A stretch of 42,611 bases of DNA from Candidatus Fermentibacteraceae bacterium (GTDB lineage: Bacteria; Fermentibacterota; Fermentibacteria; Fermentibacterales; JCC-6), in NCBI GenBank assembly GCA_041686025.1, contig JAWLEP010000011.1, forward strand, positions 1 through 42,611. The letters run 5' to 3'. Within the stretch, counting starts at the first letter, position 1. Each line of letters starts with the position of its first letter. Below are positions 1 to 42,611 of the stretch, piece by piece. The notes beneath the pieces were generated by a model. The model saw only the letters and a program-made list of their open reading frames with translations, searched no databases and was not told the DNA's origin. Position numbers and translations under genes: made by a program.

Positions 1-87
1 GGGGCCGGTATACGGCTCAAACCCCGTTTGAGGCTGTAGATGGGGAGGGTTGTCCCCGAGCCGGTAAGCTTTTATTTAGATTCCGTT

Positions 88-1509
88 ATGAAGATACTCC
101 TGGTAATCCACGACCTGATCACGATACCCCTGGGAATCTCCTACATCTCCGCCGTCGCCCGCCGGGAGGGCCACGAGGTGGAGGTGGCCTCGCTGTCCGA
201 AGAGGACATCTCCCGGGCGGTTAGGAAGTTCGAGCCCGACATGGTGGCCTTCGGAGCCACCAGCGGCTTCCACAAGACCTACCTGGACGCCATGGCCTCC
301 GTCCGCGGGATCACCGACGCCGCCATCGTCATGGGCGGGGCCCACGCCACCTTCTTCCCGGAGGTGGTGCTGGAGAGCCCCCAGCTGGACTTCTGCTTCC
401 GGGGGGAGTCCGAGGAGGCCTTCCTGCAGCTGCTGGAGCACCTCGAGGGCGGCAGGCCCATCGACGAGGTGGGCAACCTGGTGCGGAGGATCGACGGCAG
501 GATGGCGTCCAACCCGCTTCTGCCGCTGGAGCCGGACCTGGACTCCATCCCCTTCCCCGACCGCAGCTTCTACGCCCGCTACGACATGGCCAACCGCCGG
601 GCCGTGTTCGTGATAACCGGCCGCGGCTGCCCGTACGGATGCACCTACTGCTTCAACCACGCCTTCAAGAAGCTCTACTCCGGCCTGGGTCCGGTATGCC
701 GGAAGCGGAGCGTGGGCAACGTACTGGAGGAGATCCGCCAGGTCCGGGAAGCGATGCCCTCTCTTTCCATGATCGTCTTCCAGGACGACATATTCATACT
801 GGACAGGGACTGGACCATGGACTTCTGCCGCCGCTACCCCCGGGAGGTGGGGCTGCCCTTCCACTGCCACCTGAGGGCCAACCTGGTGGACGAAGAGGTG
901 GCCCGGGCCCTGAAGCGTGCCGGCTGCCACAGCATAAAGATGGCCATAGAGAGCGCCTCGCCCCGCCTGCGCAACGGGCTCCTGGGCAGGAACATGAGCA
1001 ACGACACCGTCCGGCGGGCATTCAGGGCGGTGAAGGACGCCGGCATCGTCATCGTCAGCCAGAACATACTGGCCCTGCCCACCGGCACCTTCGATGACGA
1101 CCTGGACACGCTGCGGATGAACTGCCGCCTGGGGCCGGACTTCGCCTTCGCCACCCTCCTTCAGCCCTACCCCCGGACGGAGATAGGGGCCTTCTGCCGC
1201 GACAGGGGGCTGCTGCAGAACGGCACCGGCGAATCGCTGCCCGACTCCTTCTTCGACGGCACCGTCCTGGACATCCCCGACAGGGATCGCAGGGAGAGGC
1301 TGAGAAAGCTCTTCGCCCTTAGCATAGAGTTCCCCTTCCTGCGGGGCAGGGTCAAGCGGCTGACGGAGCTGCCCCTGGACGGACTCTACGACCTCCTGGA
1401 CAGGGTCTGGAAGGGCTACTGCATCAAGCAGAGGGAGTTCCCCTACTCCATGCCGCTGCGGGAGTACGTCCGCAGCGCCCTGGACTACCTGCGTACCCGC
1501 TACTACTGA
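88..1509 (+). CDS. B12-binding domain radical SAM protein
   Basis: N-terminal cobalamin-binding-type region (PLGISYISAV...GGAHATFFPE) and CxxxCxxC motif (GRGCPYGCTYC). Start placed at ATG 88 (MKILLV), a typical family N-terminus; the ORF track starts at 40. Confidence 0.85.
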   Translation: MKILLVIHDLITIPLGISYISAVARREGHEVEVASLSEEDISRAVRKFEPDMVAFGATSGFHKTYLDAMASVRGITDAAIVMGGAHATFFPEVVLESPQLDFCFRGESEEAFLQLLEHLEGGRPIDEVGNLVRRIDGRMASNPLLPLEPDLDSIPFPDRSFYARYDMANRRAVFVITGRGCPYGCTYCFNHAFKKLYSGLGPVCRKRSVGNVLEEIRQVREAMPSLSMIVFQDDIFILDRDWTMDFCRRYPREVGLPFHCHLRANLVDEEVARALKRAGCHSIKMAIESASPRLRNGLLGRNMSNDTVRRAFRAVKDAGIVIVSQNILALPTGTFDDDLDTLRMNCRLGPDFAFATLLQPYPRTEIGAFCRDRGLLQNGTGESLPDSFFDGTVLDIPDRDRRERLRKLFALSIEFPFLRGRVKRLTELPLDGLYDLLDRVWKGYCIKQREFPYSMPLREYVRSALDYLRTRYY

Positions 1510-1535
1510 CCCGACGCCGCGAAGGAGGCTCTTCC

Positions 1536-2294
1536 ATGGGTGAGTGGTTCGAGAACGAGGACCTGTGGAGGGACCTCTACCCCTACCTCTTTCCCCCGGA
1601 GCGCTTCGAGGCTGCCGGGGAGGAGGTCACGGCGCTGCTGGAGCTTGCCGGCTTCGCGGGGAAGAGGGTGCTGGACCTCTGCTGCGGCCCCGGCCGCCAC
1701 TCGGTGGAGCTGGCCCGGCGGGGTTACGAGGTCACCGGGGTGGACCGCTCCCCCTACCTGCTGGAGAGGGCCGGGGACCGGGCGGCGGAGATGGGCGCGG
1801 AGGCGGAGTGGGTGCTGGACGACATGCGAAGCTTCCGCAGGCCGGCCGCCTTCGGGCTGGCCATCAACCTCTACACCTCCTTCGGGTACACGTCCTCCGA
1901 GGCCGACGACATGAGGGTGCTGCGGAACGTCCGGGAGAGCCTGGAGCCGGGGGGCAGCCTGGTGATGGAGCTGATGGGCAAGGAGGTGCTGGCCTCCATC
2001 TTCTCGCGGGTGGGGGTTGCCGAGCCGGAGGACGGCAGCAGGCTGTTCATGGTCCGGGACGTCGAAGACGACTGGAGCGTGGTCTCCAACCTGTGGATAC
2101 TGGTCGGGGACGGCAGGGCCAGAGAGTACTCCTTCAGCCACCGGATATACTCCGCCCGGGAGCTGCGGGGCATGCTGGAGGGGGCCGGCTTCCGCGGCGT
2201 CAGGCTCTACGGGGGCCTTGACGGATCCGACTACGACACCGGGGCCTCCCGCCTGGTGGCGGTGGCCTCGGCTCCGGAGGAGGCCTCCGGCTAG
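1536..2294 (+). CDS. Class I SAM-dependent methyltransferase
   Basis: Motif I VLDLCCGPGRH, VTGVDRS, DMR and LYTSFGY; SD AAGGAGG upstream of ATG. Confidence 0.9.
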   Translation: MGEWFENEDLWRDLYPYLFPPERFEAAGEEVTALLELAGFAGKRVLDLCCGPGRHSVELARRGYEVTGVDRSPYLLERAGDRAAEMGAEAEWVLDDMRSFRRPAAFGLAINLYTSFGYTSSEADDMRVLRNVRESLEPGGSLVMELMGKEVLASIFSRVGVAEPEDGSRLFMVRDVEDDWSVVSNLWILVGDGRAREYSFSHRIYSARELRGMLEGAGFRGVRLYGGLDGSDYDTGASRLVAVASAPEEASG

Positions 2295-3730
2295 GGGGCG
2301 AGCAGCGCAGCCCGGCGGCAGACCGACCGGCCCGACGCAGTCAGCCTCAGCAGGTATACGCCGGCTGGGAGCCGCCTTCCCCTGGCGTCAGAGGAGATCG
2401 ACAGTGTCTCCCGTCCGGATACCAGCCCGGCCGCCATGAGCCTGCCCGATCCGTCGTACACCTCCAGACGCCCCTGCCCGTCTCCCGCATCGACGTCCAG
2501 CACCATAGTCCCTCCGGCCCGGACCGGGTTGGCCGCGACCTCCAGAGAGAGTGACCCGGACGCTGCCGCATTCGTACCGTTGGTGGCCGAGGGAGGAATC
2601 TGGCCCAGGGAGTCCACCCGAAGGGCCAGCAGCTGGCCGTTTCCCTCCAGAGTAGAGCTGCCGGTCAGGGCGAACCCCCCGTCCTCGCAGGAGAGTACGG
2701 ACCAGAGGTAGTCGGTCCCCCCGCTGCCGTGGACCTCCGACCAGCACAGGGAGCCGTCCTGGTAGGTCCTCACCATCCATCCGTCCCCGAGGTCGGACTC
2801 CCCGCCGAGGTAGCTCCTGGTGTAGCCGCAGAGCAGGAAGCCGTCATCCAGGGCCAGCAGGTCGTGGCAGCGCTCCCACTCGCCTCCGCCGTAGCAGGCG
2901 GCGGTGAGCGAGTCGCCGTCCGGGTCGGTCTGCAGAAGCCAGAAATCGCCGTCGCCGGAGCCGCAAGAGGTGGTATACCCGCCCAGGGCAAACCCCTGGG
3001 CGGTGAGAGCCAGGCCGTAGCAGACCTCCCATCCGGGGCCGCCGTAGGAGCTGTCCCACAGCATCTGGCCGTCGTAGTCCATGAACGCCAGCCACATGTC
3101 CGAGTCACCGCCCCCGGGGCAGTCCAGTCCGGCCCCCACCAGACCGTCTCCCGCGTCCTCCAGGTCGTAGAAGAGGCGCAGAGGGCCGCTCCCGCTGGTG
3201 ACGGTCCACAATGTGTCCCCGCAGCTGTCGAACCGCAGCAGCCAGGCGTACCCCGTCGACCCGCTCACCGATCTGCTGCCGGCAACCAGGACGCCTCCGT
3301 CCGGATGCTCGATCACCGAGTAGCCGGCATCGTCGCCGGGGCTTTCGATGACCGTGCGCCAGAGGGTGTCCAGGCTGGGGTCGAGCCCGGCCGCCCAGAG
3401 GTCGTAGCCGCCGGAGGCGTCTGCGGCGGAACCCGTCAGGGCGTAGGAGCCGTCCTGCAGGCTGCAGATGTCCAGGCAGTACTCGTCCAGGTCCGGGGCG
3501 CCGTAGAGACGGGAGTCCACGGAGTCCCCGGCCACGTCGAGCTGGAGAACCCAGGCCTGCAGGTCTCCGGCGGGACCCGCCTCGGCGTGGCCCGCCATCA
3601 GGTACCCGTCATCCAGAGCCAGGAGGCTGCGGCCCCCGTCGTCGCCTTCCCCGCCCCACAGCTCCATGAAGCAGGGGAGGGCGGCCGCGGTCCAGCATAT
3701 GAGCACCAGCACAGTGATGGAACTCCGCAT
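2291..3730 (-). CDS. Secreted repeat (beta-propeller-like) protein with T9SS-type C-terminal sorting domain
   Basis: Signal peptide MRSSITVLVLICWTAAA; about 7 repeats of W..(Y)GG..D/E...DGGF.L.G; CTD (ANPVR...LEVYDGSGRL...LPAGVYLLRL). Start at ATG 3730 with GGAG upstream; the longer ORF extension is antisense-like junk. Confidence 0.8.
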   Translation of the reverse strand: MRSSITVLVLICWTAAALPCFMELWGGEGDDGGRSLLALDDGYLMAGHAEAGPAGDLQAWVLQLDVAGDSVDSRLYGAPDLDEYCLDICSLQDGSYALTGSAADASGGYDLWAAGLDPSLDTLWRTVIESPGDDAGYSVIEHPDGGVLVAGSRSVSGSTGYAWLLRFDSCGDTLWTVTSGSGPLRLFYDLEDAGDGLVGAGLDCPGGGDSDMWLAFMDYDGQMLWDSSYGGPGWEVCYGLALTAQGFALGGYTTSCGSGDGDFWLLQTDPDGDSLTAACYGGGEWERCHDLLALDDGFLLCGYTRSYLGGESDLGDGWMVRTYQDGSLCWSEVHGSGGTDYLWSVLSCEDGGFALTGSSTLEGNGQLLALRVDSLGQIPPSATNGTNAAASGSLSLEVAANPVRAGGTMVLDVDAGDGQGRLEVYDGSGRLMAAGLVSGRETLSISSDARGRRLPAGVYLLRLTASGRSVCRRAALLAP

Positions 3731-3888
3731 CTCCGTCTCCTGCCTTTCCCGTATCCTCGTGGGTCTGACATCGCTTCGGGCCGGTGGGTTCGGGCGAGCG
3801 CGATGACTGCCGGAACTGCCGGGGCCGAAGCTGCCCCCGGAGCGCACCTCCGTGGGCTTCTCAGCTGCCGCCTGTCTTTGCTGACATG

Positions 3889-3917
3889 GAAATAGCACCG
3901 GAGTGAACCCAGGTAAA
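3889..3917 (-). promoter_or_regulatory. Putative sigma70 promoter for the 2291-3730 gene
   Basis: Minus strand TTTACC-N17-TATTTC with an extended -10 TG, in the 200-bp intergenic gap. Confidence 0.3.
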
Positions 3918-3930
3918 GGCCGGGGCGGAC

Positions 3931-5316
3931 TCAGAGGACCTCGGCCACCGCCTGCAGGTAGACCCGGCCCCTGTCCAGGGCCTCCCCGACGGGAAATCCC
4001 AGGGCCGCCTCCACCCGGAAGACGCCGCTGCGGCCCCGGAAGCCCAGCCCCAGGGAGGCCGGCCACCTCCAGCCCTGCTCGGTCTCCACGGCTCCCAGGT
4101 CGGAGAAGACGAAGAACCTGGTCTCCGTCTCCCCCAGGGAGACCTCGGGCCCGGCCACGGCGTACCGGCCGGCCCGGAAGCTGCCCTCGGCGTAGCCGCG
4201 GAGGTCTTCGGAGCCCCCCATGCGCCTCAGCCGGCCGGAGAGCCACTCCCCCTCCAGGACACCGCCGGCCAGGGCCCTGCCCCCCAGGCCCAGCCAGCCC
4301 AGGTAGACGTCGCCGCGGGCGGTGAGCTCGGCGGAGGCGTAGGTCTCCTCTCCGGTGGTGTCCGAGGAGACTGCGCGGCCCATGTCCGCCTCCACGTCCA
4401 GGGCCAGCCCCTGCCAGCCCTGTGCCACCCTGCGTCCGGGCCGGGCGGAGAGGCCCACCAGGCCGTAGCTGTAGCGCTGGTCGGGGGCGTTGGGCGGGTA
4501 GCCCCTCCACTGGCCGGCACCGGCGGAGACGTCCAGGGCCCCCACCCTCCATATCAGCAGCAGCTCCCCCTCCCTGTTCACCCAGGAGCTCTCCGGCACC
4601 GACTGGGCCAGCCTGATCTCCGCCGAAAGGGGCGTTCCGGCTATCCAGGGCTCGCGGAAGCGTATGTAGGCGTCCACGCCCCCCCAGTCCACCCGGCGGG
4701 CGGTTATCTCCAGCTCCCTGCCGGTGCCCAGCAGGCTGCGGGTGAGTATCTCCACCCCGCCCTCCACGTCGTCGGCCCCTCCGCTGCCGGTGTAGCCCAG
4801 GTCGGCGGCGAAGTGGCCGGTGGGGGCCTCGATGACGGTCTGGACCAGGACCAGGTCTCCCCCGGGCCCCAGGGCCAGCCTGGTGGGCCCCACCGAGCTC
4901 ACCAGCCGGGAGCGGGCCAGCATGTCCAGCCAGCGCCGGACCTCCTCGGGGTCGTAGGGCTCCCCGGGCCGAAGCTCCAGCAGCCGCAGGAACAGCTCCG
5001 GCCGATTCTTCTCCAGGCCCTCCATCCGCACCTCCTCCAGCCGGGCCCTGCGGCCGGGGACGGCCCGCACCTGCAGCGTGTCCGGGGCCGTCATCAGGCA
5101 GCCCAGTCCGGCGAACGGGTAGCCCCTCCGCAGGTACCAGGCCAGCACCGTGTCCTGAAGGGCCGCCAGCGAGGAGTCGGAGAGCTGCACGGAGGCGAAG
5201 CCCAGCCCGCCGGGCTCGGGCAGCGGCGGGCTGCCGGTGATCCTCACCGCGGCGCCGGACGGGGCGGCATCGGTGGAGAGGGACAGCGACAGCAGCAGGG
5301 CCAGGACGGCGGACAT
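3931..5316 (-). CDS. Omp85 (BamA/TamA-family) outer membrane protein with POTRA domain(s)
   Basis: Signal peptide MSAVLALLLSLSLS; POTRA-like segments (YLRRGYPFA; VRMEGLEKNRPELFLRLLELRPGEPYD); NL(L/F)GTGR-like SLLGTGRELEI; loop-6 motif GGSEDLRGY; GLGFR strands. ATG overlaps the upstream stop (TGATG at 5314-5318). Confidence 0.8.
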   Translation of the reverse strand: MSAVLALLLSLSLSTDAAPSGAAVRITGSPPLPEPGGLGFASVQLSDSSLAALQDTVLAWYLRRGYPFAGLGCLMTAPDTLQVRAVPGRRARLEEVRMEGLEKNRPELFLRLLELRPGEPYDPEEVRRWLDMLARSRLVSSVGPTRLALGPGGDLVLVQTVIEAPTGHFAADLGYTGSGGADDVEGGVEILTRSLLGTGRELEITARRVDWGGVDAYIRFREPWIAGTPLSAEIRLAQSVPESSWVNREGELLLIWRVGALDVSAGAGQWRGYPPNAPDQRYSYGLVGLSARPGRRVAQGWQGLALDVEADMGRAVSSDTTGEETYASAELTARGDVYLGWLGLGGRALAGGVLEGEWLSGRLRRMGGSEDLRGYAEGSFRAGRYAVAGPEVSLGETETRFFVFSDLGAVETEQGWRWPASLGLGFRGRSGVFRVEAALGFPVGEALDRGRVYLQAVAEVL

Positions 5317-8300
5317 CAGAAGCTCACCGTGCCTTCCAGCCCCGCCCTCTGGCTCAGCTCGGCCCCCGCAGGCCGGCGGGCCCAGTAGGTGAGGAAGATG
5401 TCCAGGCCGCCGGAGAGGCGGCGGCCCACCCGCAGGCTGGCCGAGAGGCCGGTTCCCCGGTTGGAGCCGTCGAAGAACCAGGGCGGCAGCTCCCCCTCGC
5501 CGGGGATGACCCACGCCTCCAGCCTGCCGCTTCCGGTGTAGCCCCCGCCGGAGAGGGAGAAGTGGGGGGCGGCGCCCAGCGACCAGGCGGTGAGGACCGA
5601 TATCTCCTCCGCCCTCCTCTCCACGGACAGCTCCAGGCCGGGCTCTATCCAGCCCGGGAAGGTAAGGACGGGGTCCACCGCCCCCCTCAGCCCCAGCACG
5701 CGCCTGGGCTGGTAGAGCTCCTGGCGGGTGCGCCAGGCCTCCGCGGTGAGGTCGGCGTACCAGGCCTCCCCCGGCTCCAGGCGGGGCTGCGCCCTGCCCC
5801 GGAGCTCCGTCTCCAGCCTCCTGCCGGTGCCGCTGTAGCTCTCGGTGGACCGCAGGGCCTTGCCGTAGAGGGAGACCCGGCTCACCGGACCCTCCATGCG
5901 CCACCAGGGGGAGAGGGTGAGGCTGTAGCCACCGTCGCGGTCGTCGCTGAAGGCTCCGGCCAGAAGCAGAGGCGAGAGGCCCCCCTCCTCGCCGCTGGAC
6001 TCCAGCCGGAGGCTCCCGTCCACTCCCCATCCGGGGAGGCTGCGGCTGACGGAGAGGTCGAGGTCGGCCTCGGTGACCACCTCACCCTCGCCGCCGGGCT
6101 GGTAGTACCTCTCGTAGTCGCCGTCGGGGTCGGGGTAGTACTCCCCGGTGTCCGGGTCGTAGCTGTAGTCCCCCTGTCCCTCCCCCACGTACCGGTAGCG
6201 CACCTCCAGGGAGCGGCTGACCACGTTGGAGCCGTCGTAGAGGGCCTGGACGAAGGCACCGGAGGGGGAGCCGGTGAGGTTGAGGCTGATGGTGTTGGCC
6301 CGGGAGGAGCCCTGCCCGGGGTAGAGGCTCAGGGAGTGCTCCAGGTGGGACTGCAGCCGCCAGGGGCCCAGGCGGTTGCTTCCGTCGGCGGCGGCCCTGT
6401 ACCTGCGGTCGGGCCGGGGAAGGCCGCCCACCCGGAGGTCGCGCTCCATCTCCAGGGACAGCCCGCCTCGCTGCCCCCCCCTCTCCAGCAGCAGCCCCAC
6501 GTTCCCCGAGATCCTGTCCCCGGAGAGGCTGTCGGCCCAGCTCTCGCTGGAAACCCCCGCCCCCACGCTGGGGGTAAGCGGGCCCATGTCCAGCCGGGCG
6601 TCGGCGGAGACACCCGTCCGGCTGCCGGGGGCCAGGGAGTCGGTGTCGGTCCTGCGCAGCGAGCTTCCCGCAAGCTCCACCCTCGCCTCGCCGGTGAGGG
6701 GGACCAGACGGGAGCGGAGCCGGGAGGTCTCTCCTCCCTGGGCCAGCTGACGGATGGCGGCGGCCAGCAGGGCCCTCTCCCCCCCGGCCCAGGCCTCGCC
6801 CCAGCTGTCTCGGCCCCCGTAGCCGGGAGGAAGCGCCCAGGCGGCCAGGCTGGAGTCGGACTCCAGGACACCGGCCGGGGCGAAGCCCTCCGAGACCAGC
6901 ATGCCCCGCAGCCCGGCGCGCAGCCCGCCCCCGGCCGCCAGGGACCCCCGGCCCTTGACCGAAGAGCCGCGGCCGGTGGTGGCGTCGGGGTTGAAGAGGT
7001 TGCCCGTCCGCTCGGAGACGGCGGCCTCCAGCTCCACGCGGGGGCCGTCGCCGGCGTCGGGCAGGCTCAGGGACAGCCCGCCCAGCTGAAGGCTCGCAGG
7101 CAGCTGGAGGTAGCGGCGGGGAAGGTGGGTGCCCTCCCCCTCTCCCACCCACAGGAAGCCGCCCAGGGAGGAATCGTAGACGTAGTCGCCCGGCCCCTCC
7201 GGCGGTCGGGAGAAGAATACGTCCCAGCTGCCCCCGTCGGGGCCCTGGTACACGTAGTGGCCCAGGCTGTCGAGGCTGTAGTCGCCCTCCCCCTCCCCCA
7301 CCTCCTCGGCGCCGTCTATCCAGGCGGAGTCCGGGTCCTCCCCCACCGACTGCAGCCTCCCTACCGCCTCGTCGGAGAGGATGAAGCCCAGGGGGTCGCT
7401 CCGGGCGTCGGCGTCCCGCAGGCCCGACAGCTCCATCCTCAGCCCGCCCAGGTCCAGCTCGGCCCCGGCCCGGGCCAGGCTGCTGCGGAACCCGTCGCCG
7501 CGCCCGTAGTAGGTGACCTCCACCCTCTGGTCCTCCCGGACCATCCGGCGGGAGCCGAAGGTGATCAGGCCGGCGGCGTAGTCAACCGTGTAGTCCGCCG
7601 TTATCCCCCGCTGCAGACGGGCACCGTCCAGCAGCACCGTCTCGCTGCCGGGCACCACGTCCACCCCCCCGGAGAAATCGTAGGGCCCCTGCAGGCCCTC
7701 CTCCGTGAAGAAGACGGCCCTGCGCAGCGACTGCCCGGAGGTGCCCCAGCCCCCGGAGGCCGACCAGGCCTCACCGGAGACCCTGCCGTCCAGACCGCTG
7801 GCCTCGCGCCTCCAGCTGAGGGGACCGGGGACGGTGGGCTCCCGAGACCACTCCAGGTCCCCCAGGCGGGCCCGCCAGCGGGGGCCGGTCACCGTGAAGA
7901 GCACCCGGTCCAGCTCGCTGACCAGCTCCGAGGAGCCGGCGCCGATGGGGAGGTTCTCGTCGGTCACCGTTCCGCTGACCTCTATGTCCCGGGCTATCAT
8001 GCCGTCCACCGAGATCCTGGTGGCCTGGGTGACCCCTCCCCCCTGGCCCACCGACACCCCCAGCCTCTTGGCCCCGGAGATGTAGAGGCCCTGGCCGCCG
8101 GGGGGCTGGGGGGGCGGACGGCCTCCGGCGGGGGCTGCGGACAGCCTGTCCATGGTCTCCAGGTCCAGTCCGCGCCGGTGGGGTAGGTCCAGCCCCAGGG
8201 TGTCCAGCACCGCGGTCACCGTGTCCCCCGCCGGCGGAGGCGGGTCCAGCCGCAGGCCGATCCTGCTGCCGTTGAAGCCGAGAGAGGCGGATGTGGTATC

Positions 8301-8429
8301 GCCGTCCCATATCACCGAGGCGGGGCCGGGAGCGGGCCAGACCGAGTCGGGAAGGGCGAAGAAGCCGGAGCCGTCGCTGGGGAGCTCCACCGAAAGCGAG
8401 GAGACCGCCGCCAGCAGCAGGGGGATCAT
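5316..8429 (-). CDS. Large (~1037 aa) putative outer-membrane beta-barrel protein with SprA-like segment
   Basis: Signal-like MIPLLLAAVSS; segment GSETVLLDGARLQRG...DYTVDYAAGLITF; extensive alternating amphipathic strands; C-terminal beta-signal LEGTVSF. ATGA overlap with the upstream gene at 8426-8429. Confidence 0.7.
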   Translation of the reverse strand: MIPLLLAAVSSLSVELPSDGSGFFALPDSVWPAPGPASVIWDGDTTSASLGFNGSRIGLRLDPPPPAGDTVTAVLDTLGLDLPHRRGLDLETMDRLSAAPAGGRPPPQPPGGQGLYISGAKRLGVSVGQGGGVTQATRISVDGMIARDIEVSGTVTDENLPIGAGSSELVSELDRVLFTVTGPRWRARLGDLEWSREPTVPGPLSWRREASGLDGRVSGEAWSASGGWGTSGQSLRRAVFFTEEGLQGPYDFSGGVDVVPGSETVLLDGARLQRGITADYTVDYAAGLITFGSRRMVREDQRVEVTYYGRGDGFRSSLARAGAELDLGGLRMELSGLRDADARSDPLGFILSDEAVGRLQSVGEDPDSAWIDGAEEVGEGEGDYSLDSLGHYVYQGPDGGSWDVFFSRPPEGPGDYVYDSSLGGFLWVGEGEGTHLPRRYLQLPASLQLGGLSLSLPDAGDGPRVELEAAVSERTGNLFNPDATTGRGSSVKGRGSLAAGGGLRAGLRGMLVSEGFAPAGVLESDSSLAAWALPPGYGGRDSWGEAWAGGERALLAAAIRQLAQGGETSRLRSRLVPLTGEARVELAGSSLRRTDTDSLAPGSRTGVSADARLDMGPLTPSVGAGVSSESWADSLSGDRISGNVGLLLERGGQRGGLSLEMERDLRVGGLPRPDRRYRAAADGSNRLGPWRLQSHLEHSLSLYPGQGSSRANTISLNLTGSPSGAFVQALYDGSNVVSRSLEVRYRYVGEGQGDYSYDPDTGEYYPDPDGDYERYYQPGGEGEVVTEADLDLSVSRSLPGWGVDGSLRLESSGEEGGLSPLLLAGAFSDDRDGGYSLTLSPWWRMEGPVSRVSLYGKALRSTESYSGTGRRLETELRGRAQPRLEPGEAWYADLTAEAWRTRQELYQPRRVLGLRGAVDPVLTFPGWIEPGLELSVERRAEEISVLTAWSLGAAPHFSLSGGGYTGSGRLEAWVIPGEGELPPWFFDGSNRGTGLSASLRVGRRLSGGLDIFLTYWARRPAGAELSQRAGLEGTVSF

Positions 8430-9172
8430 CTGGCCAGCAGCGCAGTCCCGGAGGACGGGGACCAGAGCAGCAGCCAGCCGCCGGAAGAGCCCGAGGCCCG
8501 GGACACCGGGGCGGGCAGGGCCAGGGTGTCCGACGGGAGCCTGATGGCGGTCACCGAGTCCAGGAGGACCACGGGGACGCCCTCCAGCATGGCGGCGTCC
8601 AGGCACCGGCCCGCCAGAAGCTCCGGCGGGTCGCCCGGCCGCAGCCTCCAGGCGAACCCCGACGCGGCGGTGCCGGCAAGGGACCCTCCGGAGAGGCTCA
8701 TCACGCAGTCCCCCGGGGGGCGGAAGACCACCCTGCCCCCAGCTCCGGCGGACCTGACCAGGCACTCCTCGCGGGAGAAGTACCAGACCTCCAGGCCCAC
8801 CATGGCCAGGTCTCCGGGTGAGCCGGGAGCGTCCATCACCGAGAGCAGGGCGCCGCGGGGGCCGTAGCGGCGCACCAGGCCGGCGCTGCGGTCGGAGACC
8901 AGGATCTGGCCGCCCTCCAGAACGCAAAGCCCGCCCGGCATCTCCGTCTCCGCCAGGTCCAGCTCCACCGAAGAGCCCTCCTCCAGCCTCACCACCCGGG
9001 GAAAGCCCCGGTAGAGAAGCACCACGGTTCCCCCGCCGTCAACTCCGGCGTCCAGGAGCTGTCCGTGGTCGGGGATGTCCACTGTGGTGAATCGGAGGGC
9101 GTCCGCGGGAAGGACCGCCAGGAGAAGGGCCGCCGGCAGAGCTCTCAGAACCGCGCTGGCTCCGCCTCTCAT
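8426..9172 (-). CDS. Exported hypothetical protein, NHL/beta-propeller-like
   Basis: Signal peptide; NHL-like PGGLCVLEGGQILVSDRSAGLVRRY; SD GGAGG; in-operon position. Confidence 0.6.
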   Translation of the reverse strand: MRGGASAVLRALPAALLLAVLPADALRFTTVDIPDHGQLLDAGVDGGGTVVLLYRGFPRVVRLEEGSSVELDLAETEMPGGLCVLEGGQILVSDRSAGLVRRYGPRGALLSVMDAPGSPGDLAMVGLEVWYFSREECLVRSAGAGGRVVFRPPGDCVMSLSGGSLAGTAASGFAWRLRPGDPPELLAGRCLDAAMLEGVPVVLLDSVTAIRLPSDTLALPAPVSRASGSSGGWLLLWSPSSGTALLAR

Positions 9173-9212
9173 CTGCCCTCCCGTGCTGGGCGGCGGCGCG
9201 GAGGAAAGGGGG

Positions 9213-10880
9213 TCAGCGCACCACCGCGAACTTGCCCGTCCTCACCATGTCCCCCTGGGAGAACCTGTAGGAGTACACGCCGGAGGCAAGGTCCGGGGCC
9301 CCGGCGTACTCCAGCGTGGTCTCGCCCGAGGGAACGTCCGTGTACTCGGCTGTATCCACGTGGGTGCCCGCGGCGTCGAACACGGCGAAGGACGCCGGCA
9401 GGCCCGAGGACTGGAACTGTATGTAGAGCGAGCCGAAGCTGGGCACCGGGTAGACGGCCAGGCCCCCTCCCGAGACCACGGAGCCGGCGGAGACGTCGGC
9501 CGTCAGCGGCGCGAAGGCCCGGTCCAGCAGCATCACCGTCCCGGAGGAGACCAGGTCCAGGGCCACGTCGCCGGCCTCGCCGGAGGGCAGGGACTGAACC
9601 GTGCCCGCCGCCTCGTCGTAGAGGTAGCAGACCAGGTCTCCCAGCCCGCTGGTGGAGGCCCGGAAGCTGCCCTCTCCCTGGTCGGGCAGCCGGTAGTAGA
9701 GGCCGGAGTATCCGTTGAGCTCACGGCCCGGGTCCTGGAAGGGAAGGTCCTCCACCACGGCGGTGTAGTCCATCCCCGGCCGGTTGCCCTGCGAGCCCTG
9801 GTCGTAGTCGGCCATGCTGAAGGCCTCGTAGCCCCACCTGCCGTCGCCCACGGAGGTGTCGTCGATGAAGTTGGCCAGCATCCAGTCCTCCAGTATGTCC
9901 GGAAGCCTGGGCCTGGTGCCGGTGGCGGCCTCTATGGCGTCCTCCACCCCCGCAACCCCCTTGAGGGAGTTGTGAAGGCAGCCGTGGATGAAGTCGTCCC
10001 CGCCGTAGTTCTCGTAGAGGTAGGCGAAGAAGAGGTACCCGGCGCCGTAGCCGGCCACGAACCGGAGGTCGTCGGGGAAGGAGGTCCAGTTGATGGGGGT
10101 GACCCCGCCGGCCTCCAGGAAGGTCTCCACCTGGAAGGCGGGGTAGCCGCAGACGTAGGTGCCGGTCTGGGCCTCGTTCTCGATGACCCACAGCTCCTCT
10201 CCGGCGAAGGGCTCTATGCCCCACTGTATCAGGTGCACAAGCTCGTGGCTGGCGGTGTAGACCGCGTCGTAGGAGTCGCTGGGGTAGCAGTCCAGGTAGA
10301 GCATCTCGCACTCGTTGGAGTGGCCGCCGTAGAAGTTCCAGGCCTCCTCGTCGGTGAACATGTTGTAGGGCGAGAAGTAGCCGGCTATGTACACCTGCGG
10401 CTCTGTGGAGGTGGAGTCGAAGCCGTCCCGGATGTCCAGGACGAGGAAGTATACCCGGGGGTCACCGTCGATCACGTCGGGGATGTCTCCGATGATCCCC
10501 GCCTCGGTCTCCACGATGCCGCCCCCGCCCGAGGGCGTGCTGTCCTCCAGCGCCTCGGCCAGCTGGTCCACGGCGTCCTGGTCGTAGTGGACGCCCCACA
10601 TGTCGTCCTCCACGAAGACGTAGGTGTCCTCTCCCACGAAACGGCAGGTGGCGGGGAGCTTGTAGAACTCCGGGTACTGGCCGGTCTCGTCGCTGGCCCA
10701 GAACCATATCCTGTCCCCCACCTCGTGGGGGGAGTCCTTGGTGGCCAGCGGCCCGGTGGGCGCGTAGGAGGGGTCGTGGGTCCTGGTTATCTCCATCACC
10801 TGCGGGTCGGTGAAGGTGCCGTCGATGGGAAGGCCGTTCTCCGGCACCGCCGTCAGGGCGAGAAGCAGCAGGCCCAGCAT
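9213..10880 (-). CDS. Secreted zinc metallopeptidase (HEXXH, M30-like) with T9SS-type CTD
   Basis: Signal MLGLLLLALTA; DVIDGDPRVYFL, AGYF and SNECEMLYLD; HELVH with downstream W..E; CTD VYPVP...VFDAAG...LASGVYSYRF...KFAVVR. TGATG overlap at 10878-10882. Confidence 0.8.
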   Translation of the reverse strand: MLGLLLLALTAVPENGLPIDGTFTDPQVMEITRTHDPSYAPTGPLATKDSPHEVGDRIWFWASDETGQYPEFYKLPATCRFVGEDTYVFVEDDMWGVHYDQDAVDQLAEALEDSTPSGGGGIVETEAGIIGDIPDVIDGDPRVYFLVLDIRDGFDSTSTEPQVYIAGYFSPYNMFTDEEAWNFYGGHSNECEMLYLDCYPSDSYDAVYTASHELVHLIQWGIEPFAGEELWVIENEAQTGTYVCGYPAFQVETFLEAGGVTPINWTSFPDDLRFVAGYGAGYLFFAYLYENYGGDDFIHGCLHNSLKGVAGVEDAIEAATGTRPRLPDILEDWMLANFIDDTSVGDGRWGYEAFSMADYDQGSQGNRPGMDYTAVVEDLPFQDPGRELNGYSGLYYRLPDQGEGSFRASTSGLGDLVCYLYDEAAGTVQSLPSGEAGDVALDLVSSGTVMLLDRAFAPLTADVSAGSVVSGGGLAVYPVPSFGSLYIQFQSSGLPASFAVFDAAGTHVDTAEYTDVPSGETTLEYAGAPDLASGVYSYRFSQGDMVRTGKFAVVR

Positions 10881-11536
10881 CAGAACCTCACCCCCATGGT
10901 GAACTGCACCGCCGACAGGTCCCCGGTGCTGGGGAAGTCCATCTCGGTGTAGAGGCCGGGGGAGGTCATGTCGTCCAGCAGGGCGGCGTCTATGGCGCTC
11001 ACCGCCCTGTTCACCAGGGCGAAGCCGGCTATGTAGATGGCCCGCCGGCTCCAGTTCCGGCTGTCCTTCAGCCTCTCGTAGAAACGCTCCCGGGCCGCGT
11101 CGGAGGACCAGTCCCAGGAGTCGTCTCCGTAGCGGGCGTGCCGGTCGTAGTACTCCCTCTGGGCGTCGGGGTCGTCGGGGTAGTAGTACCTGGCCAGGCT
11201 GCGGATGTAGTCGTTGTACTCGTCGCTGGAGGAGAAGTCGGCCAGGTCGTCCAGGAACTCGGTGCCGCGGCCGTCGGCGTCCACGCCGGCTTCCGCCATG
11301 GCCAGGGAGACGTAGTCGTCGCGGTCCCAGGAGCCCTGCATCCAGGAGAGTCCGGCACCCAGCCAGGTGGCGGCCTCCACGCCCATGAAGACGTATCCCC
11401 GGGTGCCGTGGCCCAGTGAGTGCTGGCCCCACCCGGGAAGAAGGGCGGACTTCATCAGAGCCGTCCGGTTGGCGGGGACGGCCGCGGCAGCGGAGACCAA
11501 GGCCAGGATCACAAGCGGTACGGTGCGCGCTCTCAT
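10880..11536 (-). CDS. DUF5683-like exported/membrane protein
   Basis: Signal peptide, SALLPGWGQ motif, hydrophobic helix, SAIDA near the C-terminus, ends in F. Alternative start at TTG 11545. Confidence 0.65.
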   Translation of the reverse strand: MRARTVPLVILALVSAAAAVPANRTALMKSALLPGWGQHSLGHGTRGYVFMGVEAATWLGAGLSWMQGSWDRDDYVSLAMAEAGVDADGRGTEFLDDLADFSSSDEYNDYIRSLARYYYPDDPDAQREYYDRHARYGDDSWDWSSDAARERFYERLKDSRNWSRRAIYIAGFALVNRAVSAIDAALLDDMTSPGLYTEMDFPSTGDLSAVQFTMGVRF

Positions 11537-11545
11537 ATCACCCAA

Positions 11546-14377
11546 TCAGTTGACCACCGCGGCTTCGAAGAGCTCGGTCTCGGTGGTGCCGCCGTATCTG
11601 AGCTCAAGGCTCACGAAGTACACGCCGGGCGCAAGGTCTGCGGCGTCCCACTCCACCTCCCAGGGGAGGCCCCCGGGGGCGCTGCCGCGGAAGCGGTCCA
11701 CCAGCTGGCCGGCCACGCTGAACACCCGGATGGTGTAGTCGCTGTCGCGGCCGGGCTGGAAGCGTATGGTCCCGCTGCCCTGCTGCACGGGGTTGGGGTA
11801 GACGTAGAAGCTGCCCTCCGCCAGCCCACCCGAAGCGGCGGAGGCCTCCGGAAGCCTGTCGGGCCACCAGCAGCGCTCCCCGCCGCGGTCCCGGCCGGTG
11901 TGCCATCCCTGCGGGGAGAGGTCCGTCTCCCAGCAGCAGACGAAACCTCCGGCGTCGGCGGCCAGGACCTCCAGCGCGCCGTCACCGTCCAGGTCCCACA
12001 GCACCGGCCTGCCCAGAGGGCCGTCGCCGGTGGAGAGCGGAAAGGGCCAGTCCTGGGTGCCGTAGGCGTCCGGGGCCAGTATGCGTCCGTCACCCACGGC
12101 GAACAGGGCCAGGCCGCTCCCCCCCACTCCGGTGTTCGCCGGGTGGTGGCCGTACTCCACGCTGTCGCGCAGAAGGCACAGGGGCCAGTCGGACAGGGTG
12201 GACCCTGAGGCGGTCACCGCCGCGGCACCGCCCTCCACGTCCACCACCGTCTCCAGCCGGCCGTCGCCGTCGATGTCCGCGGGCCAGGGAGGCCCCTGGG
12301 CCGCCCCCGGGAGGGCCGCGGGGAACCCGGGCATCAGGCTGCCGTCGGCGGCGTAGGCGTACAGCTCGCCCCCCGATATCACCACGAGGTCGGTGCTGCC
12401 GTCCCGGTCGATGTCCGCGCAGTAGGGGGGGGACTCGATCTGCTGCCCCGGACGGACGGGCCAGCCCTCCGCCTGCTGGCCGTCGGGGCCCAGCAGCCTC
12501 ACCCTACCCTCGGCGGTGGCCACGGCCACTCCGTAGGGCTCCTCGGGCCAGACGGCCATTCCCGCCACCGGAGCGTCGAAGTCCCTGGGCCAGCCGTTGC
12601 GGTAGCCGCCCGAGACGTCCAGCAGGTGGACTCGCCAGTCCGAGGTGGAGACGGCGATCATCCCCAGCCTCTCGCTGAGCAGGGCCTGGACGGGCTCGGA
12701 GCCCAGCTGCACGGGCCAGCCGGCCGGCTGGGTTCCGTCCCAGCGGCGCAGCTGCACCTCCCCGTCCTCCCTGGCCAGAAGCAGGGCCTCCTCGCCGATG
12801 CCCGGGTCGCCGGCCCTGAGGTCGGCGTGGGCGTTGAGGCCCACGGGTACCGGATCGGTGGCGTCGGTGCGGAAGGCCCGGCTCACGCCGGCGGACTCGG
12901 TGAGGACCACCCGCAGCCCGTCGGGGGTCTCCCACAGCAGCGGCTCCTGGGACAGGGGATCGGCCTCCAGCGGCCAGCCGTCCTCGATCCAGGACCGGGA
13001 GACGGACACTTGCATCTCGTTGCCAGCAGGGTCCAGCACGTCCACGGTGACGCCGGTGTTCCCGCCCCAGCTGGTGACGCTGGCCGGCTCGGTCTGCGGT
13101 CCGAACAGCCAGGCGTAGCCTCCGCGGTACCAGGGGTCGTACTCGCTGCCCTCCACTCCGTATATGCTCGGCGGGGTGTAGTCGAAGTCCTGTATGCCGT
13201 CGGCCTCCTCGAGGTCCACGCCGCGGTGGGCGTCGTCGGCGTTGACGATGTTCGACGCCCGGGTGCGGGCGATCAGGCCCTGGTCGATGTGCCATACCAG
13301 CACCCCCGAGCCCGGAAGGCCCCAGTCCCTCTCGTCCTCGTCGTTCATGCCGTCGCCGTCGGGGTCGCGCTGGCGGTTCTCCAGCAGGAGGTACTCGGAC
13401 CCGGACAGGGGCACCTTGAGCACCGTGTCGGTGTAGGCGTGGGACAGCGTGACCTGCCCGGCGCCGGCCACCTCCCGGACCGGGGTCCAGCCCAGGTCCA
13501 CCCGGGACCAGGCGCAGGGGGCGGAGGGCCAGTAGCCGCTGTCCATCCATTGCCCGTAGCCCATCAGGCCCCAGCCGCCTATGCCCACGGTTCCGGTGTA
13601 GGTGTTGTAGAGGTCGGGCAGCCCCATCTGGTGGCCGAACTCGTGGCACAGGGTCCCCAGCACGCCGAACCCGTAGCCGTCCTGGGACTCGGTCTCCGGT
13701 ATGATGCTGCCGTTGGCCACCAGCACGCCGTCGTCGGTGGGAATGCCGCCGAAGTCGCTTCCGGCCCCCGGCAGGTAGTACTGCATGTCATACAGCCGTA
13801 CGAATATGGAGGAGATGTCCTTGGGGCTGTCGTAGAGGACGTCCGCCTCCTGGCCGGCCCCGGCGTGGGCCAGGACCACCGCGTCGAACTGCGAGTAGTC
13901 CACGTCGGCGTCCGCCGCCGTCACCCCGTCGTAGAAGAGCTGCACCGTCCAGCGCATCCAGTCCTCGTCCCGGCCGTAGTAGCCCATCTGGTGCGGAAGC
14001 GTATAGCTGTCCTCGAGCCCCTCCGGGAAGACCTCCCACTCGATGCTCAGCGCGCCGCCGCTGACCGCGTCGAAGTAGCCGGCCATGTCCGATGCGAGGC
14101 CGTTGAAGTACTCCCGGTCGTGGGGCTCGCTGGGAGAGAGGTCGAAGCGGCCGTTCCCGGTGGTGGAGTCGGTGAAATCCTCCAGGAACTGCACCCTGAT
14201 GAAGGCCACCCTCACCGTGGTGTCGGCCAGGCTGGATACGGCCTCGCCGGTGGCGGCGCTCACTATGGCCGGACCCTCCGCCGGACCCTCGTTGAGGGGA
14301 GGCATGGCGCCGGGCACCAGGGGCGCGGCGGCGTAGACCACCGTGCAGAGCAGGAGGGGGCCGAGGACCTGCCGCAT
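11546..14377 (-). CDS. M6-family (immune inhibitor A-like) metalloprotease with FG-GAP-like repeats and T9SS-type CTD
   Basis: HAGAGQE, HEFGHQMGLPDLY, WGLMGYG, EYLLLENRQ, GVLVWHID and GVDLEEADG; repeated GWP and DxDxDG motifs; CTD YVYPNP...VFSVAGQLV...LAPGVYFV. Confidence 0.9.
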   Translation of the reverse strand: MRQVLGPLLLCTVVYAAAPLVPGAMPPLNEGPAEGPAIVSAATGEAVSSLADTTVRVAFIRVQFLEDFTDSTTGNGRFDLSPSEPHDREYFNGLASDMAGYFDAVSGGALSIEWEVFPEGLEDSYTLPHQMGYYGRDEDWMRWTVQLFYDGVTAADADVDYSQFDAVVLAHAGAGQEADVLYDSPKDISSIFVRLYDMQYYLPGAGSDFGGIPTDDGVLVANGSIIPETESQDGYGFGVLGTLCHEFGHQMGLPDLYNTYTGTVGIGGWGLMGYGQWMDSGYWPSAPCAWSRVDLGWTPVREVAGAGQVTLSHAYTDTVLKVPLSGSEYLLLENRQRDPDGDGMNDEDERDWGLPGSGVLVWHIDQGLIARTRASNIVNADDAHRGVDLEEADGIQDFDYTPPSIYGVEGSEYDPWYRGGYAWLFGPQTEPASVTSWGGNTGVTVDVLDPAGNEMQVSVSRSWIEDGWPLEADPLSQEPLLWETPDGLRVVLTESAGVSRAFRTDATDPVPVGLNAHADLRAGDPGIGEEALLLAREDGEVQLRRWDGTQPAGWPVQLGSEPVQALLSERLGMIAVSTSDWRVHLLDVSGGYRNGWPRDFDAPVAGMAVWPEEPYGVAVATAEGRVRLLGPDGQQAEGWPVRPGQQIESPPYCADIDRDGSTDLVVISGGELYAYAADGSLMPGFPAALPGAAQGPPWPADIDGDGRLETVVDVEGGAAAVTASGSTLSDWPLCLLRDSVEYGHHPANTGVGGSGLALFAVGDGRILAPDAYGTQDWPFPLSTGDGPLGRPVLWDLDGDGALEVLAADAGGFVCCWETDLSPQGWHTGRDRGGERCWWPDRLPEASAASGGLAEGSFYVYPNPVQQGSGTIRFQPGRDSDYTIRVFSVAGQLVDRFRGSAPGGLPWEVEWDAADLAPGVYFVSLELRYGGTTETELFEAAVVN

Positions 14378-14378
14378 G

Positions 14379-15389
14379 TTAGAACGCTACCGACAGAGAG
14401 TATTTCTGGTTGTACTTTCCCTGGCTCTGCAGGCTGGACTCCACCGGTATGAAGGCCATGTCCAGCTGGAAGTTGGCGTAGCGGATGCCGGCTCCGAAGG
14501 TGGCGCCGGCGATGGTGGACTCGCCCTCGGTGTCGTGGCTGTATCCCATCCGCAGGCCTATCAGGTCGTAGTACCAGTACTCCGCCCCCATGCCCCACTT
14601 GTTCTCGCTGAACTCCTCGCTGAGGCCGTCCTCCACGCTGGTGAGCAGCTTGCTGTAGTCCGCCGCGATCCGCAGACGGCTGATCTGCTCGTCGAACGGC
14701 GTGTAGGCCATGCCGGCGCGTATGGTCCGGGGAAGGGGGTTGCCCTCGGACTGGCCGCCGTAGCTCATGTCCGGGCCCAGGTTGGACAGGGCCGCGCCCA
14801 GGGCGAAGTCGCCCCAGCTTCCCAGCCCCAGGTCGTCCATGGGGACCTGGTAGAGGACTCCGGCGTCGGCGGCGAAGGAGGTTCCCTTGCCCTCGTCCTC
14901 GTAGTACAGGTGGTCGTAGATGAACTTCAGGCCCACGCCCACTCCCACTCCGGGGGCCACCTCCGTACCGAAGGAGCCGGTGAAGGCCACTCCGTAGGTG
15001 TAGAAGGTGCCGATGGGGTCGGGATTGCCCTCTTCGGTCTCCTGCTGCTCTCCCATGGACATGAAGGTGATGTTGCCGCCCACGCCGCCCCAGCCCTCCA
15101 GCTGGCCCGCGTAGCCCAGGTACTCGAAGTAGAGGTCGTCGGCCAGCTGGCGGAGCCAGGGGGAGTGCTGGAAGTGTATCTCGTTCTTCTGCTTCACGAA
15201 AGCCAGTCCCGCCGGGTTCCAGTAGGAGGCTGTGGCGTCGTCGGCCACGGCCACGAACGCCTCGCCCATGCCGTTGGACCGGGCACCGGGGGTGATACTG
15301 AGCCATATGACGCTGGCGCTGGAGGCCGCCGCCGGGACTGCGGCTGCCAGTATCAGCGCAGCTGCCAAGATCTTCGCTGCTGGATTCAT
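14379..15389 (-). CDS. porV: PorV/PorQ-family outer membrane protein (T9SS shuttle, FadL-like barrel)
   Basis: WLSITPGARSNGMGEAFVAVADDATASYWNPAGLAF, HSPWL, LSNLGP..SY, GAEYWY..LRMGY and GAGIRY motifs; C-terminal F; directly downstream of PorU-like genes; SD AGGAGG before ATG 15389. Confidence 0.85.
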   Translation of the reverse strand: MNPAAKILAAALILAAAVPAAASSASVIWLSITPGARSNGMGEAFVAVADDATASYWNPAGLAFVKQKNEIHFQHSPWLRQLADDLYFEYLGYAGQLEGWGGVGGNITFMSMGEQQETEEGNPDPIGTFYTYGVAFTGSFGTEVAPGVGVGVGLKFIYDHLYYEDEGKGTSFAADAGVLYQVPMDDLGLGSWGDFALGAALSNLGPDMSYGGQSEGNPLPRTIRAGMAYTPFDEQISRLRIAADYSKLLTSVEDGLSEEFSENKWGMGAEYWYYDLIGLRMGYSHDTEGESTIAGATFGAGIRYANFQLDMAFIPVESSLQSQGKYNQKYSLSVAF

Positions 15390-15572
15390 GCTTGTGGTCC
15401 TCCTGCCAGTGTTTTCTTGCGGCGTATCAGCTGTGGGGAACCGAAAGCCCGCCTGCCAGAGGGCGATCCTCAGGGTCTGGCAATATATGAAGCGCCCGGT
15501 CCCGTGTCGTCTTTCTCGGTCTGTCCACGGTTGGAATATACCCTGCATCGCCCCCCCGGTTCCTCCGCCGGC

Positions 15573-18500
15573 CTAGCGGACCACGGCCAGCACGCCGGTG
15601 TGCTGCGAGGGTGCGCCCTCCAGAGCGTCGGCCTTCTCCGCCGCCAGCCGGTATATGTAGCTTCCGCTGGCCACCGGGTCGCCGTCGTTGTCGCGGCCGT
15701 CCCACCAGATCTGGTTGGACCCGGCGTGGCCGGGTATTCCCGACCGGGAGAGCACGCGCCTTCCCGACACCGTGTAGATCTCCAGCCGCACGTAGCCGGA
15801 GCCGGTCTGCGTCCAGTTCACGGATGCGCCTCCGGGGCAGGGATTGGGGTAGACGAACACGTTGCTCAGGCCCGTGTCCCCCGGATCCAGAACCGTGAAG
15901 CCCATCTCCTCGTAGGATATGTTGTTCAGCCCGTCCGCCGCCCGCAGCCTGAGGTCGTGCTCCCCCGCGGACAGACCGCTCAGGGGCACCTCCAGCCGGC
16001 CCGTGGTGGAGCTGCCCGGGAGGTAGTCGAAGTAGGCCGCCACCGCCTGGGGGCTGTCGTCCACGTAGAGCGTCAGCTGCCTGCCCGGCTCGGAGAGCAG
16101 GTTGATCCCCGAGCTGTCGGCCAGCTCGGCCACCACCACCACGTCGGAGCCCACCTCCGGGTGCCCGACCCCCCGGAAGCCCTGTATCCACATCTCCATG
16201 GAGGGGCCCGTGGTGTCGGAGGATGATGGAGACCCTATCCCCAGATTCTCGGGGTATAGCCATCCCAGGAAGCCGGGGCCGTCGGGGAGGAAGAGGTGGA
16301 CCCTGGCCCGGCTGCCGGTGTCGGCGTCCAGGGGAACGAACATCGAAAGCTCCAGGTCCCCGGCGGGCGAGCTTCCGCTGAAGAAGGCCCTGGCCGTGGA
16401 CACCCGGGAGAGGGGAAGCTGGTGGCGGAAGGGGGAGATGTAGGGGATGGTGTCGTACTCCACCGCGGTGACGTAGGTGTCCGGCTGGGCGGACTCGAAG
16501 GCCAGGACGGAGACCAGGCCGGACCCCGGGGCCTGCCCCTCCAGCGTGGAGGCCTCGCCGGTGAGGAGGTCCGAGAGGGTCAGCGGGCCCAGCTCCTCCG
16601 GGACCGCCGGCGTCAGCGTTCCGTCGCCGAAGAGGATGTACTGCCGGGTGGTGGACACGTAGCCGGTCTCCAGCTTCGCCTGCAGCAGGCAGAGGTCGAA
16701 GGGCAGCGGGTCCGGGGCCAGCATTCGCTCCACCTGGTTCATCAGCAGGTTGCGGTTGCCCGTGGACCCGGTCCCCCCCACGGCGCCGCAGCTCACCACG
16801 GAGCCGCCGTCGGCCACCGTTACGGTGGCCTGCGCGATGCAGCTCCGGTCGGGCTTGTAGAACTCCCCCACGTCGCAGGAGCCGAAGTAGGAGTATGGCA
16901 TTCGGCGTCCGCACTGCAGCAGGTCCACGTCCTCCAGGAAGAGGAAGCCCTCGTCGCATATCTGGTCGTGGGCCCCGTGGCCCAGGAATCCCACGATTAT
17001 GGCCCCCAGGTTCCACTGGTCGATGAAGTCCTGCCTGGCCTCCGGCTTGCGCCACTGCTCGTTCCAGTCGAAGAATACCTCGTAGCATTTCACGGGCAGG
17101 TAGCGGTGGGGCACGCTCTCGGTCATCACCCGCTCCATGTCCCTGGTGTGATAGAACTGGTGATAGGAGGGCCCGTCCGGGTAGCGCTCGTCGTCGGCGG
17201 CCCCGATGACCCGGCCCTGCCACTCCCCCGGCGCCCCTCCGGAGCGGTAGGCCTGGCTCTTCTCCACCACCACCGCCAGCTCCTGCGAGTCCAGGACGCA
17301 TATGCGGGACATGGCCACCTGGGGCGAGCCGGAGCCCTGGAGCTCGGCGAAGCGGTCGTCGTAGGGGTAGCCCTTCGTGGAGCCGTAGATCACCGGCACG
17401 TAGCAGGGCTCGTCGGTGCCGAAGCCCCGCATGTCGTAATGGCCCGAGCCCACCAGCACCACCTCCAGCGGCTGCGGGTCCCAGTTGCTCATGGCCCAGT
17501 CCAGGAAGACCCTGATGGCCTGGGGGTCGGCGGGGCCGCCGTTGAACTCCTGGTAGATCTCACGGGTGGTGACGAAGGCGGTGGATACCCCCGGCTCCTG
17601 CAGGGGCAATGCGCCGTCGCGGAAGTCCTCGTGGCAGATGAACACCCGCTCGGCGCCCTCCAGGGCGCCCACTATCCGTCCCGGGCTCCGCCTATCCACG
17701 GAGGCCGGGGCCAGGAGGTCGGAGCGGGAGGTTATCCACACCGACCTGCTGGTCCTTCTCTCGCCCACGTCCACCTCGAAGGAGGAGGGATGGGACGTGC
17801 CGACAAGGCTGGCGGTGGAGTCCCTCTCCACGAACAGGACGAGGGCGTCGTCCAGGTCTCCCTGCCAGGTGAAGCGCCTTCTGCCCTCCTCCATGTACCA
17901 CTCCAGGGGAAGGTGAAGCTGGCCCTGGGCGTGGCAGGCGGTCCAGGGATGGGCCTCGATCCAGTCCACGTAGAAGATGTCGTTCCCGCTCTCCCGCCAG
18001 ACCTTCACCGAGAGCTGGGAGGGCTGCGGCGAGAAGTTGGAGGCCGGGACCTCCAGTACCCGCCCGGGGCCTACCTCCAGGACGGTGTCCGCCAGCAGCT
18101 CTCCGTTGAGGTACACCTCGGTCCCCATCTCGTCCTGCGGGCCATCGACGTCGGCTACGAAACCCACCCGCAGGGTCCCGGGACCGGTGGCCCCCGGTGT
18201 CTGCAGGGTCTGTTCCAGCCAGGCCGGCTGGCTGCCGAAGACCTTGAACCAGGCCCACCAGCTGGGGGCGTCCTCGTTCAGCCAGAAGTACTCCTTCTCC
18301 AGGCGGATCCTGGCCGGGAAGGTATCGGGCATGGCGGGGGCGCCGGTGAGGCCGCCGTCCAGGGTGTCCATCCTGGCCCCGTCGTCCCCTCCCCAGGTGA
18401 GCCAGTAGCTGTTGCGGTGGTCCCAGCGGCTGGTGTAGTGGTCGGAGAATGTATTTCCGTCGGACTCCCACCAGGACAGACCGGTGCCGAAGAAGACCAG

Positions 18501-19352
18501 GCTGTCGGTGGAGTCGAAGACGCCGTCCCCGCCGTCCATTACCGCTATGGGAACGGGAATGGGCTGGTAGGCCCGGGACCACGGCTGCCCCCCCATCATG
18601 CGTCCCCGGCCCCTGTAGAGGGCCAGGCTGGAGCTGGCGGAGCCCACCGCCCAGGGAAGCTCGGCGCCGGTGAGACGGTAGACGCCGGTGGTGTCCAGTC
18701 CGATCTCGGCCCAGGGGCGGCCCCAGAAGGGGCTGTCGTCCCGCCCGGCGCCGCGGGGACGGGGCCAGACCCGCCCGCCCCCCAGCAGCAGGTCCTCGTA
18801 GAACCGGCCCTCCAGTCCGCGGGCGGGCACCGGAGCGCCGCCGCCCGGGTGCGATACGGTGAGGTCGATGCCGGAGGCCGCCAGGAGGCCGCCTCCGGAG
18901 CTTATCACGGGATGGACGTCCACTCTGGCCATGCGGATGCCTCGATAGGGGGCCACCTCCACCAGGGTTGCCCACTCCTCGGGCAGACCGCTCCGTGCCG
19001 GATGGAGGGAGTCGCAGTCATGGGAGTCCAGGGATACGGCGGCGGGAACGGCAGCGTCGGTGTCCAGCCCGCGCACGCCCAGGGGAGTGGCCGAGACGTC
19101 CACCGGGACGCCCGGCGGGACGGCCACGTAGAGGTGGCGGACGGGAAGCAGCAGGCCGTCGATGGAAGAGCAGCCGGCCGCCTCGTAGGCGCAGAGGCCC
19201 GGGGGAAGCCCCGCCACCCTCTCCACCGGCCCCCACTGCAATACTGCCGTGGTGGCGTCGGACCCCACCTGCACCGCCGGGGCCCGGGGCGCGGACGGGG
19301 GCCCGGAAGCCGTCCCCAGCAGGGAGAGCGCGGCCATGGCTGCAATGATCAC
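15573..19352 (-). CDS. C25-family cysteine peptidase, PorU-like T9SS sortase (paralogue 2)
   Basis: Signal peptide, C25 propeptide-like region, TGVYRLT, DGVFD..D...FFG, IYQEFNGG..DP.AIR.FL, catalytic GHG and SCD, DTTGP...D.SGINL...G.H.L.LRA.D..NN, and FlgD-like/CTD end (VYPNP...WDGRD..G..VASGSYIYRL). Confidence 0.85.
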   Translation of the reverse strand: MIIAAMAALSLLGTASGPPSAPRAPAVQVGSDATTAVLQWGPVERVAGLPPGLCAYEAAGCSSIDGLLLPVRHLYVAVPPGVPVDVSATPLGVRGLDTDAAVPAAVSLDSHDCDSLHPARSGLPEEWATLVEVAPYRGIRMARVDVHPVISSGGGLLAASGIDLTVSHPGGGAPVPARGLEGRFYEDLLLGGGRVWPRPRGAGRDDSPFWGRPWAEIGLDTTGVYRLTGAELPWAVGSASSSLALYRGRGRMMGGQPWSRAYQPIPVPIAVMDGGDGVFDSTDSLVFFGTGLSWWESDGNTFSDHYTSRWDHRNSYWLTWGGDDGARMDTLDGGLTGAPAMPDTFPARIRLEKEYFWLNEDAPSWWAWFKVFGSQPAWLEQTLQTPGATGPGTLRVGFVADVDGPQDEMGTEVYLNGELLADTVLEVGPGRVLEVPASNFSPQPSQLSVKVWRESGNDIFYVDWIEAHPWTACHAQGQLHLPLEWYMEEGRRRFTWQGDLDDALVLFVERDSTASLVGTSHPSSFEVDVGERRTSRSVWITSRSDLLAPASVDRRSPGRIVGALEGAERVFICHEDFRDGALPLQEPGVSTAFVTTREIYQEFNGGPADPQAIRVFLDWAMSNWDPQPLEVVLVGSGHYDMRGFGTDEPCYVPVIYGSTKGYPYDDRFAELQGSGSPQVAMSRICVLDSQELAVVVEKSQAYRSGGAPGEWQGRVIGAADDERYPDGPSYHQFYHTRDMERVMTESVPHRYLPVKCYEVFFDWNEQWRKPEARQDFIDQWNLGAIIVGFLGHGAHDQICDEGFLFLEDVDLLQCGRRMPYSYFGSCDVGEFYKPDRSCIAQATVTVADGGSVVSCGAVGGTGSTGNRNLLMNQVERMLAPDPLPFDLCLLQAKLETGYVSTTRQYILFGDGTLTPAVPEELGPLTLSDLLTGEASTLEGQAPGSGLVSVLAFESAQPDTYVTAVEYDTIPYISPFRHQLPLSRVSTARAFFSGSSPAGDLELSMFVPLDADTGSRARVHLFLPDGPGFLGWLYPENLGIGSPSSSDTTGPSMEMWIQGFRGVGHPEVGSDVVVVAELADSSGINLLSEPGRQLTLYVDDSPQAVAAYFDYLPGSSTTGRLEVPLSGLSAGEHDLRLRAADGLNNISYEEMGFTVLDPGDTGLSNVFVYPNPCPGGASVNWTQTGSGYVRLEIYTVSGRRVLSRSGIPGHAGSNQIWWDGRDNDGDPVASGSYIYRLAAEKADALEGAPSQHTGVLAVVR
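17005..17075. repeat. 71-nt near-identical block shared by the two C25 paralogues (partner at 20825-20895)
   Basis: CCCAGGTTCCACTGGTCGATGAAGTCCTGCC(T/G)GGCC...CAGTCGAAGAA; one mismatch by eye; encodes FFDWNEQWRKPEARQDFIDQWNLG. Confidence 0.9.
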
Positions 19353-19395
19353 TGGTTTTCCCTTCCGAGCCCGGGACGTGACTCCCGGTAACGGG

Positions 19396-22300
19396 CTAAC
19401 GCACTACAGCGATAATACCGATGGACTCCTCGCCGGTTCCCTCTCCGCCGCCTCCGGCGCTGAGCCGGTAGATGTAGCTCCCGCTGGCAACCGGGTCTCC
19501 GTCGTCGTCGCGGCCGTCCCACCACAGCTGGTTGTATCCGGCATCCCCGGGGATGTCACTGCGGGAGTAGACCCTGCGGCCCGACTGGGTGTAGACCGCA
19601 AGCCCCACGGGCCCGGCGCCGCTCTGGTACCAGTTGATGGAGGTCCCGCCCCGGCAGGGGTTTGGGTAGACGAAGACCTGCTCCAGCATGCCTTCTCCGC
19701 CCTCCAGGACCGTCACGGACATCACGCTCTCGGATATGTTGTTCAGGCCGTCCGCGGCCCTGAGCCGCAGCTGGTGCTCCCCCGGCGAGAGCCCCGAGAG
19801 GGGCACCTCCAGCCTGCCGCTGGTGGAGCTGCCGGGGTCGTATGTGAAGTAGCCGGCCACGTACTGCGGGGTCTCGTCCACGTACAGGGTCAGCTGCCTT
19901 CCCGGCTCGGAGAGCAGGTTGATGCCGGAGCTGTCTGCGAGGTCGGCCAGCAGGTTGAAATCGCCGCTGACCTCCGGATGGTCAACGTTGCGGAAGCCCT
20001 GGACCCACATGTCGATCTCGGGCCCGGTGCTGTCGGTCGGTGAGGGGGTTCCCACGTCCAGGCTCTCGGGGTAGAGAGCGGCCAGGAAGCCTCCGGACGC
20101 CGAAGGCTGGTAGAGCTCCACCCTCCCCAGCGAGCCGGTGTCCGCGTCCACAGGGACGAACATCTCCAGGCCGATGTCGCCGCCGGGAGAGCTGCCATTG
20201 TAGAAGGCCTGCGCGGACTGCACCCCGGGCAGCAACTGCTGGAAGCGGAAGGGGGTGTTGTAGGCGATGGGGTAGTTGCTCTCTGCGGTGACGTAGGTGT
20301 CCGGCTGAGCCGACTCGAAGGCCAGCACGGAGACCGGCCCGGGTCCGGGGGCGGTGCCGGACAGCACCGAGACCTCGCCGGTGAGCATGGGGAGCACCCC
20401 GGCCTGGATGCCGGTGTCCGGCACCGCAGGGGTCAGGGTCCCGTCCCCGAACAGGATGTACTGCCTGGTGAAAGTGCCGTAGCCCGCCTGCATCTTGGCC
20501 AGCAGCAGGCACTGGGCGAAGGACATGGGGTCCGGGGCCAGCATCAGCTGCATCTGGGCCTGGAGGAGGTCCCGGTTGTCGGTCCTGATGGTTCCGGCCA
20601 CCGCTCCGCTGCTGGTCACCGACCCGCCCCCGGGTACGCTGACCACCGCCTCGGAGATGCAGCTGCGGTCGGGCCTCCAGAACTCGCCCACGTCACAGGA
20701 GCCGAAGAAGGAGTAGCTCATCCTCCCGCCGCACTGCAGAAGGTCGGCGTCCTCCAGGAACAGCAGCCCCTCGTCGCAGATCTGGTCGTGCGAGCCGTGG
20801 CCCAGGAAGCCGATGAAGACGGCTCCCAGGTTCCACTGGTCGATGAAGTCCTGCCGGGCCTCCGGCTTGCGCCACTGCTCGTTCCAGTCGAAGAAGATCT
20901 CGTAGCACTTCACGGGCCGGAACCTGCTGTAGAGGTGCCCCTCCAGGGCCGCTTCCATGTCCACTGTGTGGTACCACTGGTTGTACACCGGGGGCACGCT
21001 GGGATAGCGCTCGTCGTCCGCCGCGCCTATGACCCTGGACTGCCAGTCGCCGGCGGCGTCGCCGCTGCGGTAGGAGAGCGACTTCTCCACGATGGTGGCC
21101 AGCTCCTGCTGGTCCAGGGCCGAGATCCGGGACATGGCCAGCTGCGGCTCGGTGAAGCCCTGTATGGTGGCGTAGTAGTCGTCCAGGGGGTAGCTGGTGG
21201 TGGAGGGGTTGTAGATCGCAGGAACGTAGCAGGGCTCAGAGGTCCCGAAGCCGCGGACGTCGTAGCTGCCCTGCCCCACCAGGACCACCTCCATGGGGGC
21301 CGGGTCCCACTGGGCCACGGCCCAGTCCAGGAAGGCCCTTATGGCCTGGGGGTCGGTGGGGCCGCCGTTGAACTCGTCGTATATCTCGTCGGTGGTGACG
21401 AAGGCGGTGGGCACGTCCGGGTCCTCCAGGGCCATGCTGCCCTCGTAGAAGTCCGGGTGGCAGATGAAGACCCGCTCGGCGCCGTCGATGCTGCCCACTA
21501 TCCGGCCTGGACTGGCGCTCTCCACACTGGCCGGGGCCATCAGGTCGGACTCCGGGGCGATCCACACCGACCGGGGCGTGCGCAGCCGGCCCACGTCCAC
21601 CTCGAAGGACGAGGGGTCGGCGGTACTCACCAGGCTGGCGGTGGAGTCCTCCTCCACGAAGAGGACGTACGCGCTCTCCAGGTCGCCCTGCCAGGTGAAA
21701 GTGCGCCGCCCGGTATCGGTATACCACGACAGCGGGGCGTGCAGCTGCCCCCCGGCATGGTAGGCGCTCTGGGGGAAGGCCTCCAGCCAGTCGATGAACA
21801 CCTCCCGGGAGCCGGACTCCCTCCAGACCTTCACCGAGACCTGGTTGGCGCCGGGCAGGAAACCGGAAGCGGGAACCTCCAGCTGGTATTCGGCGGTGGC
21901 GTAGAAGGTGGAATCCACCAGCAGGTTCCCGTTCAGGTAGATCTCCGTGCCTATTGTGGACCTGGTGGTGTCCCTGCCGCCCCCCTTGGTGTAGGCGCTC
22001 ACGTATCCCACCCGCAGGGTTCCGGAGCCGCCGGCCCCGGGGGCGTCGAAGGTGGCGTTCAGCGTCTCGGGCGTGCTGCCGTAGGACTTGAACCAGGTCC
22101 ATCCGCTGGATACCTCCGGTCCCACCCAGAAGTACTCCTCCTCCAGATGCACCCTGGCCGGGAAGGAGTCGGGCATGTCCGGGGCCCCGGTGAGGCCGCC
22201 GTCGAGCACGTCCATCCTGGCTCCGGGCTCCCCTCCCCAGGTGAGCCAGTACCGGTTGGTGTGGTCCCACCTGCTGGTGTAGTGATCCGGCGGGGCCTCC

Positions 22301-23193
22301 CCCGACGGCTCCCACCAGGACAGGCCGGTGCCGAAGAAGAGGATCCGGTCGGAGGGGTCGAAGATGCCGTCTCCCCCGTCCTCCACCAGTATGGGGACGG
22401 GGATGGGGTCGTATGCGTCGTCCCACGGCTCCTGGCCCATCATCCGGCCGCGGCCGCGGTACATGGCGAGGCTGGAGCTGGGCTGCCCCACGGCGTCGGG
22501 TATCTCCTCTCCGGTGAGCCGGTAGACTCCGGTGGTGTCGAGGCCGACCTCGATCCAGGGCCTTCCCCAGAACGGGCTGTCGGCGCGGCCGGAGGGCCGG
22601 GGCCATGACCAGACCCGGTTCCCGCCCAGCAGCAGCTCGCTGTAGAAGCGGCCCTCCATGCCGGATGCGGCGGTGGGTCTTCCGCCTCCCCGATGGGATA
22701 CGGTGAGCTGCAGGGAGGCGGCCGCCACCGGCCCGCTCCCCCGGAATATCACCGGGTGCACGTCGATCCTGGCCAGCCTGATTCCCCGGTACCGGCCCAC
22801 CTCCACCAGGGTGGCCCATTCCTTCGGGAGAACGCGGTCGGGGGCCGCGAACAGGGAGTCCCGGCTCTCCGAGTCCAGGCCCACGCCGGCGGGCACATCT
22901 CCCCTGACGTCGAGGGAACGGACGCCCCCGGGGACGGCGGAGACCTCCACCTCGGTGCCGGGGGGAACGGCCACGTACAGGTGCTCCACCGGAAGCATCA
23001 GGCCCTCCATGGTGCGGCATCCGTCCGCGGTGAATCCGCAGAGGCCGTCGGGAAGGCCCTCCACCTCCTCGGCGGGACCCCACTCCAGGAGGGCGGTGGT
23101 GCGGTCGGGAGTCACGGAGACGGCCTGATCGGTGCGGGCAGATGCTGCGGAAGGGGACAACGCCACCAGCAGCGCGGCAGCAAGGGGCAGCAT
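19396..23193 (-). CDS. C25-family cysteine peptidase, PorU-like T9SS sortase (paralogue 1)
   Basis: Collinear with 15573-19352 along its whole length; FLGHGSHD and FGSCDVGEF catalytic motifs; same C-terminal Ig/CTD region. Confidence 0.85.
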   Translation of the reverse strand: MLPLAAALLVALSPSAASARTDQAVSVTPDRTTALLEWGPAEEVEGLPDGLCGFTADGCRTMEGLMLPVEHLYVAVPPGTEVEVSAVPGGVRSLDVRGDVPAGVGLDSESRDSLFAAPDRVLPKEWATLVEVGRYRGIRLARIDVHPVIFRGSGPVAAASLQLTVSHRGGGRPTAASGMEGRFYSELLLGGNRVWSWPRPSGRADSPFWGRPWIEVGLDTTGVYRLTGEEIPDAVGQPSSSLAMYRGRGRMMGQEPWDDAYDPIPVPILVEDGGDGIFDPSDRILFFGTGLSWWEPSGEAPPDHYTSRWDHTNRYWLTWGGEPGARMDVLDGGLTGAPDMPDSFPARVHLEEEYFWVGPEVSSGWTWFKSYGSTPETLNATFDAPGAGGSGTLRVGYVSAYTKGGGRDTTRSTIGTEIYLNGNLLVDSTFYATAEYQLEVPASGFLPGANQVSVKVWRESGSREVFIDWLEAFPQSAYHAGGQLHAPLSWYTDTGRRTFTWQGDLESAYVLFVEEDSTASLVSTADPSSFEVDVGRLRTPRSVWIAPESDLMAPASVESASPGRIVGSIDGAERVFICHPDFYEGSMALEDPDVPTAFVTTDEIYDEFNGGPTDPQAIRAFLDWAVAQWDPAPMEVVLVGQGSYDVRGFGTSEPCYVPAIYNPSTTSYPLDDYYATIQGFTEPQLAMSRISALDQQELATIVEKSLSYRSGDAAGDWQSRVIGAADDERYPSVPPVYNQWYHTVDMEAALEGHLYSRFRPVKCYEIFFDWNEQWRKPEARQDFIDQWNLGAVFIGFLGHGSHDQICDEGLLFLEDADLLQCGGRMSYSFFGSCDVGEFWRPDRSCISEAVVSVPGGGSVTSSGAVAGTIRTDNRDLLQAQMQLMLAPDPMSFAQCLLLAKMQAGYGTFTRQYILFGDGTLTPAVPDTGIQAGVLPMLTGEVSVLSGTAPGPGPVSVLAFESAQPDTYVTAESNYPIAYNTPFRFQQLLPGVQSAQAFYNGSSPGGDIGLEMFVPVDADTGSLGRVELYQPSASGGFLAALYPESLDVGTPSPTDSTGPEIDMWVQGFRNVDHPEVSGDFNLLADLADSSGINLLSEPGRQLTLYVDETPQYVAGYFTYDPGSSTSGRLEVPLSGLSPGEHQLRLRAADGLNNISESVMSVTVLEGGEGMLEQVFVYPNPCRGGTSINWYQSGAGPVGLAVYTQSGRRVYSRSDIPGDAGYNQLWWDGRDDDGDPVASGSYIYRLSAGGGGEGTGEESIGIIAVVR

Positions 23194-23194
23194 G

Positions 23195-23728
23195 CTACAG
23201 CTCCGACAGCTCTAGTATGGGGCCGTCGCCCTCCTCCTCGTCGGGGAGGCGCTCCCGGCGGTCCACCGACTCCCTCTTGATCTTCGCCTCCTCCATGTCC
23301 ACCATCTTCTCCTGTGAGTCTATGAAGGACCTTATCTGCGAGAGTATGGCCATTCGCCGGTCCTGGAGCTCCCTTACCGTCTCGGTGAGGACCCCCACCC
23401 TCTCCTTGGCCTCGCTCACCAGATCGGCGGCCTTCACCTCGGCGTCCATGACGATGAGCTCCGCTTCCTTCTCGGCGTCCTTGCGGGCCCTCTCGGCGCT
23501 CTGCTGCTGCTCCACCAGGACCTCCCGGACCGCCCCCTCCATGCGGTCGAAGTCCGAGGCCCTTGCCCTGAGGACCGACAGCTCCTTCCGCGAGCTCTCC
23601 AGCTCCTCGGTGAGCTCCTCCCAGGCGTTGGCCACCATCTCCAGAAAGGCCTCCACCTCGGAGGGATCGTATCCCCTGAGGACCCTTCCGAACCTCTGCC
23701 TGCGAATGTCCAAAGGCGTTATACCCAC
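23195..23728 (-). CDS. divIVA: DivIVA domain-containing protein
   Basis: ITPLDIRRQRFGRVLRGYDPSEVEAFLE N-terminal signature followed by a coiled coil. Confidence 0.92.
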   Translation of the reverse strand: MGITPLDIRRQRFGRVLRGYDPSEVEAFLEMVANAWEELTEELESSRKELSVLRARASDFDRMEGAVREVLVEQQQSAERARKDAEKEAELIVMDAEVKAADLVSEAKERVGVLTETVRELQDRRMAILSQIRSFIDSQEKMVDMEEAKIKRESVDRRERLPDEEEGDGPILELSEL

Positions 23729-23843
23729 CAGTCACCCCGTTTCGATTGCTTCGGGTCGCCCGGCGTTCCACCGGGTCCACATCTTCTGCGAGCATGTGCA
23801 CCGAGGCGGCGGGCAGCAACCCGCGGCCCGGCAGAGGGCGGGA

Positions 23844-24554
23844 TCATGCCCCCCGGCTTCCGAACAGGTACCTGCCCAGACGCACCGTGGTGGCGCCCTC
23901 CCTGACTGCCTCGGCGAAATCGTCCGTCATGCCCATGGAGAGCTCCGGCAGATCCATGCCCAGGCCCTCCCGGAGGCCTTCGGCCAGCCTGCGCAGCAGG
24001 GCGAAGGCCTCCCGGGCGGCCGCCGGCCCCTGACCCAGGGGGCCGACGGTCATCAGCCCGCCCGGCTCCAGGCCCAGGTCGGCCATCCGGCCCAGCGTCT
24101 CCTCCAGCAGGGAGGGGTCCGGGGCGAAACCGTGCTTGGACTCCTCCCCGGAGGTGTTCACCTCCACCAGGAGGCGCGGCTGGGGCACGTCCTTCACCTC
24201 CATGCGGCGGGCCACCTCGGCCGCTATCTTCATCCGGTCCACGGAGTCGATGGCGTCGAAGTCCCGCATGGCCTGCCGGACCTCCTTGCGGTGCAGGGGG
24301 CCTATCATGTGAAAGCTGCAGCCCTCCGGCCGCTCCCCCAGGCGGCGTATCTTCCGGCCGCCCTCGGTGACCCTGTTCTCCCCTATCAGCCTCACGCCGG
24401 CCTCTATGGCGGCCCGGACCACGTCCACCGGGTGGGTCTTGGTGACGGCCATGATCCGGACGTCCTCCGGGCTCCTTCCACAGCCGCTGCAGGCTGCGGC
24501 GATCTCCTCCCGGGCCCTCCGCAGGCGCTGCGCGATCACGTCGCTTTCCACCAT
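23844..24554 (-). CDS. yggS: YggS-family PLP homeostasis protein
   Basis: MAVTKT (PLP lysine), GENRV, EVNTSGEESKHG, GLMT, LSMGMTDDF and GATTVRLGR.LFG. Confidence 0.95.
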   Translation of the reverse strand: MVESDVIAQRLRRAREEIAAACSGCGRSPEDVRIMAVTKTHPVDVVRAAIEAGVRLIGENRVTEGGRKIRRLGERPEGCSFHMIGPLHRKEVRQAMRDFDAIDSVDRMKIAAEVARRMEVKDVPQPRLLVEVNTSGEESKHGFAPDPSLLEETLGRMADLGLEPGGLMTVGPLGQGPAAAREAFALLRRLAEGLREGLGMDLPELSMGMTDDFAEAVREGATTVRLGRYLFGSRGA

Positions 24555-24718
24555 GGGTCCCGGCGCTCCCTTCGAATGCTGACACCTAGGCAGGACACTG
24601 CTCCGGCTAATATGGATAACGCGGGCTGCGGGAAAAAGGTCCGGGGCGGGCTGGTCGGGCGGGGCGGCCGCAGGTATCTTTCCAGACTGAACCGAGGGAG
24701 GGTTCCATCAGGGGTGAA

Positions 24719-26155
24719 ATGGCAGACATCCACAGCGTGATGCGCCTCAGAGACCGGGGCAGGCACCGGGAAGCGGCCGAGCTGGCCGAACGCCTCATGG
24801 AGGGCTGCGCCGACGACGTGGAGCTCATGGGTCTGCTGAAGACCCGGGGCTACATATTCAAGGGCCTCGACCGTCTGGAGGAGGCCGAGGCCGACTTCCG
24901 CCGGGCCCTGGAGCTGTTCGACGGCAGCGCGGGCCTGCGGGAGGCCGTGCTCTGCCGGCGGGGGCTGGCCCTGCTGAAACGCGGCAGGCCGCACCTGGGG
25001 GCCAGCCTGGCCGAGCACAGGCGGGAGCTGGAGCTTGCCGAGAGGCTGGAAGACCCCCGGATACTCTGCGGAACCCTGGCCAACCTGGCCAACGTGCACA
25101 TCAGGCTGGCCGGCTACGGGAAGGCCAGGGACTGCGCCGAGAGGCAGCTGGCCTGCGCCGAGGAGCTGGGGGACCGGCGGATGGTGGGCCTGGCCCTGTC
25201 CAACCTGGGCAGGGCCCTGATGTTCCTGGGGGAGACGCGGCGGGCCCGCCAGCGCTTCGAGGCCCAGCTGGCCATGGCGGAGGCCTCCGGGGAACCGCAA
25301 GACATCTCCAACGCCCTCAACAACCTCTCCATGCTGGAGATGGAGAGGGGAGCGCCGGAGGCGGCCCTGCCCCACCTGCAGAGGCAGCTGGAGCTGGGCC
25401 GGGAGAGCAGTGACCGAAACATCGAGATGGTCTCCCGGGGGAACCTGGCCGTCTGCCTCAGGAGGCTGGGCAGGCACCGGGAGGCGCTGGAGCAGGCCAA
25501 GGAGCAGTTCCGCCTGTCCTGGGAGAAGAGCGACTGGATGAACATGGCCGCCGCCCTGGGCAACATGGGCGAGGTCTACATACACCTCGGCGAGCTGGAC
25601 AGGGCCCTTCAGTGCATAGAGAACCTGGTCCGGAACGCCGAGACCGGCGGGGTCTCGGACGCTGCGGCCGGAGGCCTCCTGCTAAAGGCGGGCCTGCAGC
25701 TGGCCCTGGGGAGGCGGGAGGAGGCCTTCGGCCCCGCCAAGCGGGCCTCGCGCATCTTCGACGCCCTCGGGCTGGCCGGGCAGGCGGCGGAGGCCCGGGC
25801 CACGGCGCTTGCGGCGCTTCCCGCCGGGGACGGCAGGGCGGCGGCGCTGCTGGGCCGCGAACCGGGGCCGTCCACCGACGGCCCGCGGGGAGAGCAGCGG
25901 CTGGCGGTGCAGAGGGCCAGGCACGGGGGCTCCTCGCTGGAGGAGCTGGCCGAAGCCCTCTCCGACCCCCTGGCCAGGGCGGAGGCGCTGGCCGCCTGCG
26001 GCAGGAGGGCCGAGGCCGTCGGCCTGCTGCGGAAGCTGCGGAGCACCCGGCCGCTGGACACGGGGCCGGCGCTTCTGCTTATAGTGCTGGAGGAGGGCAG
26101 AGGCCCGACTCCGGTTTCCGGAGGTAGCTCAGAGCAAGACTCGAAAGGGGAATGA
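24719..26155 (+). CDS. Tetratricopeptide repeat protein
   Basis: About 8 tandem ~40-aa TPR-like repeats (LANLANVH, LSNLGRAL, LNNLSML, RGNLAVCL, LGNMGEVY); no signal peptide. Confidence 0.85.
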   Translation: MADIHSVMRLRDRGRHREAAELAERLMEGCADDVELMGLLKTRGYIFKGLDRLEEAEADFRRALELFDGSAGLREAVLCRRGLALLKRGRPHLGASLAEHRRELELAERLEDPRILCGTLANLANVHIRLAGYGKARDCAERQLACAEELGDRRMVGLALSNLGRALMFLGETRRARQRFEAQLAMAEASGEPQDISNALNNLSMLEMERGAPEAALPHLQRQLELGRESSDRNIEMVSRGNLAVCLRRLGRHREALEQAKEQFRLSWEKSDWMNMAAALGNMGEVYIHLGELDRALQCIENLVRNAETGGVSDAAAGGLLLKAGLQLALGRREEAFGPAKRASRIFDALGLAGQAAEARATALAALPAGDGRAAALLGREPGPSTDGPRGEQRLAVQRARHGGSSLEELAEALSDPLARAEALAACGRRAEAVGLLRKLRSTRPLDTGPALLLIVLEEGRGPTPVSGGSSEQDSKGE

Positions 26156-26448
26156 AGATGCAGAAAATCTGGATCTGGCTGCTGCTGGCGACGGCCGCCG
26201 TCGCCATGGCCGGGACGATAACCATACGCAACCCCAACCCCACCATAGCCACGGTGGAGCTCTACTGGCAGGAGGAGGGCTACACCTACGGGCCCTACGG
26301 CATACCGGCCTTCACCACCAAGAGCTTCGAGGTGGAGGACGGCACCTACGACATCCACGTGGACAACGGCAACGATGACATCTACATAATCGACGACGTC
26401 GAGGTGGGAGACCAGGACTCGGGGTACTACCACGAGGTGAGGGACTAG
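26152..26448 (+). CDS. Small secreted acidic beta-rich protein
   Basis: Signal peptide ending AVAMA; beta-strand pattern with GTYDIHV; ATGA overlap with the TPR gene; coding-like codon usage. Confidence 0.7.
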   Translation: MKMQKIWIWLLLATAAVAMAGTITIRNPNPTIATVELYWQEEGYTYGPYGIPAFTTKSFEVEDGTYDIHVDNGNDDIYIIDDVEVGDQDSGYYHEVRD

Positions 26449-26460
26449 CCGGCTGCGGCC

Positions 26461-27999
26461 CTAACCCAGCCAGATGTCGCGGTCCAGCGTGCGGTAGGCC
26501 ACCGCCTCGGAGACGTGGCGGGGGGCTGTGCCCCCCGTCCCCTCCAGGTCGGCCGCCGTCCTGGCCATCCTGAGTATCCGGTGGTAGGCCCGCGCCGACA
26601 GGCCGTAGCCGTCCATGGCCTGCTCCAGGAGCCGGTTGGACTCCGGGGACAGGACGCATATCTCCTCGGTCATGGAGGCCGGCATGTCGGCGTTGCAGTG
26701 GACTCCCTCCACCCCGGCGAACCGCTGCGTCTGCCTCCTCCTCGCCTCCATGACCCTCCGGCGGATACGGGCGGAGGTCTCCCCGGCGCATTCGGGGCCG
26801 GAGGCGAGGTCGGAGTACTCCACCGGCGCCACCTCGGCATGGATGTCGATCCGGTCCAGCAGGGGTCCGGAGACCCGGGCCATGTAGCGCTTGATCTCGC
26901 CGTAGGTGCAGCTGCAGGACCTCCCCGGATGGGTGCTGTAGCCGCAGGGGCAGGGGTTCATGGCGGCGGCCAGCATGAAGCGGGCCGGGTAGGTGACGGT
27001 CATGGAGGCCCTGGCGATGGTCACCTCGCCGTCCTCCATGGGCTGCCGCAGGACCTCCAGGGAGCTGCGCCGGAACTCCGGCAGCTCGTCGAGGAAGAGC
27101 ACTCCGTTGTGGGCCAGGCTCACCTCCCCCGGCCTGGGGGTGGAGCCGCCCCCCGTAAGGCCGGCGTCGGACACCGTATGATGGGGTGACCGGAACGGCC
27201 TTCTGGCCACCAGCGGGCTCTCGCCGGAGAGCGCCCCGGCCACGCTGTGCACCATGGTGGTCTCTATGGCCTCCTCGCGCTCCATGGGGGGAAGGATGGA
27301 GGGCAGCCTCCTGGCCAGCATCGTCTTGCCCGAACCGGGGGGCCCGATCATCAGGACGTTGTGACCCCCGGCCGCCGCCATCTCCATGGCCCGTCTGGCC
27401 TGCTCCTGGCCCCGGACGTCGGCCATGTCCGGAGCCCCGGGCCCCGTCTCCGGAGGCGCGGCGGCCTCATCCGGGCTCTGCAGGCGGGCCTCGCCACGCA
27501 GGTGGGCCACCACCTCTCCCAGGCTGCCGGCGGCCAGCAGCGGCTCCACCTCCGCCAGGGCCGCCTCCGGGCCGCTTCCTGCCGGGACCACCAGGCCCCT
27601 GTGGTCCAGCTCCGAGGCTCCCGCGGCCATGGGCAGCATGCCCCGAACCGGCCGCAGCCTGCCGTCCAGGGAGAGCTCCCCCACGAAGATCCGCCCCTCC
27701 AGCTCCCCGGGGGGAACCGTTCCCGCGGCGGCCAGCAGGCAGAGGGCTATGGGAAGGTCCAGTCCGGAGCCCTCCTTGCGCCGGTAGGCGGGGGCGAGGT
27801 TGACCGTGATCTTCTGGCCGGGGAGGCTGTAGCCCAGGTTGGCTATGGCGGCGCTGACCCGCTGGCGGGACTCCTTCACGGCGCTGTCGGGAAGGCCCAC
27901 CATGCTGAAGGTGGGCAGGCCCCTTCCGGTGCTTACCTCCACCTCCACCGGCAGGGCCCTTATTCCCCTCAGTCCCAGCCCCATGGTTCTGGCTATCAT
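26461..27999 (-). CDS. comM: YifB/ComM Mg-chelatase-like AAA+ ATPase (competence helicase)
   Basis: VGLPDSAVKESR, NLAPA..RKEG..DLPIA, Walker A GPPGSGKT, PFRSPHH, GEVSLAHNGVLFLDELPEF, NPCPCG and SGPLLDRID. Confidence 0.97.
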   Translation of the reverse strand: MIARTMGLGLRGIRALPVEVEVSTGRGLPTFSMVGLPDSAVKESRQRVSAAIANLGYSLPGQKITVNLAPAYRRKEGSGLDLPIALCLLAAAGTVPPGELEGRIFVGELSLDGRLRPVRGMLPMAAGASELDHRGLVVPAGSGPEAALAEVEPLLAAGSLGEVVAHLRGEARLQSPDEAAAPPETGPGAPDMADVRGQEQARRAMEMAAAGGHNVLMIGPPGSGKTMLARRLPSILPPMEREEAIETTMVHSVAGALSGESPLVARRPFRSPHHTVSDAGLTGGGSTPRPGEVSLAHNGVLFLDELPEFRRSSLEVLRQPMEDGEVTIARASMTVTYPARFMLAAAMNPCPCGYSTHPGRSCSCTYGEIKRYMARVSGPLLDRIDIHAEVAPVEYSDLASGPECAGETSARIRRRVMEARRRQTQRFAGVEGVHCNADMPASMTEEICVLSPESNRLLEQAMDGYGLSARAYHRILRMARTAADLEGTGGTAPRHVSEAVAYRTLDRDIWLG

Positions 28000-28077
28000 G
28001 CAACCCCGTCCTCAGGCGACTCCGCGGCGGTCCTGTGGACACTATCGGGGAACGCCGGCTGCATCAAGGCCCGGGTC

Positions 28078-28446
28078 TCAGACCGTGTAGTCGCCCCGCG
28101 GGCGGAAGGCCGAGGGCATGTAGCTCATGGAGAAGCTCCCCGGCTCGCCCCGGACCTCGGCCAGGTCGAACCGGCAGTCGGCGGTTATGTCCCGCTGTGC
28201 GAGAAAGGCCGCCGCGGCCCGGGATATGTGGTCGCGCTTGCGCCGGTCGAGCTTCTGGGGGACCATGGTGCGGCTCCCCGCGGAGGCCATCTTCACCTCC
28301 ACGAAGGCCACGGTGCTCCCGCGGCGGGCCACCAGGTCCAGCTCCAGCCTGTGCCAGCGCCAGTTCCGGGCCAGGATGCTCCATCCGCGGTCCCGCAGCC
28401 AGGAGGCCGCGAACTCCTCGGCCGCCCTCCAGTCCCCCCTGCTCAC
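28078..28446 (-). CDS. yraN: YraN (UPF0102) family putative nuclease
   Basis: GWSILARNWR..ELDLVA...FVEVK and CRFD motifs; GTG start overlapping the rnhB stop (GTGA). Confidence 0.9.
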   Translation of the reverse strand: MSRGDWRAAEEFAASWLRDRGWSILARNWRWHRLELDLVARRGSTVAFVEVKMASAGSRTMVPQKLDRRKRDHISRAAAAFLAQRDITADCRFDLAEVRGEPGSFSMSYMPSAFRPRGDYTV

Positions 28447-29105
28447 AGCTCCAGCTCCAGCTGGCGGTCCCGGAGCGGCGCGAAGCTGCGGCGGTGTATG
28501 GGGGTGGGCCCCAGCCTGCGCAGGGCCTCCATGTGCCCCGCGGTGCCGTAGCCCTTGTGGGAGGCGAAGCCGTATCCGGGGAAGACGCCGTCCATGCGGA
28601 CCATGTAGTCGTCCCTGGTCACCTTGGCCACCACGCTGGCGCAGGCGATGGAGAGGCTGGAGGAGTCCCCCCCGACCACGAAGCGGCACCGAAAGGGGAG
28701 GTCGGACACCGGAAGGCCGTCCACCAGGGCCAGGTCCACGGGAACCCCCAGCCTGGCGTGTGCCCGCAGGAAGGCCAGGCGGCAGGCGGCGGCCATGCCC
28801 AGACTGTCTATCTCGGCGTTTCCCACCCATCCCACGCCCACCGCCGCGGCGGTTCGCACTATGGCGGGCAGAAGGCGTCGGCGGGAGGAGTCGGAGAGCC
28901 TCTTGCTGTCATCGACGCCGGCCAGGGGACCTCCGTCCCCGCCCGCCCCGGCATCCGGGGGGAGGACCACGGCGGATGCCACAAGGGGGCCCGCCAGGGG
29001 CCCCCTTCCAGCTTCGTCGATTCCCGCCAGCAGCCGGCTGCCGCCCCGGGCCAGCCTGTCGAAACGGAGAAGGCGGCCGGCGGCCTCGGCCATCTCCCCG
29101 CTCAA
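28443..29105 (-). CDS. rnhB: Ribonuclease HII
   Basis: AGIDEAGRGPLAGP, DSK, LVDG, GD..S.SIA.ASVVAKVTRD, HKGYGT and HRRSF. Confidence 0.96.
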   Translation of the reverse strand: MSGEMAEAAGRLLRFDRLARGGSRLLAGIDEAGRGPLAGPLVASAVVLPPDAGAGGDGGPLAGVDDSKRLSDSSRRRLLPAIVRTAAAVGVGWVGNAEIDSLGMAAACRLAFLRAHARLGVPVDLALVDGLPVSDLPFRCRFVVGGDSSSLSIACASVVAKVTRDDYMVRMDGVFPGYGFASHKGYGTAGHMEALRRLGPTPIHRRSFAPLRDRQLELEL

Positions 29106-29110
29106 GGCTC

Positions 29111-29473
29111 CTACCCTTCGGTCTTGAAGGTTCTCTTCTCCCTGATGCGGGCGGCCTTGCCCTTCTTCTTGCGAAGGTAGTAGAGCTTGGCCCGGCGGAC
29201 CTTGCCGCGGCGGGTCACCTCCAGGCTCACCAGCTTGGGAGTGTGTATGGGGAACACCCGCTCCACGCCGATGCCGCCGGACACCTTGCGCACGGTGAAC
29301 GTCTCCGAGCAGCCCCCGCCCTTGCGGGCGATCACCACTCCCTCGAACACCTGCGGCCTCTCCTTGCTGCCCTCGATGACCTTGTAGTGCACGCGGACGG
29401 TGTCTCCCGGCTCGAAGTCCGGGAGGTCGTCCCGCATGTGCTGGGCCTCGTACTTCTGCATCACGTCGCTCAT
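29111..29473 (-). CDS. rplS: 50S ribosomal protein L19
   Basis: [28 protein letters not shown] and [12 protein letters not shown]. Confidence 0.98.
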
Positions 29474-29474
29474 A

Positions 29475-30218
29475 TTACCGCTCCCCGCCTCTCTCGGCGT
29501 CTCTCATGGCCCCCATGAAGGCGCTCCGGAGCCGGTCCGGATCGGCATCCTCCAGCAGGTCGGGCCTGTATCGTCTCGTTCTCTCCAGCGCTCTCTCGAA
29601 CCTCCAGCCTGCGATTGCCGCATGGTCTCCGGAGAGCAGCACGTCCGGGACCTTCATTCCCCGGAACTCCGCCGGCCTGGTGTACCTGGGGTAGTCCAGA
29701 AGCCCGGTGGCGTAGCTGTCCGACCGCGCCGACTCCATCCTGCCCAGCACGCCGGGCACCCACCGGAGCACGGTCTCCAGGAGGAGCATGGCCGGAACCT
29801 CGCCTCCGGAGGCCACGGCCCCGCCCACCGATACCCGGTCGGTCACCGCCTCCCTGCGGAAGCGGTCGTCCACTCCCCCGTACCGGCCACAGAAGATAAT
29901 CATACGATCCTCTTCCGCAAGCTCCCGGGCCAGATCGTGATCCAGCCGCCGGCCCACCGGGCTCATCAGCACCACCCGGGCACCCTCCCGCCAGGGGACC
30001 TCCTCCAGGGTGGCGAAGAGCGGCTCGGGGCGCATGACCATTCCCGCCCCCCCGCCGAACTGGTAGTCGTCCACGGAACCCCTGGCGTCCACCGCATGGC
30101 GCCTGATGTCGTAGAGCTCGATGTCGAACCGCCCGTCCTCCAGCCCCCTGGCCACCACGCCCAGGCGCAGGAAGGGGTCGAAGAGGTCGGGGAAGAGGGT
30201 TGCCACCGCCACTCTCAC
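29475..30218 (-). CDS. trmD: tRNA (guanine37-N1)-methyltransferase
   Basis: [38 protein letters not shown] and [13 protein letters not shown] start at 30218 overlapping the rimM stop. Confidence 0.95.
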
Positions 30219-30733
30219 GGCTTCAGAGCCTCCCGGAAGCCCTCGGGAAGCTCCACTCCGATGGTGCCCTCCGCCCAGTCGATTCCCCCCGGGTCCACCA
30301 GCGAAAGCGGGATGTCCAGGGCCTCGCGGCCCCGGCCCACGGTTATCAGCGGGTTGCCCCTCACCGGATGGAAGCCGGTCACCTCGGGGGGGCTGTCGCC
30401 TTCCGCCGCTCCGGGCACCCTCATGCCCAGCAGGGCCGGCAGGGGAATGCCCTGTCCGGCTTCGGCCAGGTCGCGAAGGTGCAGGCTCAGGGGGCTGCCG
30501 GCCAGCTCTTCGGCCCGCTCCCGGTCCGTCACCTCCCGCAGGTCCACCAGCATGTCCTCCGGTCCGGTGATCCTGCAGCGGGTTACGGTGAAGGCCTGGT
30601 CTCCCAGCAGCACCGCGGTCTCCGGCTCCAGCGGCAGCGGGGGCTCGCTGAGGTACACTCTCAGGGCCAGCCTGCCCCGCAGCCCGTGCGCCCGGCGCAC
30701 GTGGCCCGTACGGGCCCATTCCTGAGGGGTCAA
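30215..30733 (-). CDS. rimM: Ribosome maturation factor RimM
   Basis: HGLRG, DRERAEELAG, LLGMRV and IP..IDW..GTI; canonical position between khpA and trmD; divergent sequence. Confidence 0.85.
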   Translation of the reverse strand: MTPQEWARTGHVRRAHGLRGRLALRVYLSEPPLPLEPETAVLLGDQAFTVTRCRITGPEDMLVDLREVTDRERAEELAGSPLSLHLRDLAEAGQGIPLPALLGMRVPGAAEGDSPPEVTGFHPVRGNPLITVGRGREALDIPLSLVDPGGIDWAEGTIGVELPEGFREALKP

Positions 30734-30739
30734 GGTTCC

Positions 30740-30970
30740 TCAGTCGATTATCTCGATGGTGGCCTTCTCACCGAGCCTGGCGGCGGCCGATCTGATGATC
30801 ACGCGCATGGCCTTGGCGATCCGGCCCTCCCGGCCGATGACCCTTCCAAGGTCCTGCTCTGCGACCCTGAGCTCGTAGACGGTAACGTCCTCCTCCTGCT
30901 TCTCCTCCACGGAGACCGCAAGGGGATCCTCCACCAGAGTCTTGGCCATAAGCTCGACGAGATCCTTCAT
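30740..30970 (-). CDS. khpA: KH domain RNA-binding protein KhpA
   Basis: MKDLVE...LVEDP..V.V, DLGRVIGREGRIAKAMR; follows rpsP. Confidence 0.93.
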   Translation of the reverse strand: MKDLVELMAKTLVEDPLAVSVEEKQEEDVTVYELRVAEQDLGRVIGREGRIAKAMRVIIRSAAARLGEKATIEIID

Positions 30971-31028
30971 GGGGCACCCTCCAGTCGTCTTGGTTGATCG
31001 GGCTCGGACCCGCCCGCAGGCGGGCCGT

Positions 31029-31367
31029 TTACTCGGGGTCGGGCGTAGTTCGCTTGTCCCCTCTGATGAAGATCACCTCTGCTTCGATATCTTCACCGCC
31101 CTGCTTGATCCTGCTCCACTTCTCCCAGGTGCCCGTCTTCCGCAAGAGGCTTCTGACGGTATCGGTGACCTGGGCACCGTCCTTCATCCACTTGAAGAAC
31201 CTCTCCTCGTCTATCTTCAGCTCCACGGGCTTCTTCAGCGGATCGTACCATCCCACCACGTCCAGAAAGCGGCCGTCGCGCGCCTTCCTGCTGTCCGCTG
31301 CCACAATCCTGTAGAAAGCCTGCCTGGAGCTTCCCATCCTCCTGAGACGGATCTTTACCAAACTCAA
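31029..31367 (-). CDS. rpsP: 30S ribosomal protein S16
   Basis: VKIRLRRMG, FYRIVAADSR..RDGRF, G.YDP and GAQVTDTVRSLL. Confidence 0.98.
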   Translation of the reverse strand: MSLVKIRLRRMGSSRQAFYRIVAADSRKARDGRFLDVVGWYDPLKKPVELKIDEERFFKWMKDGAQVTDTVRSLLRKTGTWEKWSRIKQGGEDIEAEVIFIRGDKRTTPDPE

Positions 31368-31380
31368 CCTCCGTTGGTCG

Positions 31381-32706
31381 TTATCTGAACATGCCGGGCA
31401 GACCTGCCGCCGGCATCTTCATGCCTTTGCCCATCCGCTTCATCATCTTCTTCATCGTCCGGAACTCCCGCAGCAGCCTGTTGACGTCGCTGACCCGGGT
31501 CCCGCTGCCTGCGGCGATGCGCCGCCGCCGGCTGCCGTCTATTATACCCGGTCTGCCGCGCTCGTCGGGGGTCATGGAGTTGATGATGGCCTCCATCCGG
31601 TCCATGTCCGAGGTGTCGAAGTCCGCCGCCGGCCTCATGGACCGGGGCAGCATGGCCATCAGGTCCCCCAGCGACCCCATCTTCCTTATCCTGCGTATCT
31701 CCCCGGCGAAGTCCTCCAGGGTGAAGGTCTGGCTCCGCAGCTTCTTCTGAAGCTCCTCGGCCTCCTTCTCGTCGAAGGCCTCCTGGGCCTTCTCCACCAT
31801 CCCCAGGACGTCGCCCATGCCCAGTATCCTCCGGGCCATGCGGTCGGGGTCCATCAGCTCGATGCCGTCCATGTCCTCGCCGGTGCCCACGAAGCGCACG
31901 GGCTTTCCCGTAACCGCCTTGAAGGAGAGGACGGCTCCCCCCCGGGAGTCGCCGTCCATCTTGGTGATCACGGCGCCGTCGTACCCCACGGCGGCGTCGA
32001 ACTCCTCGGCCACGGTTACCGCGTCCTGGCCGGAGAGGCCGTCCAGCACCAGCATGGTCTCGGCGGGGTCGGCGGCCCGGTGCATGCTGCGCAGCTCCTC
32101 CATGAGCTCGGCGTCGACGTGCAGGCGCCCGGAGGTGTCCACTATTGCCGCGTCCCAGCCGTCCCTGCGGGCCTGCCGAAGGCCCTCCTGCAGCAGCTGG
32201 CGGGGGTCTGTGGCCTCCCGGCGCCCGTAGAACCCGGCACCTGCGGAGGAGGCCACCTTCTCCAGCTGGTCAACCGCCGCCGGCCTTCTCAGGTCGCAGG
32301 CCAGCAGGATCGACCTCTTGCCGTGGCTCTTCTCCAGCCAGCGGGCCAGCCTTCCGGCGGTGGTGGTCTTCCCCGAGCCCTGCAGGCCCATGAGCATGTA
32401 TACCACCGGCGGGCTGCCCTCCAGCCTGGGTGGCGACTGGCTGCTGCCCAGCAGCTCCACCAGCTGGTCGTGGACCACCTTCACCACCTGCTGGCCGGGG
32501 GTGAGGCTTCCCAGCACCCGCTCGCCGGTGGCCTCGGCGGCGACGTCCCTGACGAACCGCTTCGCCACCCGGAAGTTCACGTCGGCCTCCAGAAGGGCCC
32601 TGCGGATCTCCCGCATGGCGTCCCTCACGTCCTTCTCGGTAAGCTTTCCGCGGCCCCGCAGCCTCCTGAAGGTGGCCGAGAGCCGGTCGGTAAGCGTGTC
32701 GAACAA
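31381..32706 (-). CDS. ffh: Signal recognition particle protein Ffh
   Basis: MFDTLTDRL, ALLEADV, GLQGSGKTT, DTSGR, TKMDGDSRGG, RILGMGD and a Met-rich M domain (SRRRRIA.GSG). Confidence 0.98.
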   Translation of the reverse strand: MFDTLTDRLSATFRRLRGRGKLTEKDVRDAMREIRRALLEADVNFRVAKRFVRDVAAEATGERVLGSLTPGQQVVKVVHDQLVELLGSSQSPPRLEGSPPVVYMLMGLQGSGKTTTAGRLARWLEKSHGKRSILLACDLRRPAAVDQLEKVASSAGAGFYGRREATDPRQLLQEGLRQARRDGWDAAIVDTSGRLHVDAELMEELRSMHRAADPAETMLVLDGLSGQDAVTVAEEFDAAVGYDGAVITKMDGDSRGGAVLSFKAVTGKPVRFVGTGEDMDGIELMDPDRMARRILGMGDVLGMVEKAQEAFDEKEAEELQKKLRSQTFTLEDFAGEIRRIRKMGSLGDLMAMLPRSMRPAADFDTSDMDRMEAIINSMTPDERGRPGIIDGSRRRRIAAGSGTRVSDVNRLLREFRTMKKMMKRMGKGMKMPAAGLPGMFR

Positions 32707-32784
32707 GCCTCGGGCTCCCCTCCACGATGGCGGGATGCACCCGCACCCCGCCGTTCCGAAAACGGCTCTGCTCTGCAGTCAGCA

Positions 32785-32813
32785 AGTATAGTCGATGCCG
32801 GACGGCCGTTCAA
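32785..32813 (-). promoter_or_regulatory. Sigma70-type promoter of the ffh-rpsP-khpA-rimM-trmD-rplS operon
   Basis: Minus strand TTGAAC-N17-TATACT, near consensus, about 80 nt upstream of ffh. Confidence 0.7.
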
Positions 32814-32821
32814 GTGTTTGT

Positions 32822-33169
32822 CTACAGGAGGTCTGTGCTCCTTCGGCCGTGTCCTTCGGGGCAGGTCACCACCAGGTCCCCGTCCCGGATCTCCAGGGAG
32901 TAGGGAAGGTCCGACTGGGGGCAGGAGGTCAGGCTGTCGCCCAGCAGGAGGGCCACCGAGTCCAGGGCGGCCGCGTCGGGCTCCTCCAGGTCCAGCATCA
33001 GCCCCTGCAGGCGAAAGGCCAGACTGTCCATCCTGTTGAGGCAGCGGGTCCTGTAGAGACGCAGCCTCAGCTCCTCCACGCCCCCTCCGGAGGACTGGGA
33101 GGAGGGCCCGCAGGAGGCAAGGATGACCAGGAGGGCAGCCACGGCCGCCGGGGCGGCAGGGCGTCTCAC
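32822..33169 (-). CDS. Hypothetical lipoprotein
   Basis: Lipobox LAS-C after a hydrophobic stretch; CP...Y...V.CP.GHG C-terminal motif; GTGA overlap with the rpe stop. Confidence 0.65.
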   Translation of the reverse strand: MRRPAAPAAVAALLVILASCGPSSQSSGGGVEELRLRLYRTRCLNRMDSLAFRLQGLMLDLEEPDAAALDSVALLLGDSLTSCPQSDLPYSLEIRDGDLVVTCPEGHGRRSTDLL

Positions 33170-33834
33170 GGCCGGAGCCCGTCCATGGCCGCCCGGGGGT
33201 CGGGGGAGCCGGTGACGTAGGAGCCGGAGACCAGGACCCGGGCGCCGCTTCGAAGCAGGGCCGGCGCGTTGTCCGGGCCCACCCCCCCGTCCACGGCCAC
33301 CGCGGCGTCCTCCGCGCCGGCCTCATCCAGCATCTCCCTCACCGCGGCCACCTTGCCGTGCATGGACTCCATGTGGCTCTGGCCCCCGTAGCCCGGGTTC
33401 ACGGTCATCACCAGAACCAGGTCCAGCCTGTCGGCCGTCCACCGGACCAGATCCGGCGGAGTGGCCGGGTTGAGGGCCAGTCCCGCGGCGCAGCCCAGGT
33501 CGGCAATTCGGCCCAGAAGCCTGTCCATGTGCACCTCGGAGGACTCCGGATGGACTGTTATGGCGGCGCAGCCCGCGTCTGCGAAGGCGTCCACCAGCCG
33601 TGCCGGCCGGCTCACCATCAGGTGGGCGTCCACCGGTATGGACACCGCCCGGCACACCGACTCCGCCACTCCCGCGCCGAAGGTGAGCACCGGGACGAAG
33701 ACGCCGTCCATCACGTCGAGATGGATCATGTCGGCCCCTGCGGCCTCCATTCGCACGGCGGCCTCGCGGAGCAGGCCGTGGTCACAGCCCAGCAGCGAGG
33801 GGGCTATCACCGTGCCGTCGGGTATCGGGCCCAT
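33166..33834 (-). CDS. rpe: Ribulose-phosphate 3-epimerase
   Basis: IAPSLL, HLDVMDG.FVP..TFG, DAHLMV, LNPATP, MTVNPGYGGQ, VDGG and VSGS. Confidence 0.97.
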   Translation of the reverse strand: MGPIPDGTVIAPSLLGCDHGLLREAAVRMEAAGADMIHLDVMDGVFVPVLTFGAGVAESVCRAVSIPVDAHLMVSRPARLVDAFADAGCAAITVHPESSEVHMDRLLGRIADLGCAAGLALNPATPPDLVRWTADRLDLVLVMTVNPGYGGQSHMESMHGKVAAVREMLDEAGAEDAAVAVDGGVGPDNAPALLRSGARVLVSGSYVTGSPDPRAAMDGLRP

Positions 33835-33835
33835 C

Positions 33836-34603
33836 CTACCACTGCCCCCATCCGCTGCCCGGTGCGGCTCCGAGCTTGACCCGGACCGTGTCTCCCGACT
33901 GCAGGCCGGCTCCCGGAAGGGGCCGCTGCCACACCACCCTGCCGTCGCTGTCGGGGTCGGCCACGGAGCTGTCGCCCAGTACCACCAGGGCGGCGCCGTC
34001 CGTGGCCAGAAGGCTCTCCGCCTCCTCGGGCCGCAGGCCGGACAGCCGGGGCACTCCGGCCCAGCCGGTGGAGACCAGCAGACGCACCGGCTCCCGTACG
34101 GAGAGGCTGTCCTCCCGCCAGGGGGTCACGGAGATCACGTAGCCCTCGGGCACGGAGGGGCTGGGAACCCGCGACCTGCCGGCGGAGTAGAGCTGCCAGT
34201 CGGCCAGCAGCTCCTCGGCGTCGGCGGCGGGAATGCCCACCAGCTCGTCGGGGTGGTACTCGCGAGAGAGGGGGCCGGCGTTCCAGAAGACGTTCACCGA
34301 GGTACCGCGGGGGACCTCGGTGCCGGGGGCCGGGTCCTGGCTTATCACCAGGCCCATGCTCTCCATGGGCCCGTAGCGCGCCCACTGGCCGCCCAGCATA
34401 AGGTTGCTGGACTCTATCTCCCTCTCCGCCTCCTGGCGCGACCTCCCGCGGACGTCGGGTACGGTCACCGGAGCAGACGCCTGGCCCAGCGAAGACACGA
34501 AGCGGGGCGTCTGGAAGATGGCCGGGGCGGCCACCATCCCGGCAATTGCGGAAAGCAGCGCTCCGGAGACCAGAAGGATGGCCAGTCTCAGCCAGCGGCT
34601 CAT
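33836..34603 (-). CDS. PASTA domain-containing membrane protein (3 PASTA repeats, no kinase)
   Basis: N-terminal TM; VPDVRGRS..EA, VISQDP.PG..V, VPEGYVIS, VPRLSGL..EEA and VVWQRP.PG. Confidence 0.85.
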   Translation of the reverse strand: MSRWLRLAILLVSGALLSAIAGMVAAPAIFQTPRFVSSLGQASAPVTVPDVRGRSRQEAEREIESSNLMLGGQWARYGPMESMGLVISQDPAPGTEVPRGTSVNVFWNAGPLSREYHPDELVGIPAADAEELLADWQLYSAGRSRVPSPSVPEGYVISVTPWREDSLSVREPVRLLVSTGWAGVPRLSGLRPEEAESLLATDGAALVVLGDSSVADPDSDGRVVWQRPLPGAGLQSGDTVRVKLGAAPGSGWGQW

Positions 34604-35811
34604 GGAACCCTCTTCCAGGCGGCGGCGAAAAGCCCGTCAACACCGTGATCCGGAGGGAATATGCTAAGCGCTCCGTCGCTGACAAGCTCGCGGGGGGCGG
34701 GAAACGCCACCGGCCGCAGGTCCGGATGCCGGGACAGAAGGGCCTCCGCCGCCCCGGCGTTCTCCTCCGGCTCCAGGCTGCAGGTGGAGTACACCAGCGT
34801 CCCCCCCGGCGCCAGCAGACCCGCCGCCGCCTCCAGCAGCCCGGTCTGGGTGCGGACGCAGTCCCGCAGGAGCCCTTCGGACCACCCGTACTTCGCGTCC
34901 CGCCTCCTGCGGTATACGCCGGTGCCCGTACAGGGGGCGTCCACCAGGATCGTCTGGAACGTCCCGCCAAGCGGCAGGGCCCCGCCCCGGGCCACCACCC
35001 CGTGGCACCCCGGCAGGTCCAGTCTCCGGACATTGCTGCGCCAGACGGACATCCGCTCTGCTGACCCGTCCACGGACACCACCGTTCCGGCTCCGGCCAG
35101 GTGCACGGTCTTCCCGCCCGGTGCGGCGCCCAGCTCCAGAATTCGCTCACCGGAGACCAGGCTGCGTACCCCCTGTCCCACCAGGGCTGCGGCCTCGTCC
35201 TGGGCGTAGGCCCGGTGGCGGGAGAGAAACCGCCCCAGACCCTCCGCAGGAAGCTCCACGCCATCCAGTATCCGGTAGCGGGCAAGCCAGCGGCCGGGCT
35301 TTCCGGGGCAGTCCCCCTCCAGGCAGTAGCAGCCGGTCTGGGGTATGGAGTTGTTCCACCGCAGCAGCTCCGTGGTGCGGGCGGCCCCCCAGCGGGCGGT
35401 CCACCGCTCCACCAGGGCCGGGGGATGGGAGTAGAAGACGGCGGGGTCGGCCTCGCCCCCGACCTCCCCCTCCCCGGCCAGCCGCCGGAGGACGGCGTTC
35501 ACCAGTCCCCGGGCCCTGCGGGGGGCTGCGTCCACGGTCTCGGAGACCGCCGCGTGCGACGGGGTGTCCAGCAGGATCAGCTGCGCCGCTCCCACCCGAA
35601 GAGCCGCCAGCACCACCCCCTCCAGGGAGTCCAGGGGCCTGTCGACGAGAGGGGCCAGGCTCCTGTCGAGCCTGGCCCTCCATGTCACTACCTCCAGCCG
35701 CAGTCTCCGGGCGAAGGCCGCGTCCCTCGCGGAGAGCCTCCCGTCCGCCGGCCTTCCGGCCAGGCGGAGGACGGCGTCCCGGCGGGGGCTATACGTTCCG
35801 GACGCCCTCAA
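34600..35811 (-). CDS. rsmB: RsmB/Sun 16S rRNA m5C methyltransferase (NusB-like N-domain)
   Basis: HAAVSETV, GLVNAVLRR, YSHP..LV.RW, QDEAA, AAPGGKT, DAPCTGTG and LVYSTCSL..EEN; exact start uncertain. Confidence 0.9.
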   Translation of the reverse strand: MRASGTYSPRRDAVLRLAGRPADGRLSARDAAFARRLRLEVVTWRARLDRSLAPLVDRPLDSLEGVVLAALRVGAAQLILLDTPSHAAVSETVDAAPRRARGLVNAVLRRLAGEGEVGGEADPAVFYSHPPALVERWTARWGAARTTELLRWNNSIPQTGCYCLEGDCPGKPGRWLARYRILDGVELPAEGLGRFLSRHRAYAQDEAAALVGQGVRSLVSGERILELGAAPGGKTVHLAGAGTVVSVDGSAERMSVWRSNVRRLDLPGCHGVVARGGALPLGGTFQTILVDAPCTGTGVYRRRRDAKYGWSEGLLRDCVRTQTGLLEAAAGLLAPGGTLVYSTCSLEPEENAGAAEALLSRHPDLRPVAFPAPRELVSDGALSIFPPDHGVDGLFAAAWKRVP

Positions 35812-36028
35812 GCTCCGGGAAGGCCTTCTTGAGGTTCTTCTCCACGCTGTACTGCAGGGTCATGGTGGCGAAGGCGCAGCCGGCGCAGGCTCCCTTGAGG
35901 CTCACCTTGGCCACCTTTCCGTCCAGCCCCATGAACTCTATGTCGCCGCCGTCCTGCTGCAGGTACGGGCGTATCTTCTCTATCTCGGCCCGGAGGTTCT
36001 CCTCGTTGAGCTCCAGATCCTCGGACAT
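35789..36028 (-). CDS. NifU/NfuA-like Fe-S scaffold domain protein
   Basis: IRPYLQQDGGDIE...LKGACAGC...TL..VE..L. Confidence 0.93.
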   Translation of the reverse strand: MSEDLELNEENLRAEIEKIRPYLQQDGGDIEFMGLDGKVAKVSLKGACAGCAFATMTLQYSVEKNLKKAFPELEGVRNV

Positions 36029-36043
36029 CACGTTCCTTTCCGA

Positions 36044-38125
36044 CTAGCCGACCTGAGCTATGACCAGGGAGACCATGGTCATCAGCTTGATCAGTATGTT
36101 GAGGGCGGGGCCGCTGGTGTCCTTGAAGGGATCGCCAACCGTGTCCCCGATCACCGCGGCGGAGTGCTCCGGGGAGCCCTTTCCGCCGAGGTTGCCCTCC
36201 TCTATGTACTTCTTGCCGTTGTCCCAGACCCCTCCGGCGTTGGCCATGAAGATGGCCATCATGACGCCGGTCACTATGGCGCCCGCCAGCACGCCGCCCA
36301 GGGTCTCGGGGCCGAAGGCGAAGTAGATGATCACGGGTATGAGAACCGCCAGCAGACCCGGGAGGATCATCTCCTGCAGGGCCCCTCTGGTGGCAATGTT
36401 AACACACCGCTCGGTGTCCGGTTCCGCCTCCCCCTCCATCAGGCCCTTTATGGTCTCGAACTGGTGCCGTACCTCCTGCACCATCTTCATGGCCGCCTTG
36501 CCCACGGCCTTGAGGGTGATGGAGGTGAAAACGAAGGGCAGGAGCCCTCCGAAGAGCAGGCCGGCAACCACCTGCGGCTTCAGCAGGTCTATGGCCCGCA
36601 GGCCGGTGGAGGCTGCGTAGGCCGTGAACAGGGCCAGCGCGGTAAGGGCGGCGCTTCCGATGGCGAAGCCCTTGCCCATGGCGGCGGTGGTGTTCCCCAG
36701 CGAGTCCAGCAGGTCGGTCCTCTTGCGGACCTCCGGGGGCAGGCCGGCCATCTCGGCTATTCCGCCGGCGTTGTCCGCCACCGGACCGTAGGCGTCGACC
36801 GACATGGTCATGCCCACGTTCATCAGCATGCCCAGGGCGGCGATGGCGATGCCGTACAGGCCGGCGAAGTGGTAGCTCACCAGAGTGGCGGCGGCGATGA
36901 ACAGTATGGGGAACACGGCGGACTCCATGCCCACGGCCATGCCCTCGATGATGGTGGTGGCGGCCCCGGTCTGGGCGCTTCTCGCCACGCTGCGCACCGG
37001 CGGGCCGCTGGTGTAGAACTCCGTAATAAGGCCTATGGCGGTGCCGGCGACTATGCCGCAGACCAGGGCCCAGAAGACCCCGATGCTCACGTCGAACAGG
37101 TGGATGGCCAGAAGGCCCAGTCCCACCGAGAGCACCGTGCTGACGAAGGTGGCGTTGCGCAGAACCGTGTGGGGCCGGCTCCTCCTGCTCAGCAGGCTGA
37201 CCGAGAAGACGCCGGCCAGGCTGGCCACCGTGCCCAGGGCTGCCAGAATCAGGGGCAGGGCGATCAGGGTCTCCCTGCCCATATGGGCGATCCGGCCCGG
37301 CCCCCCCCCGAAGAGGGAGTGAACCTGGGGCAGGGTCATTCCGAAGGCCAGCACTATGGAGGCTATGATGCTCCCCACGTAGGACTCGAATAGGTCGGCC
37401 CCCATGCCGGCCACGTCGCCCACGTTGTCGCCCACGTTGTCGGCGATGACGGCGGGGTTCCGGGGGTCGTCCTCGGGTATCCCGGCCTCCACCTTGCCCA
37501 CCAGGTCGGCCCCCACGTCGGCGGTCTTGGTGAAGATGCCGCCCCCCACCCTGGCGAAGAGGGCTATGGAGCTGGCTCCCATGCCGAATCCGGCGATGTT
37601 GCTGATGGTGAGCGCCGGGGCGTCGATGCCCAGCACCGACTGCACCAGGTTCCTCAGGGTTGCCACGTTGTGGAAGGCCAGGTAGAAGCCGCACACCCCC
37701 AGCAGTCCCAGCACCGCCACCGCCAGACCCATCACCGAGCCGCTCCTGAAGGCGATCCTCAGGGCCTCGGGCAGGCCGGTGCGGGCGGCGTTGGCCGTGC
37801 GCACGTTGCCCAGGGTGGCGGAGTTCATGCCCAGCCATCCGGCCACCATGCTGAACGCCGCGCCGAAGACGAAGGCCAGGGCGGTGGCCCTGTGCACTCC
37901 CAAGAAGAGCGCCACCGCCACCAGCACCACGAATATCAGCAGTATCCTGTACTGGGTCTTCAGATAGGTCATGGCGCCGCTGTATATCTGGTCCGATATC
38001 CTGTCCATGGCCTCGGTCCCCCGCGGGGCCTTTCTCAGGTTCCTGTAGAAGAGAAGGGCCGTCAGCCCGGCGGCAACGGCAACCACCGGTCCGAGGTATC
38101 GCGTAACCAGGGAGAATGCATCCAT
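36044..38125 (-). CDS. hppA: Membrane pyrophosphatase (K+-dependent, probably Na+-translocating)
   Basis: [78 protein letters not shown] and [17 protein letters not shown]. Confidence 0.97.
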
Positions 38126-38249
38126 CGGGTTTCCTCCGATTGTGTTTATTCGCGTGAACCGGCGCGGGCGTGCGGTGGCCGGCGGAGGCTGAAGCCGCCG
38201 GGCCGGCTTCGGAACTTGCCAGGTTTACTAACCACCTCGGCCGCAGGGG

Positions 38250-39851
38250 TCAACCCCCGGAACCCCCCTCGCCGTGCAGTAAATCGAGGGCCCGCCCCGC
38301 CCCCCGGTGACCGGGCCGGCTCCGCAGCACGGCCCTCCACCAGGAGGCCGCCTCCTCCCACCTTCCCTCCCGGGCGGCCAGCAGGCCCAGATTGTACATG
38401 GCCTCCGTACGGTTGAGGTCGTAGGCTTGCGTGTCGCTTCCCCGCTGCACCGCCTGCAGGAAGAGCTCCCGGGCCTGGGAGGGACGGCCGGCCCGGTAGT
38501 GGGCCAGGCCGTCGTAGAACTCCATGTTGACCCCCGCCCCCCGGGCACCGCCGGCGGTGGCCAGGGAGAGAAGGACCGCTGCGGCCAGGCCCGCCGGGGC
38601 CAGCCTCAGCGAGAGGCCCGGGGCCCTGGAGGCACAGGCTGCGGCCCACAGGAGCAGGAAGGGCACCATGGGAAGCCTCATCCTGGCGGTGACGAAGAAG
38701 ACCATGGGCGCCAGGGCCAGCAGCCCGGCCCAGGCCAGGGCCCGCACGGCCGTCCGGGGAGCGCCGCCGCGGAGGGTCACCGCCAGGGCCCCCGGGACCA
38801 GGAGCCACAGCAGCAGAAGGGGGGCGGATACCGGCGGCGGCCAGACCAGCAGGGCCAGCACCGGGGAGACGCCCCTCACGTAGTAGGGGTCGTAGTTGGA
38901 GGGCACCTCCACCGGGGAGAGCAGGAACAGCAGCTTGCGCCCCTCCAGTCCCAGCCAGCGCAGCGGGCGGGAGAACACGTGGGCCAGCGTCCTCCCGGTC
39001 CACCAGGCGGAGACCGTCGACGGGGAACCGGGCCGGCCGTGGGCGGCCCGGTAGCCGGCCATGGCCGCCGCCTGTACGTTGTCCCGGTAGGGCATGCCGT
39101 CGATATCCCCGGGAACGCTGCCGGCGGGGACGGGTGCGAAGGCGGTGACCCCGTCCGCCTCCGGGCCGTTGCCTATGTAGAGGTTCACGCCCCCCTGGCT
39201 GGACAGGACGGTGAGGGGGTCCCCGGAGAGGGCGTTGGCGCCCCACACCGCAAGCACGGGCAGGGCGAACAGCAGCACGCCGCGGACCCCCGGCCTCTTT
39301 CGCGCCCACAGCGCCGGAAGCGCCAGCAGGGCCGTGGGTCGGGCCGCCGCCGCCAGGCCCAGCAGCGGCCAGGAGGCCGTTCCCCGGGCCTCCGCCGCCC
39401 GGAAGGCGGCCAGGAGCAGCAGTATGTACAGAGGCGTGATAAGCAGCGACGTGGAGAGGAGCACGTCGGTGCCCCAGACCGCCCAGAGGGCCGCGCACAC
39501 CGCGGCGGCTCCGGGGCCGCCGGCCCGCAGCGCCGTCCTGTGCAGCAGGGCGGTGGAAGCGGCGGCCATAAGCGCCGAGAGCAGGACGCCGGCGGTGACG
39601 CTGCTGCCGGTGACGGAGTACAGGGCTCCCAGCAGCCACGGGTACAGGGGCGCCCTGAAGAAGGGAGCGTAGGCCAGGGGGGAGCCCTCCGCCACCAGGC
39701 CGGCCCACAGGTGGTGCCACCGGGCGTCTATTACGGGGGAGTCGAAGAGGGGGTGTCCGGAAAGGACCGCGATGTGCGCCACCCTGACCGCCAGCGCCAG
39801 TCCCGCCAGCAGCAGCGTGTGCAGCCGGGTGCGGGCCGCGTCAGCTCCCAG
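38250..39851 (-). CDS. GT-C fold (family 39/PMT-2-like) membrane glycosyltransferase with C-terminal TPR
   Basis: PVID...H.WA, FFRAPLYPW.L, GG.NLYIGN.P.ADG, FFVTAR.RLP; many TM helices; TPR-like end (EAMYNLG). First TM extends in frame to a CTG at 39851; the ORF track start is 39782. Confidence 0.75.
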   Translation of the reverse strand: MGADAARTRLHTLLLAGLALAVRVAHIAVLSGHPLFDSPVIDARWHHLWAGLVAEGSPLAYAPFFRAPLYPWLLGALYSVTGSSVTAGVLLSALMAAASTALLHRTALRAGGPGAAAVCAALWAVWGTDVLLSTSLLITPLYILLLLAAFRAAEARGTASWPLLGLAAAARPTALLALPALWARKRPGVRGVLLFALPVLAVWGANALSGDPLTVLSSQGGVNLYIGNGPEADGVTAFAPVPAGSVPGDIDGMPYRDNVQAAAMAGYRAAHGRPGSPSTVSAWWTGRTLAHVFSRPLRWLGLEGRKLLFLLSPVEVPSNYDPYYVRGVSPVLALLVWPPPVSAPLLLLWLLVPGALAVTLRGGAPRTAVRALAWAGLLALAPMVFFVTARMRLPMVPFLLLWAAACASRAPGLSLRLAPAGLAAAVLLSLATAGGARGAGVNMEFYDGLAHYRAGRPSQARELFLQAVQRGSDTQAYDLNRTEAMYNLGLLAAREGRWEEAASWWRAVLRSRPGHRGAGRALDLLHGEGGSGG

Positions 39852-40305
39852 AGCGGATCCTCTCCAGCAGCCCGGTGGTGGAGTAGCCGGGAAGCAGGGG
39901 GACCACCACTACCCTTCCCCCACAGGCCTCCACGGTGTCGCGTCCCACCACCTCCCCGGGAGCGTAGTCGCCCCCCTTCACCAGCACGTCCGGCTGCAGA
40001 AGCTCTATGAGCTCCGCCGGAGTGGGCTGCGAAAAGGGCACCACGTGGTCCACCCACCGAACGGCCTCCAGGACCGCCGCCCTGCTCTCCAGCGGGTTCA
40101 CCGGCCTTCCCTCCCCCTTCAGGCCGGCCACGGACCCGTCGGTGTTCAGCCCCACGAAGAGGCTGTCGCCCAGCTCCGAGCAGCGCCGAAGCAGGTCCAC
40201 GTGGCCGGGGTGGAGTATGTCGAAGCAGCCGTTGGTGAAGACCAGCGTCCGTCCCCGCCGGTGCAGGTCCTTCGCCCGCTCCCCGGCCCGGTCCCGGCTA
40301 AGCAT
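39841..40305 (-). CDS. rfaE2: D-glycero-beta-D-manno-heptose 1-phosphate adenylyltransferase (HldC/RfaE2)
   Basis: VFTNGCFDILHPGH, GLNTD.SV..LKG..RP, PDVLVKGGDY and GYSTT. Confidence 0.95.
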   Translation of the reverse strand: MLSRDRAGERAKDLHRRGRTLVFTNGCFDILHPGHVDLLRRCSELGDSLFVGLNTDGSVAGLKGEGRPVNPLESRAAVLEAVRWVDHVVPFSQPTPAELIELLQPDVLVKGGDYAPGEVVGRDTVEACGGRVVVVPLLPGYSTTGLLERIRSGS

Positions 40306-41290
40306 CGCCCGACCTCCGCCTGTAGGCCTCCATCTCCCTGGCCAGGTCCTGGGCCGTAACCGCGTAGACGCCGGGCTCTCCGCAGACAGCCGCCGCGGCG
40401 AAGTTGGCCAGCCGGGCGCCCTCCGCCGGATCGATGCCGCCGCCCAGGGCCAGGGCCATCACCGCGGCCACCGTATCCCCGGCTCCCGATACGTCGTAGA
40501 CGCGATGGGCCGCGGTGGGCAGCATGTCGGGACGGCCGCCGCGGGAGAGCAGCATGGAGCCGCTGCCGCCCAGGGTGAGAAGGACCGCTGCGCAGTCGAG
40601 CCTCCGCAGCAGCTGCCGGCAGGCCTCCGCGGCGTCGGCTTCGTCGCCTATTCTCATCCCCAGCGCCCTCTCGGTCTCCCTGCGGTTGGGCTTGAAGAGG
40701 CTGCAGCCCCGGTAGGAGAAGAAGTTCAGCTCCTTGGGGTCCACCACCACCGGGACCCCGGCATCCGAGGCGGCGGCCATGACGGCCTTGGGAAGCCCCG
40801 CGAAGACGGTTCCCTTCTCGTAGTCCTCGAACAGCACCGCGTCGAACTCGGAGAGGCGGTCCAGCACCGCATCCATCAGCGAGCCCTGCGCCTCCCGGGC
40901 AGGGGGGTGGCTGTCCTCGTCGTCCAGCCTCATCAGCTGCTGGCTCTGGGACATGATCCTGGTCTTGGTGGTGGTCCGCCGGCCCGGGTCCTCAACCAGG
41001 CGGGAGGCGTCCACCCCGGATTCGGCCAGCAGGCCCCGCAGCCTGGCCCCACCTTCGTCCCGTCCGATGACCCCCGCCAGGGCCGCGCTTCCCCCCAGCG
41101 AGACGATGTTCCGTGCGGCGTTGCAGGCCCCGCCCCCGATCCAGCGCTCGTTCTTCCTGCGCAGCCGTACCACGGGCACGGGGGCCTCCGGAGAGATCCT
41201 GTCCACGTCGCCGGCGAGGTAGTGGTCGAGTATGGGATCCCCTACGACCAGCACCCTTGTTGAAGCCATCCTTTGGAGTATTCTTTCCAT
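40298..41290 (-). CDS. rfaE1: D-glycero-beta-D-manno-heptose-7-phosphate kinase (HldA/RfaE1, PfkB family)
   Basis: VLVVGD..LD.Y..G.VDRISPEAPVPVV, GGA.N.A.NI, TTTKTR, DY.KG, VDPK, KPN..E and DVSGAGDTV; start 41290 or TTG 41308. Confidence 0.94.
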   Translation of the reverse strand: MERILQRMASTRVLVVGDPILDHYLAGDVDRISPEAPVPVVRLRRKNERWIGGGACNAARNIVSLGGSAALAGVIGRDEGGARLRGLLAESGVDASRLVEDPGRRTTTKTRIMSQSQQLMRLDDEDSHPPAREAQGSLMDAVLDRLSEFDAVLFEDYEKGTVFAGLPKAVMAAASDAGVPVVVDPKELNFFSYRGCSLFKPNRRETERALGMRIGDEADAAEACRQLLRRLDCAAVLLTLGGSGSMLLSRGGRPDMLPTAAHRVYDVSGAGDTVAAVMALALGGGIDPAEGARLANFAAAAVCGEPGVYAVTAQDLAREMEAYRRRSGDA

Positions 41291-41379
41291 ACCCGACTCG
41301 GGCAGCAATTGGACCTCCGTTCGAGTCCCTGAGCAATGAGATCACCGGGCCGCCCCCGCGGCCTGCACCGGGAGGTATG

Positions 41380-41688
41380 ATGATAAAGCAGCCACCTCGA
41401 ATCAACGTCAAGCAGGAGGAGGCGGACGGAGTATACAGCAACCTGGTCCTGATCGCCTTCTCCCGGGACGAGTTCGTGCTGGACTTCGCCAGGATGATGC
41501 CGGGCATAAAGACAGCCTCCGTGAAGTCCCGGGTCATAATGTCGCCCCACAAGGCCAAGGCCTTCGTAAAGGCGCTGCAGCACAGGATAGAGGCCTACGA
41601 GAAGAAGCACGGGGGGCTGGAGGCATCGGAGATGCAGTCCCAGATGGGCTTCCAGAATCCCCAGGCTGAGCGGGAGGAAGGGGATTGA
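41380..41688 (+). CDS. DUF3467 domain protein
   Basis: GVYSNLVLI..S..EFVLDFA..PG...A.V.SRVIMSP..AK...AL...I..YE..HG; SD GGAGG. Confidence 0.85.
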   Translation: MIKQPPRINVKQEEADGVYSNLVLIAFSRDEFVLDFARMMPGIKTASVKSRVIMSPHKAKAFVKALQHRIEAYEKKHGGLEASEMQSQMGFQNPQAEREEGD

Positions 41689-42398
41689 AGAGGCTTCTCC
41701 AGGGCCCCTGGGCCCTCTCTGCCGAGAAGGCGGGGGGCGCGCTCCCCCTGATCGCAGCGCTGGCCATCGCCCTGATCCTCTGGGTGGTTGCCAGGCGCGA
41801 CCGGACCTTCGTGGTGAGCCATACGGTCCCGGTGGAGGCGGCGGCCCCCCCCGAATCCCTGGTCTACCTCCAGGACGCCGCCAGGGAGTCCGTAACGGTG
41901 GCCTTCTCCGCCAGCGGGGCCGACGTTCTGCTGGACCAGGCCATGGGCCGGCCCGCCGGCCTTTCCCTGAGGATGAGCCCCGCCGACCTCAGGGGCCCCT
42001 TCCCCGCCAGCGTGGGCTACACGCCCTCCGAGGACCAGCTGGTCTTCCACGGAAGGAGGTACTCGCAGCTGACGGCGCAGAGCTTCTCCCCCGAGCTGGT
42101 GACGGTGGTGCTGGACCGCCGGGCCGAAAGCCCCCGTCCGGTACGGGTACGGGTCTCCGGCAGGATACCCGCCCGCTACCTGTGGACATACGCCGAACCG
42201 AACACCGTGACCATCGAAGGTCCCGCATCGCTGGTGGAGACCGTAGCGGCGGTCACCACCGAACCGGTTCCTCCCGACGGCAGCGTGGGCAGCGTGGGAC
42301 TGTCGGAGCCCGATCCCAGGATCGGCTTCGGAAGCGACGTGGCCGACGTACGGGTGGTAGCCCCCATCTGTCCGCTGCAGGCGGTATCGGTACGCTGA
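41685..42398 (+). CDS. YbbR/CdaR-like membrane-anchored protein
   Basis: N-terminal TM (ALAIALILWVV), V.V..SG and AEPNTVTIEGP.S.V..V..V.TEPV YbbR-like pattern; TTG start overlapping the upstream stop. Confidence 0.65.
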   Translation: MKRLLQGPWALSAEKAGGALPLIAALAIALILWVVARRDRTFVVSHTVPVEAAAPPESLVYLQDAARESVTVAFSASGADVLLDQAMGRPAGLSLRMSPADLRGPFPASVGYTPSEDQLVFHGRRYSQLTAQSFSPELVTVVLDRRAESPRPVRVRVSGRIPARYLWTYAEPNTVTIEGPASLVETVAAVTTEPVPPDGSVGSVGLSEPDPRIGFGSDVADVRVVAPICPLQAVSVR

Positions 42399-42440
42399 GA
42401 CACCTGCGGGCCGCAGTCCGAACGCCTTCGCCCTTCCACC

Positions 42441-42540
42441 GTCGGGGCTCACTGACGGCCGCGGAGGCTCATTGACAGCCGTCGGGGCTCATTGACAGCC
42501 GCGGAGGCTCATTGACGGCCGCGGAGGCTCATTGACAGCC
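42441..42540. repeat. Five tandem 20-bp repeats, G(CGGA/TCGG)GGCTCA(T/C)TGAC(A/G)GCC
   Basis: Units start at 42441, 42461, 42481, 42501 and 42521, head-to-tail with no spacers. Confidence 0.95.
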
Positions 42541-42561
42541 CGAGATCGATCGGGGTAGATT
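42532..42561 (+). promoter_or_regulatory. Sigma70-type promoter using the last repeat's -35 box
   Basis: TTGACA (42532-42537)-N18-TAGATT (42556-42561), about 40 nt upstream of ATG 42601. Confidence 0.6.
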
Positions 42562-42600
42562 CCGAAACGTTCAGACAACACGGAATAAGGCCACAATTCC

Positions 42601-42611
42601 ATGGTACGAAG
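42601..42611 (+). CDS. Possible start of a gene truncated by the window edge
   Basis: ATG GTA CGA preceded by TAAGG and a promoter; too short to identify. Confidence 0.35.

Follow-up and report, generated by a model that had tools for sequence, protein, structure and literature searches.

A conserved T9SS block in Candidatus Fermentibacterota encodes a predicted SprA-related barrel next to an Omp85 protein

The window analyzed here, a 42,611-nt stretch of contig JAWLEP010000011.1 from a Candidatus Fermentibacterota genome (assembly GCA_041686025.1), raises the question of why genes for T9SS-type sorting proteins stand beside genes for a large outer-membrane barrel and an Omp85 protein. An earlier note, made from the letters of the window, had proposed a variant or ancestral T9SS module of a sister lineage, with the barrel, Omp85 and NHL/DUF5683 genes as dedicated components. 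We consider it reasonably probable that the block is the outer-membrane sorting half of a T9SS without detected GldL/M/N genes, to which is added an SprA-related barrel (here referred to as mini-SprA); this barrel likely provides the T9SS with a further channel of compact size or with a docking port, and its own Omp85 likely inserts it. New here is a T9SS variant with an unstudied mini-SprA/Omp85 pair; no description of the block, of the SprA paralogue or of a T9SS in Fermentibacterota was found in the open-access literature.

The 12 co-oriented genes that had been claimed are present on the minus strand, from position 2291 to 24554, and the labels given to two C25/PorU-like proteins, PorV, three other CTD proteins, the NHL protein, the 1037-aa barrel and Omp85 hold. 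The inventory was thus right, although two of its 12 members had not been named: the flanking housekeeping gene yggS for a PLP-binding protein (23844..24554; TIGR00044) and a divIVA-domain gene (23195..23728; PF05103) that lies 1 nt from porU1. The reported 1-nt gaps and TGATG/ATGA overlaps (23195/23193, 14379/14377, 10880, 8426-8429 and 5316) are also correct, with the NHL stop overlapping the mini-SprA start (ATGA) and the Omp85 start overlapping the mini-SprA stop (TGATG); from yggS downward, the junction gaps are 115, 1, 43, 183, 1, 9, -1, 40, -4, -1 and 200 nt. Such compactness had been taken as a mark of an operon, but it is ordinary for this genome and was rejected as evidence: by the gene calls made in the present analysis, 6 of 11 junctions in the block are ≤10 nt versus 809 of 1700 co-oriented pairs across the genome, and 40 of 601 same-strand runs comprise at least 12 genes. 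The spacing is therefore not beyond chance, and conservation carries the signal instead. Transcripts may break at the 183-nt gap before porV, which contains a weak promoter-like site and a terminator-like site (one of each), and at the 200-nt gap that precedes the final gene. The RNA runs (n = 3) had small shares (0.16, 0.09 and 0.06), as contigs only; a 4160-nt contig of a relative covers most of the barrel gene, the NHL gene and part of the M30 gene, but with flat cover, and possibly derives from DNA, so that it does not speak for or against co-transcription.

The order porU-porV-M6 protease-DUF5683-like-(M30 protease)-NHL-barrel-Omp85 is kept in 19 of 19 relatives from the same order and, without the M30 gene, in 6 of the 14 genomes from other lineages that carry the barrel; one of these 6 lacks the NHL gene as well. 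Omp85 directly follows the barrel in 12 of these 14 genomes; in 6 of the 14, the barrel, Omp85 and NHL genes are linked to each other but not to porU/porV, and SprA scores over the cut-off in all 14. Since the Omp85 scores are circular for loci that went into building the profiles, they were retested with Fermentibacterota-only profiles, which recover orthologues in three other lineages. Barrel, Omp85 and NHL genes do accompany porU/porV, in one and the same order, in different lineages. The NHL gene occupies the same position in the relatives, and the copy in other lineages is a clear NHL protein. The in-block M30 protease was found in Fermentibacterota only, being absent from the six other full blocks, and apart from the source genome, only a genome of the same genus (G001) showed porU as a tandem pair. 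Among informative relatives, yggS stands at the block flank in 15 of 16 and divIVA in 16 of 16, the latter in Fermentibacterota only, with none seen beside the block in the loci of other lineages. A gene for a 479-aa, propeller-like CTD cargo protein (2291..3730; TIGR04183) lies 200 nt downstream of the Omp85 gene and has no counterpart after Omp85 in the loci of 19 relatives, one of which ends at a contig edge. These three genes are outside the conserved cross-lineage unit.

The product of porU1 (19396..23193; PF01364, E = 8e-53) is a PorU-like C25 sortase of 1265 aa with a signal peptide and a CTD ending in AVVR, and porU2 (15573..19352; 1259 aa, 65% identity) is its tandem duplicate. The alignment of PorU1 with P. 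gingivalis PorU (6ZA2; E = 1e-21) runs from end to end, His798 (GHG) and Cys (GSC, 831-833) of PorU1 are intact, and so are the catalytic motifs of PorU2. While the NF033707 scores of 326 (PorU1) and 297 bits fall short of the cut-off of 420, judged by their sequences the proteins have the C25 His/Cys dyad, PorU-type N-region and CTD of a PorU sortase. The porV gene (14379..15389) encodes a PorV-family carrier barrel of 336 aa with a C-terminal Phe, which scores 254 bits with NF033709 (cut-off of 90), matches PF19572 (6e-20) and 6H3I chain F (E = 1e-24), and reaches 188 bits with NF033710, under the cut-off of 250; four PorV-family loci of the genome exceed the cut-off, and this one scores best. 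The next protein (11546..14377; 943 aa) combines an M6-family zinc protease (PF05547), an FG-GAP propeller (PF13517) and a CTD ending in AVVN (TIGR04183). It shares the M6 domain and CTD with NF052323, the T9SS-dependent M6-like inactivated metalloproteases (322 bits, below the cut-off of 600), but unlike that family keeps its HExxH motif (HEFGH), which is intact in 16 of 18 aligned relatives of the order and 6 of 6 other lineages and lost in two relatives of one genus. The M30-like protein (9213..10880; 555 aa; weak NF045524 and TIGR04183 matches) has the motif HELVH, with HExxH in 19 of 19 relatives, and a CTD ending in AVVR. As these A-V-V-R/N tails resemble those of PorU/PorZ-like proteins, both proteases probably reside at the surface as components of the sorting complex rather than being ordinary cargo. 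Between them lies a gene for a 218-aa protein with a signal peptide and C-terminal Phe (10880..11536), whose DUF5683 label stands indirectly: the window protein has no Pfam match of its own, whereas its orthologues match PF18935 (one of five over the cut-off), as do 10% of the members of its Atlas cluster. The NHL-repeat beta-propeller (8426..9172; 248 aa, signal peptide) matches PF01436 at an E value of 0.001, below the Pfam cut-off.

Mini-SprA (5316..8429) is an outer-membrane protein of 1037 aa with a predicted barrel and no Pfam family. Its AF2 model (pLDDT, 78.6; pTM, 0.69) contains about 36 to 38 long strands and small inserted beta-domains, as read from the DSSP string, so that the predicted strand count is similar to that of SprA/Sov (TIGR04189; PDB 6H3I and 8GL6), the 36-strand translocon. 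The match to TIGR04189 covers positions 600-651 of that profile (E = 3e-7), and hhalign aligns residues 114-312 with SprA 88-340 (probability of 95) and 254-342 with 488-585 (probability of 97). Homology spans residues 18-342, the N-terminal third, where the profiles are colinear over the first strands and an inserted small beta-domain; the C-terminal two thirds have no significant profile match to SprA. Mini-SprA is also about 800 residues shorter than SprA, with a predicted far smaller extracellular cap, and structure searches returned generic large-barrel matches and no close match between the two: in one, generic barrels ranked above SprA (rank 16; TM, 0.18), and in a second, SprA was not among the 50 matches listed. 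No sequence relative was found among solved structures. With 28 bits against a TIGR04189 cut-off of 200 and a length of 1037 aa, where SprA/Sov proteins have about 2000 aa or more, mini-SprA is by sequence a paralogue of SprA and not SprA.

The adjoining Omp85 (3931..5316; 461 aa) is modeled by AF2 with two POTRA domains and a 16-strand barrel (pLDDT, 88.3), carries a loop-6 LRGY motif and retrieves BamA/TamA in Foldseek (E = 2e-22; TM, 0.59 to 0.70). A tree places it apart from the genome's BamA, which is encoded on contig C27, and from two other Omp85 proteins (support, 96/94). In the model, it fits the features of the "BamA-like" Omp85 subfamily, which has 1 to 3 POTRA domains (Heinz and Lithgow 2014, PMC4104836), namely, a 16-strand barrel in a protein that is extra to BamA. 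The block contains no TamB-like gene and the protein no lipobox, as looked for in a TAM (TamA/TamL-TamB). Elsewhere in the genome, another Omp85 gene on contig C2 adjoins a candidate long periplasmic gene.

As had been stated, the window holds neither sprA nor porK/L/M/N. A genome-wide search recovered a full sprA on contig C27 (5215-10665; TIGR04189, 448.7 bits against the cut-off of 200), whose product is shorter than the profile (1816 aa as called versus 2319), and with this, mini-SprA is, by sequence, a second SprA-family protein beside full SprA and no stand-in for it. The genome further encodes 76 to 94 CTD proteins (76 TIGR04183 matches; 94 of 1950 protein tails by an iterated local profile), a PorZ-like propeller with a CTD, below the cut-off, on contig C16 and further PorV/Q-family barrels. 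Profile searches found no GldL, GldM, GldN or PorP in the genome, and for GldK only three FGE-sulfatase-type matches of 37 to 68 bits against a cut-off of 350; these searches used Bacteroidia-trained profiles, which may miss very divergent homologues, on a genome that is 94.75% complete. By these searches, the genome therefore carries no complete canonical T9SS. Consistent with this, GldL and GldM gave no match in the source genome, six relatives (one a single contig) and 20 out-of-order genomes, with 8 controls positive; GldN was found in 0 of 27 genomes, with controls positive, and GldL in 0 of 41 genomes of the order. Overall, GldL/M/N were detected in 8 of 44 genomes, none of them among the 27 Fermentibacterota and out-of-order genomes; the source genome and 35 other non-control genomes were negative and the 8 controls positive. 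The genes pilB/pilT/pilC adjoin sprA and no secretin was found in the source genome, but a secretin-less pilus motor serving SprA was rejected since 25 of 25 relatives have a secretin, and its absence here is most likely an assembly gap.

SprA, PorV, PorU with its His/Cys pair and type A CTD cargo are thus common to this genome and the canonical Bacteroidota T9SS. The two differ in the motor genes and PorP and in the union of porU-porV in one block with the M6 protease, the DUF5683-like protein, NHL, a second SprA-family barrel and Omp85. Ignavibacterium and Melioribacter are listed with only PorV, SprA and Plug (PMC11705866), like the source genome having SprA and PorV without motor genes, and other FCB phyla with partial T9SS sets are listed elsewhere (PMC11285876); the relevant passages of these two papers do not mention a conserved block, a second barrel, Omp85 or Fermentibacterota.

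The barrel is also found in Bacteroidota. Among 151 genomes, a full-length barrel was present in 103 of 120 SprA-positive and 0 of 31 SprA-negative ones, counts that are not independent as the 31 are probably mostly one clade. Five weak barrel-profile matches (E = 1e-4 to 1e-7; G130, G131, G154, G167 and G187) were left out, of which the two with rows given sit in SprA-length frames. The 17 SprA-positive genomes without a barrel, 9 of them also GldN negative, indicate that it is not essential. GldN is missing from 83 of the 120 SprA-positive genomes, and the barrel occurs in 74 of these 83 and in 29 of the 37 GldN-positive genomes. Barrel genes of Bacteroidota lie away from the block. Within a sample of 51 genomes chosen from the 151, the short Omp85 orthologue, though unlinked, was nevertheless found in 22 of the 24 genomes with a barrel, but in none of the 17 that have SprA and no barrel and none of the 10 that lack SprA; two POTRA-only matches in short frames (G068 and G174) were scored negative. 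In 5 of 10 GldN-positive genomes fetched, Omp85 heads the series DUF4271-hemD-(porP)-gldK-L-M-N. The proposal of a variant or ancestral T9SS module is supported, as neither a complete canonical T9SS elsewhere in the genome nor a lack of co-occurrence with porU/porV, both named as refuting findings, was observed, but the barrel is not confined to sister lineages; likewise, the view of barrel, Omp85 and NHL as dedicated components agrees with their co-occurrence with porU/porV across lineages, but the barrel is dispensable in some SprA genomes.

In the preferred reading, CTD-tagged proteins would be exported across the inner membrane through Sec and would next pass into full SprA, whose gene lies on another contig. 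By analogy to P. gingivalis, PorV would then bind the CTD, whereas its removal and the linkage of the cargo to a glycolipid at the cell surface would fall to PorU. Omp85 is likely the dedicated insertase of mini-SprA, and the NHL propeller likely an accessory plug or chaperone. A rather unlikely alternative assigns the barrel the role of a scaffold or assembly aid which, with Omp85, helps to fold SprA or holds PorV-PorU attachment complexes in a role like that of the PorKN rings, on which such complexes sit in P. gingivalis (PMC12365241). Its distribution nested within that of SprA, its encoding with porU/porV in six other lineages and its somewhat higher frequency where GldN is absent would all suit a scaffold, but a predicted barrel of about 36 to 38 strands is a large pore to make for that purpose and is also retained in most ring-bearing genomes.

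We regard it as improbable that the barrel-Omp85-NHL trio forms an envelope system of its own, e.g., one that takes up or exports large polymers or non-CTD proteins, and has only an old operon and its range of lineages in common with the T9SS. Such a system would explain why the trio can be linked without porU/porV and is unlinked in Bacteroidota, and shared ancestry can mimic co-occurrence since both systems are FCB-wide; in addition, a 934-aa protein of genome G303, in which no SprA match was found at 1e-15, matches the N-terminal part of the barrel profile (E = 2e-54). Against this stand the absence of the barrel from all 31 SprA-less Bacteroidota genomes, its sequence homology to SprA and the association of Omp85 with T9SS genes in two different ways, once in the porU block and once at the head of the gldKLMN operon. 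That the module replaces the GldKLMN motor and frees PorV-bound cargo from SprA is very improbable. Cargo extraction from SprA needs energy (PMC10994853), and the barrel is present in 14 of 14 motor-less out-of-order genomes (by construction) and most GldN-negative SprA genomes, but no block gene encodes an inner-membrane or ATP-binding protein, GldN-positive genomes mostly keep the barrel, and 9 of 83 GldN-less SprA genomes do without it, for which reason the motor substitute was rejected. In the preferred reading, the mini-SprA/Omp85 pair is accessory and not the missing motor.

Current models hold that energy from the GldLM motor and the PorKN hub is needed to pull cargo from SprA (PMC10994853, PMC12635249 and PMC12365241). 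With ~4% of genes CTD tagged, SprA, PorV and PorU present and no detectable motor, either release differs here or an energizer of unknown kind exists, and the block supplies candidate extra parts for motor-less secretion. More tentatively, mini-SprA, its private Omp85 and NHL might be an overlooked ancestral T9SS part, a second compact SprA-family translocon older than GldKLMN; the block would then represent the T9SS operon in its ancestral form, and secretion without a motor would be the original mode and the most widespread one among FCB-allied lineages, 83 of the 120 SprA-positive genomes in the Bacteroidota sample having no GldN. The pair would still be at work in model gliding bacteria. 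If the preferred reading of a second channel or port is true, the barrel, with its predicted SprA-like strand count and no Pfam/NCBIfam family, and the co-occurring Omp85 would be a rare dedicated insertase-substrate pair.

Flavobacterial orthologues of the block Omp85 lie between rpsL and susC, and as SusC is Fjoh_0403 in F. johnsoniae, synteny suggests that Fjoh_0402 is likely the orthologue in this organism. Fjoh_0402 has an SPI signal and no neighbouring tamB (PMC12045153), and like the block protein combines POTRA domains and a 16-strand barrel besides BamA, but three POTRA domains are reported for it versus two here. The passages on Fjoh_0402 and BamA-like Omp85 proteins give no link to the T9SS and no partner barrel. 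Deletion of Fjoh_0402 causes no growth defect (PMC12045153). As Flavobacteria and related bacteria retain both the barrel and the Omp85 gene and a mutant lacking the probable Omp85 orthologue has already been made, the pairing is testable in a model organism.

Twelve minus-strand genes lie between positions 24554 and 2291 of the window (GC, about 70%; genome of 2.70 Mb, completeness of 94.75%), and the co-oriented 12-gene cluster described in an earlier note is thereby borne out. The first gene, yggS, is followed after 115 nt by divIVA, which lies 1 nt from porU1; porU2 is found 43 nt further on, and 183 nt separate it from porV. At a distance of 1 nt from porV is the gene for an M6 protease with an FG-GAP propeller and a type IX secretion system (T9SS) C-terminal domain (CTD), followed after 9 nt by a DUF5683-like gene that overlaps by 1 nt the gene for an M30-like protease with a CTD. 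A 40-nt gap leads to an NHL gene, which overlaps by 4 nt the gene for a predicted 1037-aa outer membrane barrel without a Pfam family (mini-SprA; 5316 to 8429); this gene in turn overlaps by 1 nt that of a 461-aa Omp85 (3931 to 5316), and 200 nt beyond, the gene for a 479-aa CTD protein ends the run at 2291. The last ten products, from PorU1 to the 479-aa CTD protein, have hydrophobic N termini. Tight spacing alone carries no signal, since 809 of the 1700 co-oriented gene pairs in de novo gene calls for the whole genome are ≤10 nt apart. By inspection, positions 24719 to 42398 hold housekeeping genes (a TPR protein, a comM-like ATPase, rnhB, rplS, trmD, rimM, rpsP, ffh, rpe, a PASTA protein, rsmB, an H+/Na+ pyrophosphatase, and a heptose kinase).

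The block is conserved well beyond this genome. The barrel was present in 66 of 69 relatives from the order Fermentibacterales, with named homologues at 44 to 53% identity in Ca. Fermentibacteria, Aegiribacteria, and Fermentibacterales, which point to Ca. Fermentibacterota as the host, and the order porU-porV-M6-DUF-M30-NHL-barrel-Omp85 was kept in all 19 order-relative loci fetched (NHL being assigned by tblastn in 17 and by an ORF in place in two). In most of these loci porU is single, and the gene for the 479-aa CTD protein was not found in any of the 19. One of them has a second porU-like gene upstream of divIVA, where yggS would be (L044:17144-18583, genome G005). Among 81 out-of-order genomes, 15 encode a full-length barrel, one of them shared with our Bacteroidota sample. 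Six of the remaining 14 (G038, G289, G242, G282, G258, and G302) have the whole block without M30, with G258 counted although its NHL gene was undetected and with porV and DUF of G302 read by eye; (propeller)-barrel-Omp85 was seen in another six and propeller-barrel only in two. All 14 have SprA over the cutoff. The lineages include Ca. Edwardsbacteria (G038), Ca. Eisenbacteria (G282), and "Gemmatimonadota" (G288), and Atlas neighbours fall into clusters of WOR-3, Zixibacteria, and Stahlibacteria. Profiles made from Fermentibacterota sequences alone recovered the barrel, Omp85, DUF, M6, PorV, and PorU in three of the 14 genomes (E values of 1e-8 to 1e-134) and, weakly, NHL (5e-8 to 0.014). The PorV proteins of G038 and G242 (L057:13823-16297 and L192:4894-7584) are 824 to 886 aa long, with an insertion of ~500 residues after the N-terminal segment that has no Pfam match.

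The enzymes of the block appear intact. PorU1 aligns over its full length with Porphyromonas gingivalis PorU (6ZA2), and both PorU1 and PorU2 retain the His and Cys motifs. The M6 HExxH motif is intact in the window, in 16/18 relatives, and in 6/6 other lineages, and that of M30 in 19/19 relatives; the two relatives that have lost the M6 motif belong to genus g8 (L053 and L056). By eye, most of the PorU, PorZ-like, M6, and M30 proteins have a C-terminal A-V/L/A-V-R/N (window 11546 to 23193 and 9213 to 10880; contigs C13, C16, C33, and C5 of this genome), whereas V-x-L-R or similar closes most other CTD proteins; the former may represent a machinery-type class of CTD.

The AlphaFold2 model of the barrel (pLDDT of 78.6 and pTM of 0.69 with a 24-row alignment) has about 36 to 38 long strands over residues 114 to 1036 and three small inserted beta-regions, as read by eye from the DSSP string; both the number of strands and the pore are predicted features. 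In a profile-profile comparison of 44 barrel with 21 SprA sequences, barrel residues 114 to 312 aligned with SprA residues 88 to 340 (probability, 95; E, 3e-8), residues 254 to 342 with 488 to 585 (97; 2e-10), and residues 18 to 84 with 479 to 556 (probability, 66), and no significant match was found beyond residue 342. By these N-terminal profile matches, the barrel is, at the sequence level, a paralogue of SprA in its first third. Foldseek and VIA-align searches with the model returned generic large barrels, with SprA not at the top. Long frames, mostly of 900 to 2300 aa, with only an SprA-type inserted domain or N-terminal part and below the SprA cutoff were seen in 14 genomes lacking a full barrel (G230, G231, G236, G237, G260, G262, G267, G276, G280, G281, G287, G298, G303, and G304) and may form a wider SprA-like family.

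In 151 evenly drawn Bacteroidota genomes, in which kin are not independent, we found the full barrel in 103, SprA in 120, and GldN in 37. The barrel was present in 29/37 SprA- and GldN-positive genomes, 74/83 SprA-positive genomes without GldN, and 0/31 SprA-negative genomes; a 934-aa homologue of its N-terminal part in G303, which has no SprA match, counts against a strict coupling. The Omp85 model (pLDDT, 88.3) has two POTRA domains and 16 strands, and a structure search assigned it the BamA fold; the genome has its own bamA gene apart from the block. With an orthologue defined as a short frame (500 to 660 aa) with a match reaching into the barrel part, 51 genomes chosen from the 151 gave 22/24 barrel-positive, 0/17 SprA-positive barrel-negative, and 0/10 SprA-negative genomes with the Omp85. 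Thus, Omp85 follows the mini-barrel rather than SprA, even when unlinked, kin again not being independent. A tree with long branches and only three reference rows split 32 block-type Omp85s from the BamA and two other Omp85s of this genome (support, 96/94). In five of ten GldN-positive genomes fetched, the orthologue stands at the head of the run DUF4271-hemD-(porP)-gldK-gldL-gldM-gldN, and in the other five it lies between rpsL and susC. Since SusC of Flavobacterium johnsoniae is given as Fjoh_0403 in the text available from PMC12611786, the orthologue there is probably Fjoh_0402, described in part of PMC12045153 as TamA-like, with an SPI signal, no tamB, and no growth defect upon deletion. 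The most useful new point is this tight barrel-Omp85 pairing, which is kept in model Bacteroidota, and therefore the idea is testable there. In Rhodothermia genome G053, 2.6 kb separate the Omp85 orthologue from a full PorZ gene (L276:11171-13498; NF052228 over the cutoff).

As a whole, the genome encodes a full SprA on contig C27 (448.7 bits; cutoff, 200), four PorV-family loci over the cutoff, four PorU-like genes, a PorZ-like gene below the cutoff, and 76 CTD proteins by TIGR04183 or 94 by an iterated local profile. The two PorU-like genes besides porU1 and porU2 are at C13:24350-32621, one with 418.8 bits on NF033707. Profile searches of 44 genomes for GldL, GldM, and GldN picked out one and the same set of 8 for all three proteins, every one a Bacteroidota-sample genome; no match to any of the three came from the 7 Fermentibacterota, 20 out-of-order, and 9 other Bacteroidota-sample genomes. 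A GldL model that scores a true GldL elsewhere in the analysis likewise found none in 41 order genomes. For GldK, the genome gave only sub-threshold FGE-sulfatase matches, and for PorP no match with a model that does score true PorP. A partial GldM-like match (E, 8e-13; 356-aa frame) was noted in Longimonas halophila (L139, Rhodothermia).

The variant-T9SS reading of the earlier note is supported, with limits: compared with the canonical T9SS, the system resembles the outer membrane half but fails the motor and ring tests for canonical membership. Published work has SprA passing cargo to PorV with no energy input and requiring energy for its release (PMC10994853), and it identifies PorU as a PorV-bound sortase (PMC12365241). 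Considering the observed gene content and order, co-occurrence, homology, intact active sites, and lack of motor matches, we think it fairly probable that the block supplies the sorting half of a T9SS that lacks the motor. Mini-SprA would then act as an accessory channel or port, with its own Omp85 assembling it, and the NHL propeller would serve as a plug or chaperone. That the barrel is instead a scaffold seems unlikely. Somewhat less likely again is an unrelated passenger system of barrel, Omp85, and NHL protein. The barrel gene does stand apart from the block genes in Bacteroidota: 80 Rhodothermia loci had scattered block-gene matches (porV-like in 3, by match alone; porU-like in up to 4) and Omp85 nearby in one, on the opposite strand, and of 20 further loci, none had Omp85 beside the barrel, and block genes were absent there from all those listed (13 in full and 2 in part). 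A barrel module that substitutes for the motor is very improbable.

A literature search, supplements aside, turned up no account of either the block or an SprA paralogue, and term look-ups in the retrievable text of PMC8542988, PMC11495043, PMC11205867, PMC5445135, and PMC12204202 returned nothing on the block. Excerpts of earlier work mention a possible T9SS in other FCB phyla (PMC11285876), only PorV, SprA, and Plug in Ignavibacterium and Melioribacter (PMC11705866), SprA as FCB specific (PMC12611786), and BamA-like Omp85s with one to three POTRAs (PMC4104836). Gliding is proposed as ancestral in Bacteroidota in the section available of PMC12635249, and the many GldN-less SprA genomes found here bear on that proposal.

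As to what energises SprA here, pilB-pilB-pilT-pilC lies downstream of sprA on the same strand in 7/7 Fermentibacterota (C27:1-10665 in this genome; L239 to L245) and, with one small gene in between, in G038, and in 0/13 other genomes. All 8 of these genomes and 5/13 others have lptF/lptG in divergent orientation to sprA. The sprA-pil linkage is a weak lead, because a secretin is present in relatives. Other candidate energisers are three MotA/TolQ/ExbB-family motors (contigs C81, C4, and C28): one is in a tol-pal cluster, one adjoins a TonB-dependent receptor, and the third, an ExbB with a long acidic N terminus, adjoins the gene for a 1499-aa coiled-coil protein.
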